Below are positions 1 to 64,000 of a stretch of DNA of 64,000 bases, in pieces. The notes under the pieces were generated by a model. That model was not told the origin of the DNA. It was given only the letters and a program-made list of their open reading frames with translations, and did no database searches. This stretch comes from Candidatus Omnitrophota bacterium (GTDB lineage Bacteria; Omnitrophota; Gorgyraeia; 2-02-FULL-51-18). How positions within the stretch are numbered: position 1 is the stretch's first letter; the number at the start of each line of letters is the position of its first letter. The stretch covers positions 9,417 through 73,416 of the forward strand of contig JAHFFN010000001.1 of assembly GCA_023247915.1 (NCBI GenBank). Direction: 5' to 3'. Both the position numbers and the translations under genes were made by a program.

Positions 1-641
1 GCCGCAATCTCGGTATCCACTTCACTCAATGAAACCTGAAATTTCTGGAAAAATTCGGGATTAATCTTTAAATGTTCAAGCCATCTGATAAAAGTACCAA
101 AAAAACCTTTCCTCTGGAGAGTGGAAATAAAAATACTGGCCACCAAAAATCCACTGATCGTCGCCAAGAAAATAAAAAGCCAGACACGTGGAATCGGAAA
201 TAAAAAAAAGATCAAAGAAGCGCCGGCGATCCAGAAAAAAATCTCTGAAAAAAAGAATGCCGTGCGAGCCATGATCACCGTGACCAACGCCTTCCGTTTT
301 TCAATCGCAAAGCGCTTGGAAGCCAACGTGACTTTTAAAAATTCTCCACCGATGTCCACAAAAGGCGTGATATTGTTAAGAGCCTCCCCCGCCAGGCGTA
401 TGCAAAAAAGCTCCGCGAAATTAACCTTTGATTTCCACTTGCGCGAGAAAAGCACACGCCAGCCCCAAACATCCCAAGCAAAAGCAAAAGGATAAACTAA
501 AAATACCAATAAGCCGGCGCCGCTGAGCACCGGAGTCAACACCTGCAATTTTTCAAATCCAACTGAATGAATCGTCCAGGCAAATAAAAAAAGTCCGGCG
601 ATTAGAAGGAAAAGCTGGGCGTGTTTTTTTATTTTTTCCAT
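1..641 (-). CDS. lysylphosphatidylglycerol synthase TM-region/flippase-like (UPF0104/HpnL-like) membrane protein, runs off the left edge
   Basis: Translated by hand from ATG at 641: MEKIKKHAQLFLLIAGLFLFAW...WGWRVL...RLAGEALNNITPFVDIGGEFLKV; the N-x-x-T-P...GGE motif and hydrophobic pattern fit this family. Not in the ORF track because the stop is outside the window. Confidence 0.75.
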   Translation of the reverse strand, partial: MEKIKKHAQLFLLIAGLFLFAWTIHSVGFEKLQVLTPVLSGAGLLVFLVYPFAFAWDVWGWRVLFSRKWKSKVNFAELFCIRLAGEALNNITPFVDIGGEFLKVTLASKRFAIEKRKALVTVIMARTAFFFSEIFFWIAGASLIFFLFPIPRVWLFIFLATISGFLVASIFISTLQRKGFFGTFIRWLEHLKINPEFFQKFQVSLSEVDTEIA

Positions 642-645
642 AGCA

Positions 646-1407
646 TCAGACCCGGAACTTGTATTCTTTGCCGGGATCTCGCTCAAAATCAGGAGGGAAA
701 CTCTTCCGCTTGTCCGAGAAATAGCTTTCCCGGCTTTCGCCTTGGCTTTGGCGATTGTATGTCAGGTAAAGATTTCGTCGTTGTCTGGATGTGAGATTCG
801 GCGCCGACTGGTGAGGCACAAAACAGTCAAAAAAAGCAACGTCCCCCGGCTTCATGGGGTATTTTTTAAATTCTATTCCTTCCAACTCCTTGCCTTGGAG
901 GGGCTTCCATTTTTGACCGATTAAACCGCGAGTGTGATGCGCCGCCGCAAGCTCCAAACAACCGTTTTCGACGGTGCTCTCATCAATCGTCACTAGCACG
1001 GAAATGAAATAGTCTGCATAGGTGTCCCATCCCGGCTGAATGTCCTGATGCGGCTCAAATCCCGCGCCGCCGGGCATTTTAAAATTAATTTTTTCTTTGA
1101 ACAAAATAGCCGGTTCTCCCAAAAGCTCTGACACACGCCCCACCATGTGATCCTCATGCACCATGCGATGGAAACTGTCATGAAAATCGGAAAATTTCTC
1201 GATGCGGGACAGGATGCGCTTCCCTTTCTCCAAGAGACTGTCTTCAAAGTAGGCCATTTCTTTTCCGGCTTGCGGCGGACGCGCGACAAGCTCATCGATC
1301 CAGGAGGACATCTCCTGAATTTCGGCAGGACGGTACATCCCGTGGATAACCAGGAAGCCGTCGCGTTTAAAGGATTGAAGCTGTTGTTGGGAGAAATGAT
1401 TACTCAT
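646..1407 (-). CDS. phytanoyl-CoA dioxygenase family Fe(II)/2OG oxygenase (PhnY-like)
   Basis: FKEKINFKMPGGAGFEPHQD (HxD), distal His in VPHQSAPN, RRNLYLTYN. Confidence 0.8.
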   Translation of the reverse strand: MSNHFSQQQLQSFKRDGFLVIHGMYRPAEIQEMSSWIDELVARPPQAGKEMAYFEDSLLEKGKRILSRIEKFSDFHDSFHRMVHEDHMVGRVSELLGEPAILFKEKINFKMPGGAGFEPHQDIQPGWDTYADYFISVLVTIDESTVENGCLELAAAHHTRGLIGQKWKPLQGKELEGIEFKKYPMKPGDVAFFDCFVPHQSAPNLTSRQRRNLYLTYNRQSQGESRESYFSDKRKSFPPDFERDPGKEYKFRV

Positions 1408-1425
1408 AGGATTAAATTAAAAATT

Positions 1426-1570
1426 CGGAGAGAGGAGGATTCGCCGCCCTCCGTCGGTCACTTCGTTTGCCCGACTCCGGGTCGGGCATTCGCGCGCCTG
1501 ACGCGCCATATTGGCTGTTGCTTTTCTGCCTTTGTGGCAGCGGCGCGCTCTCTTCGAACCCTCCTCTCTC
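1426..1570. repeat. tRNA-trailing structured element, copy E1; its termini copy the tRNA-Ser(CGA) 3' end in inverted orientation
   Basis: 1426-1443 is identical to 1583-1600; 1553-1570 is its inverted copy (1 mismatch); core 1441-1558 matches 36511-36628 ungapped with 15 differences in 118 nt. Confidence 0.85.
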
Positions 1571-1582
1571 TAGAGTAAAATC

Positions 1583-1667
1583 CGGAGAGAGGAGGATTCG
1601 AACCTCCGATACCTTGCGGCATACACGCTTTCGAGGCGCGCGCATTCGACCACTCTGCCATCTCTCC
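1583..1667 (-). tRNA. tRNA-Ser(CGA), no encoded CCA
   Basis: GGAGAGATGGCAGAGTGGTCGAATGCGCGCGCCT-CGA-AAGCGTG...long variable arm...GGTTCGAATCCTCCTCTCTCCG. Confidence 0.95.
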
Positions 1668-1687
1668 TTAAAATTTGGATCCTGATT

Positions 1688-3295
1688 TTATACCACACCC
1701 TTCATCTTTTTTTGAATTAAATTAGTAATCAGTTCCTGCCCCTTGGAAGCCATAAAGCTGGCCGCCAAAGCGCGGGTGTCAGGGATCAATCGGGGTGCCT
1801 TCAAAAAGCCGTCTATTTTCACGGGAATTTGAATAAAATTCTGCTCCGTCATCAAATATTGAAGCTCCGGGATCCCCTGCGCCGCCGCATAAGAAAATGC
1901 CGGGCTTAAGCGTATCCAAGACTGCACCTCCAAGCGCCCATCCAAACTGATCACGCCTTTAGCGAAAATATTCCAATCCTCAGTAAACACCTGAAGTCCG
2001 TCAAAAAAAATCTGTCCGGCCGCGACCGTCATCGCGCAGTCCACCGGACCCAAAACAGTACGGCGATACGCTAATTTATTTTGCAACGGCACCGGTAAAT
2101 AAGAGGCGGCGGATCCACCCCCTACCGGTAATTTTGAAAAAATTTCTCTTAAGAGATTAAAATCTTCAATCACTCCCTCTTTCAGCACCAATCTCCCGGT
2201 GCCGGAAAGGCTTGAAAGTATTTGAGGCATTTCAATGCCTTCGAAAGACCCGTCAAACCCTAAAAAAACTTTTCCCTTTAATCGAGGAGAATTTGCCGGA
2301 AAAAAATTTCTAAAGTCATTTAGATCCAAATCATCCATCTGAAACTTTAGAGAGGTTCCTGGAGAGCGCCCCGCGGCTAAACTGCTCTCTCCGGACACCG
2401 ACAGCACACTGTCTCCCATTTTCGCCAAAAAACGGCTGATTTCTAAACGTTTGCCCCGATGCAAAGCCGAGGAGAATGAAACAATCTCTAAAGGTTTTTC
2501 CAGTTTATCAAAAACCATTCGGACATTCTTCAATTCAGCCGTGGCTTCGTTCTCTTCCAGAAGATTAGGAAGCGCCTGCCAATGAGAAATTAAAATATTG
2601 CATTCGCCGGACAAATTTTCCAGACCTAATTTATTGAGCGCCGGCACCGCTTTGGCCAGTTCCGCGGGATTCCATGTCTCTAACTTGGTCTCCAGGCGGA
2701 GGTTATTAAAAACCACAACCTTCTTGGAGGAGACAGTCACGGTTCCTTTTAAAAATACATTGTTCGCCCGGTTAAACAACGCCAATTGAATCTGAAAATC
2801 GGAAGCCTTATCAAAAGTGAATTTTTTTAAAATAATTTCCGAATGAGCCGACAAAAGCTGAGCTTGGCCGCTTGTTGAAAAATCGCGGTACCAAACGCCT
2901 CTCTCCTTTTCTTGAGAACTTTGAAGCCAAACATTGCGGTCGCGATCCCGGCTGATTTGAAAATCAGGATTGACGATGTGAACTGTTCCAAAGATAAGTT
3001 TTTTATTTAAAAGCCCGAAGACATCCAAAACGATATTGACGCGTTCGGCGCCAAAAATCGGAGGAGAAGAAACGCCGTCTTTGGTGTAAACATAAATATT
3101 TTTAAATTGCAGGGACAGGCCGTGATCCCAGCTCATCGACACAGTTCTAAATCGGACAGGTCTTTGAAATACTTTTTCAATGCCTCTTTGGAGTTTGGGG
3201 CGAACCATTTCGCTGTTCACCAGATAAACTGAGAAAGAAACAGCGCCGATTAAAATGGCGGCAAGAATGGAGAGGATGATTATGGTTTTTTTCAT
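1688..3295 (-). CDS. AsmA-like family protein
   Basis: N-terminal TM anchor, beta-rich repeats, C-terminal 'LSGTGRLVLKEGVIEDFNL...IPVKIDGFLKAP' pattern. Confidence 0.65.
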   Translation of the reverse strand: MKKTIIILSILAAILIGAVSFSVYLVNSEMVRPKLQRGIEKVFQRPVRFRTVSMSWDHGLSLQFKNIYVYTKDGVSSPPIFGAERVNIVLDVFGLLNKKLIFGTVHIVNPDFQISRDRDRNVWLQSSQEKERGVWYRDFSTSGQAQLLSAHSEIILKKFTFDKASDFQIQLALFNRANNVFLKGTVTVSSKKVVVFNNLRLETKLETWNPAELAKAVPALNKLGLENLSGECNILISHWQALPNLLEENEATAELKNVRMVFDKLEKPLEIVSFSSALHRGKRLEISRFLAKMGDSVLSVSGESSLAAGRSPGTSLKFQMDDLDLNDFRNFFPANSPRLKGKVFLGFDGSFEGIEMPQILSSLSGTGRLVLKEGVIEDFNLLREIFSKLPVGGGSAASYLPVPLQNKLAYRRTVLGPVDCAMTVAAGQIFFDGLQVFTEDWNIFAKGVISLDGRLEVQSWIRLSPAFSYAAAQGIPELQYLMTEQNFIQIPVKIDGFLKAPRLIPDTRALAASFMASKGQELITNLIQKKMKGVV

Positions 3296-3328
3296 GCGAA
3301 AGAAAATCCGGAGTAGCGTAACGTGCGC

Positions 3329-5155
3329 TTAACGGCCGACAACCGTGATCTTGGGCCCGGACTTTTTAGCGGCCGCTTCTTGATGCTGATAATACTTTTT
3401 GTAGCTGGAGGCGTAACGGTACTTATAGTAACCTTCTGTTTCATAGCCAGCCCGATTGATGACCACCCCGATAAATTTATGGCCGATGGCTTCGAACTTA
3501 TCAATCACTGTTTTAATGACTTTGCGTACGACCATGCCTGACCCGCACACCAACACGCCGCTATGCACGTATTTGGCGACCACCAAGCCGTCGGGAATAC
3601 AAAGCACCGGGGGCACATCAATCACAATGCGGTCAAACGTCTTATCCGCGTTGTCCAAAAGAGAGCGAAACCGTTCGCTTGATAAAAGTTCTGTAGGATT
3701 GAGTGTCGGACGGCCGCCGGTAATGACTTTTAAATTACTCCCCGGAACGGATTTAATGACTTCTTCGGCCGTGGCGGCGCCGATCAAATAATCCGACAAA
3801 CCCTTTTGATTGTCCAACCCTAAATACGAATGCAAAAAGGGACGGCGCATGTCCGCGTCCACCAGAAGAATATTGCGTCCCATGCTTACCAGGGAAAGCG
3901 CTAAGAAAATTGAAACGCTGGACTTGCCTTCATCAGGAATAGCGCTAGTAAACATAATGCGTTTTGACTTGTCGAATGGCATTGAAAACAGAATATGCGT
4001 CCGGATACTGGCGATCATGTCCGCCAAAAGCGTGTGCTTGGCCATAATTTCTATCAGCGGCACTGGCGCGGCCGCATGGCGCAACAATCTATTTTTATTT
4101 TGATTTAACTCTTTGATCAACGGCACATACCCTAAAAAAGTAATTGGTACCGTGGGATAAAGATCTTTAGCAACCCATACTTTTCGATTGGTGCTTTCAA
4201 TGATAAACGCGATAATTCCACCTAAAAGCAGTCCTAATAAAGTCCAGGTCATGATCCCGCGCGGCCGGTTTGGCGCTGAGGGCGACGTCGGAACTTCGGC
4301 GGACTCCAACACACGCACATTGGTAATATTGACCTTGCCGGCGAGATTGGCGCGCATATTATTCAAAATCTTGGCGGTTCTTTCTTTGATTTGCGAATTC
4401 AAATAAGAAAGCTGACCCTCCGCTTGAATGACTTCCGGATGCTCCGGTAAATAGCGATCGGACAAGTCTTTGAGACGTACTTCTGTTTCCAGTTTTTTTC
4501 CGCGGAGTGTTGAAAGCTCTGAATCGTCTGTGATGCTGGAAAGCGACTCCGCGTATAATTTTTTGTCAAAACCCGTCAGCTTGTCGACAAATTCTTTGTT
4601 TTCGGTAATTTCCCCGCTCTCGGGAATCATTTTTAAAATCTGCTGGGAAACATAGGAATCGCTCTGCACACTGTCGCGAATGTAGATCTCCGCGAATTTG
4701 TTGGCGATTTTAGCGGCCCATTCCGGCTCGCCGCATTCCACGGAAATTTCGATAATACGCGTATCCCGAACCCGGCGCGCGTTCACCTCGTATCCCACCG
4801 AAGCCCTGAGTTCCGACTCTACTTTAGCGCGCGCGTCACGACCGGTCATAATCGCGATTTGAGTATTGTAATAAACTTCTTCGCCTTCGGCGATGGAGGG
4901 ATCCGAATTAGCCCTAAGCTCTTGATTGGACTTCGGCGTTTGATCGGTTTTTTCCACCAACATTTTGACGCTGGTGTCGTAACTGTCAGGAATATTAGCG
5001 AAATGGATCACCCCCACCACAAGACCGATCAAAGTCGTGCCGGAAACAATCCATTTATGCGTCGTTAAAATTCTCCAATACTCAATAAAATTAAACGACT
5101 CGACTTCTTCTTCGCCGATGTAGTTAGGTTTTATCTCTTCCAGGGGTTCCGTCAT
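3329..5155 (-). CDS. wzc: polysaccharide co-polymerase/tyrosine autokinase (Wzc/GumC family)
   Basis: Two TM segments, PxxPxxPN motif, Walker A PDEGKS, VDADMRRP, IDVPP, C-terminal Tyr cluster (GYYKYRYASSYKKYY). Confidence 0.9.
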   Translation of the reverse strand: MTEPLEEIKPNYIGEEEVESFNFIEYWRILTTHKWIVSGTTLIGLVVGVIHFANIPDSYDTSVKMLVEKTDQTPKSNQELRANSDPSIAEGEEVYYNTQIAIMTGRDARAKVESELRASVGYEVNARRVRDTRIIEISVECGEPEWAAKIANKFAEIYIRDSVQSDSYVSQQILKMIPESGEITENKEFVDKLTGFDKKLYAESLSSITDDSELSTLRGKKLETEVRLKDLSDRYLPEHPEVIQAEGQLSYLNSQIKERTAKILNNMRANLAGKVNITNVRVLESAEVPTSPSAPNRPRGIMTWTLLGLLLGGIIAFIIESTNRKVWVAKDLYPTVPITFLGYVPLIKELNQNKNRLLRHAAAPVPLIEIMAKHTLLADMIASIRTHILFSMPFDKSKRIMFTSAIPDEGKSSVSIFLALSLVSMGRNILLVDADMRRPFLHSYLGLDNQKGLSDYLIGAATAEEVIKSVPGSNLKVITGGRPTLNPTELLSSERFRSLLDNADKTFDRIVIDVPPVLCIPDGLVVAKYVHSGVLVCGSGMVVRKVIKTVIDKFEAIGHKFIGVVINRAGYETEGYYKYRYASSYKKYYQHQEAAAKKSGPKITVVGR

Positions 5156-5167
5156 AATTCCTTAGAA

Positions 5168-6079
5168 TTAAAAATAAGTTTCGGGAACAAAAATAACGTC
5201 TCCCGGCTCAATTTTGATGTCTTTCACATTTCCCTCGATCATCGCCTTCGCGTTAATAAAAAAAACTTTCTCGACTTTCTTCCCCGAAGAGCCGATAGAC
5301 GGCGGTGAATGGCGCACAATCTTGATCCTGTTTTGAGCCGCCACATTGGTGAAACCGCCAACCTGCCCGATTAATTTTACAAATGTCGTACTAGAATCGA
5401 CCGCGTAATTTCCTGGTCTGGCCACCTGACCCAAAACCGTCACGATTTTTTCGGTAGCGACCGCGGCTTCCTTGGTTTCCGGAGCCGCAAAATCCACAAA
5501 GATAATGTCCCCCGGCAAAGGCTTCACATCCTCTTCTTCGCCTTTGATAATCGCGTCCATATTCGCTTTTAAATATTGCTTATTGCCTTGCTCGTCCGTT
5601 CGGACAATCCTTAAATTTTTTTGATCCGCACCCGCCGTAAAACCGCCCACTTGAGAAATAAGCCTCATCAAAGACATGTCCGAGGCAAGGATATAATTCC
5701 CCGGCTTCACAATCTGCCCCAAAATAGAGATAGATTTGCTTTCGCTTTCAATCAAATCCACTTGTATCTGTGGATTTCGGATATACGACTTGCCAAGATT
5801 CTTTGTTAAAAAATCCTTCAATTCACTGACGGAAAGTCCATCCACATAGACTTCCCCCAGCAGGGGAAAATTGATTTTCCCCGAAGAATCCACCGTAAAA
5901 GTGCCGCTCAAGTCTTTTTCACGGTAAATCTGAATATTCAGTTTGTCGCCGGGGTGAATAAAATAGTTTTTGTCATCGGCAAGGCCTGTTTTGGTCGCCA
6001 GACAACAAAACACCACCAGTGACGCTAAGGCCACTTTTTTAATTATTTTCATAGTTTTCAACCAAACCATCTCTAGCAT
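5168..6079 (-). CDS. wza: polysaccharide export protein (Wza/Poly_export + SLBB domains)
   Basis: Signal peptide, YFIHPGDKLNI...VDSSGKINFPLLGEV, two G(Q)VxxPG...GGFT SLBB repeats. Confidence 0.88.
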   Translation of the reverse strand: MLEMVWLKTMKIIKKVALASLVVFCCLATKTGLADDKNYFIHPGDKLNIQIYREKDLSGTFTVDSSGKINFPLLGEVYVDGLSVSELKDFLTKNLGKSYIRNPQIQVDLIESESKSISILGQIVKPGNYILASDMSLMRLISQVGGFTAGADQKNLRIVRTDEQGNKQYLKANMDAIIKGEEEDVKPLPGDIIFVDFAAPETKEAAVATEKIVTVLGQVARPGNYAVDSSTTFVKLIGQVGGFTNVAAQNRIKIVRHSPPSIGSSGKKVEKVFFINAKAMIEGNVKDIKIEPGDVIFVPETYF

Positions 6080-6168
6080 ATATATTAACTTATTTTAGGA
6101 ATTATGGGTAGGAAATTTAGAGTTCTTTGGGATCTAAGATTGGCTATTAGCCATTCCCAGTAAATGAG

Positions 6169-7884
6169 TTAGAGCTGTTTTAGCTGTCCGTCTTTTAAAA
6201 GATAATGAAAATCGGATATTCGAGCAACTTCCTCTTGATGACTGATCATCAAAACCGGTAGGCGCCTCTTCAAGCTTTTGACCGTCTCAAGGATATGATT
6301 TTCATTTTCCGCATCCAATTGATTAGTCGCTTCATCAAGCACCAAAAGGGAGGGTTTGCGCAACAGGGCTCTAGCCAAAGCAATGCGTTGTCTCTCTCCG
6401 GCTGAAAGACAAATCCCGCGGTCGCCTATCGGAGTTTGAAGCCCTTGAGGAAGCGTTTTTGCTAGAGACTCCGCTGAAGAAAGTTGTAGTGCTTCAAAAA
6501 TCTCCTCGGAGTTTGCCGCGGGATTAGCCCATAAAAGATTGGCCAATAAAGTATCGTTAAACAAAAAAGTATCCTGTCCGACGTATCCGACACTCCCCCG
6601 CCAACCGGAGATGTCCTGATTCGAAAGCCGGACATCATCCACGAAGATCGAGCCTTTTTGTGGCTTGAGGAGTCCTGTCAAAATATCCGCGAGCGTGCTC
6701 TTACCCGATCCGGAAGCGCCGGACAACACGACAATGGTTCCGGAGGAGATCATTAAATCCGCTCCCCGCAAAATAGGCGTCTGGCCTGAAACAGAATAAC
6801 CAAAATGAATATCTTCCAGTCGCACCTGACGCGTCACCGGAAAAGTTTTGCGATCGCTTCCTACCGAAACCTCCGCGTGGGCGGCCGCTTCTTCCTCGAT
6901 TTTTCTTAAACGTGAAAATGACGGCAGCGCTTCTAAAAATTCTTGAAAATTTTGATAGGCGGATGTCAGTTGAGGTAGAAGTCTCGCGAAGAAAAAAAGT
7001 AAAATCAAAATTTCCGAGATAGGCATTTTTAAAACTCTATAGATAAAATAAAACAATGCCACCAAGATCACCGCGGAAGCTCCATCGAAAAAAAACCGGA
7101 TGTTTTGCATGGAATTAAAAAAACGGGCGCGTCTTTGGCTGATGGTCTGTACAGCGGTGCGAAAACTTTCCATCTCGTTTTTTTCCATCGAGTAGCTCTT
7201 AGCCATCTTGAAGCGTCCCAAATGACTTAAAATCAGCTCATAAAAAAATTTGGAGGCTTCTGAAATTCCCTCACCCGCCTCCCGCGATTCTTTGGAGTGA
7301 CGCCGTATGAGAAAAAGCATGCTACCGCCGCATAAAACAGAAAATACAGTAAATGCCCATGAGATCTTGACGCAGAAAAAAAGATAAACGGCAGCGATCC
7401 CAAGAGACGTGACAAAAGAACTCAAAAAAAATGTGGCATCTTCCAGATTTTGCGTCTCGACCGTCAAGGCTTGGAGAAGATCTGACCCTTTTTTTCTGGC
7501 GACATAAAGCCATTCGGCTCGCATCAAGGCTTCATAAATTCGGACTCGAAACAAATCCGTCAACGATCTTTCCAGTCGAAACCGCCACAACGATTGGCAT
7601 CGCACCAACGCCGCGCGGACAGCCATCAGCACTCCAAACAAAAGAAGGACTCCGGCTAAGGTCGGTTTTAAATGAACCCCAGAAAAAAGGGCTCGGAAAA
7701 ATAGCTCTATTTTCCCGGCGGCGCTTGCCTGGGCGGGAATTCCGGCAATCGCTAAAAGAGGGATTAAAAGCAAAGCGGTCATCCCCTCAGTCAAAGAAAC
7801 GATCCCTGTAAGTGCCAAAGAAAAATAAATCTCTTTTTTGGATTCTGAAAAAAGCGCTTTTAAGTACGCTTTAAAATTTTGCAT
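6169..7884 (-). CDS. ABC exporter (TM + ATPase), candidate RiPP transporter
   Basis: About 6 TM helices, GASGSGKST, LSAGERQR, VLDEAT; directly downstream of the kinase and nucleotidyltransferase genes. Confidence 0.9.
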   Translation of the reverse strand: MQNFKAYLKALFSESKKEIYFSLALTGIVSLTEGMTALLLIPLLAIAGIPAQASAAGKIELFFRALFSGVHLKPTLAGVLLLFGVLMAVRAALVRCQSLWRFRLERSLTDLFRVRIYEALMRAEWLYVARKKGSDLLQALTVETQNLEDATFFLSSFVTSLGIAAVYLFFCVKISWAFTVFSVLCGGSMLFLIRRHSKESREAGEGISEASKFFYELILSHLGRFKMAKSYSMEKNEMESFRTAVQTISQRRARFFNSMQNIRFFFDGASAVILVALFYFIYRVLKMPISEILILLFFFARLLPQLTSAYQNFQEFLEALPSFSRLRKIEEEAAAHAEVSVGSDRKTFPVTRQVRLEDIHFGYSVSGQTPILRGADLMISSGTIVVLSGASGSGKSTLADILTGLLKPQKGSIFVDDVRLSNQDISGWRGSVGYVGQDTFLFNDTLLANLLWANPAANSEEIFEALQLSSAESLAKTLPQGLQTPIGDRGICLSAGERQRIALARALLRKPSLLVLDEATNQLDAENENHILETVKSLKRRLPVLMISHQEEVARISDFHYLLKDGQLKQL

Positions 7885-8999
7885 AATCCCTCAAATCCCC
7901 GCCGAACATACAAAACAGGAACCCATAAACGATTGTGGCAAGAATATTTTTTTAAAATATATTCGGAGCCCGGAAACGCGTAGCGCCACAAAAAAGAAAA
8001 ACGTTCTTTGGGCGGGAGCGCTTTCACGTTGTGAATCAAATCTCGAGTTCTGGGATTTCCCCTTTTCAAATAAGACGCGGAAGGCTCTTCATGCTCCTCT
8101 TTATCGCGCTTCAGGCGTCCAAGCACTTCTTCCGACACGGCTGTCCCGATCCATTCCTTCGTGAGCGTCAACGCTTCCAGACAAATCGCCGCCGCCTTTT
8201 TTTCTTTGGCTAAAGTCAAAAAAGAATCGATTTCCTCTTTTTGCATGCGGCTAAAAATCAAATGAATATCGTAAAGCCAAATAAGACGCGATTCGTTCGC
8301 GTGATGTCCCGTTCGGTGAATGGCCGCTAAAAAAAGAGCTTGTTCCAAACAAAGTGTTTTGGCGGATCCCGGGAAAGACGGAAGCAGGACGGATTTTTTC
8401 TGAATCTCTTCAAAACTCAACATCTGACTGAAGGTGTAAGCATTGCTAATTTTCCAATGGAAATCAAGGCTGTGGCGGATCTGATGCGCGTCTTTTTTAA
8501 CGGCCGTCCACTCATGACTAGGAACCTGAAGCGGTACTGTATACCCAAGATTCTTCACGATCCGCTCAATTTTTTCATTGTCCCGCTCGTGAATCAAGAA
8601 ATCGATATCCGCCGAGGGTCGCAAGTAAGCGCTGGGATAAACCAGATAAGACAACGGAAATCCCTTGAGCAAAATATTTTCTATATTTTCTTTTGAAAAA
8701 ACAGCCAAAATATTCTCGATTTCCATTTTTCGTACCAGGTAAATCGCGATATATTTTTCGGAAATTGCCTCAAGCCCTTGACGCAATTTGAGCGGCCATA
8801 AATCCCACATTTCCGAATTTTTCAAAAGATAACAGACAAGCGGAGAGACGCTATTGGCGTCCGTTCTATCCAAAAATTCTTCGACACCCTCCTCCGGCAC
8901 GCAAGGCGCTAGTCGCCCCTCTGCTTTTAAAATCGATGCGATCAGACCGTCAAAGAAGATCGCGTTCGACGGCCTGGATGAGCGCTGGGAGATCAGCAA
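7860..8999 (-). CDS. nucleotidyltransferase family protein (NTP_transf_5-like; lasso-cluster type); start uncertain
   Basis: LLKG...Y...LRPSADIDFL, DFHW, RLIWLYDI motifs. Confidence 0.8.
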   Translation of the reverse strand: MLISQRSSRPSNAIFFDGLIASILKAEGRLAPCVPEEGVEEFLDRTDANSVSPLVCYLLKNSEMWDLWPLKLRQGLEAISEKYIAIYLVRKMEIENILAVFSKENIENILLKGFPLSYLVYPSAYLRPSADIDFLIHERDNEKIERIVKNLGYTVPLQVPSHEWTAVKKDAHQIRHSLDFHWKISNAYTFSQMLSFEEIQKKSVLLPSFPGSAKTLCLEQALFLAAIHRTGHHANESRLIWLYDIHLIFSRMQKEEIDSFLTLAKEKKAAAICLEALTLTKEWIGTAVSEEVLGRLKRDKEEHEEPSASYLKRGNPRTRDLIHNVKALPPKERFSFLWRYAFPGSEYILKKYSCHNRLWVPVLYVRRGFEGLCKILKRT

Positions 9000-9852
9000 G
9001 TTTTTTTCCTCGTTTTAGAAGAACGACCGGGACTTTCGATGAAAGACGCGCGCATTGGGTGAAATGACTTGCCCCCAATTTTTTTGTGGAGTGCCTTTCA
9101 ATTCCATACGAACAGCGGAGCAATTCTACAAACGCCTGCCGAGGATCCAATGAGCGAATTTGAACCTTGGGGCTTTCTTTTAAAACATAAATTTTTCGAA
9201 GCGGCGCATTCTTTTTGAAAAATGATTTCCTTTTTAAAATGGATCGCTTTTTAGATCCCGGCTCAACCAAAGGCGCTTCCCTAAGAGAAACTTTTAAAAA
9301 ACGCGCGGCGTCAGGCCATAATTTTATTTGTGGAAATGCCGGAATCACCTGAAAACCTTTTTTGGGATCCAGAGCCAACGCATTATCGGTAAGCAGCGGA
9401 TAGCCTCTGGCATGAAATAGGGCGACCGTCGTGGACTTTCCCTCCCCAGAGGCTCCCAAAAACGCGATGGCACCCTTTTTGGAAGCGACCGCGGATCCGT
9501 GCAACACAAGATACCCTCTTTGCTCAAGAATAATCGACAACGCGGCGCCTAACAACACCAATCGCAACACTTTGGGGCTCCCCTTGCGATCGGGATCTAC
9601 CCAGATTTCCTTTCCATCCCGCACCAGCAGAGACGCTTCATTTTTCCAATGAAGAAACACGCGATTTGGATTTTTTGAATTAAACGAATGGTCTCGAAAA
9701 TGCGGGCTTTTTTGAAAAACTTCGCGAGAACTCAGTGGTTTGGAGATAATTTTGATGTCTACCGGTTTTCGCCCCGAAGAAAGTTCGGGCAAAAAAAATT
9801 CGGAGGAAATATTTAAACCAAAAGCGTTATAAAGAAACTTTTTCTTGGGCAA
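8950..9852 (-). CDS. HPr-kinase-like P-loop kinase (PadeK-type lasso peptide kinase)
   Basis: YNAFGLNISSE N-terminus, LHGSAV, GASGEGKSTT, LTDN; TTG start 4 nt after the precursor stop. Confidence 0.8.
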   Translation of the reverse strand: MPKKKFLYNAFGLNISSEFFLPELSSGRKPVDIKIISKPLSSREVFQKSPHFRDHSFNSKNPNRVFLHWKNEASLLVRDGKEIWVDPDRKGSPKVLRLVLLGAALSIILEQRGYLVLHGSAVASKKGAIAFLGASGEGKSTTVALFHARGYPLLTDNALALDPKKGFQVIPAFPQIKLWPDAARFLKVSLREAPLVEPGSKKRSILKRKSFFKKNAPLRKIYVLKESPKVQIRSLDPRQAFVELLRCSYGIERHSTKKLGASHFTQCARLSSKVPVVLLKRGKKLADLPALIQAVERDLL

Positions 9853-9855
9853 AAA

Positions 9856-10011
9856 TCAGGTGGCAGCTCGGCTCGCGGCATCGTTGGTTCGCGTTCCCTT
9901 GGCGGTTATTTTGTGAATAGTTCCATAAACCGTCAGTTTTGGGGAAGAATAGCTTTTTTTCTTGGAGGATTCGGGCTTTGTGGAAACGCGATTTTCTTTT
10001 TGTTTTGACAT
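9856..10011 (-). CDS. lasso-type RiPP precursor peptide, 51 aa (not in ORF track)
   Basis: MSKQKENRVSTKPESSKKKSYSSPKLTVYGTIHKITA-KGTRTNDAASRAAT; exact YxxPxLxxxGxxxxxT leader motif; Asp at core position 7. Confidence 0.85.
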   Translation of the reverse strand: MSKQKENRVSTKPESSKKKSYSSPKLTVYGTIHKITAKGTRTNDAASRAAT

Positions 10012-10017
10012 GGGTTA

Positions 10018-10045
10018 ATTATAACAAATCCCTCTCAAATATCAA
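10018..10045 (-). promoter_or_regulatory. sigma70-type promoter for the precursor gene, probably leaderless
   Basis: TTGATA-16 nt-TATAAT with an extended TG; the ATG begins 7 nt after the -10 box. Confidence 0.55.
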
Positions 10046-11516
10046 CAATATCATCCTGGCGAACACTGAACATCTTTACCACATAGTCGGGACTTTGAGA
10101 TCCGAAGAAAACATGGTTTTTAGCTTGATAAAAGCCTAGCCGGATCAGCCTTTCATCCAGGTCATTGATTGCCTCGGTTTGAACGAGATTCATGGCAATA
10201 AACCACACCCGCGAAAATTTCTGAGTCCCGTGCCTGCCATTAAAATCTCTCATATCCACAAAAGTGGCTTTGGTGGAAAGATTTAATTTTTTTTGATAGT
10301 AGTCCATGATCGAATTTGGTTTCGCGATGGCGTCATTCTCCCCCGCGTGCTCCAAAACATAGCGAAACCCGCCCTCAAAATCGTCCTTGGATTCAATATC
10401 CGCGGGAAGATAAATCGCCCGAAGACTTTCTCTAAACAGCGCCACGCTGAATAAACTTAAAAATAGAAGCAGAAAAGCTCTATTTTTTAAGGTGGTCACA
10501 CTTTTGGCTAGCCATAGAATGATGAAAATTGCCACAAATCCAAAATAGCGGGACTTCAATCGGCTGTGATCCAATATCACGACGATCACAGGAAACGAAA
10601 GAATAGCGATCGCGATGAATTTTTCTTTTAGTTCGCTTTTAAAAAAGCGCCACGCGATCAAGCCCCCGGCGATGGCAAAGCATAAAGCTGAAAAACAAAA
10701 AGACCAGGAAGTTTTAAAATAATGCAGGACATCTTTATTAAAATTAATATCAAAAAACGGCCCTACGAGAGAGCTCCAATAGATGCAAAGTATTTTTCTC
10801 GGTAAAATCCACGGCCGGCTAAACAACATCTCGTCCCGACAAGAGATGGATTCGTTAAAAGGAAAGCAGGTGTTGTAAAAATGATAGAGGCACAACAAAA
10901 GCGCAGGCACGCAAACCACAAATACAACGCCTTGAAACCATAATGTTTTTTTTGGGGTCTGCTTGACCCAAACCATCCATGCATGCGCCCCAGCAATCAC
11001 CCCAAACCAAAACCAAGAAAAATGAGTCGTGTAAATAGCGGCGGCGGCTGTCAGGCCATAAACGATTCCCCACTTAGCAGGTCGCGCGGCGCGTGTCATT
11101 CTTAGAAAAAAGTAAGTCCCCCACGTATAAAAAAGAACCGGTAGTCCATGATTTCTAATTTCATTGGTCAGGTGAATAAAATAAGGTGAGATCGAAACAA
11201 AAAATGCCGCGAATAGGGCGGTTCTTTTCTCGTAGTACTCTTTTGCTAGAAAATAAACCCCAACGATCACTCCGACACCCGCTATCCATGAGGGCAGTCG
11301 AAAAGCAATTTCATTAAAACCAAAAAAACGTATCGATTCGTGCAGTAAAACAAAATAAAGCGGCGGGTGGACGTCCTGAATGCAATAAAAAATTCCCGCT
11401 TTTAAAGGCGCCTTCGCGATAAGAATACTGGCCCATTCATCGCCCCAAAACGCATGACCCCTTAAAAGCATCCAGAGTCTTAGAACAACCCCTATAAAAA
11501 AGAGAATCAAGAACAT
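10035..11516 (-). CDS. GT-C (GT39/PMT/ArnT-like) membrane glycosyltransferase
   Basis: LR...FWGDEWAS...DVHPPLYF...FRLPS; many TM helices; start set at MFLILFF by alignment with the paralog at 15230. Confidence 0.8.
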   Translation of the reverse strand: MFLILFFIGVVLRLWMLLRGHAFWGDEWASILIAKAPLKAGIFYCIQDVHPPLYFVLLHESIRFFGFNEIAFRLPSWIAGVGVIVGVYFLAKEYYEKRTALFAAFFVSISPYFIHLTNEIRNHGLPVLFYTWGTYFFLRMTRAARPAKWGIVYGLTAAAAIYTTHFSWFWFGVIAGAHAWMVWVKQTPKKTLWFQGVVFVVCVPALLLCLYHFYNTCFPFNESISCRDEMLFSRPWILPRKILCIYWSSLVGPFFDINFNKDVLHYFKTSWSFCFSALCFAIAGGLIAWRFFKSELKEKFIAIAILSFPVIVVILDHSRLKSRYFGFVAIFIILWLAKSVTTLKNRAFLLLFLSLFSVALFRESLRAIYLPADIESKDDFEGGFRYVLEHAGENDAIAKPNSIMDYYQKKLNLSTKATFVDMRDFNGRHGTQKFSRVWFIAMNLVQTEAINDLDERLIRLGFYQAKNHVFFGSQSPDYVVKMFSVRQDDIVDI

Positions 11517-13372
11517 GGTTTGCTTTTCAACCACAAAGATAAAAGGGTGGCCTGCCATAAAAGCGTGGCATCCTCATGCGTGGCGTTTTTTAAAAATCGG
11601 TTGTGACATTCCTTAAGAATCGCCAACTCCATGTACGGCGCGATCGCTTCTGTTTCTTCAATCACTTCTTTCCGGATCATGGCCTCGTGGACATTTCTCA
11701 AGGTTTTAATCAAATGCCCGCCCATATAAATTTTTCCACCGCGACGTCGGACTTTTTCTGGCAAAATATCTTTTAGACTTCTCCTCATTAGCGCACGAGT
11801 CCAGCCCTCTTCCAATTTTTGACGAGCCGGTAGCGAGAAACAAAATTCCACGAGCCTCCTGTCAAAAAAAGGGTAGCGATGTTCGATAGAAAAAGGGGCG
11901 CTTAGATGATTCATGGCTATTATATTTTCCGGAATTAGGCCGGAAGACAACTCGTTTTGCTGTTCCTGCCGAACTGTCAGAACCGCCTGCATTTGATACC
12001 CGAGATAATGCTCGGCGCGGCGTTTCAATTTTATTTTTTTTGCGAAATCTCGATTGATCGCCGTCCCGTCCATCCACAAGGGTTTCCCACGCCAGCGAAC
12101 CTGCCGCCATGCCTTCCAAACCGGCGCCGGCATCAAAGGCCTCAACGCTTTCTGCCACAACACCCTCTCCACCGGCTGTTTCAAATGTTCTGAAAGCGCA
12201 CGAGCTTCTTTAAAAAGCTTTCCCCAACGAAACCGGCTTAAAAGCTCGGTCAAATGCGCGTAGCCTCTCCCCACCACTTCATCGCCGCCGTATCCGTCCA
12301 GCAAAACTCTTACCTTCCGTTTTTGCGCCTCGGGGTACACGCCCGCTTGAAACAAGGATAAATTAGCGATATAAGGCCCGTCTAAACGCCGAAAAGCAAC
12401 CTCCGGATCTCTCAGTGGTGTCATGGAGTCCGCTTGAATTTCATGCGGTACCTTTCCTGGCAAGTCGTTCACAGATTGGATAAATTCTCTTTCGTCGCAT
12501 TCTGGAAATTGATCGAATACCAACGAAAAAGTATTCACGGAGCCTGCCATACTGACAATGGAGGAGGAGTCCAGCCCTCCGCTTAAAAGCGATCCCGCCG
12601 GAAATGCGCTTCGCAAACGGCAGTCCACCGCTTTTTTAAAAAGTTCTCTAAATCGCTCCTCACATTCCCGATCTGGCAATGAAAGAGGCTGGCTATCAAG
12701 TTCCAAACTCCAATATTTTTTAAGGACAATTTGACGCGGAGCGATGGTGAGCGAATGCGCCGGCGCCAGACAACGTATATTTTCATAAAATGTGATTTCT
12801 TTGTCTTCGCCAGACCAAAGAAGAAAATCACCAATCATGGTCTCGTTTAGGCGTGGCTCAATTTCAGGGCAACAAAAAAGCGCCTTGATCTCAGAGGCAA
12901 AGGCAAACAATCGATCTGATTTGAAATAATAAAAGGGCTTTATTCCAAAAATATCTCTCGCACAAAAAATTTGTTTTTTATTTTCATCCCAGATCGCGAA
13001 AGCGAAATCACCCAAGATCTTGTCGGGACAGGTCTCTCCCCACTTCTGGTAAGCCTTCAAAATCAAGGCGCTGTCGGAAATATCCGTTTGATTTTCGTTT
13101 TTTCCGTAAAAAATTTCGAGAAGCTCTTCCCGGTTATCAACGCGCGCGTCGGCAGTGATGGCCAGTCGTGATTTTTCGTCAAAGAAAGGAAGTTTTTCGG
13201 GGATGGACTCAGGAGTCGTCCAAAACATCCGGTGAGTGAATCCCACGGAACCCCGGCTCCAAATACCGGACGCATCGGAACCTCTAGGAACCAAGCTTCG
13301 ATTCATTCCATCCAATAGTTCGGATTCTACCGGCCTTGCGTCTCGATAATAAACTCCCGCGAGTCCGCTCAT
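11507..13372 (-). CDS. asparagine synthetase-like lasso cyclase
   Basis: SGGLDSS PP-loop, DGYGGDE, RYPFFDRRLVEF; begins MSGLAG, so the glutaminase Cys of AsnB (MCGI) is absent. Confidence 0.85.
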   Translation of the reverse strand: MSGLAGVYYRDARPVESELLDGMNRSLVPRGSDASGIWSRGSVGFTHRMFWTTPESIPEKLPFFDEKSRLAITADARVDNREELLEIFYGKNENQTDISDSALILKAYQKWGETCPDKILGDFAFAIWDENKKQIFCARDIFGIKPFYYFKSDRLFAFASEIKALFCCPEIEPRLNETMIGDFLLWSGEDKEITFYENIRCLAPAHSLTIAPRQIVLKKYWSLELDSQPLSLPDRECEERFRELFKKAVDCRLRSAFPAGSLLSGGLDSSSIVSMAGSVNTFSLVFDQFPECDEREFIQSVNDLPGKVPHEIQADSMTPLRDPEVAFRRLDGPYIANLSLFQAGVYPEAQKRKVRVLLDGYGGDEVVGRGYAHLTELLSRFRWGKLFKEARALSEHLKQPVERVLWQKALRPLMPAPVWKAWRQVRWRGKPLWMDGTAINRDFAKKIKLKRRAEHYLGYQMQAVLTVRQEQQNELSSGLIPENIIAMNHLSAPFSIEHRYPFFDRRLVEFCFSLPARQKLEEGWTRALMRRSLKDILPEKVRRRGGKIYMGGHLIKTLRNVHEAMIRKEVIEETEAIAPYMELAILKECHNRFLKNATHEDATLLWQATLLSLWLKSKPCS

Positions 13373-14328
13373 CAATCCTTGACCCGGATGAGCAGGCCTT
13401 TAAACATCAAACGCTTCACATAAAACTTAAGATCTTTTTCCAAGCGAACAGGATCCACCTCGTATTCTTTTTGTATCGCCCGGGACACCGCTTTCACGTC
13501 CTTTAATTCCTCCAAAAGCTCCCAGAAATGCGAAGCGATGCCGTCGAGCCGTAAACAAATCCTGGTTTTCGCGTTCACGACGAGTCGACCACTAGCGGTT
13601 CTTTTTGAGACCACCTCGTCCGGAATCTGCACCCGCGACACTGGCCGATTGTCAGGTCGGCGCGTTTTCATTTTAGTTAAGACAGTCCCGTCCGAACCGA
13701 GCCTCATAAACGAAACTCCGCGTTTTTTCGGCAGAAACCAACCAGCCAACACTGTTCTTGGGTTTCGACCCGTCGGCATCGTGACCCGGTGCTGAAGCTT
13801 TTTGGAGATGCGAAATAAAAAAGCATTTCCAAATCCGGTGTTGGCGATCTGTGCGGTAATCTTTTTGGAAAACCTGTTCCTTATTTTAAAAACCCCGCCC
13901 TGATAAACACGCTCGCTTAAATTCACGCTAATCCCTACATAACGCAAATGCCGGACGTCGATGTCATTGTGCCAATGATCATAATGGCCGCGGCCGGGAA
14001 TTAAAGAATACATGCGCCCGGCAAAACACCCGATTTTTTTACAACCCGTGATTCGTTCCACCGCTTTAAAAAGCGCGGGATCGTTGAGCAGAAAATGCAT
14101 CGCGTTAATCCCGGTATTTTGTCTCATGCAAGACTCGGTGGCGATGCCCCTATCTGTTCTGGGGTAAAATTCAGCCGAACGAACCGTCTGTTGAATAAAT
14201 TTCAGTAAGGATTTATCTAGAAATTTTTGGATTTTAATTAGATTCGTTTGAGAATATTTATTTTGAACTTTCCTTAGATTTTTTTTAGAAAAAGAAATAT
14301 GAGTGCCCGTCTTTTTGATTTGTATCAT
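13372..14328 (-). CDS. 2OG-Fe(II) oxygenase fused to a C-terminal PqqD/RRE domain
   Basis: WHND...YQGGVF...LQHRV...RTVLAGWF; tail LRLDGIASHFWELL...IQKEYEVDPVRLEKDLKFYVKRLMFKGLL; ATGA overlap supports the start at 14328. Confidence 0.8.
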   Translation of the reverse strand: MIQIKKTGTHISFSKKNLRKVQNKYSQTNLIKIQKFLDKSLLKFIQQTVRSAEFYPRTDRGIATESCMRQNTGINAMHFLLNDPALFKAVERITGCKKIGCFAGRMYSLIPGRGHYDHWHNDIDVRHLRYVGISVNLSERVYQGGVFKIRNRFSKKITAQIANTGFGNAFLFRISKKLQHRVTMPTGRNPRTVLAGWFLPKKRGVSFMRLGSDGTVLTKMKTRRPDNRPVSRVQIPDEVVSKRTASGRLVVNAKTRICLRLDGIASHFWELLEELKDVKAVSRAIQKEYEVDPVRLEKDLKFYVKRLMFKGLLIRVKD

Positions 14329-15194
14329 ACGTTTTTTAAAAAACCATGCGCGTTTAAATGATGAGCCAAAGACAAAACATCTTTTTCTAAAACATCGGGA
14401 GCTACACGATATTCCTTTTGAAGTTCCCGCAAAGCTAATTTCAGATGAGGTCTCTTTTTCAGATGATCCCACATCTTTCCCGCTACCGGGTCTAGCTCGC
14501 ATAATAAACTACGTTTTGGATCAAAAATAATTCTTTTTTTGTCTTTGGAATATTCCAAAAGTCCCTGGGGAATCTTCCATCGCGCCCCGTTTTTTTTGTT
14601 TGGCCTTACGACAATTTTTTTAGAACGCTCAAATGGTAAATCCGCACACGCGCAAAACCACCCGGTAAAAGCCGTTTTTGGATTTTTACCTCCGATGGCC
14701 GTCACGCGATGTTGCAAAAAACTAGCAACGCGAAACAAAACAACGTCCCCCAGTCCTGTGTTTTTGATCTCATGTAAAATATTTTTAGAACCGCGACGGC
14801 GTATCTGAAGAATCCCGCCTTGATAAGGTTTGGGACTCAAATTTAGGGTCAGCGCGACTCGCCGACCATACACCAAATCGTTATGCCAACGCATGGAGTC
14901 TTGATAACTGGGCAAAAGACGATAAGTGCGCCCGGTAAAAGAGCGGATACCGGCACAGCCGGTAATTTCTTTTATTTTTTTTAAAAGGGAGGGGTCATTC
15001 AACAGAAATTGAAGCGTATTGGATCCGGCGTTTTCACCGATCATGGACTCCGATCCACCGGAATCTTGATAGCGGAATGGTTTTGATTTCTTAAGAGCCT
15101 TCAGAATTTCCCGCAACAGTTTCTTGTTCAGGAATTTAGGCAAGCGAACATAATGATGCTTCTGATAAAATCGGCGCAGAGAGCTCGGAACCAT
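14325..15194 (-). CDS. 2OG-Fe(II) oxygenase fused to a C-terminal PqqD/RRE domain (paralog)
   Basis: WHND...YQGGIL...LQHRV...KTAFTGWF; tail ELDPVAGKMWDHL...LQKEYRVAPDVLEKDVLSLAHHLNAHGFL. Confidence 0.8.
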   Translation of the reverse strand: MVPSSLRRFYQKHHYVRLPKFLNKKLLREILKALKKSKPFRYQDSGGSESMIGENAGSNTLQFLLNDPSLLKKIKEITGCAGIRSFTGRTYRLLPSYQDSMRWHNDLVYGRRVALTLNLSPKPYQGGILQIRRRGSKNILHEIKNTGLGDVVLFRVASFLQHRVTAIGGKNPKTAFTGWFCACADLPFERSKKIVVRPNKKNGARWKIPQGLLEYSKDKKRIIFDPKRSLLCELDPVAGKMWDHLKKRPHLKLALRELQKEYRVAPDVLEKDVLSLAHHLNAHGFLKNV

Positions 15195-15229
15195 GGACGT
15201 ATTTTACCTCAAACGAGTATAATGAATCC

Positions 15230-16705
15230 ATGTTCCTATTTCTTATTTGCTTGCTTGGAATGGCACTGCGTTCGGCGCTTCTTTGGACAAATCGATCCTT
15301 TTGGTTTGATGAATGGGCTAGCATTGCCGTCGCCCAACACCCTTTAAGCCAAGGGATTAAAATTTGCGCGCTGGACACTCACCCTCCCCTTTATTTTGTC
15401 CTTCTGCGCCTTTCAGCCGTACTTTTTGAATTCAAAGAATGGGCTTTTCGTCTGCCATCCCTGGCGGCGGGTATCCTGCTTTTAGTTTTTGTGGCGCTTT
15501 TAGCCAATCGTCTTTTTGGAAAAAAAGTGGCGCTTCTATCCGCTTATTTTGTCGCGATCTCTCCTTATTTCATCCATCTTTCTTATGAAATAAGAAATCA
15601 CGGGCTTCCGATTCTTTTTTATGCGGCAGGAAGTTTTTTATTTTTTAAAATGATTGAAGGTTCTGATCGTAAACGTTGGCAATGGAGTTATGCCCTAACG
15701 GCCTGCGCGGCGCTGTACACAGTGCATTTTGCCTGGTTTTGGCTAACCGGGATTTTGGGGCTTCATTTTTTTCTTTCGCGAAATGAAGAAAACGCCAAAA
15801 AAGCCCTAAAGATTCAGGCGCTTGTGCTTTGCTTGGGAATCCCCGAACTCTGTCTTTTGGCTTACAACGTCCTGCATCGTGATGAAATCAGAGGATACAA
15901 TCTGGCTTCGCTTCATAAAATCGCGATTGCCGCCAAAGAAATTGTTTTTGTTTACTGGAATATTCTCGTCGGGTCGCGATTTTACATGCACTGGTCTTCA
16001 TCTATTTTTAGCGCCATGCGATCTTCCGTATTTTTTTGGCTGTCTTTGACTTTATTTCTTCTGGCAAGCGTTTCGATTGTCTATGAATTTTCCATGATTT
16101 TTAAAAAACAAAAAAGTCTTTTCTATTTTCTTATTTTTATTTGTTTTGTTCCTGTTTTTTTGGTGAGTCTCATCAACACCAACCGTCTGGACGCGCGCTA
16201 TTTTTCATTTGCGGCACTTTTTTTGATCCTCATTTTTTCAAAGAGCCTGATCGATTCCCATTCGAAAAAAAGCCGAATCGCGCTGATTGTTCTGACCACT
16301 CTCGTTTCGCTGAACGGGTTTGTTTACCTCGCGCAAACCCATGTTGATCCAATGCACCGGGACGATTATCAGGAAATGACGCGCTATGTTTTAACGCATG
16401 CTAAAAAAAATGATTTGGTTTTTATCAGTTCCCCGGTGGTGAATTATTATTCGAAAAAACTCGGGATTGCTTCTCAAGCCGTCCTTACCGAGGATCTAGG
16501 TGCATGGACTCGGAGCAAGGCGAGCCACATAGAAAGAATCTGGATTACCGGGGGAACTCCGTTAACTTCTTGTTTTTTTAAGGAGCTCGCGGATCGAATG
16601 GAAGCTCTGGGATTTGTTCCTGAATTAAAGTTTATCGATTTTGGCGGGGAAGACAACAATACCGGCCTGAACGTATTTAAGAATCAGGCATTCTCTAAAA
16701 AATAA
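15230..16705 (+). CDS. GT-C (GT39/PMT-like) membrane glycosyltransferase, paralog of 10035-11516
   Basis: FWFDEWASI...DTHPPLYFVLL...AFRLPS...ISPYFIHLSYEIRNHGLP, nearly identical to the paralog. Confidence 0.8.
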   Translation: MFLFLICLLGMALRSALLWTNRSFWFDEWASIAVAQHPLSQGIKICALDTHPPLYFVLLRLSAVLFEFKEWAFRLPSLAAGILLLVFVALLANRLFGKKVALLSAYFVAISPYFIHLSYEIRNHGLPILFYAAGSFLFFKMIEGSDRKRWQWSYALTACAALYTVHFAWFWLTGILGLHFFLSRNEENAKKALKIQALVLCLGIPELCLLAYNVLHRDEIRGYNLASLHKIAIAAKEIVFVYWNILVGSRFYMHWSSSIFSAMRSSVFFWLSLTLFLLASVSIVYEFSMIFKKQKSLFYFLIFICFVPVFLVSLINTNRLDARYFSFAALFLILIFSKSLIDSHSKKSRIALIVLTTLVSLNGFVYLAQTHVDPMHRDDYQEMTRYVLTHAKKNDLVFISSPVVNYYSKKLGIASQAVLTEDLGAWTRSKASHIERIWITGGTPLTSCFFKELADRMEALGFVPELKFIDFGGEDNNTGLNVFKNQAFSKK

Positions 16706-17934
16706 GTTTTCTCTAACCATTCTTGGATAGCGGATGCGACTACTTGATGGCCGCGTGGATTCCAGTGCACATCAATTTTATAATTTAGGTTTTGATCGGG
16801 AAACGCGTTTACTTCTTTTCTTAAAAGAGGCGTTAAATTTAAAAACGGTATTTTATTTTTTTGAGCTAACACTTCCACCCTCTTCTCAAGAGTCGTGGTT
16901 TCGGTCAGCCATTCTTTCCGGACAACAAGCCCCAGCTGAATAGGGAGCGTATCAAATCCGGGGTCATACTGGTAAGGACAGGGCGCGTAGATAATTCCGA
17001 CTTCTATCTTGCGCGATTGGCACTTTTGAATCATTTTAGAAAAAATAGTCTCCATCGCCTTCCAGTTCTTTTCATCCTTAGGCGTAGGGATGTCCAACGA
17101 GGAAGTCCAATAGTCCGGCCGAGTCAAAGCGAACTTGACTCTATAAAATCCCACCCGGCTCTCATTAATCTCTTGAATGGCATCCGCAGGCACTTTTTTA
17201 AGCCAGTCATCGATTCTTCCTTGAGAAACATGACGGAGTCTGGCCTCTTGAAGAGTCTCTTTCACAACATCCAAACTTTTGGCTGATTCCCATTTCCTCT
17301 GCCCATGGTAACAAGCTTTTCTTATAAGCATAAGTAGCTTTGGAAATAAAATTTTAATTTTTTCTTTTAAAAAATTCCTTAAGGGGTTTAGTGAGTCGGT
17401 GGATGGCGCCTCATCATTTCCCGCCTCATCCACACCACTGTCTCCCGTGTCTTCCACATCGTTGGCATAAATCACAAACAAAACTTTATTGGGGTGATAC
17501 TTTAAAGCTGTTTCCGAAAGCATGCGCGCATATTGAGGAGGCCCGAAACCGGAAATTCCGCAATTAATAAAAGAGATTCTCTTGCCGGACTTACGGTATT
17601 GATTTTCAAGAATCGCCGGAAAAGTTTGATCCGCTTCTACCCCTTCCCCCTCAACAAAAGAATCGCCAATCACCACCACTCTCTCTTCATCCGGAGATCT
17701 TTTAAACGGAATATTTTGATAACGAATTCCCTGACTGTTGGATTTGATGTGATAAATACCATTTAAAAATTTATTCGTGGACTCATAATATCGAGGGTAC
17801 GACGCCTTGGAGGATTCTCCCTCAACCCAAACCAGTAAGGGCTCCACAACAAAACACATCGCGATAAACGTTAAAAAAAATAAGGCGCTGTTTTGGATTA
17901 TTTTAAGAAGCTTCATTAAAAAATCCTTGCGCAT
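16684..17934 (-). CDS. SGNH/GDSL hydrolase or O-acyltransferase (AlgJ/AlgX-like)
   Basis: N-terminal TM, IGDSF, NCGISG, YAND, DVHWNPRGH. Confidence 0.8.
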   Translation of the reverse strand: MRKDFLMKLLKIIQNSALFFLTFIAMCFVVEPLLVWVEGESSKASYPRYYESTNKFLNGIYHIKSNSQGIRYQNIPFKRSPDEERVVVIGDSFVEGEGVEADQTFPAILENQYRKSGKRISFINCGISGFGPPQYARMLSETALKYHPNKVLFVIYANDVEDTGDSGVDEAGNDEAPSTDSLNPLRNFLKEKIKILFPKLLMLIRKACYHGQRKWESAKSLDVVKETLQEARLRHVSQGRIDDWLKKVPADAIQEINESRVGFYRVKFALTRPDYWTSSLDIPTPKDEKNWKAMETIFSKMIQKCQSRKIEVGIIYAPCPYQYDPGFDTLPIQLGLVVRKEWLTETTTLEKRVEVLAQKNKIPFLNLTPLLRKEVNAFPDQNLNYKIDVHWNPRGHQVVASAIQEWLEKTYFLENA

Positions 17935-19150
17935 CCAACCATGATTTAATTGTTTTGGCCGCGACGCGATGGCCTTCGGGCGTCCAATGAACGTCGATGT
18001 GAAAATTAAGCGGCTTTTCCGCGTGTGGGTAAGCTTCCCGCAGTGCCGGCGTCAGGTCTAAAAAAGATATTTTTTGCGCCTCCGCCAAAGACCGGAGACG
18101 TTTTTCAAATGCCGTTTCCTCGGTCAGCCATTTTTTCTCCACTCGAAGCCCAAGATTCACCGAAACGGGGTCATGATCGGGGTCGTACTGAAAAGGGCAA
18201 GGAATATAAATCATCGCGATTTCCACTCCCCGGCTCCGGCAGTGATCGAATATTTGATTTAAGGTTTTGTCCACGGCTTTCCATCGTTCTTCGGATTCGG
18301 GATCGGAAATATCCAGGGACTGTGTCCAAAAATCGGGCTCCAACAAACCCGCGACCAACCGGTCATGGCAAATCATGAAATGATTTGTTTTTTCGAGATC
18401 TTCTTGAGGAATTTTTTTTGCCCATTCTTCCACTTTTTTAGCAGGAATGCCCTTCCGCATCGCCTCGGCTCTTCCCAATTGAATGACGTCAAATTGTTGA
18501 TGTCGATCCCTGAAATACCGGTAACGCATCAGAGCACCTCTAAGTAAAGTGTACAATCTCGGGAAAATAGCGTGCGCCGCTTTCTTGATCCCCTTTGGTT
18601 CTTCCGGGATCTCTTCTAAGTGAAGCGGCGTTTTCCAATCCGTTTTGCTTATTTCTTGAAGTGTCGGCATGTCATGCAAATCATTCGCGTAAATAGCCAA
18701 AAGCAATTTATCCGGATGATAGGAGAATCCGATCTTGTCTAAAACTCTCGCGTACACATCGGGATTAGCCCCTGAGATGCCACCATTAATGAATAAAATA
18801 TTTTTGTTTTCTTCCGAATATTCCTTTTCAAGAAGAGCCGGGAAAGCCTGTTCAGCTTCCACTCCCAGTCCTTCAACAAAGGAGTCCCCTATAACCAATA
18901 CTCTAATCTCCTCGGGAGATTTTTTTTCTTGGGAAATGTCAGGGTAACGGATTCCTTCACGATTGGCTTCAAAGTGATACGTGCGGTTGATCAGATTCAT
19001 TTCTTTTTTAAAATAGGCGGGATACGACACTCTTTTTTCGAGATTTTGCGAAAAACCGCACCACTCGAGCGTCTTTTCGGACAGCCCCAGCATCAAAAGC
19101 GTCGTGAATAAAAAAATGCATGCGTTTTTGAAAAACAATCCGCTCTTCAC
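17903..19150 (-). CDS. SGNH/GDSL hydrolase or O-acyltransferase, tandem paralog
   Basis: IGDSFVEG, NGGISG, YAND, DVHWTPEGH. Confidence 0.8.
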   Translation of the reverse strand: MKSGLFFKNACIFLFTTLLMLGLSEKTLEWCGFSQNLEKRVSYPAYFKKEMNLINRTYHFEANREGIRYPDISQEKKSPEEIRVLVIGDSFVEGLGVEAEQAFPALLEKEYSEENKNILFINGGISGANPDVYARVLDKIGFSYHPDKLLLAIYANDLHDMPTLQEISKTDWKTPLHLEEIPEEPKGIKKAAHAIFPRLYTLLRGALMRYRYFRDRHQQFDVIQLGRAEAMRKGIPAKKVEEWAKKIPQEDLEKTNHFMICHDRLVAGLLEPDFWTQSLDISDPESEERWKAVDKTLNQIFDHCRSRGVEIAMIYIPCPFQYDPDHDPVSVNLGLRVEKKWLTEETAFEKRLRSLAEAQKISFLDLTPALREAYPHAEKPLNFHIDVHWTPEGHRVAAKTIKSWLDAQGFFNEAS

Positions 19151-19860
19151 CGGTTTTTTCCCTTGGCTCTGATTTTAAAAATCATCCCAAAAGCGTCGGC
19201 TAATTTCCCGATAGTCAATTTGGAGTCGCCTCTTTCGCGGTTCAAAAAATCAATCGGGATTTCGACAATATCGAAACCTTTCCGGTGACACACTTCCAAC
19301 ACTTCGAACACAATCGAAGGCCCCGTCGAAACCATCGAGCTCAAATCAATGGATTCCAGAGCCTTTTTTCTAAAACAACGAAAGCCGGAGGTGCAGTCCT
19401 TGTAAGGCATTTTCAAAAATACGCGTATTGCTCCGTTAGCCATGCCGCTCAACGCGTTCCTCAGCATTCCCCTGTTTTTGATAGCGCCTTTCTTTAGATA
19501 TCTGGAACCAATCACGACATCATGCGAGCGCGCGGCTTCTAAGAAATCAGGGATTTTTTCCGGCGCGTGAGAACCGTCGGCATCCATCTCCAAGATAGGG
19601 TCATAGCCTTTTTGGACGGCGTATTCAAATCCTTGCACGCCGGCAAGGCCGCGGCCGCGGGCACCTGTTCGTGAGATAAGCTCCACTTGAGAAAAATCAG
19701 CAGCTATTTTTTTCACGCATTCGCCGGTTCCGTCAGGAGAGGCGTCATCCACGACGATCAGACGGGCTTCGGGAATCAGCCGAAGAATTTGCCTTAAAAG
19801 CGGTTCGATATTTTGCGCTTCATTGTAGGTAGGAATCACAATCGCGGGAAAAGAAGTCAA
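19147..19860 (-). CDS. polyprenol-phosphate sugar synthase (Dpm1/Ppm1-like GT2)
   Basis: IPTYNE, DDASPDGT, MDADGSH, GSRY, DCTSGFR, RERGDSK. Confidence 0.88.
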   Translation of the reverse strand: MTSFPAIVIPTYNEAQNIEPLLRQILRLIPEARLIVVDDASPDGTGECVKKIAADFSQVELISRTGARGRGLAGVQGFEYAVQKGYDPILEMDADGSHAPEKIPDFLEAARSHDVVIGSRYLKKGAIKNRGMLRNALSGMANGAIRVFLKMPYKDCTSGFRCFRKKALESIDLSSMVSTGPSIVFEVLEVCHRKGFDIVEIPIDFLNRERGDSKLTIGKLADAFGMIFKIRAKGKNR

Positions 19861-20303
19861 CGATTCAAAGCCTTATAAATCGGAACGAAGTGTTCTTTTT
19901 TTTGGCTCTCGCCCAACACCACACGACCACCGCTCTCCATCCAAGCATGCGCTTCCAAAGAAGCGCTCGGATTCTTACTGACACCGATATAAAGCTCCGA
20001 GGCATGCCCCGACTCTAGGAAAAGAGCCTGCGCAACCAGGGCTTTGGACAAGCAATTTTCGGCAAAACGGCTGTGAGCACTGACGGATTCAATCGCCCAA
20101 ATTATTTTTTCTTTGGAAATACCGCTAAGAACATTCCTCCGTTTCAACAGAAGAATAGGTTGAAATAAAAACTGCATCTGCTTTAGAGGAATAAAAAAAG
20201 TAAAAAAACGACTCACATTTAAAAGAATAAATACTCTCACGATTAGTTTTTTTTCGACCCAGGGTATTTGAAAAAACCGTTTTTTAATTTTCTTTGGATT
20301 CAT
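19857..20303 (-). CDS. lasso peptide B2 leader peptidase (transglutaminase-like)
   Basis: ENCLSKAL...IGV...EAHAWME (Cys/His/Glu pattern). Confidence 0.88.
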   Translation of the reverse strand: MNPKKIKKRFFQIPWVEKKLIVRVFILLNVSRFFTFFIPLKQMQFLFQPILLLKRRNVLSGISKEKIIWAIESVSAHSRFAENCLSKALVAQALFLESGHASELYIGVSKNPSASLEAHAWMESGGRVVLGESQKKEHFVPIYKALNR

Positions 20304-21553
20304 CGCTTCAGTCTATCAAAAGCCGGCTTGAGAGCAACAGCGGAATAAAAAATAAAGACAAAGTCCATCGGTGCCCGGAGCCGCGTCGCGGGCCAATAAA
20401 ACGCGTAAATCAAAGTCAGGCTCACGACAATCACCCAAAGAAAAATATCTTCTCTAAAAATAGACCGTCTTCTCAAATAAATACCGGCAATCGCTGTGAT
20501 AAAAATAAAAAGATGTGTCACTGAATAGGCCGCCTCCACAAGGAGACTTCGACTAGACGCTCCTGAAATCATAGGGCTTCCGTCGGAGCCGGTCTTCAAC
20601 TGCACCGACTCCTCACACAGATAAAACGGAACCAATCTCGGGTGAAATAAATAAAGAATGTTAAGCGCTTTGAGTCGTATCGTCCTCCAAGGATGCTCCC
20701 GCATAAACCGGAATGCTTTTTGTTGGAAAAGACGGTCGACCTCTGTTTCGGAAGTATCTTTAATTTTAATACCATCCGCTTGAAGCGTCTTGAACGCATA
20801 GTCACCCAGCACATCCACGCTGTATCGCGGGATCACATAATCCGAGTATTCGCAATTGCCTTTAAACAAATTGTAACCACTGCGAGTAGGGACGATGGAG
20901 CCGGTGAGAGTAAAATTTCTGTAAAACATCGGAAATGCCGTCACAAAAACAACTAAAAAAAGAATGGCCGCGTCCCGGAATCTTTTTTTGAATAAAAGAA
21001 TCCCCATTCCTATCAGGACAACCGGGAAAATAACAAATCTCGTTAAAATCGTAAGCCCCAGAGCTAATCCGCAGCCCGCCGCCGCCCTCCATTTTTCAGT
21101 GTTCAAATAATAATACGAGGCTACAATCAAAAGTGTCATAAATAATGGTACCTCGATGATCCCAACAGATTGTCGGATAAGATAAGGATGAAAAGAATAC
21201 AGAAAGACCGCGATCAATCCGACGCGGGATTCTCGCGTAAGCGCCACACAAAGTTTATACAGAAAAATAGTTCCCAAAGCACTGACACCGATTTGAGCCA
21301 TCATCACCCAAAAAAATTGATCCCCAGACAGCCTTCGAAATACCGCCAAAAACAACGGGTAAAACGGTTCATACCAAGAAGTCTCCATTCCTCCGTCAGT
21401 CCACCTCCAACGATGCAACAATTCTTGCATCCAGTATGGGTTCCCGGAGGTTCGAAGTGTTTTAAAATAAAATGAGAGGTAAGAAAACCGGGGAATAAAA
21501 CTCAGAGAGAAAATTAAAAAATATTTTCGCTGATGGGGGAAAAAATCCATCAA
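20300..21553 (-). CDS. GT-C (ArnT/GT39-like) membrane glycosyltransferase
   Basis: EPFYPLFLA, LTR motif, RN...G...TRSGYNLFKGN, multi-TM, terminal R-x-R-x-P. Confidence 0.75.
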   Translation of the reverse strand: MMDFFPHQRKYFLIFSLSFIPRFSYLSFYFKTLRTSGNPYWMQELLHRWRWTDGGMETSWYEPFYPLFLAVFRRLSGDQFFWVMMAQIGVSALGTIFLYKLCVALTRESRVGLIAVFLYSFHPYLIRQSVGIIEVPLFMTLLIVASYYYLNTEKWRAAAGCGLALGLTILTRFVIFPVVLIGMGILLFKKRFRDAAILFLVVFVTAFPMFYRNFTLTGSIVPTRSGYNLFKGNCEYSDYVIPRYSVDVLGDYAFKTLQADGIKIKDTSETEVDRLFQQKAFRFMREHPWRTIRLKALNILYLFHPRLVPFYLCEESVQLKTGSDGSPMISGASSRSLLVEAAYSVTHLFIFITAIAGIYLRRRSIFREDIFLWVIVVSLTLIYAFYWPATRLRAPMDFVFIFYSAVALKPAFDRLKR

Positions 21554-21843
21554 ATTTTTATTTCAATAAGGCGGGCATCCGCCAATTGATTCAAAACCTG
21601 TAAGATATCCTTCTCGCACGATTCTGTATCCACATCGTATTCTTTCAAAACCGCTTTTTGGATATCCCGCACAAAAATAGGCTTGTCTGAAATAAGATTC
21701 CACACAAACGCGCCCACCGTGTTCAAACCGTAATACATGCCCGCTTTGAGATCCAACACCACCGCCTCTCCGGACAAATCACAAGAAACCTGGTCTTTAG
21801 CCAGACAAACCAAAGCATCCAAAGACAGAGCATTGTTTTTCAT
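21550..21843 (-). CDS. PqqD family RiPP recognition element (lasso B1)
   Basis: GEAVVLDLKAGMYYGLNTVGAFVWNLI...EYDVD...D...L..L....LI. Confidence 0.92.
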   Translation of the reverse strand: MKNNALSLDALVCLAKDQVSCDLSGEAVVLDLKAGMYYGLNTVGAFVWNLISDKPIFVRDIQKAVLKEYDVDTESCEKDILQVLNQLADARLIEIKI

Positions 21844-23342
21844 GTTTCGACCCCCCGAGGAGTTCTTCTATAAACTTCTAAGTCATTTTTCGGAGGTTTT
21901 ATTTTCCAACGGCCAAAACCAATCTCCCCTTTATGATTTGGATTGGAATCTAGAGTGTCCTGCAAAAACCATTCACCCCCAATGTCTCCTTTATAATCTG
22001 CAATAGAATCCGGCCGGATAATCACAATCGACACGTCTTTTTTGTCTTTTTCGGTAAATGTGCTGTATGTCCATAAAAATACATGCGGAGTAATCGCCTT
22101 AACCGCGTAATACGGCAAAAAGCCGCAATACACGACGTCCTCTTTTTTGACATGTTTTTTGATAAAAGTCTCGACCATCCGGTAATCCCTAGCCTCGTAT
22201 TGATACAAAATCAGAGCCAGTCTTGCAGGTAGTCCAGCGATCAACACGAAGGAGATGATGGCCGCCAAAAGAATTTTCTTTTGTTTAGCGCCCAGAGAAA
22301 AATCAGCAGAAAACAGTGCCATAATAACGCAAATTCGAAGCGGTAGACTGATTGTCCAGGAATACTGCACGTGAAAATCCCATACCAGCCACATGATCAA
22401 CGGAAAAAGAAGAAATACCGTTCCGGCAAACCGAAGCCGTGTTTTTTGTTGAGACGTTAGGTAGCGTCCCGCCTTCCATAAAAGGAATAACGCAACAATA
22501 AAAAGAAAGATAGCCCCAACCGAAGCATTTTGAATCACCAAAAGTCTTTGTTTTTCCTGCCAAGTTTGGCCAAAAAAAACATACTGTTTGTTATAAGCCA
22601 AAAAAGCGTCCATCGCGTCATGCCAGCCAAAAAATGCCAGCATCCACGGGATCCCTGAGAAAAACCCGAGTCCCATCATAATAAATTCGTCCAAAAATGC
22701 TTTTTTAAAATAAAAAAAGAAAAGCACTGCGATAAAAATACCATAAAGCACTAGTGGTAACTGTACCCAGGGACAAATAAAAGCCAAAACAAAAATTGAA
22801 ATGAACCGTCCGTATTTATTTTTGATTGAAAAAGAACACAAAAGAGCGGCGGCCAACAAAATTGCCAGCGCATCCTGTCTTCCGCTTCTATAAGAGATCG
22901 TCGCCCCATGTCCACAGAGAGCCAGCACTAAAAGCGTCAAGCGGCCGCGGGTATCCTTGAACCAACCGAATCTCAGCGAGGACAACCATAAAAAAAATCC
23001 TGCCAAAGCCGCAAAAAAATAACCCATGGATCGGATTGTCGTAAGGCTAAATCCAAATATTTTAAGCCAAACAGATAAAAGAAGCGGGTAGAGTGGCACG
23101 TAGCAAGACCAAAAATCATGCCCACTTTGAAAAGGCCACGCATTGGAAACAAATCCTTCACCTAAATATAGATTTAGGCCGGGACTTACATAAAAAACTT
23201 CGTCATACCAAGGAACTGGTGATAAATGAGCGGTGAATAAATTAACTAAAAAGAAAACACTTAAAATCAACGCAACCCACCATGATTCATTTTTGCAGGA
23301 CATACGGCACTCCATAATCTCCGCTACTCCCCCCCTGCGCAT
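21840..23342 (-). CDS. GT-C-like multi-TM glycosyltransferase
   Basis: PWYDE first-loop motif, PLYPLLL, SGRQD, many TM helices. Confidence 0.65.
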   Translation of the reverse strand: MRRGGVAEIMECRMSCKNESWWVALILSVFFLVNLFTAHLSPVPWYDEVFYVSPGLNLYLGEGFVSNAWPFQSGHDFWSCYVPLYPLLLSVWLKIFGFSLTTIRSMGYFFAALAGFFLWLSSLRFGWFKDTRGRLTLLVLALCGHGATISYRSGRQDALAILLAAALLCSFSIKNKYGRFISIFVLAFICPWVQLPLVLYGIFIAVLFFFYFKKAFLDEFIMMGLGFFSGIPWMLAFFGWHDAMDAFLAYNKQYVFFGQTWQEKQRLLVIQNASVGAIFLFIVALFLLWKAGRYLTSQQKTRLRFAGTVFLLFPLIMWLVWDFHVQYSWTISLPLRICVIMALFSADFSLGAKQKKILLAAIISFVLIAGLPARLALILYQYEARDYRMVETFIKKHVKKEDVVYCGFLPYYAVKAITPHVFLWTYSTFTEKDKKDVSIVIIRPDSIADYKGDIGGEWFLQDTLDSNPNHKGEIGFGRWKIKPPKNDLEVYRRTPRGVET

Positions 23343-24612
23343 TGATAAAAGTCATCATCAGCGGATAAATCGCCGCCGTCGCTACTAGAGATACGATAAT
23401 CCATGCGCCCACCAAACACCGCGCGGCCTTGTCCCCAAACCATGGAGTGACGCGGCGATAAATCGCAAAAAAACCGAGCGCGATCGCCACAAACACATAA
23501 GGCATCGCCGGAATCATGTGATGCGGATAGACATCAATAGGAGACATCAGCATAAATAGCGGGAAAAAGATCAAAGCAGCAAAAGCGGTCGCGTATTCGG
23601 GTTCCGCGTCTCTGGTGTGCCCTAATTTGATCACTTCCACGAGACCCTCCATGAAAGGCCACGCCAGAATCGCTGTCGCCAAATGAATGAATCCTGTAAG
23701 CCACCCACACGGCCAACGCATAAATTTCATAAATTCATCATCAGCGAGCGCATAGGTCGCTTCCCACCCTGTCGCAAAACTGAAAGGGTGTTTCAGTGGC
23801 ACCATGTGCGCGTTGGAAACAAAAATGGATATAAATTTAAACGGGCTAATGAGCTGCAAGCGCGCTTCGCCGGTAAAATGCGATACCATCGTAAAAACAG
23901 CCCATGGAAAAAATAATGCCACGGACACTCCGATGCCGGCCATCAAACTGGGTTGATGAAATTGAACCTTCCTGCGCCAGGCTGTCCAAGCCAGCGCTAC
24001 TGCCAAAGCAACCGTCGGTAAATACATCTCCGAAGCCAAGGCAATTAAGCATAAAAGAGGAAAAATCGCGCGACTTCTTGATTTTTGAAGCACGCGAACA
24101 AAAAGAGCTAACGCTGGAATCAGAAAAGGCAGGATGAGATCCGGTGACCAAAGTTTGCGTGAAAAAGTGATTGCCCATGGGGAAACCGCAAAAAACGCGA
24201 GCGCAACCAACGCGATCCAACGCCAACGAGAACGAAAAAGACCATACGCCGCCGCCGCAAGACCTATGATGTTGAGCAGGACAACCCACACCACTGTCCC
24301 AAGAGGCGTGCGACCCAGCCATCGAAACAACGTCGTGGTATAAATAAATAAAGGCAATTCATAGATATCGCCCATGCTTGTTTTTAGCCCATAAGGAAGA
24401 AAAGTGGGATGTTTTAAAAAATTTCCCGCCATCACATAAGCATTTTGCTCATCTTCTTTCCATTCCATCGATGAAAAAAAAGATAGGCGGAGCCACGCTC
24501 CGATAATGACCACAAGCACAAACCAAATCCAATGGATAGAGTCTTTATTTTTATCTTCTTTAGGAGATAATCGCGGCATGGATAGCCTCGCAAACGGTTT
24601 CAATATTTTCAC
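23287..24612 (-). CDS. GT-C-like multi-TM glycosyltransferase
   Basis: LRL...EWKEDE motif, SPWAITFSRKLWSP, many TM helices. Confidence 0.65.
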   Translation of the reverse strand: MKILKPFARLSMPRLSPKEDKNKDSIHWIWFVLVVIIGAWLRLSFFSSMEWKEDEQNAYVMAGNFLKHPTFLPYGLKTSMGDIYELPLFIYTTTLFRWLGRTPLGTVVWVVLLNIIGLAAAAYGLFRSRWRWIALVALAFFAVSPWAITFSRKLWSPDLILPFLIPALALFVRVLQKSRSRAIFPLLCLIALASEMYLPTVALAVALAWTAWRRKVQFHQPSLMAGIGVSVALFFPWAVFTMVSHFTGEARLQLISPFKFISIFVSNAHMVPLKHPFSFATGWEATYALADDEFMKFMRWPCGWLTGFIHLATAILAWPFMEGLVEVIKLGHTRDAEPEYATAFAALIFFPLFMLMSPIDVYPHHMIPAMPYVFVAIALGFFAIYRRVTPWFGDKAARCLVGAWIIVSLVATAAIYPLMMTFINAQGGSSGDYGVPYVLQK

Positions 24613-25750
24613 TGGTCAAACCGGCACCGGAAGGCAGATAAAATCCAAACTCTGACAAAAGATTGGAGACGGGATAATCTTTTTCTAGATTCGCATATTC
24701 TTTGGCGACCATTTTTTGGCGATGCATGGGCATAAAAAAGGGACGCGTCTCCACGCCTCGCTCGGCCAGAAATTCACAGAGTCTGTCGCGCGTAGGCTTG
24801 ATTTTTTTGGGATCGATCACAAGACCGTACATCCAAAAAACGCTTTGCGCGTCTTTGGATTCCGGAGGCAGTTGAAGGCCTTCTATTTTTTCGAGTTGTT
24901 GTCTATAAAGAGCGGCATTGTCACGTTTTTTTTGAATCAAAGTGTCGATATTCTCAAGCTGTGCCAATCCCAGCGCCGCTTGAATATTGGTCATGCGATA
25001 ATTGTATCCCACCTCTTCATGCCGGTACTGTCGCGTGGCATCCATTGGAAAACACAAATTGCCATAGTAGCGGCAACGCTCCGCCAACGCCGCGTCGCCG
25101 GTCACCACCATCCCCCCTTCGCCGGTGGTGATAATTTTATTCCCATAAAAACTAAAGCAGGAGATATCTCCCATACCGCCGACGCGTTTTCCTTTGTAAA
25201 GAGCGCCATGCGCTTCTGCCGCATCTTCAATAACTTTGAGTCCATGACGCTTTGCCAGATTTAATAGGGGATCCATGTCACAGGGATGTCCGTAGATATG
25301 CGCGGCGAGAATCGCTTTTGTTTTGGGATTAATTTTGGATGCGATTTTAGAAACGTCCATATTCCATGTGACGGGATCCGCGTCGACAAACACGGGCTTG
25401 GCTCCGCAATAAAGTACGGCAAAAAGCAAGGCTACCATCGTAAAATCGGGAACAATCACTTCATCATCTTTTCCGATTCCCAGCGCCTTGAGCACTAAGT
25501 GAAGTGCTGCTGTTCCACTGGTAGTCGCGATTCCGTAGGGGCGACCGCAGAAAGCACTGAACTGGTCTTCAAATTTTTTAAGATAAGGCCCTTTGGAGGA
25601 AACCCATCCGGAACGAACCGCGTCTAAAACATAGTCGGTTTCGCGACCCAAAAAAAGAGGCTCGCAAACGGGAATCTTATTGAATGTCTGGGTTTTCAAA
25701 TTTATCTTTGTCGAGATCTTGGACAACATAGGGCCCCTGCTTGATTTCAA
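24560..25750 (-). CDS. DegT/DnrJ/EryC1/StrS sugar aminotransferase (perosamine synthase-like); true start probably slightly downstream
   Basis: SGTAALH, EDAAEAHG, FSFYGNKIITTGEGGM (PLP Lys), GYNYRMTN. Confidence 0.9.
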   Translation of the reverse strand: MKSSRGPMLSKISTKINLKTQTFNKIPVCEPLFLGRETDYVLDAVRSGWVSSKGPYLKKFEDQFSAFCGRPYGIATTSGTAALHLVLKALGIGKDDEVIVPDFTMVALLFAVLYCGAKPVFVDADPVTWNMDVSKIASKINPKTKAILAAHIYGHPCDMDPLLNLAKRHGLKVIEDAAEAHGALYKGKRVGGMGDISCFSFYGNKIITTGEGGMVVTGDAALAERCRYYGNLCFPMDATRQYRHEEVGYNYRMTNIQAALGLAQLENIDTLIQKKRDNAALYRQQLEKIEGLQLPPESKDAQSVFWMYGLVIDPKKIKPTRDRLCEFLAERGVETRPFFMPMHRQKMVAKEYANLEKDYPVSNLLSEFGFYLPSGAGLTSENIETVCEAIHAAIIS

Positions 25751-26093
25751 TCAACTCGCCTTCTTCGATGAATTTAAAACCATGCCCACCCGAGACAAAC
25801 AGAATCGTATCATCCTTAATAAGCTTGATCGCTTGAATAAATTTTCTTTCCTCGGTGTACAAGTCCACCAAAATAGACCCGCTTTTGACAAATAGCGCCT
25901 CCAGCGTGTACGTGACTCCGCGCGGCGCAGGTTTGTGTACGTGAGGCAGGATACGATGATTGGCGGGATAACGCATGTAGCCCATTTGAAGCGTCAATTC
26001 ATCCGCGGTAAAAAACTCAAGCCCCGGCTTGGAATGATCATGCGTTAAAACGAGCGCGATGAGTTTATTTTTATCCCGGATTTCTTTTAGCAT
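25677..26093 (-). CDS. cupin-fold protein associated with NDP-sugar genes
   Basis: PHVH...E...G, GGHGF, EIKQGPY. Confidence 0.6.
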   Translation of the reverse strand: MLKEIRDKNKLIALVLTHDHSKPGLEFFTADELTLQMGYMRYPANHRILPHVHKPAPRGVTYTLEALFVKSGSILVDLYTEERKFIQAIKLIKDDTILFVSGGHGFKFIEEGELIEIKQGPYVVQDLDKDKFENPDIQ

Positions 26094-27070
26094 TTTTTAA
26101 TTTTGATTTCGTTCTCGGCGTCTTCTTTGTCTTGCGCGATCATGCACGCGATTAATTCTTTAAAGGTCAGTGTCTGTTTAAAGCCAAAAGTCTTCTTTGC
26201 TTTTGTCGCATCCGCTCGAAGCGACGCGGTTCCGCCGGGTCTAAAGAATTTGGGATCAATTTGAATGTACTTGTTAGCGTCAAGCCCCACTTGTCGAAAA
26301 GCCTCTTCGGCCCATTCCCGCACCGAGTGAATCTCGCCAGTGCCGATAATAAAATCATCCGCTTTCTCAAGTTGCAAAATGCTGTGAGCGGCTTCCATGT
26401 AGTCCTTGGCATACCCAAAATCGATTCGAATATCGATATTCCCTAACAATAATTTATCCTGAAGCCCCATGGAAATACGCACCGCGGCTTTGGTGATTTT
26501 ACGTGTCACGTATTCTTCGACGCGACGCGGGGATTCATGATTAAAAAAGATGCCGGTCGAAGCAAAAAGACCGTGCACTTCCCTGAAATAACGCACAAGC
26601 ATCCACGCATAGGCTTTCGCGCACGCGTAAGGACTCTGCGGTTTAAGAGGGGTGTTTTCATTTTGACTGTCCCCCTCGGCTTGACCAAACATATTGGAAG
26701 TTAGCGGCTGAAAATATTTTATTTTCTTATCCGTCTGGCAAATAATCTCCATAAGGCGCCCCGGCGCGGCACCGGTGATATCGGACGCGTAATCCACCAC
26801 GTGATAACTCCAACCGGCGTGGTCTTGATCCGCTTCATTATAAATTTCGTGGGGTTTGATGGATTGAATGATGCGATAAAGAGAAGGTGCGTCCGCCAAG
26901 TCCCCCGCTTCTAATTTTATTTTATCCAGCAAGTGACGAATATTTTTGGTGTTTCCCGTGGCTGAACGCCGGACAAGTCCAAAAACCTCGTATCCTTTTT
27001 CAAGAAGGATTTCGGCTAGATAACTGCCGTCCTGCCCGGTCACGCCAAGAATCAGCGCTTTCTTTTTCAT
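26087..27070 (-). CDS. GDP-mannose 4,6-dehydratase-like extended SDR with a divergent active site
   Basis: GVTGQDGSYL, SPYACAK, FNHESPRR, VTRKIT; has TSN where Gmd has TSE. Confidence 0.8.
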   Translation of the reverse strand: MKKKALILGVTGQDGSYLAEILLEKGYEVFGLVRRSATGNTKNIRHLLDKIKLEAGDLADAPSLYRIIQSIKPHEIYNEADQDHAGWSYHVVDYASDITGAAPGRLMEIICQTDKKIKYFQPLTSNMFGQAEGDSQNENTPLKPQSPYACAKAYAWMLVRYFREVHGLFASTGIFFNHESPRRVEEYVTRKITKAAVRISMGLQDKLLLGNIDIRIDFGYAKDYMEAAHSILQLEKADDFIIGTGEIHSVREWAEEAFRQVGLDANKYIQIDPKFFRPGGTASLRADATKAKKTFGFKQTLTFKELIACMIAQDKEDAENEIKIKKC

Positions 27071-28302
27071 GGGACTACCCTAAATTCCGGAAGCGGCACG
27101 ATAAATTTTCCCCCTTGGGAACGCCACAGAGACTCTCTTTTGTAAAATTCATCCAAAAACGCGTAGGGCAACACCAAAAAATAGTCCGGATTGAAACGAC
27201 GCGCTTCTTCCTCCGAATAAATAGGAATGCGCGTGCCAACCGTTAATTTTCCCCATTTTTCGGGACTGCGGTCAGAAGCGCCTCCGATCAGTGACGCGTC
27301 CAAACCATAATATTGCAAAAGCGTATTTCCTTTGGTGGAGGCGCCATAAACCCAGACTTTTTTTCCTTTGGCGACTTCCGATTTGATGAAATCCACGCAT
27401 TTTTTCTTGTTGGATTCCATTTTTTCAAAAAATGCCCGGTGAGTTTCTTTCCGGTCTAATCCCTTCTCCTCCTCAAAAAGACGCTTCACCCGCACGTTTT
27501 GAGAGGCTGTCGGCTTCATCTTTCCCTCCTGAAGCGCCGCGTAGATCCGGTAACTGCCGCCATTGACTTCATTGCGTGTCACATCCAAAATCTGAAGTCC
27601 GTTTTTTTTAAACAGATACTGCAAAGCCGAAAGTGAATAAAATTCCAAATGTTCGTGGCAAATATTGCCCACATCTCCGGTGTCAATCATATTTTTAAGA
27701 CACATGAGCTGTGCCACAAAAATACCGTCCTCACTCAAAGCCATCGCGGTGTCCCGGATAAAAAGGTTGGGATCTTCCATGTCATAAAACATGCCGATCG
27801 CCGTGATGACACGCGCCTTTTTTCCGATCCGTCGCTGGTAACTTTCAATATTCCAAAAATCGTCAATAAAATGGCTGAGACCTTGTTTGCCTTCTTCGGC
27901 AAGATTGGAAGCCGGCTCCACTCCCACGGTCACAAGACCGGGCACCGAATAAGTTCTTAAAAGCGTCCCGTCATTGGAGCCGATATCCAACACCACGTCG
28001 CCAGCCTTGAGCGGCAAAAAATTTTCAATTTCTTCTGTGATCTCTCTGAGCGCTTTTTTCATCGTATCAGTCACGCCGGATCGATACCAGTAAAAACGAG
28101 CGTAAAGAAGCTCTTGAGGAGCGGTGTGACGCAGTTGCACCAAGGAGCAATTTTCACACAAAATCATCTCTAGCGGAGCCGCGGGAACCTCCTCGCTGGT
28201 TTCCTTCACAAAATTTGAAATACACAAATTTCCCAGCGAATAAAGTTCCGTCAAACGTGAGGAGTCGCAAACACGGCAAGTCTTGCGTGTTAAAATTTCC
28301 AT
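27067..28302 (-). CDS. NDP-hexose C-methyltransferase (Zn-binding N-terminus)
   Basis: CRVC...CENCSLVQL, DIGSNDG, CHEH, YGASTKGNTLL. Confidence 0.85.
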   Translation of the reverse strand: MEILTRKTCRVCDSSRLTELYSLGNLCISNFVKETSEEVPAAPLEMILCENCSLVQLRHTAPQELLYARFYWYRSGVTDTMKKALREITEEIENFLPLKAGDVVLDIGSNDGTLLRTYSVPGLVTVGVEPASNLAEEGKQGLSHFIDDFWNIESYQRRIGKKARVITAIGMFYDMEDPNLFIRDTAMALSEDGIFVAQLMCLKNMIDTGDVGNICHEHLEFYSLSALQYLFKKNGLQILDVTRNEVNGGSYRIYAALQEGKMKPTASQNVRVKRLFEEEKGLDRKETHRAFFEKMESNKKKCVDFIKSEVAKGKKVWVYGASTKGNTLLQYYGLDASLIGGASDRSPEKWGKLTVGTRIPIYSEEEARRFNPDYFLVLPYAFLDEFYKRESLWRSQGGKFIVPLPEFRVVP

Positions 28303-29006
28303 CGTGTCCACAAAACTCTCCCGGTGTAGTTTAAACTCAACTGAAAAAACCGTAACCAATTGCCGTCCGTTTTCGAAACGCCGCTTTTTCGGTATCCATA
28401 ACTGTACCCCACTTCAATGATTTTTAGATCCCTTTGATGGGCACGGTAAACCCACTCGATAAAATACTCCCCAAATCCCTGATCCGACAAAGGGAGCGCC
28501 ACAAGAGCCTGGCGACGCGCCGCGGCAAAGCCAGAGGTCCAATCCCTAAAATAATTCCCCAAAATAAACCGGGCATAATCATTAAACAATCGGCTTAAAA
28601 AAGCTCTAAATTTTGACCGGCGATCCTCCCCTCCGGGAACATAACGCGAACCAATCGCGATATCGTATTCGTCCAAACGCTCGACGAGTCGCAACATATC
28701 TTCGGGCGAAATCCCCAAATCACAGTCCAACCAAACCACAATTTCGCCTTGAGCCAGTCGTGTACCTTCCGACAAGGCGGACGCGAGACCTCGGCGATTC
28801 AAACGCCGGATCAAACGGCATCGCGACTCCTTCAAACGTTCCACCACTTCCCAAGTGCGATCCGGGCTGTCATCGTCCACCACGATGATTTCTAGAAGCG
28901 ACGATCCTAATGCCGAAATAATTCGCCGGATCGCCTCCGCGATGTTTTCCCTCTCATTATAGGAAGGCATCACCACGGAAACGCTTTCGCGTTTTAATTC
29001 GGTCAC
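28290..29006 (-). CDS. Dpm1-like GT2 glycosyltransferase
   Basis: MPSYNE, DDDSPDRT, DCD, GSRY, DWTSGF. Confidence 0.85.
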   Translation of the reverse strand: MTELKRESVSVVMPSYNERENIAEAIRRIISALGSSLLEIIVVDDDSPDRTWEVVERLKESRCRLIRRLNRRGLASALSEGTRLAQGEIVVWLDCDLGISPEDMLRLVERLDEYDIAIGSRYVPGGEDRRSKFRAFLSRLFNDYARFILGNYFRDWTSGFAAARRQALVALPLSDQGFGEYFIEWVYRAHQRDLKIIEVGYSYGYRKSGVSKTDGNWLRFFQLSLNYTGRVLWTRWKF

Positions 29007-29689
29007 GCTTTCTGCCCTATCACAATGGCGTGCGTAAAAGCATCTCCGGAACCGAAAGAATACTCTAAAAGCTTAAACCCTGAGTTCTCTAAAAGACGGA
29101 GTGCGTGTTTTTTTGAGTGAAGGTGCGTAAATTCTGTCGGGCAAAGCTCGATATTTTTCTTAAGAAGTGTATTGCAAAAAAAGTGGATGACTTTAAAAGC
29201 CGCGACACTCAAACCATATTCCGGCGGCCAAAACAAAACAATTTTTCCTTGAGGCTTCAACACCCGATGAAACTCATGAAGTATCACATGAATGTCTTTC
29301 TCAAAAAAATGCTCCATCACTCCCAAATTATAGACGCCGTCAAAAGACTCTTTTTGAAAGGGCAATTCCAAAATACTCCCCCGCGCCGTACGAGCCAACT
29401 CCCCATGAAGCGCCCGGTAACGTTCCAGCGCCGGCAGTGAAATATCCAATGCCGTGATTTTCATTTTTTTGACCAGATCCACATCCACTTGTCCGGCGCC
29501 GCAACCGGCATGCAAAAGTTCCGAGGAATCGGGGAAATATTTTAAAACAAATCCGTTCAGGGAACGTTTAATGATGTGGGTGCGGTAAAAAGAGGCGATG
29601 CTGTCATACAGACGGCGGCGATGATTTGCTTGATTGAGCCAATACTCGTCCCAACCTTCTTGCTCTTTGGATAAAAGGAGGTCATTCAT
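29003..29689 (-). CDS. class I SAM-dependent methyltransferase
   Basis: HAGCGAG, LDIS, LPF...SFD, RVLKPQG; start moved to MNDLLL. Confidence 0.8.
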   Translation of the reverse strand: MNDLLLSKEQEGWDEYWLNQANHRRRLYDSIASFYRTHIIKRSLNGFVLKYFPDSSELLHAGCGAGQVDVDLVKKMKITALDISLPALERYRALHGELARTARGSILELPFQKESFDGVYNLGVMEHFFEKDIHVILHEFHRVLKPQGKIVLFWPPEYGLSVAAFKVIHFFCNTLLKKNIELCPTEFTHLHSKKHALRLLENSGFKLLEYSFGSGDAFTHAIVIGQKA

Positions 29690-29747
29690 CGAGCTCAGTT
29701 TATACAAAGCGATGGGTCTTTTCCACGATTTATTGTATGATAAATCC

Positions 29748-31547
29748 ATGTCAGCAAACTTTGCCAAAGGGATTACTTGGGACTTGTCCGATCTTTACGC
29801 GTCCATTCAAGACGCTAAAATCGAATCTGATTTGAAGGTCGCCGAAGAAAAAGCGCGCGCTTTCGAAAAAAAATACAAACCTCTTTTCGAAAAATCACCG
29901 AACGGCTCTTTCCCTCTGGCGGATCTCATGAAAGATTACAAAGAAATCGCCGTCTTGACGACAAAACCGGCGGTATTCACTCATCTGTCTTTCGCTGGAA
30001 AAACCAATGACGCGGCAATCGCGGCTTTCATGCAAAAAACACAGGTGCGCCTGACGGATATCTCGTCGCATCTGGTATTTTTCGAAGTTTTCTGGAATAA
30101 ACTTCCCGCGGCACAAGCCAATCAGTGGATGAGCGATGCTTCCGTCAAAGCGGATCGTCATTTTCTGGAACGCATGCGCGCCTACGCCCCGCACACCTTG
30201 GCCGAGGGTGAGGAAAAAATCATGGCCATCAAATCCAATACCTCCGGCAGCGCTTTCTCACGGCTTTTTGATGAAATCATGAACAGTATCCCTTTTTATC
30301 TAGACATCCAAGGCACTCGCGTCAAAAAAACAGAGGGAGAGGTTCTTTCCCTGCTTCATTCCACCGATCGCACCGAAAGAAAAAAAGCTTCGGACAGTCT
30401 TGCCGAAGGCCTGGGCGCCAACACGCATCTTTTGACTTATATTTTTAATATGATTTTGGCGGATCACCGATCCTCGATGAAAATCCGGAATTACAAACAC
30501 CCGATGGATTCCCGCAATCTGGCGAATGAAACAGACCTTCCCAGTATCACGACTCTGATCGACAGCGTCAAAAAAGCTTACCCACTTGTCGCCCGCTACT
30601 ATCGCCTCAAGAAAAAACTGCTAGGACTCGAGACGCTTTACGATTATGACCGCTATGCCTCGATTAATTCTGAAGAAAATCAAGTGCCCTTCGAAGAATG
30701 CCAAAAAATCGTTCTTTCGGGTTACCGCGCGTTTTCCCCAGAAGCCGCTGAGATCGCCGAACAATTTTTCTCCAAGCGCTGGATCGACGCCGAAGTCCGT
30801 GAAGGCAAACAAGGCGGCGGTTTTTGCTGTGAAACAACGCCCGATCTTCACCCTTATGTTTTGGTCAATTACACCGGCAGTCTTCGGGATGTCATGACCG
30901 TCGCCCACGAGCTTGGCCACGGCATCCACCAGTATTTGTCCCGCAAAGCGGGTATTCTGGAGTCCGGCGCGCCGCTGACCATGGCCGAAACCGCCTCCGT
31001 CTTCGGAGAAATGCTGATTTTCGAGAAAATTCTTGAAAATGAAAAAGACCCCAAAAAGCGTCTCAGTCTGCTCTGTGGAAAAATCGATGACAATTTTGCG
31101 ACTGTGTACAGGCAAATCGCCATGACGGATTTTGAACTCCTATCGCATGAAGCGGGGCTGGCCGAGGGCGAACTCTCAAGCGAGCGTCTTAGCGACTTGT
31201 GGGTAGAGGCCAATCGGAGGATGTACGGCGACAGCGTGACATTGACGGACAATTATCGCCATGGCTGGAAATATATCCCCCACTTCATCCATTCGCCTTT
31301 TTATTGCTATGCCTATGCCTATGCGCAACTTTTTGTGTTATGTTTATATCAGACGTACAAAGCGGATAAAAAGGGCTTCGTTCCCAAGTACTTCGAAATG
31401 CTGTCCCTGGGAGGCTCCCGGAGCCCTGAGGATATCGCCAAGATCGCCGGACTTGATCTAAAAAGCCCCGGCTTCTGGCAGGCGGGCTTAAAACTGCTGG
31501 AAGAGCTCGTGGGGCAAGCGGAACAAATAGCGGAGAAACTCTCATGA
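29748..31547 (+). CDS. pepF: M3B oligoendopeptidase F
   Basis: WDLSDLY N-terminus, HELGH, AETAS, IPHFIHSPFYCYAY. Confidence 0.9.
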   Translation: MSANFAKGITWDLSDLYASIQDAKIESDLKVAEEKARAFEKKYKPLFEKSPNGSFPLADLMKDYKEIAVLTTKPAVFTHLSFAGKTNDAAIAAFMQKTQVRLTDISSHLVFFEVFWNKLPAAQANQWMSDASVKADRHFLERMRAYAPHTLAEGEEKIMAIKSNTSGSAFSRLFDEIMNSIPFYLDIQGTRVKKTEGEVLSLLHSTDRTERKKASDSLAEGLGANTHLLTYIFNMILADHRSSMKIRNYKHPMDSRNLANETDLPSITTLIDSVKKAYPLVARYYRLKKKLLGLETLYDYDRYASINSEENQVPFEECQKIVLSGYRAFSPEAAEIAEQFFSKRWIDAEVREGKQGGGFCCETTPDLHPYVLVNYTGSLRDVMTVAHELGHGIHQYLSRKAGILESGAPLTMAETASVFGEMLIFEKILENEKDPKKRLSLLCGKIDDNFATVYRQIAMTDFELLSHEAGLAEGELSSERLSDLWVEANRRMYGDSVTLTDNYRHGWKYIPHFIHSPFYCYAYAYAQLFVLCLYQTYKADKKGFVPKYFEMLSLGGSRSPEDIAKIAGLDLKSPGFWQAGLKLLEELVGQAEQIAEKLS

Positions 31548-32188
31548 AAAATTTGCGATCCAAATGGCTGGTTCTTTCCGCGCTCCTTTTACTGTCTTCC
31601 GCTGTTTTCGCCGAAGAAGCTAAAACCATTTTTTATAACTTCGAAGGCCGCGTCACTTTGATGAGATACGGAAAAGGAACGCCGGCCAACTTTGACCTTC
31701 CGTTTCAAACGGGTGATATTTTTAAGATTGATACGGACAGTTTTCTGGACATCACCATGCATTATCTGGCCGCCGTAAAATTTGAAGCTTTGAGCGAATG
31801 CCGGGTTGTCAACGCCTCTGAAAGCGAAATGCACTTGGATTTAAAAAAAGGCATGGCTAAAGCCAATGTCAAAGGCCTGCCCACAGGCACGCGTTTCTTT
31901 TTGGAAACTCCTCTAGGAATCGCGAAGGTGCGCGAGCTGACTCCTTCTCAGCTGGCAGTGTGGATCTCCAAGGACAAGGATGGGAAAATGGTTTGCTCTT
32001 TCGCTTCCAAAAAAGGAACCTTGGATATTCAAGCCAAAACCTCTTCCTCTACCATGGTCATCTATGAAAGCCAAATCATTGAAATCCACGAGGATGGTTT
32101 TGTTTCTGCGCCACGGCAGGTGAATGAAGAAGAAGAAAAAATTACCGACAAAATTTCCTCGGTTTACATCGCTCCTAAACCAGACTGA
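31544..32188 (+). CDS. secreted FecR-domain-like protein
   Basis: Signal peptide, EGRV...GD...LKKG...ETPLGIAKVR pattern. Confidence 0.5.
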   Translation: MKNLRSKWLVLSALLLLSSAVFAEEAKTIFYNFEGRVTLMRYGKGTPANFDLPFQTGDIFKIDTDSFLDITMHYLAAVKFEALSECRVVNASESEMHLDLKKGMAKANVKGLPTGTRFFLETPLGIAKVRELTPSQLAVWISKDKDGKMVCSFASKKGTLDIQAKTSSSTMVIYESQIIEIHEDGFVSAPRQVNEEEEKITDKISSVYIAPKPD

Positions 32189-33426
32189 TTTTTCTCGAAT
32201 TTTTTAAGCGCCTCCGCGACTACTCGATGACCCGCCGGAGTTAAATGGCCGTCATTTGTCCAAAACAGTCGCTCTCCTTCTCGCGCCGCTTTGCGGAAAG
32301 CGGGTCTCAAATCAATACTCTCTATGGCCTCTTCCCTGAATTTCTGAAGAATGCCATCATAAATGGTGTCATACAGAGGGCTGTAGATTTTGTGATACTC
32401 CTTGTCTGTTATCTGTCTAGATTCTTTCAAAATGGGAGGATAAATCTGCTCTTTAAACGGCATGAGAATCACAACAAATCGTGATCCCATGCTTTTACTT
32501 GTCCTCTGCCCCTCACGGATGAGCTTCAAGATATTTTCTCTGCCCTCTTTGGACGAAGCCACTCGTATTTGAGGAATCCAGTACGGCGTTTCCGCAAAAT
32601 TAAACGAGTAATCCTTATTTTTGAAAAAAATGGACTCCGTCACATTTCCGGTCGTGTTCAACACTTGGCCAAAAGTTAAAAAGCGTTTGAGGCAATGATA
32701 CAACACGCTGTGTTCTAAAATTTTTTCACGGTAGTGGCGAAATAAAAGATGCGGATGATGCGCAATCTCTTCGTCCCAATAATACAGACGCCCCTGATCG
32801 CCGCGAACATAGGATTGAGATTCATTCATGTCATTGGCAAAAACACTGTAAAAAATAATCTTGGGTGGCTTCCGTGAATGAATTGAGATCATTTTAATCA
32901 TCTCGTTGTAAATGCAAGGGCTCGCCGAAATAACACCGAGATTCAAAACACGCAAACCCAACGACTCTTGCAAACGCGCAGGAAATGTCTCCGACTCCGT
33001 GACCAAAGGGCCAAAAACCATCGAATCGCCTATGACAGCAATATCGCCGCCTTCTTCGATTTCTTTTTTTCTAAAAATCATGGTTTTGCCTTCGGCGACA
33101 CGCAAGCCGCTGCGGGCTCCCAAAGCGGATTCTTCTTTGACAAAAGCCTTCATGGTAGGACTGATAAACGATCCAAAGAGACGCAAAGAAAATTCCGCGC
33201 TTAAGAAACCGAGCGCGACACCAAAAACAATCAGAAGAATTTTAGGAAAAACGTTTTTCAAAAGCTTGAGAAAACAATGCGCGCCAGAAAAGCGCCAAAA
33301 CGAAAAAGAAATAAACCCGCGATCACGCTCACACTGACATTCAAAACCGCTTTCCAGATCGCCGCGTCCCTCAAAAGATTGGAAGTCTCCAAAGTAAAAG
33401 CGGAAAAAGTAGTGAACGCGCCGCAA
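32164..33426 (-). CDS. SGNH/AlgJ-like protein (true start probably near 33265)
   Basis: IGDSM, NLG, FAND, DGHLTPAGH. Confidence 0.75.
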   Translation of the reverse strand: MRRVHYFFRFYFGDFQSFEGRGDLESGFECQCERDRGFISFSFWRFSGAHCFLKLLKNVFPKILLIVFGVALGFLSAEFSLRLFGSFISPTMKAFVKEESALGARSGLRVAEGKTMIFRKKEIEEGGDIAVIGDSMVFGPLVTESETFPARLQESLGLRVLNLGVISASPCIYNEMIKMISIHSRKPPKIIFYSVFANDMNESQSYVRGDQGRLYYWDEEIAHHPHLLFRHYREKILEHSVLYHCLKRFLTFGQVLNTTGNVTESIFFKNKDYSFNFAETPYWIPQIRVASSKEGRENILKLIREGQRTSKSMGSRFVVILMPFKEQIYPPILKESRQITDKEYHKIYSPLYDTIYDGILQKFREEAIESIDLRPAFRKAAREGERLFWTNDGHLTPAGHRVVAEALKKFEKNQSGLGAM

Positions 33427-33644
33427 AAACCCACCATCAAAAGAAGCCTCGCGTTAGACCCCATCGCCATTTTCCCCTCAGGAATTGCCGAAAGGAAACC
33501 GATTAAAAAGCATCCTACCAAGTTAACAGCCAGAGTCCCGTAAGGAAATGCCGCGCCGCAAAACCTCTGGATAGAACCCCCCATGTAATACCGCGTCAAA
33601 CCACCAGCGATACTGCCCGCAACCAAACTCAGGATTTTTGTCAT
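33258..33644 (-). CDS. crcB: fluoride channel FluC
   Basis: FPYGTLAVNLVGCFLIG, GFCGAFTTFS. Confidence 0.93.
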   Translation of the reverse strand: MTKILSLVAGSIAGGLTRYYMGGSIQRFCGAAFPYGTLAVNLVGCFLIGFLSAIPEGKMAMGSNARLLLMVGFCGAFTTFSAFTLETSNLLRDAAIWKAVLNVSVSVIAGLFLFRFGAFLARIVFSSF

Positions 33645-33648
33645 AGGT

Positions 33649-34806
33649 TTAAGCCACCTTTTCTAGTTCTTGTTGTATCCTTTTTTGAATCAATAAAAGT
33701 TGTGCCGGATTGAAATCTTTTTGAATGTTTTTGATCAGGGATTCCTCCACCCCTTTAAGGGAGGGTCTCTCCGGATCCCCACTAATCGTAAAATTAAAAA
33801 TAAGTTTAGGATGGCGATTAAGCGTTGTCAAAAAAATCTGGCTTTCCGGACTCCAATCGGTGGTGGATTTTATTTTATGCGCTTCTATTTTTAAGCGATT
33901 TTTAGAATCCAAGTTTTCGGGACTAAGCCGCGAATCGGATTGAAGCGAGAGAAAACCTCTCTCAAAATAAACAGGCACCGTGTTCCGGTAGAGAGGTCTT
34001 AACATTTTTAGATCCACTTGATTTAAATTCACCTGAAGATGGATTTGACCGCGTTTTCTAAAAAAACGTGCCTGGAAACGTCCTTCCTGTTCATTCTTAA
34101 AACCACCTCTCAAAAAAATAGCGTCTATCGAAGGAGCCCCCTCCTTACTCCATTCCAAGCCGCTCACCGATACATTAATATTATTGAAAAAAAGCGGTTT
34201 TGTTTGACGATCCGTCAGAATTAGCCGGCCTTTTTTGATCTCAAGCGTTCCAATCTCAAATAAAACAGATCGCGGGTGGAAAAAATAACCCCATTCCGGC
34301 AGAGGTTTTTCGGCTTGGCTATGACGCACATCGTATTTAAATCGCTCGTACAGATTAAAGAACCAGTCTTTGTGTTTGGATCCGTGGAAAGACTTCCCGG
34401 ATTCCGCACCCTTGGTGTATAAAATTTTTTCGACGTTGAGAATCCCCTTCTGATCCTTCACCACTTTCATTTCCGCCTGATCCAAAATCAACGAGGACAC
34501 ATAAAATTTACCTCGCAAAAGGGACAAAAGACTCATATTGGCTTTAACGCGCCTGCTATAAAGCACTCGAACCTTGGGGAACGCAGGATCAAAAACTTCC
34601 AGATTGTCGGCGGAAAACGCCAGAAAAAGCGGGTGAAAGCGAACATGCTCCAAGGTGATACGCGATTCAGCGCGGCGGCTGAGAACCGTCAGAATTTTTT
34701 GCGTTAGGGAGGGAGAAAGGCTTCTGGCGATAGCGGCGTCTCCCGCCAGAGCGACGCCGATAAATAAAATAACCCAATGAAAGGTTCGTAGGCGCGATTG
34801 TGACAT
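33649..34806 (-). CDS. DUF748/AsmA-like envelope protein
   Basis: N-terminal TM, beta-rich, terminal FTISGDPERPS. Confidence 0.5.
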   Translation of the reverse strand: MSQSRLRTFHWVILFIGVALAGDAAIARSLSPSLTQKILTVLSRRAESRITLEHVRFHPLFLAFSADNLEVFDPAFPKVRVLYSRRVKANMSLLSLLRGKFYVSSLILDQAEMKVVKDQKGILNVEKILYTKGAESGKSFHGSKHKDWFFNLYERFKYDVRHSQAEKPLPEWGYFFHPRSVLFEIGTLEIKKGRLILTDRQTKPLFFNNINVSVSGLEWSKEGAPSIDAIFLRGGFKNEQEGRFQARFFRKRGQIHLQVNLNQVDLKMLRPLYRNTVPVYFERGFLSLQSDSRLSPENLDSKNRLKIEAHKIKSTTDWSPESQIFLTTLNRHPKLIFNFTISGDPERPSLKGVEESLIKNIQKDFNPAQLLLIQKRIQQELEKVA

Positions 34807-34877
34807 AGCTATTATTTTACATGATTATACTTGGGGATAAAAATTAAAACTGCCTCTAAAAATGTTTTAATATTTTT

Positions 34878-35612
34878 ATGAATCGGTTATCCTATTTCTT
34901 GATGACCTCTAAACTGCTCCCTAGCCTCAGCATTTTCTTTCCGGCCTACTATGATGAAAATACCGTGGAAGCTCTTACGCGTTCAAGTATCGAAATCGCT
35001 AAAAGACTGACGGATGACTATGAGATCATCATCGTGGACGATAAAAGCCCCGACAAAACCGGCGCGATTGCCGACCGCTTAGCCAAAGAAATCAAAGAAG
35101 TGCGTGTGGTGCATCACCTCGAAAACAAGGGCATCGGTCAAGCCATGATCAGCGGGTACAAACATGCTTCGAAGGAGTGGGTTTTTTACACGGATGGCGA
35201 CGCCCAATACGATGTCTCAGAACTGCCGCTTTTTGCGGAACACACCAAAGATTTTGACATTCTCGTCGGCTACCGCTTAAAACGCGCCGAAGGACTTAAA
35301 CGTGTTTTCATCAGCCGTTGCTTTCACCTTCTCATTTTGAGTCTTTTTGGAATCCGGTTTAAAGACATTGATTGTAGTTTCAAATTAATCCATCGTCGCT
35401 TCCTAGACAAAATCTCTTTTTACACGCATAGCGGTCTTGTGGATGCTGAGATCCTTATTCAGGCCAGACTTTTAAAATTTCCCGTGAAAGAAATAGGCGT
35501 TCACCATTACCCAAGAAGATTTGGAAGCTCTCACTGTCTGAAACCAAGACTTATCCTTTCGATGCTTGTCGATACGTTTAAACTTCGTTTCAAACTTTGG
35601 AAAATCACGTGA
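34878..35612 (+). CDS. Dpm1-like GT2 glycosyltransferase
   Basis: FPAYYDE, DDKSPDKT, TDGDAQY, DIDCSFK. Confidence 0.85.
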   Translation: MNRLSYFLMTSKLLPSLSIFFPAYYDENTVEALTRSSIEIAKRLTDDYEIIIVDDKSPDKTGAIADRLAKEIKEVRVVHHLENKGIGQAMISGYKHASKEWVFYTDGDAQYDVSELPLFAEHTKDFDILVGYRLKRAEGLKRVFISRCFHLLILSLFGIRFKDIDCSFKLIHRRFLDKISFYTHSGLVDAEILIQARLLKFPVKEIGVHHYPRRFGSSHCLKPRLILSMLVDTFKLRFKLWKIT

Positions 35613-36493
35613 TTTTAGTTACCGGCGCCACCGGTTTTATCGGATCGTATCTGATGCCCCGTCTTGCCTCCTTTTCTAAAGTTCGTTGTTTGGTACGACC
35701 TCCGTCCATCCCTTCATTAAAAAAGAACGCCTCCGTCGAAATTATTCCTTATGATTTTTTATCGCCGGATTCTCTGGATCGGGCTCTTGAAGGGGTGCAT
35801 TGTGTGATTCATATGGCCGCTCTTTTAAGAAAAAAATCTCCCGATGAAATTCGAAAAGTAAATGTCGAGGGAACACAACGACTCCTAGACGCTGCACGAA
35901 ATCAGGGTGTCAGTCATTTTATTTTTACGAGCACCGAAAACGCTTTGCGTGAAAATCTCTCGGATGCTTATGCCCAAACAAAACGGGAGGCCGAAGTGAT
36001 TGTGCAAAGCTTTCCTAATCATTTGATTCTTCGCCCTTCTTTCGTTTATGGCCGTGGCGATACGCATGGCCTAGGACGCCTCTTATCTATTGCTGAAAAA
36101 TACCCGGTCGTTCCTCTCTTTGGCGGATTAAAACAAAAAATCCAACCGCTCTATATCGAAGACATGACGGAATACTTGCTACTCGCCGTTCAAAAAAATT
36201 TGAAAGGGGAATTTATTGTAGCGGGGTCAGAAACGGTAAACCTGAATGATTTTATGAAGAGAATGCTCCGAATACGCTCTTTAAAAAAAATGACACTCCC
36301 CATCCCTTATTTTATGTACGCCGCTTCCGCTATGGCCGGAGATTTATTTTTCAAATCCGGGGATTGGGGCAGCGCCCAACTTAAAAATATCTACCAAAGT
36401 AGAACCTATTCGATTGAGGAAACGATTCAAGCGTTTGGTTATACTCCGCGCAGTTTAGAGGCTGGGTTGAGGGGTTGGTTAGATAACAAATAA
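35597..36493 (+). CDS. NAD-dependent epimerase/dehydratase (atypical SDR)
   Basis: VTGATGFIG, YAQTK, LRPSFVYG. Confidence 0.85.
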   Translation: MENHVILVTGATGFIGSYLMPRLASFSKVRCLVRPPSIPSLKKNASVEIIPYDFLSPDSLDRALEGVHCVIHMAALLRKKSPDEIRKVNVEGTQRLLDAARNQGVSHFIFTSTENALRENLSDAYAQTKREAEVIVQSFPNHLILRPSFVYGRGDTHGLGRLLSIAEKYPVVPLFGGLKQKIQPLYIEDMTEYLLLAVQKNLKGEFIVAGSETVNLNDFMKRMLRIRSLKKMTLPIPYFMYAASAMAGDLFFKSGDWGSAQLKNIYQSRTYSIEETIQAFGYTPRSLEAGLRGWLDNK

Positions 36494-36499
36494 AATATA

Positions 36500-36633
36500 G
36501 AGAGTGGGATTCGGCGCCCTACGCGCGTCACTTCGTTTGCCGCGCTTCGGGTCGGCCACTCGCGCGCCTGACGCGCCATATTGGCTGTCGTTTTTCTGCC
36601 TTTGTGGCAGCGGTGCGCTCCCTTCGAATCCCT
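36500..36633. repeat. tRNA-trailing structured element, copy E2; ends resemble the tRNA-Ser(GCT) 3' end
   Basis: gagagtgggattcg ... ttcgaatccc versus tRNA gagagactgggattcgaa; core 87% identical to E1. Confidence 0.85.
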
Positions 36634-36642
36634 ATAAACTGA

Positions 36643-36764
36643 TTTTTCTTATAACAGGCTCAGATGCAAGGCGCGAATGAAGTTTGCGCGGAGGCGTGCC
36701 GGGAGGCACGCCGCACAAGCAAACTTTGTTCGCAACGTAGCAGATGAGCCTGTTATAAGAAAAA
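36643..36764. repeat. MITE/REP-like palindromic element with perfect 20-bp terminal inverted repeats
   Basis: tttttcttataacaggctca ... tgagcctgttataagaaaaa; nested stems gcgaatgaagtttgc/gcaaactttgttcgc and ggcgtgcc/ggcacgcc. Confidence 0.75.
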
Positions 36765-36853
36765 CGGAGAGACTGGGATTCGAACCCAGGGACCAGTTTT
36801 ACCCGGTCAGTCACTTAGCAGGCGACTGCAATCGGCCTCTCTGCCATCTCTCC
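36765..36853 (-). tRNA. tRNA-Ser(GCT), no encoded CCA
   Basis: GGAGAGATGGCAGAGAGGCCGATTGCAGTCGCCT-GCT-AAGTGAC...GGTTCGAATCCCAGTCTCTCCG. Confidence 0.95.
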
Positions 36854-36882
36854 AAAAACTATTTTAAGTCAGCAAACAAGAA

Positions 36883-36970
36883 TGGCGGAGAGGGTAGGAT
36901 TCGAACCCACGGTACCTTTCGGCACATCCGCTTTCAAGGCGGACGCAATCGACCACTCTGCCACCTCTCC
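36883..36970 (-). tRNA. tRNA-Ser(TGA), CCA encoded
   Basis: GGAGAGGTGGCAGAGTGGTCGATTGCGTCCGCCT-TGA-AAGCGGA...GGTTCGAATCCTACCCTCTCCGCCA. Confidence 0.95.
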
Positions 36971-36982
36971 TAAAAGCTGAGA

Positions 36983-38257
36983 TTATTTCTTGATCACGCT
37001 CACGCCGCCCATGTACGGGCGAAGCACTTCGGGAATTAAAACAGATCCGTCTGCGTTTTGAAAATTTTCTAAGATGGCGATCATGACGCGCGGAAGCGCC
37101 AATCCCGAACCGTTAAGCGTGTGAACAAATTCAGACTTGGTAGAACCTTTGCGTTTAAAACGGATATTCGCGCGGCGCGCTTGAAAGTCTTCGAAGTTAC
37201 TCACCGACGAAACCTCCAACCACCGCCCCATTCCCGGCGCCCAAGCCTCGATATCATAGCACTTGGCCGCGGCAAAGCCCATATCACCACTACAAAGCTG
37301 CAGCACCCGGTAAGGAATTCCCAGTTTTTGTAAAATCACTTCCGCGTCTTTTAATAATTTCTCATGTTCTTGATACGAATCTTCCGGCCGAGTAAATTTA
37401 ACCAGCTCCACCTTGTCAAACTGATGGATACGCACCAACCCCTTGGTGTCTTTGCCGTAGGAGCCCGCTTCCCGGCGAAAACAGGGGGTGTAAGCCGTGT
37501 ACTTGAGCGGCAAGTCCTCTTCCTTCAAAACATCATCACGGTGAACATTGGTCACCGGCACTTCGGCGGTCGGGATTAAAAATAAGTCTTCGTCTTTCAA
37601 ACGATAGAGATCTTCTTCAAATTTGGGGAGTTGCCCCGTCCCGGTCATAGTCGCACGATTCACCAAGGATGGTGGCCAAAACTCCGTATACCCATGCTCT
37701 CGGGTATGCGTGTCCAACATAAAGTTAATCAAAGCCCGTTGGAGTCGAGCCCCCATTCCACGGTACAGGGCAAAACCACTCCCCGAAATCTTGGAAGAGA
37801 CCGCCATATCGAACATTCCTAGCTCCTGACCCAGCTCGGTATGCTCTTTTGGCTTAAAATCATGCTTTTTTGGCTCCCCCCAGCTAGAAACCACTGTATT
37901 TTGGGTAGAATCAGACCCAATTTTAACCGATTTATGAGGTATATTTGGGATAATATATAGTATTTCATTCAATTTTGAATCAAATTCACCCACTCTTACT
38001 TCAAATTCTTTGATTTTTTGGGAAGTGGATTTCATGGAGTCAATCTCGCCCTTGGCATCTTTCTTCTCCTTAAGAAGGGCGGAGATACGGTCATTGGCCT
38101 TATTCTTCTCGGCACGCAGTGCCTCCAGCTCTTGGAGCACCTGCCGGCGATCCATATCCAGGCGTAAAAAAGCCTCAAAATCGAGCTTGGGCGCCCTTAC
38201 TTTTAGGGCTTCCTTCACCTGTTCCTTATTGTCTCTAATAAAGGATAAATCCAGCAT
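36983..38257 (-). CDS. serS: serine--tRNA ligase
   Basis: LIPTAEVP, FRREAGSYG, HQFDKVE, HTLNGSGLA. Confidence 0.98.
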   Translation of the reverse strand: MLDLSFIRDNKEQVKEALKVRAPKLDFEAFLRLDMDRRQVLQELEALRAEKNKANDRISALLKEKKDAKGEIDSMKSTSQKIKEFEVRVGEFDSKLNEILYIIPNIPHKSVKIGSDSTQNTVVSSWGEPKKHDFKPKEHTELGQELGMFDMAVSSKISGSGFALYRGMGARLQRALINFMLDTHTREHGYTEFWPPSLVNRATMTGTGQLPKFEEDLYRLKDEDLFLIPTAEVPVTNVHRDDVLKEEDLPLKYTAYTPCFRREAGSYGKDTKGLVRIHQFDKVELVKFTRPEDSYQEHEKLLKDAEVILQKLGIPYRVLQLCSGDMGFAAAKCYDIEAWAPGMGRWLEVSSVSNFEDFQARRANIRFKRKGSTKSEFVHTLNGSGLALPRVMIAILENFQNADGSVLIPEVLRPYMGGVSVIKK

Positions 38258-38380
38258 TCCATCCTCGCTAAAATGTTTTGAGCTACTTTACCACTCTAAT
38301 ATATCCGGCGCCACAATTTTTGAGAGAGACAGGCTTCTGGAAAGGGTTAAATCTAGGAGCGAATGGGGGCTCTTTTTGGG

Positions 38381-38950
38381 TTAGCGCGTCGCCAGCCGTA
38401 AGGATTCAAGATCTGACACGGTATTGATATTCCTCAATTCCCGAATCGGTTGGTTCAAGGGGATGATATTTTTTTCTGAAATGGACTCAATGAGCCCCCG
38501 CATCGATAATTTTTCCATCGAAAGGCATCTGGAAATTTCGGGAAACAGGCCGGAAGGGTAAATGCCGGGGAATGGTTCTATTTTCTCCCCGGGTAACGCG
38601 TACAATGTCAGCACGGGTTTTTCTTTATTTTCATTGATCAGATATTTTAATAATTCCTGACTCACCGCCGGCATGTCACAGGTTAGCACCAGAAAATCAA
38701 CACCCGGATACAGGGACATCGCGGTTTCAATTCCTCCGAGCGGCCCTTTTTGCGGCAAACGGTCATAATGAACCGTCGCCTTGGGAATGGAACAAATTTT
38801 CTTTTCCTGCGTCACCACTAAAGGGAAAAGCTCGAGCTCATCCAATATTTTTACCGCCCGCAAAAGAAAAGATTCTCCCTTGTAAAGAGCTTCCGCCTTA
38901 TCTGAGCCAAATCGCCGGCTTAAACCTCCGGCCAAAACAAGTCCGCGCAT
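38381..38950 (-). CDS. mobA: molybdenum cofactor guanylyltransferase
   Basis: VLAGGLSRRFGSDKA, GPLGGI, CDMP, NINT. Confidence 0.92.
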   Translation of the reverse strand: MRGLVLAGGLSRRFGSDKAEALYKGESFLLRAVKILDELELFPLVVTQEKKICSIPKATVHYDRLPQKGPLGGIETAMSLYPGVDFLVLTCDMPAVSQELLKYLINENKEKPVLTLYALPGEKIEPFPGIYPSGLFPEISRCLSMEKLSMRGLIESISEKNIIPLNQPIRELRNINTVSDLESLRLATR

Positions 38951-39378
38951 CACAGCAAAACTTCCTGGGTGTGATGACAAACCCCCCATTCTGAGGAATC
39001 GTCATTAAAAAATTGTTTTTTCCAGATAGGAACTTCCCGCTTAATGCCTTCTATCACAAAACGGCAAGCGGAAAACGCCTCTTGGCGATGAGCGGAACTC
39101 ACAACAATCGCGACGGCCGCTTCCCCGACTTCAATCATTCCCACACGGTGTAAAACCCGGATATCCTCGACAGCCCATTGGCTTTTTGCCCGATGGATCA
39201 AATCAGCGATCATTTTAACGGCCATCGGCAAGTAACATTCATAATAAAGCCTTCGCACCTCTTGGCCTTCATCATGGTTTCTCACAAATCCCACAAAGGA
39301 CGCGACGGCACCGCAACGCGAATTAGCGGTGTTTGAGAAAAATTTTTCCAACAAGATGGGGTCAGTGGTAATGGACAT
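38950..39378 (-). CDS. moaE: molybdopterin synthase large subunit
   Basis: GAVASFVGFVRN, HRVG, SAHRQEAF, VPIWKK. Confidence 0.95.
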   Translation of the reverse strand: MSITTDPILLEKFFSNTANSRCGAVASFVGFVRNHDEGQEVRRLYYECYLPMAVKMIADLIHRAKSQWAVEDIRVLHRVGMIEVGEAAVAIVVSSAHRQEAFSACRFVIEGIKREVPIWKKQFFNDDSSEWGVCHHTQEVLL

Positions 39379-39382
39379 GGAA

Positions 39383-39625
39383 TCAGCCGCCGGACATAGG
39401 CATCATAATCGCCAGACAATCCCCCTCTTTTAGCTCTGTGTCTGGCATTTCAAAAGTCTCGTTGATCGCGTACACCAACGATTGTTTTTTTAAAAAATAC
39501 GTTTTGGAATCATGAGAAAAATAATCCGTGACCTCTCCTGCTTTAATTTTATCCGGAACAACCAGGGAATGGCTCGCGCCAAACATTTCTCTGAGCTCCG
39601 CAAAAAAAAGAACCTGAATTTTCAC
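39383..39625 (-). CDS. moaD: molybdopterin synthase sulfur carrier
   Basis: VLFFAELRE, C-terminal SGG; GTG start overlaps the moeA stop. Confidence 0.9.
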   Translation of the reverse strand: MKIQVLFFAELREMFGASHSLVVPDKIKAGEVTDYFSHDSKTYFLKKQSLVYAINETFEMPDTELKEGDCLAIMMPMSGG

Positions 39626-40848
39626 GAAATACCTCCGCACAGGTAGGGCAAGGAATGCACTTCCACTTTTTCACCCACCTCTAACACCTGCTTCGAGCCG
39701 GGGACTACCACAAAACTATTAGCCTGACAAAAAGATGACAACATGTGAGATTGTTGATGCTTCAAAGGAGTGACCTGGCGTTCTTGGGTGGGTTCGACAC
39801 GCGCTTTGATAAATAATGTCTTTTCCTGATCCGGATAGATCGCTTGGGAAAGCTTGATCCATTCTGACGAAAGAGCCGCATCGGCGTATCCCATTGAAAA
39901 ACGGATCGCCGGATACACATATTCATAAAAACAGGTAAAAACACTGGCGGGATTTCCCGGCAGACCAAACACAAGACAGTTTTCTTTCTTTCCAAAATAA
40001 AGCGGCTTGCCCGGTTTCTGGCTGACTTTCCAAAAAATTGTTTCGACGCCTGAGTCTGCGAGAATCGGTTTCACATAATCAAAATCTCCGACAGATACCC
40101 CTCCCATAAGAATCAAAATATTGCTTTCTTTTAAAGCGAAATGAATCATTTTTTTAATCAAGTCCGGACGATCGGGCACCTTGCGTGTAAAAAAAGGGCG
40201 AATCCTCATGCCTTCCAGTGCCGCGCGAATCATGGCGGTATTTGAATCGTATATTTTTCCGCGCTCCAAAGGATTGCCCGGTACCGTCAATTCACTGCCT
40301 GTAGCAACCAGTGAAATTTTAGGAATCTGATAGGCATAGAGGTGATGGATTCCCATGGACGCCAAAAAACCGACTGTGCCCGGATTGATCACGGAGCCTT
40401 CAGAGAGAACGGTTTGACCCTTTTTTATCTCCTCGCCTTTGCGGCGAATATTCTTTCCAGGAGACACCGGTGATTTCACGATAAGAAAATTATCTTGGAC
40501 AACCACGTTTTCTTTCGCCAAAACGGCGTCGGTGCCTTTCGGAATCGGTGCTCCCGTCATAAGGCCGCAAGCCTGCCCTTTTCTAATCGCCAATGAACTC
40601 GAGTCCCCGGCTTTCACGACACCCCGAATGGAAAGCCGTACCGGTGCTTCAAGGGTAGCGTCTTGGGTATCCGCGGATTTTAAAGCAAAACCATCCATCG
40701 CTGAATTATCAAACACGGGCAGAGAAATCGGCGCTTTTAGATTTCGGGCATTCACATGACCTAACGCTTCCAATAAAGGAATATTTTCTTCCTTCAAGGA
40801 AAGCTTGTGTTGGGCGATAAGTCTCTGAGCTTCGCTACAAGAAATCAT
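39622..40848 (-). CDS. moeA: molybdopterin molybdotransferase
   Basis: FDNSAMDGFA, TGSEL, GGVSVGDFD, KPGKP, GLPGNP. Confidence 0.95.
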   Translation of the reverse strand: MISCSEAQRLIAQHKLSLKEENIPLLEALGHVNARNLKAPISLPVFDNSAMDGFALKSADTQDATLEAPVRLSIRGVVKAGDSSSLAIRKGQACGLMTGAPIPKGTDAVLAKENVVVQDNFLIVKSPVSPGKNIRRKGEEIKKGQTVLSEGSVINPGTVGFLASMGIHHLYAYQIPKISLVATGSELTVPGNPLERGKIYDSNTAMIRAALEGMRIRPFFTRKVPDRPDLIKKMIHFALKESNILILMGGVSVGDFDYVKPILADSGVETIFWKVSQKPGKPLYFGKKENCLVFGLPGNPASVFTCFYEYVYPAIRFSMGYADAALSSEWIKLSQAIYPDQEKTLFIKARVEPTQERQVTPLKHQQSHMLSSFCQANSFVVVPGSKQVLEVGEKVEVHSLPYLCGGIS

Positions 40849-41597
40849 TAAAAAGCCTTTAAAACCAGGTTGATTGAAATAAATAAAACTAACCCTGCCA
40901 AAATTCTCTGAAGTTTAATCAGTGGGAGGTGGTGAGACCCCAATCGGGAGCCGATCCATCCTCCCAAAAAAGCCGAAAAGGCCAAGAGCCATAGATTGGG
41001 TGTCAGCGCTAATCCATTTTGAAGTTTTCCGGCAAGGCCTGACAGAGAATTTACAAAAATAAAAAAACTGGCGGCGGCAGAGGCTTCACCAAGAGTCGCC
41101 AAGCCTGTCAGAATTAAAAAAGGACTTAAAAAAATTCCTCCTCCGATCCCGACAAGCCCTGAAAAAAATCCCATCAGGGCTCCGGCAGGCAAACCCAAAG
41201 ACCAAAGTCTCTTGGTCGTTATCTCACGCTTATCTGCGGAACCACTGCGCAATAGAAAAAGTCTCAGCCCCGCAAACGCCAGGCACGCGCCTAAAAGAAT
41301 ATAGAAAACTTCCTTTTTAAGCGGCACATGCGCGCCTACAAATGCCAGCGGAATCGACAATGCCATAAAAGGTAAAACCAGCCGGAAGCGGAAATGCCCC
41401 GCTTTATAAAAATGAAAAAAACCAACACTGGAAACGACGAGATTGCAAATCAGCGCGATCGGAGCGCTTTGAGTGTGCGTGAAACCTGCCAGTGTCAAAA
41501 CCAAAAGATACGAAGAACCTCCGGCAAACCCTACCGTCGAATAGATAAAGGCAACAGCAAAAAATAAAAGTGGCAGTATTTGAAGAATGTGGCTCAT
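40848..41597 (-). CDS. TauE/SafE (TSUP) family membrane protein
   Basis: GFAGGSSY, GLVGIGGGIFLSP, about 8 TM helices. Confidence 0.85.
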   Translation of the reverse strand: MSHILQILPLLFFAVAFIYSTVGFAGGSSYLLVLTLAGFTHTQSAPIALICNLVVSSVGFFHFYKAGHFRFRLVLPFMALSIPLAFVGAHVPLKKEVFYILLGACLAFAGLRLFLLRSGSADKREITTKRLWSLGLPAGALMGFFSGLVGIGGGIFLSPFLILTGLATLGEASAAASFFIFVNSLSGLAGKLQNGLALTPNLWLLAFSAFLGGWIGSRLGSHHLPLIKLQRILAGLVLFISINLVLKAF

Positions 41598-42526
41598 ATT
41601 CCCGACTCCTGTTTAAGAATTAATTCATGTCCAAGGCCTCTCATCATTTTAAAGGCATGAAGAATGGCCGGGAAAATAGCATCAAGCGACTCTTCCACTC
41701 CACTGGAAGAGCCGGGCAAAGTCACGATCAATGTTTTTCCTCTCTGTCCCGCTAATCCCCGCGATAGCATCGCGTAGGGCGTGCGGCGCTGGCCAAAACC
41801 GCGCGCGGCCTCCATGATTCCCGGAATCTCGCGCTCAAGAACTTCTGTGACCGCTTCCACCGTAACATCCCGAGGACCCAAGCCCGTCCCCCCCGTGGTT
41901 AAAATAAGATTCACGCCTTTGTCGCAATATTCCAAAAGGCCGTGTTGAATAATTTCTTTGTCGTCCGGAAGAACGGAATAATCCGCCGGAATCCCCAGCG
42001 AGGCAAGCCGTTCTAAAATAATTTTTCCTGATTTATCCTGCCGGGTGCCCCTGGAAGTGCTATCGGAAGTGACAATGACGGCCGCTTTGAAATTGACAGG
42101 TATTTTTTCTTTAAAACTACTTTTTCCGCCGGTCTTTTGGATTAATTTTGTGCCGGTGATTTGAAGTTCCGTATCGATGGGCTTCAGCATATCGTAAATT
42201 GTGAGTGCGGCGACACTGGCCGCCGTCAGTGCTTCCATTTCAACGCCGGTTTTGGCGACCGCTTCGACCGTGGCTTGAATCAGCACTTCTGTTTCTTGAA
42301 CAATGAATTCGATCTCCACCCAATCAATCGCGATTGGGTGACAATAAGGCAAAAGTTCCGGTGTTTTTTTGGCCGCCATCACTCCCGCCGCGCGCGCAAT
42401 CGGTAAAATATCTTTTTTAGGGATGTCATTTTTTTCTAGGCGTCGCAGTGTTTCGGATTTGACCAGAACGCGGCTTTCCGCGACGGCCCGTCTAAGCGTT
42501 TCAATTTTTTGAGTGACTGATCTCAT
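41594..42526 (-). CDS. moaCB: bifunctional MoaC-MoaB/MogA
   Basis: MoaC LLPYCHP, TGVEMEAL, YDMLK; Mog domain DKSG, TTGGTGLGPRDVT, LPGS. Confidence 0.92.
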   Translation of the reverse strand: MRSVTQKIETLRRAVAESRVLVKSETLRRLEKNDIPKKDILPIARAAGVMAAKKTPELLPYCHPIAIDWVEIEFIVQETEVLIQATVEAVAKTGVEMEALTAASVAALTIYDMLKPIDTELQITGTKLIQKTGGKSSFKEKIPVNFKAAVIVTSDSTSRGTRQDKSGKIILERLASLGIPADYSVLPDDKEIIQHGLLEYCDKGVNLILTTGGTGLGPRDVTVEAVTEVLEREIPGIMEAARGFGQRRTPYAMLSRGLAGQRGKTLIVTLPGSSSGVEESLDAIFPAILHAFKMMRGLGHELILKQESGI

Positions 42527-42530
42527 GGTT

Positions 42531-43511
42531 TTATCCTCCTACGGCTGTCATTACAAAATCATTGTGAGGCACTTCCGGACTATTTAAAAAATGCTCCTCT
42601 GGCCGGTTGAATACCGTCTCCAAAATATGTTTTTTTATCTCGTTTCGAGAATCGCCTTGCCGTAATAACTTTTTTAAATTCAAATCTTCTTTTCCGTGAA
42701 GACAGGTTTTCATCATCCCATTGGCCTTCAAGCGTAAACGATTGCACTTGGCACAAAAAACATTGGAAAGAGGGCTGATAAATCCTGCCTTCGTCTGAGT
42801 TCCTTCTAAATGAAAAGTTCTTGCCGGTGCGTGAGGATTTTCATCGTCGGGAATCAGATTGTATTTTCCTTCGATCAATTTTTTAGCGATATCCGCGCTC
42901 ATAAAACGACCCGCTCTAACTTCAAGAATCTCATTGGCTGTCGGCATCCATTCAATAAAGCGCAGATCTAGCCGCTTTTTAACCGAAAAATCCACAAGAT
43001 CCATGATTTCGTGATCGTTAACCCCCTTCATCAGGACAGCATTGATTTTTATGGGTGTTATTTTTTGATCCACAGCCTCTTGGATGCCATCCAGCACGTC
43101 CTGCCATTTGTCAGCACCCGTGATCCGTTTAAAATTCTCACGGTCAAGCGTATCCAAACTGATATTGATACGGTCTAAGCCCGCTTTTTTTAAATCACTG
43201 GCGAAATGTTTCAGCAAAACACCATTGGTCGTCATCACCACTTCCCGGATACCCGCAATCTTTTTGACGCGACTCACAAGATTGACCGCGTCTTTTCGAA
43301 GCAAGGGCTCCCCTCCCGTCAAACGCACTTTCCAGATGCCAAGTTCCGCAAAGATAGAAACAATTGTGACGATCTCGTCCTCATTTAATATTTCGTCTTC
43401 CTTAAAAGGATTGAGAGCCCCGTGCGGCATGCAGTAAAAACAACGCAGATTGCAACGGTCAATCAACGACACCCTTAAATAAGTCAGTTCTCGTCCGTAC
43501 TTATCAATCAT
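42531..43511 (-). CDS. moaA: GTP 3',8-cyclase
   Basis: CNLRCFYC, TGGEP, FCAKCNRLR...CL, C-terminal GG. Confidence 0.96.
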   Translation of the reverse strand: MIDKYGRELTYLRVSLIDRCNLRCFYCMPHGALNPFKEDEILNEDEIVTIVSIFAELGIWKVRLTGGEPLLRKDAVNLVSRVKKIAGIREVVMTTNGVLLKHFASDLKKAGLDRINISLDTLDRENFKRITGADKWQDVLDGIQEAVDQKITPIKINAVLMKGVNDHEIMDLVDFSVKKRLDLRFIEWMPTANEILEVRAGRFMSADIAKKLIEGKYNLIPDDENPHAPARTFHLEGTQTKAGFISPLSNVFCAKCNRLRLKANGMMKTCLHGKEDLNLKKLLRQGDSRNEIKKHILETVFNRPEEHFLNSPEVPHNDFVMTAVGG

Positions 43512-43520
43512 TCGATCCCC

Positions 43521-45077
43521 TTAAAAATTAATGGCCACTTCCATGTAAAACAAATCAGCGTTTCTTTTTGTCGTAAAAAATCGTTTCACGACATCGTCGC
43601 CGTAAAAGTGACTGTAATAGGCCATCACCGTCAAGTCCGGATTGACAGCCCATGTCAGGGTCGTGTCCACCATCCTTCCCAATTGTTTCTGACTATTCGA
43701 AGTGCGTGCCGCAAAGTCATCCGCGACATTGTCATGAATCGCGCCCGACCCGAGATACCAGCGATCATTTTTTTCAGAAAGTTCTACCGCGTGAAACTCT
43801 GTTCTCCACGTCAAAAAGTCCTTCGGCTTCAAGATTAAAGAAACAAAAGCATCTTCGGTATTCATCATGTTGTAAAGAATCGAGAATGAATAAAGCCTGG
43901 CGGTCGGCAACATCTGATGAAAGGTTCCGTGTGTCTCGTCCGCGGGATCGTTGTCACCGGAACCTTGATTAAATCCAACGCGCAACCAAGGCGTCCAAGG
44001 CGCTTGAGTGAGTTGATAACCTGTCTCGGCGGCAAACGCATACGCGGACTGTTCTTGTTCGAACCAACTACCGGTTTGATACGCGCCCCACCCGAGAACA
44101 TCCCACACACCAGAGCCCACCGTATAATCCCCCACCACATGCCCGCCAAAAGTGTAAAGATCAATATCACTTTCACGGCCTGCCAAAATAGTGCGCCCTG
44201 TATTATCCAAGCGTACCGTCGTGGCAGCGATGTTGCGGTGATCGTCGTAGTTATAGTAAAAAAACTGTTCTTCCATTCCTGGAATCAGTCTGTCTTTTTT
44301 GATATTGGCTTCCACGGCCATCACGTCAATATCTTGAATCGAACGCTGAGCTCTTTCCTCAAAACCACCCTGAGTCGGGCTAAAGCCGGCGACGCTGATT
44401 TGTGAAAAATCATCTTCACGCGCGACTTTCCACCCGTCAAAAGAACGTCCGTAGTGTGACCATTCGAAACTACCGATCAAGCGGTCGCCAATGCGTTGGG
44501 TTTTAAGCCAATCGATCTTTTTATCCGTGGATTTCATCTCATTGCCACTGGAATAATTAAAACGGCCGACCGTTTCGGTGACTCCACGAAGCCACTTCAC
44601 GTCTCCAAAAACAGGCTCTAAGAGCTGCCGGGTCTGCTTAATCTCAAGATTTAAGTATTTGATAAATTGGCCATGAGAATTACGGTCTCTTGAATTGGAA
44701 AAATAAAGCGAACCTGAGCCGGCTCCGGCGCTCGTCTTCGTAGGTAGATTTGAGAGCTGTGTGTATTGATGCGTGTAATTGACATTAAAAATATCATGCA
44801 CCCAACGCGCGCCGAACCGAAGTTGATTGGCTAAAAATTCGTAATCATTGTCGGTGGTGGACGTAAAATAGTTCCAAGCTTCATAACGGAGCCGATCCCG
44901 TCCAAAAAATGACACATTGCCCCAATCATTCGGCAAGGTCAACCGGAGATCTTTGAGTGTCACAAATCCGGGATCGGTTTTTAACGAAAAACCTGTCTCT
45001 TTTGCCGATGCCACGGATCCCCACAAACACAGGGTGACTGCTATGACTGCGATATTCCATTTATTTATGATTTTCAT
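43521..45077 (-). CDS. alginate-export-family outer-membrane beta-barrel, probably a nitrate-uptake porin
   Basis: Signal peptide, RLRYE, RSFDG, GSGDNDP, terminal aromatic residue; lies within the nitrate cluster. Confidence 0.75.
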   Translation of the reverse strand: MKIINKWNIAVIAVTLCLWGSVASAKETGFSLKTDPGFVTLKDLRLTLPNDWGNVSFFGRDRLRYEAWNYFTSTTDNDYEFLANQLRFGARWVHDIFNVNYTHQYTQLSNLPTKTSAGAGSGSLYFSNSRDRNSHGQFIKYLNLEIKQTRQLLEPVFGDVKWLRGVTETVGRFNYSSGNEMKSTDKKIDWLKTQRIGDRLIGSFEWSHYGRSFDGWKVAREDDFSQISVAGFSPTQGGFEERAQRSIQDIDVMAVEANIKKDRLIPGMEEQFFYYNYDDHRNIAATTVRLDNTGRTILAGRESDIDLYTFGGHVVGDYTVGSGVWDVLGWGAYQTGSWFEQEQSAYAFAAETGYQLTQAPWTPWLRVGFNQGSGDNDPADETHGTFHQMLPTARLYSFSILYNMMNTEDAFVSLILKPKDFLTWRTEFHAVELSEKNDRWYLGSGAIHDNVADDFAARTSNSQKQLGRMVDTTLTWAVNPDLTVMAYYSHFYGDDVVKRFFTTKRNADLFYMEVAINF

Positions 45078-45103
45078 TGTTTGTTTTCTCCCGTTGTTGT
45101 TTT

Positions 45104-45162
45104 AAATAAAAGCGTCCATCCTTGGAACGCCTTTTAAACACCGGGAAACTTCTTTATTTCCC
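45104..45162 (-). promoter_or_regulatory. ANTAR-type hairpin leader with overlapping terminator
   Basis: GGGAAAT-AAAGAA-GTTTCCC, then AAAGGC overlapping GCGTTCCA-AGGA-TGGACGC-TTTTATTT. Confidence 0.65.
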
Positions 45163-45175
45163 TAATTAAAATGAA

Positions 45176-46006
45176 TTAAGCGGCTACCGAATGGTCGCCG
45201 TAACTCTCGCTCTCCAAAAATCCAATGAGTGTTCCCCGATGAACATAATAATCAGGATGCTCAATCACTTCCTGTTTATTACGGGGTCGCTCAAAATTAA
45301 CTTTTAGAATATTACCTACATGCGCGCGTGGCCCACTCGTCATCATGACGACTCTATCTGAAAGATACAGCGCCTCGTCCACGTCGTGAGTCACCATAAG
45401 AGCCGTTATTTTTTCGGTATTCCAAATATCGAGTAAGATTTCTTGGAGATCCGCGCGGGTGAGCGAATCCAGCATGCCGAATGGCTCGTCCAAAAGCAGT
45501 AATTTAGGCTTTAAAGCGAACGCGCGCGCGAGACTGACACGTTGCTTCATTCCGATGGAAAGTTCGGACGCTTTTTTATTCAAACTGTCCCCAAGACCCA
45601 CACGTTCGAGATAATGCTTACAAACCGCCACGCGCTCTTTATGGGAATCGTTTGGCCTCACCTGATCGACACCAATCAATACATTTTGAAGAGCCGTCAT
45701 CCACGGAAAGAGACTGGGGCTCTGAAACACAACGCCGCGGTCAGGACCCGGTTCCTCAATCAGTCGGTTTTGAAGAATCACCCCGCCGCGGGACACCTTA
45801 TTCAACCCCGCCGCCACCATCAACATCGTGGACTTACCGCAACCGGAATGCCCAATGATGGTGATAAATTCACCCTTCGCGATGCGAAGCTCAAACCCCT
45901 CCACGACAGCAATAGGCCCATTGGGCGAAGGATATTCCTTCGTCGTGTCCGTAAAATGAAGAAATGGATTTAGAAGTTCCATGGACATACTGTCGGGCTC
46001 AGGCAT
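45176..46006 (-). CDS. nitrate ABC transporter ATPase (NrtD-like)
   Basis: [25 protein letters not shown]. Confidence 0.88.
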
Positions 46007-46823
46007 AGCAAACTCCACGCTCACTCGCGGTTTCTTCACAAACAACCCGAGGCTTACGAATATTCAAAAGATACTTGGTGATGCCATTACGCAATTTTTT
46101 GTACGATTCATCGGTATTAAATGTTTTTTTGTCGCGAGGCCGTGGAATTTCAACCTGGAAATCAGGCCCCAAGGTCGCGCGAGGTCCCGGATTGAGAGGA
46201 ACAATGCGGTCGGCCAAGAGAATCGCCTCATCAATGTCATTGGTAATCAAAACAACGGTCTTTTTTTCAGTTCTCCAGATTTTTTCAATCTCTATTTGCA
46301 AGGAACTGCGTGTGAGCGCGTCCAGAGCGCCCAACGGCTCATCCAAAAGAAGGATGTCCGGATTCATCGCGAGGGCTCTTGCCACGGAAACGCGTTGGCG
46401 CATGCCGCCCGAAAGCTCATGGGGACGTTTGTACACGGCCGCGGCGAGATTGACCATGCGTAAATATTTCATGATTCGCTCTTCTCGCTCAGTTTTAGAC
46501 TGATCACTAAAAACTTGGTCAACGGCAAGCGCGACATTCCCGTGTACCGTGAGCCATGGCAAAAGAGAGTAGTTTTGAAACACAACGCCGCGGTCGGGCC
46601 CTGGGCCGGTAATAGGTTTTCCTCGCAGTAAAATTTCACCTTCGTCCGGCGCCAATAAACCGCTGATTAATGATATCAATGTGGTTTTTCCGCTTCCCGA
46701 AAATCCCAGGATCGCCAAAAATTCGCCTTCTTCGATAGAAAGGTTAATATTTTTTAAAACATCCACACGCTCGGAACCGTGTCCGTAACCTTTGCTCACA
46801 TTTTTTAATTCTAAAAATGCCAT
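45999..46823 (-). CDS. nitrate ABC transporter ATPase (NrtC-like)
   Basis: [34 protein letters not shown]. Confidence 0.88.
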
Positions 46824-46835
46824 CCCATACTCCTT

Positions 46836-47852
46836 TTAGTGCGTCTCAGGCGTGTAACTCACAAGCGAGTGGAGCGTCACCATCACACGATCGAGAATAA
46901 AACCAATGATACCGATGGTGAAAACCGCCACCATGATGCGCGCTAAAGATTGGCTGGAGCCATTTTGAAACTCGTCCCAGACAAATTTTCCAAGACCTGG
47001 ATTTTGTGAAAGCATTTCAGAAGCGATCAGCACAATCCAGCCCACCCCGAGCGAAATCCGGAGACCCGCAAAAATGTAAGGCAGGCTTGACGGGATCACG
47101 ATTTTAAAAATCTTATTAAAAAATCCAAGTTTCAGGACACGCGCGACATTCAAATAATCTTTATCAATCGAGGCCACGCCGAGCGATGTGTTGATGAGAC
47201 TAGGCCAGAGACAACACAAAGACACCGTCACCGACGAAATAATGTACGATTTGGGGAGCCATTCCCTGGGCACCACATAAATCGAGCTGACAATCATCGT
47301 GACGATAGGAAGCCAGGCCACGGGGGATACGGGTTTAAAAATTTGTATCAAAGGCGTCAACGCCATTGAAAGCGTTCTGCTTAAACCGCATAAAATTCCC
47401 AGTGGCACCGCGATCACAGACGCGATTAAAAAGCCGGTGAACACTGTGCGAAGGCTGGTAAAGATCTGATCGAGATAGGTCGGTTTTCCGGTGAATTTCC
47501 GGTTCTTCGCGGGTTCCGAAGGATTTGCCGCCAGTTTTGCCGCGTTTTTCTCGGCTTGAATTTTGTAAAATTCGACTTCTTTTCTTCTTTCTTCTTTGTA
47601 TTCATGGGCGAGACTTCTTACTTGCTCTAGTACCTGAGCCGGTCCTGGGACTCGGCCAAGGTTTGTTTCTATCCCAGCGGCGGCGCCATTCCACACTAAA
47701 AGAAAAATCGCGAATGTCATCACCGGCACCCCGATTCTTAAGAGGATTTCACGAATTTGCTCATTCGCATCCTCACCGGTCGCCAAGCGTATCACGGGCG
47801 TGAACCACCCAAAACCCGCGATGGATAGAACCCGAATCAATTTATTTTTCAT
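46836..47852 (-). CDS. nitrate ABC transporter permease (NrtB-like)
   Basis: [29 protein letters not shown]. Confidence 0.88.
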
Positions 47853-47860
47853 GACACACT

Positions 47861-49189
47861 CTATTTCTTTCCGATGGCAAATTTCTGCAAATATTCGTTT
47901 GGTTTTTTGCCGTCATAAGCGATATTGTCGATGAAATCGCTGGCCGGAGATTCCTTAAAGCCATCCGTTTGGGGAATGTCGGACTCCGCTAGCTTTCCTT
48001 CGGCGACAAGTTCTTTAGCCGCCTCCGTCCAAATGTCCGGACGATACACCTTCTTCGCCAATTCGAAATACCATTCATCCGGCTTGGATTCAATTTGCCC
48101 CCAACGCCTTATTTGCGTCAGCCACCAAATAGCGCCGGAATAATAAGGATAAGTCGTGTTATCCCTGAAAAAAACATCCCAATCCGGCTCGTCACGGATG
48201 TCGTCTTTTTCATATCCAAATTTTCCTTTGAGCATCCGGGAGATGATTTCATAATCGGCACCGACATATTCTGGCTTGGACAAAATTTTCGCGGCTTCTT
48301 CTCTATTCTCGACGCTCGCGTCAAGCCATTTACCCGCTTGAATCAACGCGCGCACGATCGCCTTTAGCGTTTCTGGATTTTTATCAGCCCATTCCTTGGT
48401 GACTCCGAAAACTTTGTCGGGCAGTCCTTTGGCATAAAAATAGCTGGAGGTCACCGGCACCCCGATGCCACGCACAGAAATTTGCGTATGCCAGGGGTCA
48501 TTCACGCAAACGCCTTGCACCGTCCCCGCTTGCAAAACAGCCGGCATTTGCGGAGGAGGGGTTACGGATAGCTGAACATCTCCCTCGGTATAGCCGTTCG
48601 TATCAGTCGGTGTATAAAAACCCGGGTGAATTCCTCCGGCCGCCAACCAATAACGAAAGGAATAGTTATGAACGCCGACAGGATACGTCATGGCAAGTTT
48701 GAAAGGTTTTCCTTCGTTTTTAAATTCTTCCACCACAGGCTTCATGGCATCCGCCTTGATAGGATGCACGGGCTTGCCATCGGATTGCACGGGAATATTC
48801 GGCTTCATTTTTTTCCAAACTTCGTTCGAAACGGAAATTCCCGCTCCATTTTGAGACATCACGTAAGGAACAATAATATGCGCTTTCGTCAGAAGACCTT
48901 CCGTGTGCCCGAGCGGAGCCGGCGCCAGCATATGCGAGCCGTCCAATTCACCGTCAATCACCCGGTCCATCAGAGTCTTCCAGTTGGCTTGAGCTTCAAT
49001 CTTGACATAGAGCCCTTCCGCCTCAAAAAACCCTTTTTCCTTGGCGATGACGATCGGCGCGCAGTCCGTCAATTTGATAAAACCCAGCGTCAACTCGTCT
49101 TTTTCAACTTCCGCGAACGCGACTCTTGTCATCAAACCTAAGCCCATACACACCAGCGAAATAACCATGATCCAAGTTTTATTTCTCAC
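47861..49189 (-). CDS. CmpA/NrtA family nitrate-binding protein
   Basis: Signal peptide, [36 protein letters not shown]. Confidence 0.9.
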
Positions 49190-49241
49190 AACCTACCTCC
49201 CATGGAATCTACTTTCATTTCTTTTTATAAAGAAACCAAAT

Positions 49242-49316
49242 AAAAAAGCATTCACCCGATTTTTCTTCGAGGAACGCCTTCGCCCTAAAACTTTTTGGGA
49301 AACGCCTTTATTTCCC
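49242..49316 (-). promoter_or_regulatory. ANTAR dual-hairpin antiterminator with intrinsic terminator
   Basis: GGGAAAT-AAAGGC-GTTTCCC, then GGGC-GAAGGC-GTTC overlapping the terminator GCGTTCCTCGA...TCGGGTGAATGC-TTTTTT. Confidence 0.8.
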
Positions 49317-49407
49317 TAAATGACTTACAAGAGAATTCTAGCTTTCTTAGATTACGCCCACGTTACGACTGAATGAAGAACATTTGAACATCCCGAATCT
49401 TCGAAAG

Positions 49408-51642
49408 CTAATGCCTTTTTGGCCGTTCCAGAAGCGGCACTGCGATGGAGCGCTCAACACGCACAGCGGCCTGTTTATAGTTGGGTTCTCTGGAAATGGG
49501 GTCGCAATCGCTTACGGTCAAATTGTTCGCGTTGGCCTCCGCGTAATGGAACGGGATAAAGATTTGCCCGGGAGCGATCGTCTCCGTGACGCGGAGAATG
49601 ACACGTTCGACCACTCCGCGCCTGGATTCCACACGCACGTAGTCGCCATGTTGAAATTTCAGATTCTGAGCATCCCGAGGATTCATTTCCACCCAGGCCT
49701 CGGGAGACAGCCGATTGAGCAGAGGAATCGCGCCTGTTTTAGTCCGTGTATGCCAATGTTCGACCGTTCTGCCGGTATTCAACCAAAAAGGGTAGTCCTT
49801 GTCGGGAACTTCGGACGGCGCTTTCCAATCAATAGGCCAAAGTTTCGCGCGGCCGTCCTCCGTCTCAAATTTTCCATCCGTATAAAGCCTCACGGATTCT
49901 TTAGGGGAACGCGTGCTACCTTCCTTAAACGGCCACTGAATCCCACCATGTTTTTCCAGAAGTTCATACGTGATCCCCGAATAATCACACAGCCGTCCGT
50001 GAGTCACCTTTTTCCATTCCTCAAAAGCGTCGCGCGGGCCTTTCCAATGAGGGTAAATGCTTTCCGACACGCCTAGTTCCTTGGCAATCATGAGAAAAAT
50101 ATCAAAATCAGATTTGGCTTCTCCCGGGGGCTCGACCGCTTTGTTCACCTTACTGACCATGCGCTCGGAGTTGGTGTAAGTGCCTTCTTTCTCCCCCCAA
50201 ACCCCCGCCGGCAACACAAGATCCGCGACTCGGCTGGTTGGAATCGGATGATACCCATCTTGAACCACTAGAAATTCAAGGCGTTCCAAACAATCCAAAA
50301 GATACGCTTGATTAGGAAATGAAACCAGTGGATTGGTCGCGATAATCCAAAGTGCTTTAATTTTTCCGGTCAATACCCCTTCGATAATATCGGGGTAAGC
50401 CATGCCACGGGAGGTGGGAATGATTTCCTCTTGGATGCCCCAAAGCGCCGCGAGCTCTTTACGATGCTCGGGATTTTCAAATTTCCGGTAGCCCGGCAAA
50501 CCGGATGTAAAACCAGCCTCCCGCGTACCCATCGCGTTGCACTGTCCTGTGATTGAAAATGGCGAAGCGCCGACGCGCCCGACATTGCCGGTGATGAGCG
50601 CGAGATTACAAATCGCGTTCACCGTTTCGGCTCCCTGCGCGCTATGATTAACACCCATTGTCCAAGCAATAAAAGGAGCGTTGGCACTGCCGTAAAGAAG
50701 CGCGATTTGACGAATGCGCTCAGGCGTAAGACCCGTGATATCACTCACCCGATCCGGTGTCCAAGATTCCAGATCTTCACGCAATTTTTCAAAACCGTTG
50801 GTATGTTTTTCGATGTAGCCGCGGTTAATTTTTTCTTCCTTAATCAGAATATGCATCATTCCGTTTAATAGAGCGATATCACTTCTGGGTTTGATCGGCA
50901 AATGAATATCGGCCATCATGGCCGTTTTTGTCACGCGGGGATCCACCACAATAAGAACTCGTCTTTTGTTTTTCTCAAGACGATAACAAAGAATGGGGTG
51001 ATTATCCGCGATATTGGCGCCGATCAAAAAAACCAGATCCGCTTTTTCCAGATCTTCATAAGAGCCCGGAGGGCCGTCGCTCCCAAATGACCGTTTGTAC
51101 CCGGACGCGGCGCTGGCCATACAAAGCGTCGTATTTCCATCGTAGTTTTTGGTCTTAAAACCAAGTTGCGCAAGCTTGCCAAGTGTGTAAAATTCCTCCG
51201 TGACTAATTGCCCCGTACCGATGATGCCCAAAGATTCTGGGCCGTATTTGTTCTGAATCGTCTGAAAGCGCCCCACCATCTCACGAATAGCCCAGTCCCA
51301 GCCGACCCGTTGGAATCGCTTATTTATTTTGAGTAAAGGGTATTTGGCGCGATTGGGCGCGTTGATCGCGTCATGTTCACAAAGTCCCTTGGGGCAAAGC
51401 CGCCCTTCGTTGACGGGATGGTTCTGGTTGCCTCGCACACTCACCGCTTTTCCTTTTTTGACGCCAATAAAAAGCCCGCAGCCTACCGAGCAATAACCGC
51501 AAGTGGTGGGAATCCACCGGTCTGGAATTTTGGCTTTGGACATGTAACCAAATTGCTCATCCACGTCATAAGCGTACTTTTCTGTTTGAAGATCAATCCC
51601 TAAGCGGCGGCGTACCGACTGAAAAAATGTTTTTGGATTCAA
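49408..51642 (-). CDS. assimilatory nitrate reductase catalytic subunit (NasA/NarB-like, Mo-bis-MGD)
   Basis: TTCGYCSVGCG...LCPKG, DGNTTLCMAS, TGQCNAMG, HWHTRTKT; no Tat signal. Confidence 0.88.
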   Translation of the reverse strand: MNPKTFFQSVRRRLGIDLQTEKYAYDVDEQFGYMSKAKIPDRWIPTTCGYCSVGCGLFIGVKKGKAVSVRGNQNHPVNEGRLCPKGLCEHDAINAPNRAKYPLLKINKRFQRVGWDWAIREMVGRFQTIQNKYGPESLGIIGTGQLVTEEFYTLGKLAQLGFKTKNYDGNTTLCMASAASGYKRSFGSDGPPGSYEDLEKADLVFLIGANIADNHPILCYRLEKNKRRVLIVVDPRVTKTAMMADIHLPIKPRSDIALLNGMMHILIKEEKINRGYIEKHTNGFEKLREDLESWTPDRVSDITGLTPERIRQIALLYGSANAPFIAWTMGVNHSAQGAETVNAICNLALITGNVGRVGASPFSITGQCNAMGTREAGFTSGLPGYRKFENPEHRKELAALWGIQEEIIPTSRGMAYPDIIEGVLTGKIKALWIIATNPLVSFPNQAYLLDCLERLEFLVVQDGYHPIPTSRVADLVLPAGVWGEKEGTYTNSERMVSKVNKAVEPPGEAKSDFDIFLMIAKELGVSESIYPHWKGPRDAFEEWKKVTHGRLCDYSGITYELLEKHGGIQWPFKEGSTRSPKESVRLYTDGKFETEDGRAKLWPIDWKAPSEVPDKDYPFWLNTGRTVEHWHTRTKTGAIPLLNRLSPEAWVEMNPRDAQNLKFQHGDYVRVESRRGVVERVILRVTETIAPGQIFIPFHYAEANANNLTVSDCDPISREPNYKQAAVRVERSIAVPLLERPKRH

Positions 51643-53354
51643 TGCTTTCCCCCGCTTTCGGTGAAAAAACCTCCGGGAATGTTTTTGGGCACCACCGTGA
51701 CAAAAAAAAGATATCGTCCTAAAAACTCGCTGGAAAGGGCGATCAAGAAAGAAATTCCGGCAAACACGGCCGTTCCTATTCCCGAAACCGCGTCGCGCGT
51801 CAAAAAGGAGCTTAGGTAAAAAAATGGGAGGATAAAACTATTCAAAGTTAAAAGTCCGATGCGTAAAAGAAAATGAACTCGGAAGCGCCGTGTCATCAGC
51901 AGTGCCGAATCATACAATTCAGGATTTTTCCCTTCATTGACTTGAAAAAGTCGTGCGAAAAGCACCAAGAGCTGAGAAAAACCGGCGACCGCCGAAATAG
52001 CAAGCCAACAAAGAACTGGTCCAAGACTCTCGCGCGTCAGATTCTTTCCCATAAACACCAAATGAAGACCATAAACCACCAAACTAAAAAGCGGCCCCAA
52101 AATAAATCCTGTAAGAAAGAAACGTAAAGGCGTGCGGATAGTGTTCCAGGCGGGTCTGGCTGGAACCAGATAAATTTTAGCGCTGGCAAAAATTCCTGCC
52201 ATGCCAGAAAAAGCGGCGATGCCGCCTATGGATACAAGGATCACTTCTGGAAACTCCAAGTGTAGAAAGGTTTCCGCTAAAAGTAAGGCCGCGTATGCCG
52301 CGCCCGCAAAAGAAAATAGAGAGAAAAATAAAATTTCACGGGAAAGCCACGAGCGCCGCCACATTCGAAGCGCTTTGTAAGCGTAGAGCGGACGCCCCAA
52401 ATGAAAAACAGACGCGGATAGGGCTAGCCCCGTCACCGCCAAAATACCCGACGCGCCAAACACCTGAAATTCTTCCAAAGGTTTTAAAAATCCGACGACA
52501 TGCGCCAAAAGACTTCCGAGCCACAGCGTCATCAGTCCTCCCGCCGCCAGTTGAGTCAGTACCGTCATGACGATCAAGGATGTGTGAGGCTCTTCCGGTT
52601 CAACGCGATGGCGGTTTAAGCGCATGGTATCTTCCGGCATCGATTCTGGAAGTGTGATCCGGGTTGTTGAAATAGTGATGCTTGAATCCGGCATATGGGG
52701 CGCATCCGCGGCCGAATGGTCTTTAAGCCACTCGGCGACATTCACTGTTTCGATACGAATCGCTTTTTCTGGGCAGGCCGCCACGCAGGCCGGCGCCATG
52801 CCATCCGCAAGCCGGCTATAACACATATCACACTTGGTAACAATGCCGCGTTCTTTATTAAATTGGGGAACGCCATAAGCACAATTCCAAGTGCAGTAGC
52901 GGCATCCGATACATTCTTCGGCCTTATGACGAACCACACCCGTTTTCGGATCTTTAAGATAAGCGTCTGTCGGACAACCGGTCAAACAAGCCGGATCGAG
53001 ACAATGATTGCAAGCCATGGACATGTGAAATTTCTTAGCATTAGGATAAATGCCGCCTTCAATCTCGCCGACACGCCGCCAGTTGACCGTCGCGGGATTG
53101 TTGTTCTGTTCATTGCAGGCCACCACGCAACACTGACAACCCACACAACGTGACATATCAAAATGAAAACGGTACTGTTCTCCGTCCGCCAGGGGCTCTG
53201 TCGGAATAAGCGACTCTATTGGCTCTACAACACCCAACACGGTGCCGGTGATTTTATTTCCGCGCGGCGCGTAATAGCCTTCCTTACCCACCCTATTTTT
53301 TAAGGGTAGATTGTATTTATCCATCATTTCAAAGATTAAAGACTCTTCCGGCAT
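51639..53354 (-). CDS. fused DmsB-like 4x[4Fe-4S] domain and DmsC-like membrane anchor
   Basis: CVGCQCCVVAC, CNHCLDPACLTGCP, CIGCRYCTWNC, CDMC...CVAACP; FHLGRP...SWLSRE, GRYLFF. Confidence 0.85.
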   Translation of the reverse strand: MPEESLIFEMMDKYNLPLKNRVGKEGYYAPRGNKITGTVLGVVEPIESLIPTEPLADGEQYRFHFDMSRCVGCQCCVVACNEQNNNPATVNWRRVGEIEGGIYPNAKKFHMSMACNHCLDPACLTGCPTDAYLKDPKTGVVRHKAEECIGCRYCTWNCAYGVPQFNKERGIVTKCDMCYSRLADGMAPACVAACPEKAIRIETVNVAEWLKDHSAADAPHMPDSSITISTTRITLPESMPEDTMRLNRHRVEPEEPHTSLIVMTVLTQLAAGGLMTLWLGSLLAHVVGFLKPLEEFQVFGASGILAVTGLALSASVFHLGRPLYAYKALRMWRRSWLSREILFFSLFSFAGAAYAALLLAETFLHLEFPEVILVSIGGIAAFSGMAGIFASAKIYLVPARPAWNTIRTPLRFFLTGFILGPLFSLVVYGLHLVFMGKNLTRESLGPVLCWLAISAVAGFSQLLVLFARLFQVNEGKNPELYDSALLMTRRFRVHFLLRIGLLTLNSFILPFFYLSSFLTRDAVSGIGTAVFAGISFLIALSSEFLGRYLFFVTVVPKNIPGGFFTESGGKH

Positions 53355-53356
53355 TT

Positions 53357-53734
53357 TTATTCGGTTTCTTTAGCGGATGGAATGGCTGACGGGGCAGTGG
53401 AGGGAGTGCAAAGCTTTGAATTTTTAAAATCAACGCAGATTTTTTCTTGAATGACTTTCACGGGATAAACTTTGACCTGCCCTTCACCACCGCTGAGCGC
53501 GCATCCGGTTTTAAGATCAATTTTCCAATTATGGAGAGGACAAAAAACCGACTTTCCCGATACGATGCCATCCGCCAAAGGACCTTGCTTGTGAGGGCAA
53601 TGATTGTCGATCGCTAAATATTCATTTCCCAAATTAAATAACGCGATTTCATAATTTTGATAAATCACGCGTTTTCCTTCTCTGAGTGGGAGTGAGCCCC
53701 TATCCGCTACCGGAACCCATTGCATTGATTCCAT
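53357..53734 (-). CDS. nirD: nitrite reductase small subunit (Rieske-type)
   Basis: CPHKQGPL, CPLHNW. Confidence 0.9.
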   Translation of the reverse strand: MESMQWVPVADRGSLPLREGKRVIYQNYEIALFNLGNEYLAIDNHCPHKQGPLADGIVSGKSVFCPLHNWKIDLKTGCALSGGEGQVKVYPVKVIQEKICVDFKNSKLCTPSTAPSAIPSAKETE

Positions 53735-56175
53735 TAGAGGCTCCCAATCAAGGCTTCCGCCTCTTTGGGCAAAACCAGTTCAGAGAATTGAAGCGGGTGA
53801 ATATTTTTTTCGGATTCCGTTTTCCAGGGATCCACCGCCTTTGATTTCGCCTTCGCCAAACGATCCAATAATCCTTTTTTTATTTCATCGGAAGCCAACA
53901 CCGTTTCACGGCGGATTGTCTCAAGGCCTACGCGTACCACAAAATCATAAGTTCTTTCCAAGTATTCGCCATTCTCGCGATAATATTGGAAAAAGAGCAG
54001 CGCCGCCTCGAGCGCCTCTTCGGTTGTTTTCACCGTAATCAAAATATCCGCCGCGCGCACGATTTTCCCCGCCCCACCGCCGATCACAACCTGCCAACCA
54101 CCTTCAATTCCAACCAACCCGATGTCTTTAACCGTCGCTTCCGCGCAGTTTCTCGGGCAACCCACGACACCCATTTTTACTTTTCCGGGAGTGTAGAGAC
54201 CTTCAAGAAGCGTTTCAAGTTTAATGCCTGTTTCAATAGAGTTTTGAGTGCCATAACGACAGAAATCAGTCCCCACGCAAGACTTCACCATGCGCACCGC
54301 TTTCGCGTAAGCGTGACCTGAATTCATTCCAAGATCCGCCCACATTTTCGGCAAATCTTCTTTTTTAACACCCAATAGATCGATGCGCTGACTGCCGGTG
54401 ACCTTCACCATCTTCACATTGTATTTTTCAGCGGCATCCGCGATCTTTCTGAGTTCATTGGGTGTTGTCACGCCTCCCTTCATACGTGGAATCACCGAAA
54501 ATGTCCCGTCCTTTTGAATATTAGCGTGAACACGATCATTGATATAACGCGCGGAGCGGTCTTCCTTATGTTCTCCCATCCAAACCTCATCCACCAAAAA
54601 GCTTAAGGCCGGCTTACAAAACGAACAGCCCGTGCTGTTGCCGTAAATATCAAGAATATCTTGAACTGTTTTTAACTTTTGTGTTTGGATCATCGTTCGA
54701 AGTTTTGTTTTCGCGAACGGCACGCAGGCGCACAGCACCTCTTTTTTTTCTTCTTGGAATTCGGCTCCCACCACCGCTTTTAAAATATCCCCGACCAAAC
54801 ACGCGCAGGTTCCGCACCCGCTCGACGCCTTGGTGCAAGCTTTAACCTCTGAGACTGTTTTAAGAGCGTTTTCACGGATGGCCGTGACAATCTGCCCTTT
54901 AGACACTCCGATACAGCCGCAAATCGTATCCGTATCCGGGCGTGACATGACATCCGTCGGGGAGCCAGGCACCGCGGGTGGCACGTCAAAAAGAAGACGA
55001 TGCCGCTTGTCTCCGACGCGATCTTGTTTTCGAATCATTTCTAAAAAACGGTTGGCGTCGGAAGAATCCCCGATAAGAATCGTGCCAATGACACGCTCCT
55101 GATGCACCACCACTTTTTTATAAACTCCGAAAGCATGGTCTTGATAGCTGATGACTTCCTTTTCAGGTTCTCCGTCTTTAAAATCTCCAGCCGAAAAAAG
55201 CTCAATGCCCATTACTTTTAGTTTTGTCGCAAGAGTGGACCCCTCATAAATGGAGCCTTTGTTGCCAGTAATAGTCGCCGCCAGCACTTTCCCCTGTTCG
55301 TACAGCGGCGCCACAAGACCATAAACTTTCTCGCGGTGCTCCACGCATTCGCCGATAGCAAAAATAGACGGATCGCTGGTTTCCAGGAAATCGTTCACCA
55401 CGATGCCTCGATTTATTTTTAAATCGGCCTTTTTAGCCAATTCCACGTTTGGACGGATCCCGCACGCGATCACCACGATGTCCGCCGGAACAATGGATCC
55501 ATCTTTAAAAAGCACTCCCTCGACAGAATCCTCACCCATGATCCGGTTAGTATTTTTATTTAGGAGAACTTCGATTCCCAGTTTTTCAATTTCCCTTTTT
55601 AGAAATTGTCCCCCCACCGTATCCAGCTGGACATCCATCAAGCGATCCATGATATGAACAACGGTTACCTGTTGCCCCTGATTCAAAAGTCCGCGCGCGG
55701 CTTCAAGCCCTAAAAGACCTCCGCCAATAACAACCGCTTTTTTGGCGGATTTACAATGCTCCAAAATTCCGTGTGTATCCGCCATATTTCTGAAAACATA
55801 AACTCCTTTTTTTCGAACTCCCTCAATCGGAGGAATGAAAGGATTACTACCTGTCGCTAAAAGCAAAAGGTCATAAGAAAACGCGTTTCCTTTGTCTGTC
55901 TCCACCGTTTTATTCAAGGCATCAATGTCTATAATTTTTGTGCCTAGATGCACGGTGATATTATTTTTTTTGTACCATTCTTCGGTATTGATATAAATAT
56001 CTTCGATGGATTTTTCACCCGCCAACACAGACGAGAGAAGAATCCGGTTATAGTTGTAATAGGGTTCTTCTGAGAAAACTGTGATTCTAAAATTTGGTTT
56101 CTGTTGGAGTATTTGATCCACACAGGCCATGCCTGCCATGCCATTTCCGACGACAATCAGATGCTTGGGTTTCAT
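53734..56175 (-). CDS. nirB: NAD(P)H nitrite reductase large subunit
   Basis: GNGMAG, GGGLLGLE, BFD-like Cys clusters, HANIQKDGT, CVGTDFC, GCPRNC. Confidence 0.95.
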   Translation of the reverse strand: MKPKHLIVVGNGMAGMACVDQILQQKPNFRITVFSEEPYYNYNRILLSSVLAGEKSIEDIYINTEEWYKKNNITVHLGTKIIDIDALNKTVETDKGNAFSYDLLLLATGSNPFIPPIEGVRKKGVYVFRNMADTHGILEHCKSAKKAVVIGGGLLGLEAARGLLNQGQQVTVVHIMDRLMDVQLDTVGGQFLKREIEKLGIEVLLNKNTNRIMGEDSVEGVLFKDGSIVPADIVVIACGIRPNVELAKKADLKINRGIVVNDFLETSDPSIFAIGECVEHREKVYGLVAPLYEQGKVLAATITGNKGSIYEGSTLATKLKVMGIELFSAGDFKDGEPEKEVISYQDHAFGVYKKVVVHQERVIGTILIGDSSDANRFLEMIRKQDRVGDKRHRLLFDVPPAVPGSPTDVMSRPDTDTICGCIGVSKGQIVTAIRENALKTVSEVKACTKASSGCGTCACLVGDILKAVVGAEFQEEKKEVLCACVPFAKTKLRTMIQTQKLKTVQDILDIYGNSTGCSFCKPALSFLVDEVWMGEHKEDRSARYINDRVHANIQKDGTFSVIPRMKGGVTTPNELRKIADAAEKYNVKMVKVTGSQRIDLLGVKKEDLPKMWADLGMNSGHAYAKAVRMVKSCVGTDFCRYGTQNSIETGIKLETLLEGLYTPGKVKMGVVGCPRNCAEATVKDIGLVGIEGGWQVVIGGGAGKIVRAADILITVKTTEEALEAALLFFQYYRENGEYLERTYDFVVRVGLETIRRETVLASDEIKKGLLDRLAKAKSKAVDPWKTESEKNIHPLQFSELVLPKEAEALIGSL

Positions 56176-56245
56176 AGAGACTTTTTATTGCTTGTCATGA
56201 GCGTTCCTTCTGATTTAAAAAATAAAATCCTTACCATAAACGAGC

Positions 56246-56288
56246 GATGCTTCTTCGCACCCGTTTAAAATAAGGACGTCTTTATCCT
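56246..56288 (-). promoter_or_regulatory. ANTAR dual-hairpin motif in the nirB leader
   Basis: AGGAT-AAAGAC-GTCCT and GGTGC-GAAGAA-GCATC; the second is embedded in an alternative stem TAAACGGGTG/CGCTCGTTTA. Confidence 0.65.
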
Positions 56289-56307
56289 AATTAATTTTTA
56301 AATAAAA

Positions 56308-56997
56308 TTACTTTTCCAGCTCAGCCGCCATCAAGATCGCTTCCGCGATTTCTTTCTGGGGTTTGTTCTTATCCATGCTGGCCTTCTGAATAAAGCGATG
56401 GGATTCTTCTTCGCCCATATGGTATCTCTTCATTAAGATCCGTTTTGCGCTATCCAAAGCCTTTTTCGTATTTAACGCTAACCGTGCTTCCGCTTCCTCC
56501 GAAACCAGCCTCCCGTGTTCCACCATGATCGCCGCTTGGTTGGCAATGGTCTGAACCAGCTGCACCTCTTCCTTAGAAAAGGTTTTTTCTTCTTCCGTGT
56601 AACAATTCAACACGCCGATCACTTTATCGGAAAGCATGAGTGGTACCGATAACAAAGAGCATAAACCTTCTTGCTTGGCGATTTCAGGGTAACTGTAAAT
56701 CGCATCCTGAGTCACATCCGCCACCTGAATCGCTTGTTTTTTGACCACCACGCGACCCGAGATGCTCTGCCCCACCTTAATGGGGGGTTTGTCGCGATAA
56801 GCGGCGCTCAAACTTTGAGTGGCTCTAATCACCAACTCTTCTTTATTTTTAGAGAGCAACATTAAAGAACAAATTTTAGACCCGATCAGTTCCGCCGTCA
56901 TCCCAACCACTTGCTGGAGAATGGCATCCAGATCTTGCTTACCTACCAAGGATCGGCTTATCTGATACAGCACTTCTAGCTGACGTTTTTCTTTCAC
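56308..56997 (-). CDS. GAF-ANTAR RNA-binding regulator
   Basis: GAF domain (SLLSVPL...VIGVLN...FSKEEVQL) plus ANTAR (AKRILM...EEESHRFIQKASMDKN...EIAEAI). Confidence 0.88.
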   Translation of the reverse strand: MKEKRQLEVLYQISRSLVGKQDLDAILQQVVGMTAELIGSKICSLMLLSKNKEELVIRATQSLSAAYRDKPPIKVGQSISGRVVVKKQAIQVADVTQDAIYSYPEIAKQEGLCSLLSVPLMLSDKVIGVLNCYTEEEKTFSKEEVQLVQTIANQAAIMVEHGRLVSEEAEARLALNTKKALDSAKRILMKRYHMGEEESHRFIQKASMDKNKPQKEIAEAILMAAELEK

Positions 56998-57284
56998 TGG
57001 ATGTTCCTGCTTTTTATAGAAGTATACTGGGGCTTGTTACGAATAGATTAACCTGGGGTTAAAATCGGGAGGTGGGGGTTGTGGGATCGCCGGGAGCGGG
57101 ACGTGACGCTGAATACATTTTCTTTAACAAAACCCTAGAAAGTGCGATAATAATTTCCGTAGTAGCCTTCCCTCGAGGGATCAGTCCTACCACTTAAATT
57201 GACCTCGAAGTAGTTCAGCCCAACTGAACGAAAGAAATGACAAAACCTGGTCGTTTACTTCACATTCAAAAAGGGGCTTGAACT

Positions 57285-57821
57285 ATGTCAAAACACATCG
57301 TTTCTGTTATTCAGGGTTCTGCGATTTCTTCAAAAATCTATCTGATCCGCGGAAAGCGCATCATGCTCGATTCTGATCTTGCGGAGCTATACAACGTTGG
57401 CACAAAAGTCATGAATCTAGCTGTTCGGAGAAATCTTAAGCGCTTTCCCGATGACTTTATGTTTCAGCTTTCTCAGGAAGAGACCGAATCTTTGAGGTTT
57501 CAAATTGAAACCTCAAAGAAAGGCCGTGGTGGCCGCCGTTATCTTCCCTATGCTTTTACTCAAGAAGGGGTGGCGATGCTTTCGGGTATTTTGAATAGCG
57601 ACCGAGCCATTGAGGCTAATATCCTCATCATGCGTGCCTTCACCAAGCTCCGGGAAATGGCCTCCGTGAACGAACTTATTCGTCAAAAGATAGATGACCT
57701 TGAGCATAAATATGAAAAACACGAAAAGAAATTTAAAATTATTTTTGAGGCGCTTCGAGAACTATTGGAACCAGCAAAACTATCAAAGAAAAAACCTATT
57801 GGATTCCACACGAAATACTAG
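57285..57821 (+). CDS. ORF6N domain DNA-binding protein
   Basis: IRGKRIMLDSDLAELY...VRRNLKRFPDDFMFQL...PYAFTQEGVAMLS...IGF. Confidence 0.88.
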   Translation: MSKHIVSVIQGSAISSKIYLIRGKRIMLDSDLAELYNVGTKVMNLAVRRNLKRFPDDFMFQLSQEETESLRFQIETSKKGRGGRRYLPYAFTQEGVAMLSGILNSDRAIEANILIMRAFTKLREMASVNELIRQKIDDLEHKYEKHEKKFKIIFEALRELLEPAKLSKKKPIGFHTKY

Positions 57822-57833
57822 GGGAGAAAAATG

Positions 57834-58027
57834 TGAGCCGGGCGCGGATCGGCGCCCTCCACTACGTAAGTCTTGTCGACTCCGTCGACAAGCTTACTTC
57901 GTTCCGGGTCGGCCATTCGACGTCGTTGATGGATGGCGTAAACTAATTGAGTTGTCTTTGTGGCAACTCAATTAGTTTACGCTTTTATTTGGGCAACGAC
58001 GTCTCTCTTCGATCCGCGCCCGGCTCA
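57834..58027. repeat. tRNA-trailing structured element, copy E3; its termini copy the tRNA-Lys 3' end
   Basis: 57834-57851 = 58060-58077; 58008-58033 is a perfect inversion of 58054-58079; shares ggcgccct, cttcgtt, cgggtcggccattcg, ctttgtggca and ctctcttcga motifs with E1/E2. Confidence 0.85.
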
Positions 58028-58059
58028 ATTTTTGAACCGAAAAAAAACCCGAAAAAAAT

Positions 58060-58132
58060 TGAGCCGGGCGCGGATCGAACGCGCGACACCTTCCTTAAAA
58101 GGGAAGTGCTCTACCAACTGAGCTACCGGCTC
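58060..58132 (-). tRNA. tRNA-Lys(TTT), no encoded CCA
   Basis: GAGCCGGTAGCTCAGTTGGTAGAGCACTTCCCT-TTT-AAGGAAGGTGTCGCGCGTTCGATCCGCGCCCGGCTCA. Confidence 0.95.
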
Positions 58133-58153
58133 TAAAAATTTTTCGGAGTTATT

Positions 58154-58714
58154 TCAAACCTGGGTGAGCTCTTTTTCCTTCGAGGATTGAGCTTGGTCAA
58201 TGATCTGAATGTACTTATCGGTAAGTTTTTGAATGCTATCCAAAGTTTTTGTCTTTTCATCTTCGGTGATTGCTTTGTCTTTCTCTAAAACTTTAATTCG
58301 CTCATTGGCGTCACGGCGAACAGAGCGCACGGAGACACGGCCTTCTTCGGCAATCTTGTGAAGAATTTTCACTAGTTCCTCACGGCGTTCACGCGTCAGC
58401 GGAGGAATGGATAAACGAATTTGCTTTCCGTCCACAATGGGAGCGATGCCCAGATCGGAGTCCGCGATCGCCTTTTCTATCGGCTTGAGCGCTCCCGCGT
58501 CCCAAGGCGCGATCACAATCAAACGAGGTTCAGGAACCGTGATGCTAGCGATCTGCTTCATCGGTGTCATGGCACCATAATAATCCACGCGCAAATTATC
58601 CACCATACTGCTATTGGCACGACCCGTGCGAATCCCGCCGAGATTTTGATTCAAGGCGTCGATGGACTTTTTCATCTTTTCTTCGCATTCTTTAATGACG
58701 ATTTGTGAGCTCAT
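58154..58714 (-). CDS. frr: ribosome recycling factor
   Basis: IRTGRAN, IPPLTRERR, VRSVRRDAN. Confidence 0.97.
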   Translation of the reverse strand: MSSQIVIKECEEKMKKSIDALNQNLGGIRTGRANSSMVDNLRVDYYGAMTPMKQIASITVPEPRLIVIAPWDAGALKPIEKAIADSDLGIAPIVDGKQIRLSIPPLTRERREELVKILHKIAEEGRVSVRSVRRDANERIKVLEKDKAITEDEKTKTLDSIQKLTDKYIQIIDQAQSSKEKELTQV

Positions 58715-58728
58715 AAAAATTTTAGGCT

Positions 58729-59448
58729 TTAATTAGAAACAACGGTTCCGATGTTTTCCCCGGTCACAGCCCGGCGAATATTACCCTGTTTCAAAAGATC
58801 AAACACGATGATGGGCAAATTATTATCCATGCAAAGGCTGATCGCCGTGGCATCCATCACCTTGAGACTCTTTTTCAAAACTTCCATGTAGCGAATATGC
58901 GTGAAGCGTTTGGCATTCTTCACTTTTTTGGGATCCGCCGAATAAATGCCATCCACCTTGGTGGCTTTTAAAATGACATCCGCGCCCAGTTCAATCGCGC
59001 GAAGTGCCGCGGTCGTATCCGTCGTAAAATAAGGATTTCCGGTACCACCAGCTAAAATGACGATACGGTTTTTTTCCAGATGACGTATCGCGCGGCGGCG
59101 AATGTACGGCTCGGCTAATGCTTCCATGTTGATCGCGGTTTGGACGCGTGTGAAAGCGCCCTTACGCTCAAGCGCGTCTTGAAGCGCCATCGCGTTGATC
59201 ACCGTGGCAAGCATTCCCATGTAATCCGCGGTCGAGCGATCCATGCCGCGGGACGCCGCTTGGAGACCTCTAAAAATATTGCCTCCGCCGATCACGACGG
59301 CTAGTTCCACGCCGAGCGCCTTCACATCAATCAACTGCAGCGCGATCGAATCTACAATTTTAGGATCAATCCCGTAATTGAGACTGCCTTGGAGAGCTTC
59401 CCCGCTGAGCTTTAGAAGCACCCGTTTGTAGGTTTTCGATTTCTTCAT
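58729..59448 (-). CDS. pyrH: UMP kinase
   Basis: [29 protein letters not shown]. Confidence 0.97.
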
Positions 59449-59452
59449 GAAG

Positions 59453-60292
59453 TTAAGCGGCAATCGCCTCGCCTAGTTGAAAACGAACAAAACTTTGAAT
59501 CTTCACCGTTTCGCCTAATTTCTTCGAAGCGTCATCCAATAATTTTTGGACGGACATCTTGTCGTCTTTGATAAACGGCTGTTCCAAAAGACATTGGGTT
59601 TGATAAAATTTATCCAATTTCCCTTGGACAATTTTTTCGAGAATATTTTCGGGTTTCCCCTTCACTTCTTCCCTAAAAACCGCCTTTTCGCGCTCGACAA
59701 TAATGGAAGGCACTTCGGCGCGTGTCAAAGAAATCGGATTGGACGCCGCGATTTGCATCGCGATATTTTTTCCGAGTTCTTCCAAAGCCGGATTCGACGC
59801 CGATTTGGGCGCAACGATTTCAACCAACACACCGAGTTTGTTATTGGAATGAATGTAGGTGAAGAAAACGCCGTCCTTGGTTTCGGCGAGTTTCGCGCGG
59901 CGAACCAGCATTTTCTCGCCGATTTTTCCGGAAAGCTCCGCGATGCGGGCATTTAGTTTTTCAGAACCCAACGCGCTTTCGCCGCCGGCCAAAACTTCGT
60001 CCATCGCCATCCCGGTCAGATTTTTAAAATCATCTGTCCGAGCCACGAAATCGGTTTCGCAATTGGTTTCCACGAGCACCGCTTTTTTGCCATTCACGCG
60101 GGAAGTGATCAAGCCTTCTTTGGCCTCACGGCCGGCGCGCTTGGCGGCAGATGCCATGCCTTTTTTCCGGAGGAAATCAATGGCCTGCTCGATATTTCCA
60201 TTAGTGGCTTGGAGCGCGGCCTTGCAATCCATCATGCCTGCGCCCGTACGATCGCGCAGTTCTTTGACGTGGTCAGCGGAGGCGATGCTCAT
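59453..60292 (-). CDS. tsf: elongation factor Ts
   Basis: [24 protein letters not shown]. Confidence 0.97.
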
Positions 60293-61056
60293 GAATTGCC
60301 TGCCACCACTTCTTCAATGGATTCGTCTTTGTCGGGTTTGACTTCAGAGCGGCTGATTTTTTGCACGCCTTCCAACACGCTATCCACAATGATGGAGGTG
60401 ATTAATTTGATCGAACGAATCGCATCGTCATTGCCGGGAATCGGATACTGAATGCGATCCGGATCGGAATCCGTGTCCACGATGCCGACCACGGGAATTC
60501 CCAAACGATTGGCTTCTTTGACCGCAATATCCTCTTTCTTGGCGTCAATCACGAACATCGCGCCCGGGAGACGAGGCATATCGGTCACGCCTTTTAGATT
60601 TTTTTCAAGCTTCTGGATTTCGGATTCGAGCATTGAAACTTCTTTTTTGGTGAGCGCTTCAAAGGTACCGTCTTCGCGCATCAGAATCAGGCTCTTATAA
60701 CGCTTGATGCTGTTTTTGATGGTCTGATAATTGGTCAACATCCCGCCCAACCAACGATGATTCACATAAAACATGTTGCAGCGTTTGGCTTCAGCTTCAA
60801 TGATAGCCTGGGCTTGGGGTTTGGTACCGACAAAAAGAACCGGGGCGCCTTGAGAGGCGACATCGCGCATAAAGTTACAAGCGCGAGTGATGTGTGCCGC
60901 GGTCTTTTCAAGATCAATGATGTAGATACCGCTTTTTTCCCCAAAAATATATTGTTTCATTTTGGGGTTCCATTTTTTGGTTTGGTGACCGAAATGGACG
61001 CCGGCCTCGAGCAGATTTTGGATTAACTCTTTAGACAAGGTACTCTCCTTCTTCAT
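60289..61056 (-). CDS. rpsB: 30S ribosomal protein S2
   Basis: [30 protein letters not shown]. Confidence 0.98.
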
Positions 61057-61211
61057 TTTAAGGAATCACATAAGCCTTTATCTTTAAAAGACTTAGGCAC
61101 GTCTTTCGACGTTCATTCCCGCCCGGATCTAGGATCCGAGCCCCTTCGTTTTAGGCGCTTATAAAGAAGCCACAATGGCTACTAAAAACCGCCTACTTTT
61201 GTAAAGTTAGG

Positions 61212-61239
61212 ATTATACCAGAGATTCAAAGCCAGGCAA
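61212..61239 (-). promoter_or_regulatory. sigma70 promoter of rpsB-tsf, followed by a ~150-nt structured 5' UTR
   Basis: TTGCCT-16 nt-TATAAT with an extended TG. Confidence 0.55.
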
Positions 61240-61259
61240 GGATTTTCGCTTGGAGGCTC

Positions 61260-63077
61260 TTAGATACGAAATTGGAGCTCATAAAGCCGCTTGTAGAGGC
61301 CGTTTTTGGCGAGCAATTCGTCATGGGTGCCGATTTCCGCGATCTGGCTGTTATCGATCACCAAAATACGGTGCGCGTCTTTAATCGTCGACAAACGGTG
61401 GGCAATCACAAGCACGGTGCGCCCTTTCATCAAATTATGAATCGCCTCCTGCACCAAAATTTCAGATTCGGAGTCGAGCGCCGAGGTCGCTTCATCTAAA
61501 ATCAGAAGTGGCGGGTTTTTGAGCACCGCCCGGGCGATGGAAAGGCGCTGTCTCTCTCCTCCGGACAGGCGTACCCCGCGATCCCCAATCATCGTTTGAT
61601 ACTTAAGAGGAAGTTTGCAGATAAATTCATGCGCGTTGGCGATACGAGCGGCTTTTTCAATGTCTTCCTGCGGCGTTTTGGAACGGCCATAAGCGATATT
61701 GGAACTGACCGTGTCATTAAAAAGAACGGTTTCTTGGGTGACAATGCCAATCTGCTCGCGCAAAGACTTGAGCGTCACGTCTTTAATTGGAATCCCATCA
61801 ATCGAGATCACCCCTTCTTGCGGATCATAAAAACGCGGAAGCAAATTCACAAGACTCGTCTTCCCCGCGCCGCTGGGTCCGACAATCGCAACGATCTCAC
61901 CGGCCTTGGCCTTAAAACTGATTTTGGATAAATTAATTTTCTCGCCGTAACTAAACGTCACATTGTCGAATGAAATTTCTTTTTTGAGAGGCGCCAAATT
62001 TTTGGCTTGGGGCTTTTCAACGATGGTGTTAGGCGCGTCCATGATTTCAAAAATACGTTCGGCGGCGGCCATTGCGTGTTGATTAATCCCATGCACCCGG
62101 CTCAAGCGCTTAAACGGCCTTAAAAGTGAAAAAAGCGCCAAGAGAAATGCGATGAAAGCCCCCGGCGACATGTGATTGTCGATGACTTCACGGCCCCCGG
62201 TCCAAAGCACGATCCCTAAGCAGAGAAATCCGATAAATTCCGTCAGCGGCGCCACAATAATCATGCGGCTGATCGAGAGCATCATGGTTTGATAGAGAGA
62301 TTGGTTTTGGCGTTCAAAACGCTGGTTTTCATATTTTTCCATGCCAAACCCCTGAACAATGCGAATACCAGAAATCGATTCAAAAAGTGTCGAGTTGATC
62401 TCCGCCACTTGCTCTTGGCTGGAGCGACTGATTTTTTTGAGACGACGCCCCACGCGGAACACGGGATAAATGACCAGCGGCAATAAAATAAAAATAATAA
62501 AAACAAGTTTCCAGGGAATGTCGAAAATGTATTTGACCGACAAAAGCGCGAAAATATTCATCACAATCTGCACCGGCTGAAAAAGAAAATCCGTAAGCCC
62601 CTCGGAAATCGCGTCACGAATCACCCCCGTGTCATAAGTGATTCTCGACACCAAGGCGCCCGTCTGAGCCTTGGAAAAGAAACTCAAAGGCAGGCTAATA
62701 ATTTTTTGATACACCTGATTGCGCACGTCCCGGATCACGCATTGGCTCACATCATTCATGAGATAAGATTGGAAATATTCAAAAATCAGTCTTAAGAAAG
62801 TGGTGCCAATCGTCCAAAAAATAATTAGATTTAAAAGATCCCAGCGCGGCAACGCGTTTAGGTGATACACGAAATCAACGATAAACGTAGGTAGCTGATC
62901 TTGATGCGGAAGAACGATGGGTTTTCCCGCCAAAATCGTATCAATAAAAGGGATCAGCACGCCGATAATCGGCAGTCCGCTCAAAAGCGAATTCATCACC
63001 ATCGTCACAAATGCCAGATACAACCTCTGCTTATGCGGTCCGACAAAACCGATGAGACGTCGATAATTACTTTTCAT
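61260..63077 (-). CDS. MsbA-like ABC exporter
   Basis: 6 TM helices, GPSGAGKTS, LSGGERQRL, ILDEATSALD. Confidence 0.85.
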   Translation of the reverse strand: MKSNYRRLIGFVGPHKQRLYLAFVTMVMNSLLSGLPIIGVLIPFIDTILAGKPIVLPHQDQLPTFIVDFVYHLNALPRWDLLNLIIFWTIGTTFLRLIFEYFQSYLMNDVSQCVIRDVRNQVYQKIISLPLSFFSKAQTGALVSRITYDTGVIRDAISEGLTDFLFQPVQIVMNIFALLSVKYIFDIPWKLVFIIFILLPLVIYPVFRVGRRLKKISRSSQEQVAEINSTLFESISGIRIVQGFGMEKYENQRFERQNQSLYQTMMLSISRMIIVAPLTEFIGFLCLGIVLWTGGREVIDNHMSPGAFIAFLLALFSLLRPFKRLSRVHGINQHAMAAAERIFEIMDAPNTIVEKPQAKNLAPLKKEISFDNVTFSYGEKINLSKISFKAKAGEIVAIVGPSGAGKTSLVNLLPRFYDPQEGVISIDGIPIKDVTLKSLREQIGIVTQETVLFNDTVSSNIAYGRSKTPQEDIEKAARIANAHEFICKLPLKYQTMIGDRGVRLSGGERQRLSIARAVLKNPPLLILDEATSALDSESEILVQEAIHNLMKGRTVLVIAHRLSTIKDAHRILVIDNSQIAEIGTHDELLAKNGLYKRLYELQFRI

Positions 63078-64000
63078 AAAGCGCGTAGTCTCCCGAACGA
63101 GCTGTTTCGTGTATACCCAGTTCTGTTAATCGAGCGGACATGGGCATCGCCTCTTTATCAAACATCAGACACAAAAAGCGCCCCGGTGGATTTTTAGCGG
63201 CGGAAATCAACGCGTTTTCATCATCCAAATATCTCGTTTGCCTTCCCAAATAAAAATTGGAAGCGGGCGCCTCATGATAGTGATAGAGGTACAGAATGTC
63301 TTGAGCGTTTGTTTTGGACTCAATGGCGGGAGCGATATTTTTAATCGGACGGCTGTAGTCTTGATTAAACACATGCGAATAATGCACATGAAGCGCCAAA
63401 ATACCCAAAAATAATAATTTCACTCCGCCGGAGTATTTTTCATCCAGCAGGCGACCGGAAACATAGGCCACCGATAAGGAAAGCGCCGGGTACGCCGGAA
63501 AAATATACCAGGGGAGCTTGGTTTTCATGAGCGTCACGATAATAAAAATAACGAACATCCACAACGACAGATAAATAATTTCCTCAAGACGATCTTTGAT
63601 CGCCTTAAAAAGAAAAAAGGGCGCCGAAAAAACGCCCACGAGGATCCAAGGATGATATTTATTCACCATAGTGCGAATATAAAAGTAATAGTTCCCCGCG
63701 TGCCCTTCCAATGCCTGAGAACTTCTCAAGAAAAAATGTTTGTAAAGCGCTTCGTCTAAATACGCCTGCCCGTAATGCGCGGCCTGATACCCTGTCCAAC
63801 CGACCGCCATCACTAAAAAAACCCCTAGACCCGCCCAAAAAGCCGGTCGTTTTAAAAGCACCAGCTCGTCCGCCCACCAGGCATAAAATCCGACGATAGG
63901 AAACACAAAAGCAATCGCGAAGCTTTTAGTCAAAAAACCAAATCCCGCCGCCAGCCCGAAAAAAACCAGGTAGCGGTCTTTTTCGCGTCCCAACCAGAAA
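63067..64000 (-). CDS. ArnT/GT39-family membrane glycosyltransferase, N-terminus outside the window
   Basis: GFLTK, EGH...YYFY, TKLPWYIFPAYPAL. Confidence 0.8.
   Translation of the reverse strand, partial: FWLGREKDRYLVFFGLAAGFGFLTKSFAIAFVFPIVGFYAWWADELVLLKRPAFWAGLGVFLVMAVGWTGYQAAHYGQAYLDEALYKHFFLRSSQALEGHAGNYYFYIRTMVNKYHPWILVGVFSAPFFLFKAIKDRLEEIIYLSLWMFVIFIIVTLMKTKLPWYIFPAYPALSLSVAYVSGRLLDEKYSGGVKLLFLGILALHVHYSHVFNQDYSRPIKNIAPAIESKTNAQDILYLYHYHEAPASNFYLGRQTRYLDDENALISAAKNPPGRFLCLMFDKEAMPMSARLTELGIHETARSGDYALYEK

Follow-up and report, generated by a model that had tools for sequence, protein, structure and literature searches.

Integrase-borne elements with the T-loop of tRNA or tmRNA genes as their target were reportedly described by Williams in 2002 and 2003; in these accounts they break the gene there, restore its 3' end, displace the old copy downstream, and make use of tRNA and tmRNA genes alike. 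The elements treated here (three of which lie in the window, i.e. the whole stretch of 64,000 nucleotides that was analysed) have in common with them a direct repeat of the gene 3' end that starts in the T-loop (X2, from C56, 16-30 bp), but carry no integrase, measure ~150 bp instead of kilobases, use one core family for 35 anticodons and add an inverted copy of the target. Integron attC sites combine an integron integrase with RYYYAAC...GTTRRRY boxes, whereas the junction seen here (by column profile) is TT|CRA paired with G(C/G)|CRA, and no integrase lies beside the elements. In the IS200/IS605 and REP-RAYT systems the junction bases are held by an element-encoded pairing strand (guide pairing), an arrangement that would have its counterpart in the present core, and these systems are not known to make a target duplication. 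CIR repeats (Caulobacter, Brucella) are said to have been described by Chen and Shapiro, in 2003, with site-specific flanking inverted repeats.

Among the repeats without a known enzyme, YPAL/RU-2 of Yersinia resembles the present family in size (~170 bp), in being non-autonomous and in its internal inverted repeats, and it duplicates 3-26 bp of target at or beside a dyad symmetry (here 16-30 bp at the T-arm hairpin); by description, however, it is intergenic and abundant, and the available part of the source mentions neither tRNA specificity nor a target-derived inverted arm (PMC2229807). CIR, as portrayed in the same part of that source, comes close in its ~110 bp, its two stem-loop arms with a linker, its lack of a fixed terminal inverted repeat and its unexplained mobility, but is intergenic in alphaproteobacteria and has TA termini and a GANTC motif in the loop of an arm (PMC2229807), neither of which appears in the loops or column profile of the E1-E3 family; the latter keeps to T55|C56 and duplicates a long stretch of its target. 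IS200/IS605 and REP-RAYT (as covered by the available part of PMC3733652) work through single-stranded DNA hairpins, as the present family would too, although here we found no GTAG/CGTC-tagged REP and no linked Y1 transposase. The Ssn GIY-YIG nucleases with their NTS/SRM repeats likewise involve strand-specific hairpin repeats handled as single-stranded DNA, and tiny stand-alone GIY-YIG genes occur near tRNAs in element-bearing genomes; SRMs, however, are 28-nt repeats that flank ssnA, while no GIY-YIG gene is flanked by the present family, and tRNA is absent from the text of the Ssn paper (PMC11893778). Theta ribozymes are also structured elements beside tRNA genes, but they have an HDV-like fold and occur in phages (going by the available part of PMC10879173), whereas here no Rfam ribozyme matched and the arms are target copies.

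These appear to be the closest kinds known, yet neither an Rfam match nor a published description was found for the family, in keeping with the original prediction, which recognised no named one. Rfam 15 gave no core match at gathering or relaxed thresholds (window, 10 loci of the genome and 9 of relatives): only tRNA and tmRNA reached the gathering threshold, the remainder being weak hairpin look-alikes. Literature searches over the accessible papers returned no description; the portions available of repeat reviews and of Geobacter/Pelobacter genome papers mention no such tRNA-linked element, and the Geobacter/Pelobacter supplements, which align multicopy repeats, might hold a relative. From the sequences at hand, we consider it somewhat probable that these gene-free inserts at T55|C56 of tRNA and tmRNA genes are non-autonomous mobile cassettes, which would act as folded sense-strand single-stranded DNA and have their arms rebuilt from each new target.

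The three elements of the window

Elements with a shared core had been predicted 3' of tRNA-Ser(CGA), tRNA-Ser(GCT) and tRNA-Lys(TTT), with ends specific to the adjacent tRNA (degenerate in the second). All three (E1, E2 and E3) were found at their places on the tRNA strand (here the minus strand throughout), each with all five core motifs. E1 follows tRNA-Ser(CGA) (1583..1667), whose 3' end from C56 (X1) occupies 1600-1583. After a 12-nt spacer of T-rich trailer (1571..1582) come an inverted copy of the tRNA end from T54 (X', 18 nt, one mismatch, 1553..1570), a 109-nt core made of arm P1, a conserved linker and arm P2 (1444..1552), and a direct copy from C56 (X2, 18 nt, exact, 1426..1443), the match of which extends, at the cost of one mismatch, as far as 1420 in the trailer.

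E2 lies behind tRNA-Ser(GCT) (36764..36854), with an X' of 10 nt (36623..36632), a 109-nt core (36514..36622) and an X2 of 15 nt (one mismatch, decayed beyond, 36499..36513); blastn aligns it to E1 over 133 nt at 86% identity. By itself its X' is non-diagnostic, as it matches its own tRNA over 10 nt and two others over 11 nt. Its 141-nt spacer houses a hairpin element of an unrelated family (family B, 36643..36764, also on the minus strand) with 20-nt site-specific inverted arms, which stands closer to YPAL/RU-2, as described in the available part of PMC2229807, than the E1-E3 family does.

Behind tRNA-Lys(TTT) (58060..58132; X1 from C56 at 58077-58060) and 26 nt of T-rich trailer and spacer (58034..58059) E3 has an exact X' of 26 nt (58008..58033), which includes six trailer bases (to 58033) and lacks CCA, as predicted. 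A 156-nt core (57852..58007) follows, in which P1 carries a long apical hairpin and P2, beyond the linker, ends in a C(GGA)G triloop; X2 is 18 nt and exact (57834..57851), with the match running on, with mismatches, to 57827.

The covariance model scored E1-E3 at 53.9-128.8 bits in the window (all three being training sequences of the model), and folding as single-stranded DNA gave z values of -5.0 (E1), -2.6 (E2) and -13.8 (E3). Outside the family, the best HMM match in the genome (E 6.9) is at the chance level of the reversed-genome control. The sequences GCCACAAAG and AACGAAGT do not define the family: they are present in only 3 and 4 of the 12 genome copies, respectively. An assembly artefact was ruled out because the family recurs in dozens of other genomes; in addition, a contig from another run of the same study spans the right junction of E3 and matches 57633-57883 with zero differences. 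The sequencing runs listed as containing this DNA are three DNA runs of that one study, with no RNA run among them. Among the contigs of that study listed over 48000-64000 no joint deleting E3 was seen, but their cover is patchy and thus uninformative on empty E3 alleles.

Layout and fold of the family

Across the family the order is the tRNA end from C56 (X1), a spacer, X' from T54, a two-arm core of 70-160 nt with fixed boundaries, and X2 from C56. X2 is a target duplication of 16-30 bp (38 clean cases) and is usually longer than X' (8-17 nt); the flanks are therefore not simply the terminal inverted repeats of the original prediction, for while the inverted copy does exist, the direct copy is the long one, and the short X' is matched to the live tRNA and not to X2. 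The small, gene-free, multicopy cores with a target duplication are MITE-like; fixed terminal inverted repeats common to all copies are absent, the arms varying with the target. T-loop positions 57, 59 and 60 of X2 match the target in 75, 75 and 70 of 79 copies. Over positions 57-62 conservation amounts to 0.97-1.00 in X' versus 0.89-0.96 in X2, and where X1 and X2 differ X' follows X1 (8/8 and 37/41 positions).

CCA is encoded in X1 only 10 times, in X2 only 10 times, in both 20 times and in neither 57 times. As it is favoured in neither copy, the tally fits copying at the DNA level, as the trailer bases of E3 had been taken to indicate, and templating of the arms by mature tRNA was rejected on these counts. 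The same numbers bear on retroposition, in which a reverse transcriptase primed at a T-loop nick would copy co-transcribed element RNA and the cDNA would fold back to form X'. The sense orientation of the inserts after strongly transcribed genes and a duplication of variable length that often ends in a T-run would suit such a route, but CCA is not in excess in either copy, the loops are of DNA type (see below), no reverse transcriptase (PF00078) was found in this 89.6% complete genome and no 5'-truncated series was noticed among 98 matches; we judge it highly improbable.

The core fold (two arms joined by the linker) is conserved. In an unfitted alignment of 12 sequences RNAalifold recorded covariation in 10 of 15 pairs, while 95 fitted rows were 91.9% paired and held 714 double changes (226 when shuffled); the occurrence of compensatory changes all along the stems implies that propagating copies are under selection. 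The junction pair in the fitted rows is G:C in 65 and C:G in 24, at position 57 the junction T accepts both purines (77 T-G, 14 T-A), and G-T exceeds A-C by 65 to 39. GNA accounts for 35/92 triloops on the sense strand versus 1/92 on the opposite one (shuffles 5.6/52.7), tetraloops (n = 55) include 3 GNRA and no UNCG, and GCGNAGC stands at 46 versus 4, all of these counts deriving from related sequences. Judged by their letters, the loops are of the DNA mini-hairpin type on the tRNA-sense strand. GNA-type mini-hairpins are reported, in the available part of PMC13037366, to be extraordinarily stable in DNA, and a related hairpin, GCGAAAGC, to be much weaker in RNA.

The second option of the original prediction was a cis-acting RNA; in the form considered here, X' in the pre-tRNA trailer would invade the T-arm and the core would gate tRNA 3' processing, folding or stability. 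This option would agree with a position that is always downstream on the tRNA strand, with the retention of X' at >=0.97 over positions 54-62 (its staying matched to the live tRNA would be expected from a cis function as well), with the G-T excess and the purine tolerance at 57, and with a predicted equilibrium fold in which the unprocessed transcript loses the native T-stem (probability 0 for E1 and E3, 0.18 for E2). Patchy occupancy and loops of DNA type, not GNRA/UNCG, nevertheless make it less likely. Elements follow only 12 of the 40 tRNA genes of this genome; which genes are occupied varies from one genome to another and bears no relation to the anticodon; 4/31 family and 64/120 phylum genomes yielded none (counts to which incompleteness of the genomes and model bias apply); and a target duplication would be superfluous for a regulator. 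Hence the RNA option seems to us quite unlikely.

Occupancy and probable retargeting of tRNA genes

All 12 copies in the genome lie 32-155 nt behind a tRNA and on its strand (12/12), and in each case at least one arm matches, out of 41 genes, the copy's own tRNA better than any other. Extended to relatives, the covariance-model search recovered the family in 27/31 family genomes and 56/120 phylum genomes (the host probably belonging to Ca. Omnitrophota), with an ARAGORN tRNA upstream of 90 of 98 family-level matches and a tRNA upstream on the same strand in 52 of the 59 phylum-level matches recovered. Targets span 35 anticodons and tmRNA (L063, L299). One of the 98 matches, a half copy (L194), has no tRNA nearby, and in a metagenome copy (L273) the arms derive from two different tRNAs. 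A pattern scan of named genomes was discarded (66 of the 116 loci listed scored <35 bits and were mostly chance matches in GC-rich genomes); viral contigs gave 0, 2 and 3 pattern matches, none of the 5 being real, and blastn of plasmids and phages gave no match to the element. Orthologous sites occur both filled and empty: at tRNA-Lys(TTT) in 19 relatives we counted 3 full elements, one X' only, 12 loci with no recognisable element and 3 cut by contig ends. Within a single species no empty allele was encountered, nor any transposition, excision or intermediate.

The nearest core came from the same genome in 42/87 cases (shuffled mean 5.6, maximum 15) and from the same anticodon in 2/88 (shuffled mean 2.6). 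Nearly identical cores recur behind different tRNAs within a genome, their arms and spacers completely replaced, and seven same-genome pairs with core scores of 0.91-0.98 have different arms and spacers; alternatively, gene conversion among resident cores could account for the clustering by genome. The spacers of 20 similar-core pairs were no more alike than those of 1894 cross-genome pairs (p 0.70), a relic of the donor tRNA in spacers was not significant (p 0.14), and a suggestive donor-relic pair in one genome (G020) fell away against background.

Gene conversion is also central to the view that the inserts are old, immobile scars, which would have arisen once at many tRNA genes, been lost patchily and had their cores homogenised so as to look young. 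Decayed copies are many (35 of 153 compared), a collapsed 9-nt core occurs at tRNA-Gly(CCC) together with arm-only relics elsewhere, and the enzyme search came up empty; yet the cores hold no anticodon signal, compensatory change implies selection on propagating copies, 35 anticodons and tmRNA have been struck, and the origin of the arms would still require a templating step. We give this view very little credence. The first option of the original prediction, a non-autonomous element directed at the T-loop and templating its own ends, draws support from the adjacency to tRNAs, the arms that track the neighbour at positions 57, 59 and 60, the empty sites, the genome-wise clustering of cores and the CCA tally.

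If such cassettes move, only the core would travel. Recognition of the invariant T-loop bases may rest on pairing, of the core's leading GAA with the live gene at T54-T55-C56 and of the TG(G/C)C strand with the core's own last two bases and C56-R57. A nick on the exposed single-stranded DNA would start synthesis, which would run 16-30 nt through the gene end, fold back to T54, switch to the donor core and re-enter at C56, so that the tRNA gene would survive. Later, tandem copies or a clean loss could result from unequal recombination between X1 and X2, and correction by fold-back could keep X' matched to the T-arm, with its acceptor-complementary part short or lost.

More tentatively, and at less than even confidence, the family may exemplify self-retargeting mobility, that is, a single-stranded DNA device of 70-160 nt with two pairing guides to the universal T-loop, which copies its target in direct and inverted form, leaves the gene intact, forms arrays, takes up cargo and belongs to a cross-phylum class. 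Known tRNA-targeting elements already contain a copy of one particular tRNA end, together with a matched integrase, whereas one small core serving 35 anticodons and tmRNA, apparently by target copying, would be a case of self-retargeting insertion into essential genes with function kept. If so, it would explain many of the stray tRNA 3' duplications that island finders call att sites, and a nuclease/polymerase route able to insert after whichever T-loop would make a candidate tool for safe-harbour integration. The family also bears on the movement of other enzyme-less repeats (e.g., YPAL, CIR) and offers the enzyme hunt a defined substrate (two junctions, one strand and a covariance model).

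Candidate partner enzymes

Neighbour clustering of 140 element records and 59 more disclosed no recurring mobility gene inside or beside the element and no autonomous partner; it returned host genes and the GIY-YIG genes of other inserts, and the cargo genes seen are unrelated to one another. Y1 transposases are too common across the phylum for gene profiling (100 of 121 genomes; of 20 listed without Y1, 8 bear the element). Two Y1 genes occur in this genome (at C44 and C61), neither adjoining the family, the one at C44 being flanked by a different repeat.

No integrase gene was found within the repeats and none recurs among the neighbours, which bears on an integron- or CTX-like scheme. There, X1-spacer-X'-core would be excised as a circle whose folded strand is the recombination site, a tyrosine recombinase (possibly the host XerCD) would insert it at another T-loop, and gene conversion from X2 would repair the gene and X'. 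X' can pair with the beginning of its own cassette, in the manner of the two attC boxes; different cores are stacked at one T-loop (L307); and cargo sits between X1 and X', namely a 216-aa gene (L271), a two-gene nucleotidyltransferase-type module (L285) and a crcB-like gene (L367), all named by eye. Two tyrosine recombinases of Xer size, one of them divided between contig ends, occur in the genome, but its three tyrosine-recombinase matches are all on contigs without an element, and none adjoins one. Moreover, spacers and distal arms hold no donor relic, X2 matches the target at 57, 59 and 60 where imported donor ends would give a mix, and at the chimeric stage a tRNA gene, mostly present as a single copy, would be broken. 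We thus regard site-specific recombination as unlikely.

For the target-copied cassettes favoured above, the best candidate, albeit a weak and rather doubtful one, would be a small stand-alone GIY-YIG single-stranded DNA nuclease acting in trans. This genome encodes two small GIY-YIG proteins (C32 and C80). Ssn GIY-YIG proteins cleave single-stranded DNA beside hairpin repeats (according to the available part of PMC11893778). GIY-YIG genes were present in 36/57 genomes with the element versus 22/64 without it (kin not being independent), but 21 of the 57 element-bearing genomes, including three good family genomes, have no close homologue of the one tested. Every inspected GIY-YIG gene near an element lies outside X1-X2 and in the company of other hairpins, and sibling hairpin inserts in the 5' halves of tRNAs carry GIY-YIG genes.

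A gene-free element at the T-loop of tRNA genes

The three copies in the window (E1, E2 and E3) were recovered as claimed in the original prediction, on the strand of the adjoining tRNA-Ser(CGA), tRNA-Ser(GCT) and tRNA-Lys(TTT), and each carries all five motifs quoted there. The source genome (1.65 Mb in 81 contigs, of which C42 contains the window; 89.6% complete) encodes one tmRNA and 40 tRNAs, and further copies were seen on reading the trailers of all 41 genes. An HMM built from 12 cores returned the same 12 copies, each 32-155 nt behind a same-strand tRNA; as these copies were its training set, the informative part is that it found no thirteenth copy away from tRNAs in this genome (the next match, E 6.9, lay at the level of the reversed-genome control), and the anticipated tRNA adjacency held for 12/12.

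Each unit runs from the tRNA 3' end (X1) through a spacer to an inverted copy (X'), the core and a direct copy (X2). By the standard cloverleaf numbering, the inverted copy reverse-complements the tRNA from T54 on and X2 begins at C56. The neighbouring tRNA was the sole best match for at least one arm in each of the 12 source-genome copies, the non-diagnostic arms (the inverted arm of E2 and one direct arm) being too short. Among 79 relatives' copies with intact junctions (19 of 98 matches were omitted, their tRNA uncalled or junction broken), X' agreed with its own tRNA at 0.97-1.00 for positions 54-62, falling to 0.66 at 65 and 0.32-0.51 across 66-73; for X2 the values were 0.76-1.00 across 56-73 and 0.52-0.67 across 74-80. 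Over 38 clean short units, lengths are 16-30 bp for the direct repeat, 8-17 nt for X' and 3-38 nt for the spacer; hence the long copy duplicates the target, and the predicted 'terminal inverted repeats' are the overlap of this duplication with a mostly shorter inverted arm (X' is unusually long in E1 and E3). Neither copy favours CCA (in both copies of 20 units, in neither of 57, in one only in 10 and 10; 35 decayed and 21 tandem units left out), which argues that mature tRNA was the source of neither, as had been read from E3.

Where X1 and X2 disagree at positions 57-65, X' agrees with the live tRNA (8/8 and 37/41), although most of this agreement is expected from decay of X2 alone. X' also holds the complement of T54-T55, present in the live gene only, and is thus made to pair with X1. 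In the computed fold of an unprocessed transcript X' would displace the T-stem, a likely cost of the arm, and its acceptor-complementary part may be short in most units because of it.

Several units depart from this layout. Behind tRNA-Gly(CCC) on contig C6 (L008) two arms are retained around a core of 9 nt, apparently after deletion between similar core ends. Tandem or stacked units occupy single T-loops at L003 (contig C31, tRNA-Trp), L208, L191-L193 and L307, the last with two different cores. At L273 the inverted arm matches a tRNA-Asn-type end and the direct arm a different, Ser-like end; this copy could be a true intermediate, a misassembly or the product of two elements rearranging with each other.

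Fold and strand of the core

In the core a conserved linker joins two arms, of which P1 varies and P2 contains a symmetric internal loop, GNA/GNA; at the base of P2 the TG(G/C)C strand pairs with the core's last two bases and target C56-R57. RNAalifold on an unfitted alignment of 12 cores gave compensatory change in 10/15 pairs. The model alignment of 95 distinct relatives, fitted to the model and hence leaning towards structure, had 91.9% of cells paired (28-47% in slid controls) and 714 double-sided changes vs 226 shuffled.

Among 106 distinct cores, GNA triloops occurred in 35/92 on the tRNA-sense strand and 1/92 on the opposite one (shuffles 5.6 of 52.7), GNRA tetraloops in 3/55 and UNCG in 0/55; GCGNAGC was counted 46 vs 4 times. 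Such mini-hairpins are described as extraordinarily stable as DNA, and a related GCGAAAGC hairpin as much weaker when RNA (PMC13037366, excerpted text). Since these DNA-type loops favour one strand, the core fold probably works as single-stranded DNA of the tRNA-sense strand. The modest excess of G-T over A-C pairs (65 to 39) is compatible with DNA or RNA. With triloops of the DNA type, that the element is instead a cis-acting RNA seems to us improbable.

Mobility and a proposed mechanism

The tRNA-Lys(TTT) sites of 19 relatives comprised 3 full elements, 1 lone inverted arm, 3 contig ends and 12 sites without a recognisable element, filled and empty states both occurring upstream of serS. To a static scar, fixed in place behind its tRNA, we give very little credence. 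In a set of 97 cores behind 35 anticodons, 42/87 had their nearest match in the same genome (shuffled mean 5.6) and 2/88 at the same anticodon (shuffled mean 2.6). Near-identical core pairs have entirely different arms and spacers, and no excess likeness or donor relic was found in the spacers of similar-core pairs relative to cross-genome pairs. The most economical reading is that the core alone travels and the arms would be copied from the target, with gene conversion among resident cores as its rival.

From the layout, boundaries, fold and retargeting that the copies display, we lean, with some reserve, towards nicking and template switching, in which strand, nick, switches and enzyme are all conjectural. 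An enzyme acting in trans would nick the sense strand where it is exposed, and synthesis primed there would run 0-10 nt past the gene end and fold back to T54; it would then switch to the leading GAA of a donor core and re-enter the target at C56, leaving the tRNA gene whole.

T-loop integrases insert at the same landing site, and the source genome has three tyrosine-recombinase matches; the family nevertheless fails a defining test of integrase islands (as it does of classical MITEs, REP/RAYT, Ssn/SRM, CIR and attC). A recombinase cassette appears unlikely, if the least so of the alternatives. Retroposition, on a par with the scar, has little to commend it: no reverse transcriptase match was found in the source genome. 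The two Y1 transposases of this genome have flanks other than the element. Clustering of neighbouring ORFs returned small GIY-YIG genes besides host genes and scattered cargo, and every GIY-YIG gene inspected either sits in another hairpin insert, at a tRNA 5' half, or follows X2. For the source genome's own GIY-YIG gene linked to tRNA-Val, a close homologue is present in 36/57 element-bearing vs 22/64 other genomes (Fisher p 0.002, overstated, as kin are not independent). By analogy with Ssn proteins, GIY-YIG nucleases that cut single-stranded DNA strand-specifically beside a hairpin (PMC11893778, in part), we hypothesize that such a nuclease may be linked to the family. In working without an enzyme of its own the element resembles the palindromic repeats YPAL and CIR (PMC2229807, in part).

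In the window, ~19.5 kb (38257-57821) separates tRNA-Lys(TTT) from serS, which follows it directly in several relatives; the interval holds an ORF6N gene (57285-57821), a GAF-type regulator and nirB. Some units have cargo, named by eye, between tRNA end and inverted arm: L271 a 216-aa gene, L285 a module of two genes, L367 a crcB-like gene flanked by repeated tRNA-Ala units, and L303 an island that lies upstream of a tmRNA-type copy and contains a transposase-like gene.

Distribution and other inserts near tRNA genes

The covariance model matched 27/31 other family genomes and 56/120 other phylum genomes. The family set (88 loci with 98 matches, out of 121 matches listed outside the source genome) had a same-strand tRNA 14-309 nt upstream in 90/98, the other 8 being one tmRNA end, one tRNA end missed by ARAGORN, one tRNA-Tyr 5' half, four contig ends and one tRNA-less half copy. 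Of the 59 elements that a pattern search retrieved in 56/84 phylum loci, 52 follow a tRNA, 4 follow tRNA ends that are decayed or repeated, and 3 touch contig ends; 38/48 metagenomic matches had a called tRNA or tmRNA upstream. Among at least 116 loci listed from named genomes, 50 scored >35 bits; their titles read Ca. Omnitrophota in 30 cases, uncultured Planctomycetia/Planctomycetales in 19 and Flavobacterium in one, a 1.3-kb contig. These titles point to Ca. Omnitrophota as the host phylum. Pattern scans and blastn found no real element in viral contigs, phages or plasmids.

The family is real and phylum-wide. None of the Rfam families tested over the window, 10 source-genome loci and 9 relatives' loci matched an element above threshold, in line with the original prediction. 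The family is apparently undescribed within the main texts searched, which in the parts covered (including PMC3733652, PMC2229807, PMC10969869, PMC3184786, PMC2996986, PMC2700814 and PMC3543383) hold no description of it.

Other hairpin repeats share the neighbourhood. Family B often sits directly behind tRNA genes and in element spacers (window 36643-36764; contigs C6, C14, C27, C50, C67 and C81); its hairpin is long, and its inverted arms of ~20 nt are site-specific. The pattern gave 5 copies in the source genome, 4 within 23 nt of a tRNA, and 3 more were seen by eye; it is common in relatives, and its central palindrome looks by eye like a G. metallireducens repeat in a supplement legend (PMC2700814, in part). 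Family C inserts its hairpins in the D-loop of duplicated tRNA copies (L013/L035, C32:24500-25100; L012); at tRNA-Val(TAC) an 82-aa GIY-YIG gene (PF01541) lies between the intact gene and the plugged copy, and throughout the phylum homologues lie at the 5' ends of tRNAs. At L248 and L338 a second type of small GIY-YIG gene stands 90-190 nt behind the direct copy, amid other hairpins. A Y1 transposase gene (L037, C44:1748-2062) has a GTAG-type palindrome on both flanks, which also occurs behind tmRNA, tRNA-Ala(CGC) and tRNA-Pro(CGG). ARAGORN called no Asn or Ile tRNA in the source genome; in many relatives (L271, L190, L319, L321-L323 and L326-L329) a tRNA gene, probably Asn, has its anticodon loop split by an apparent group I intron.
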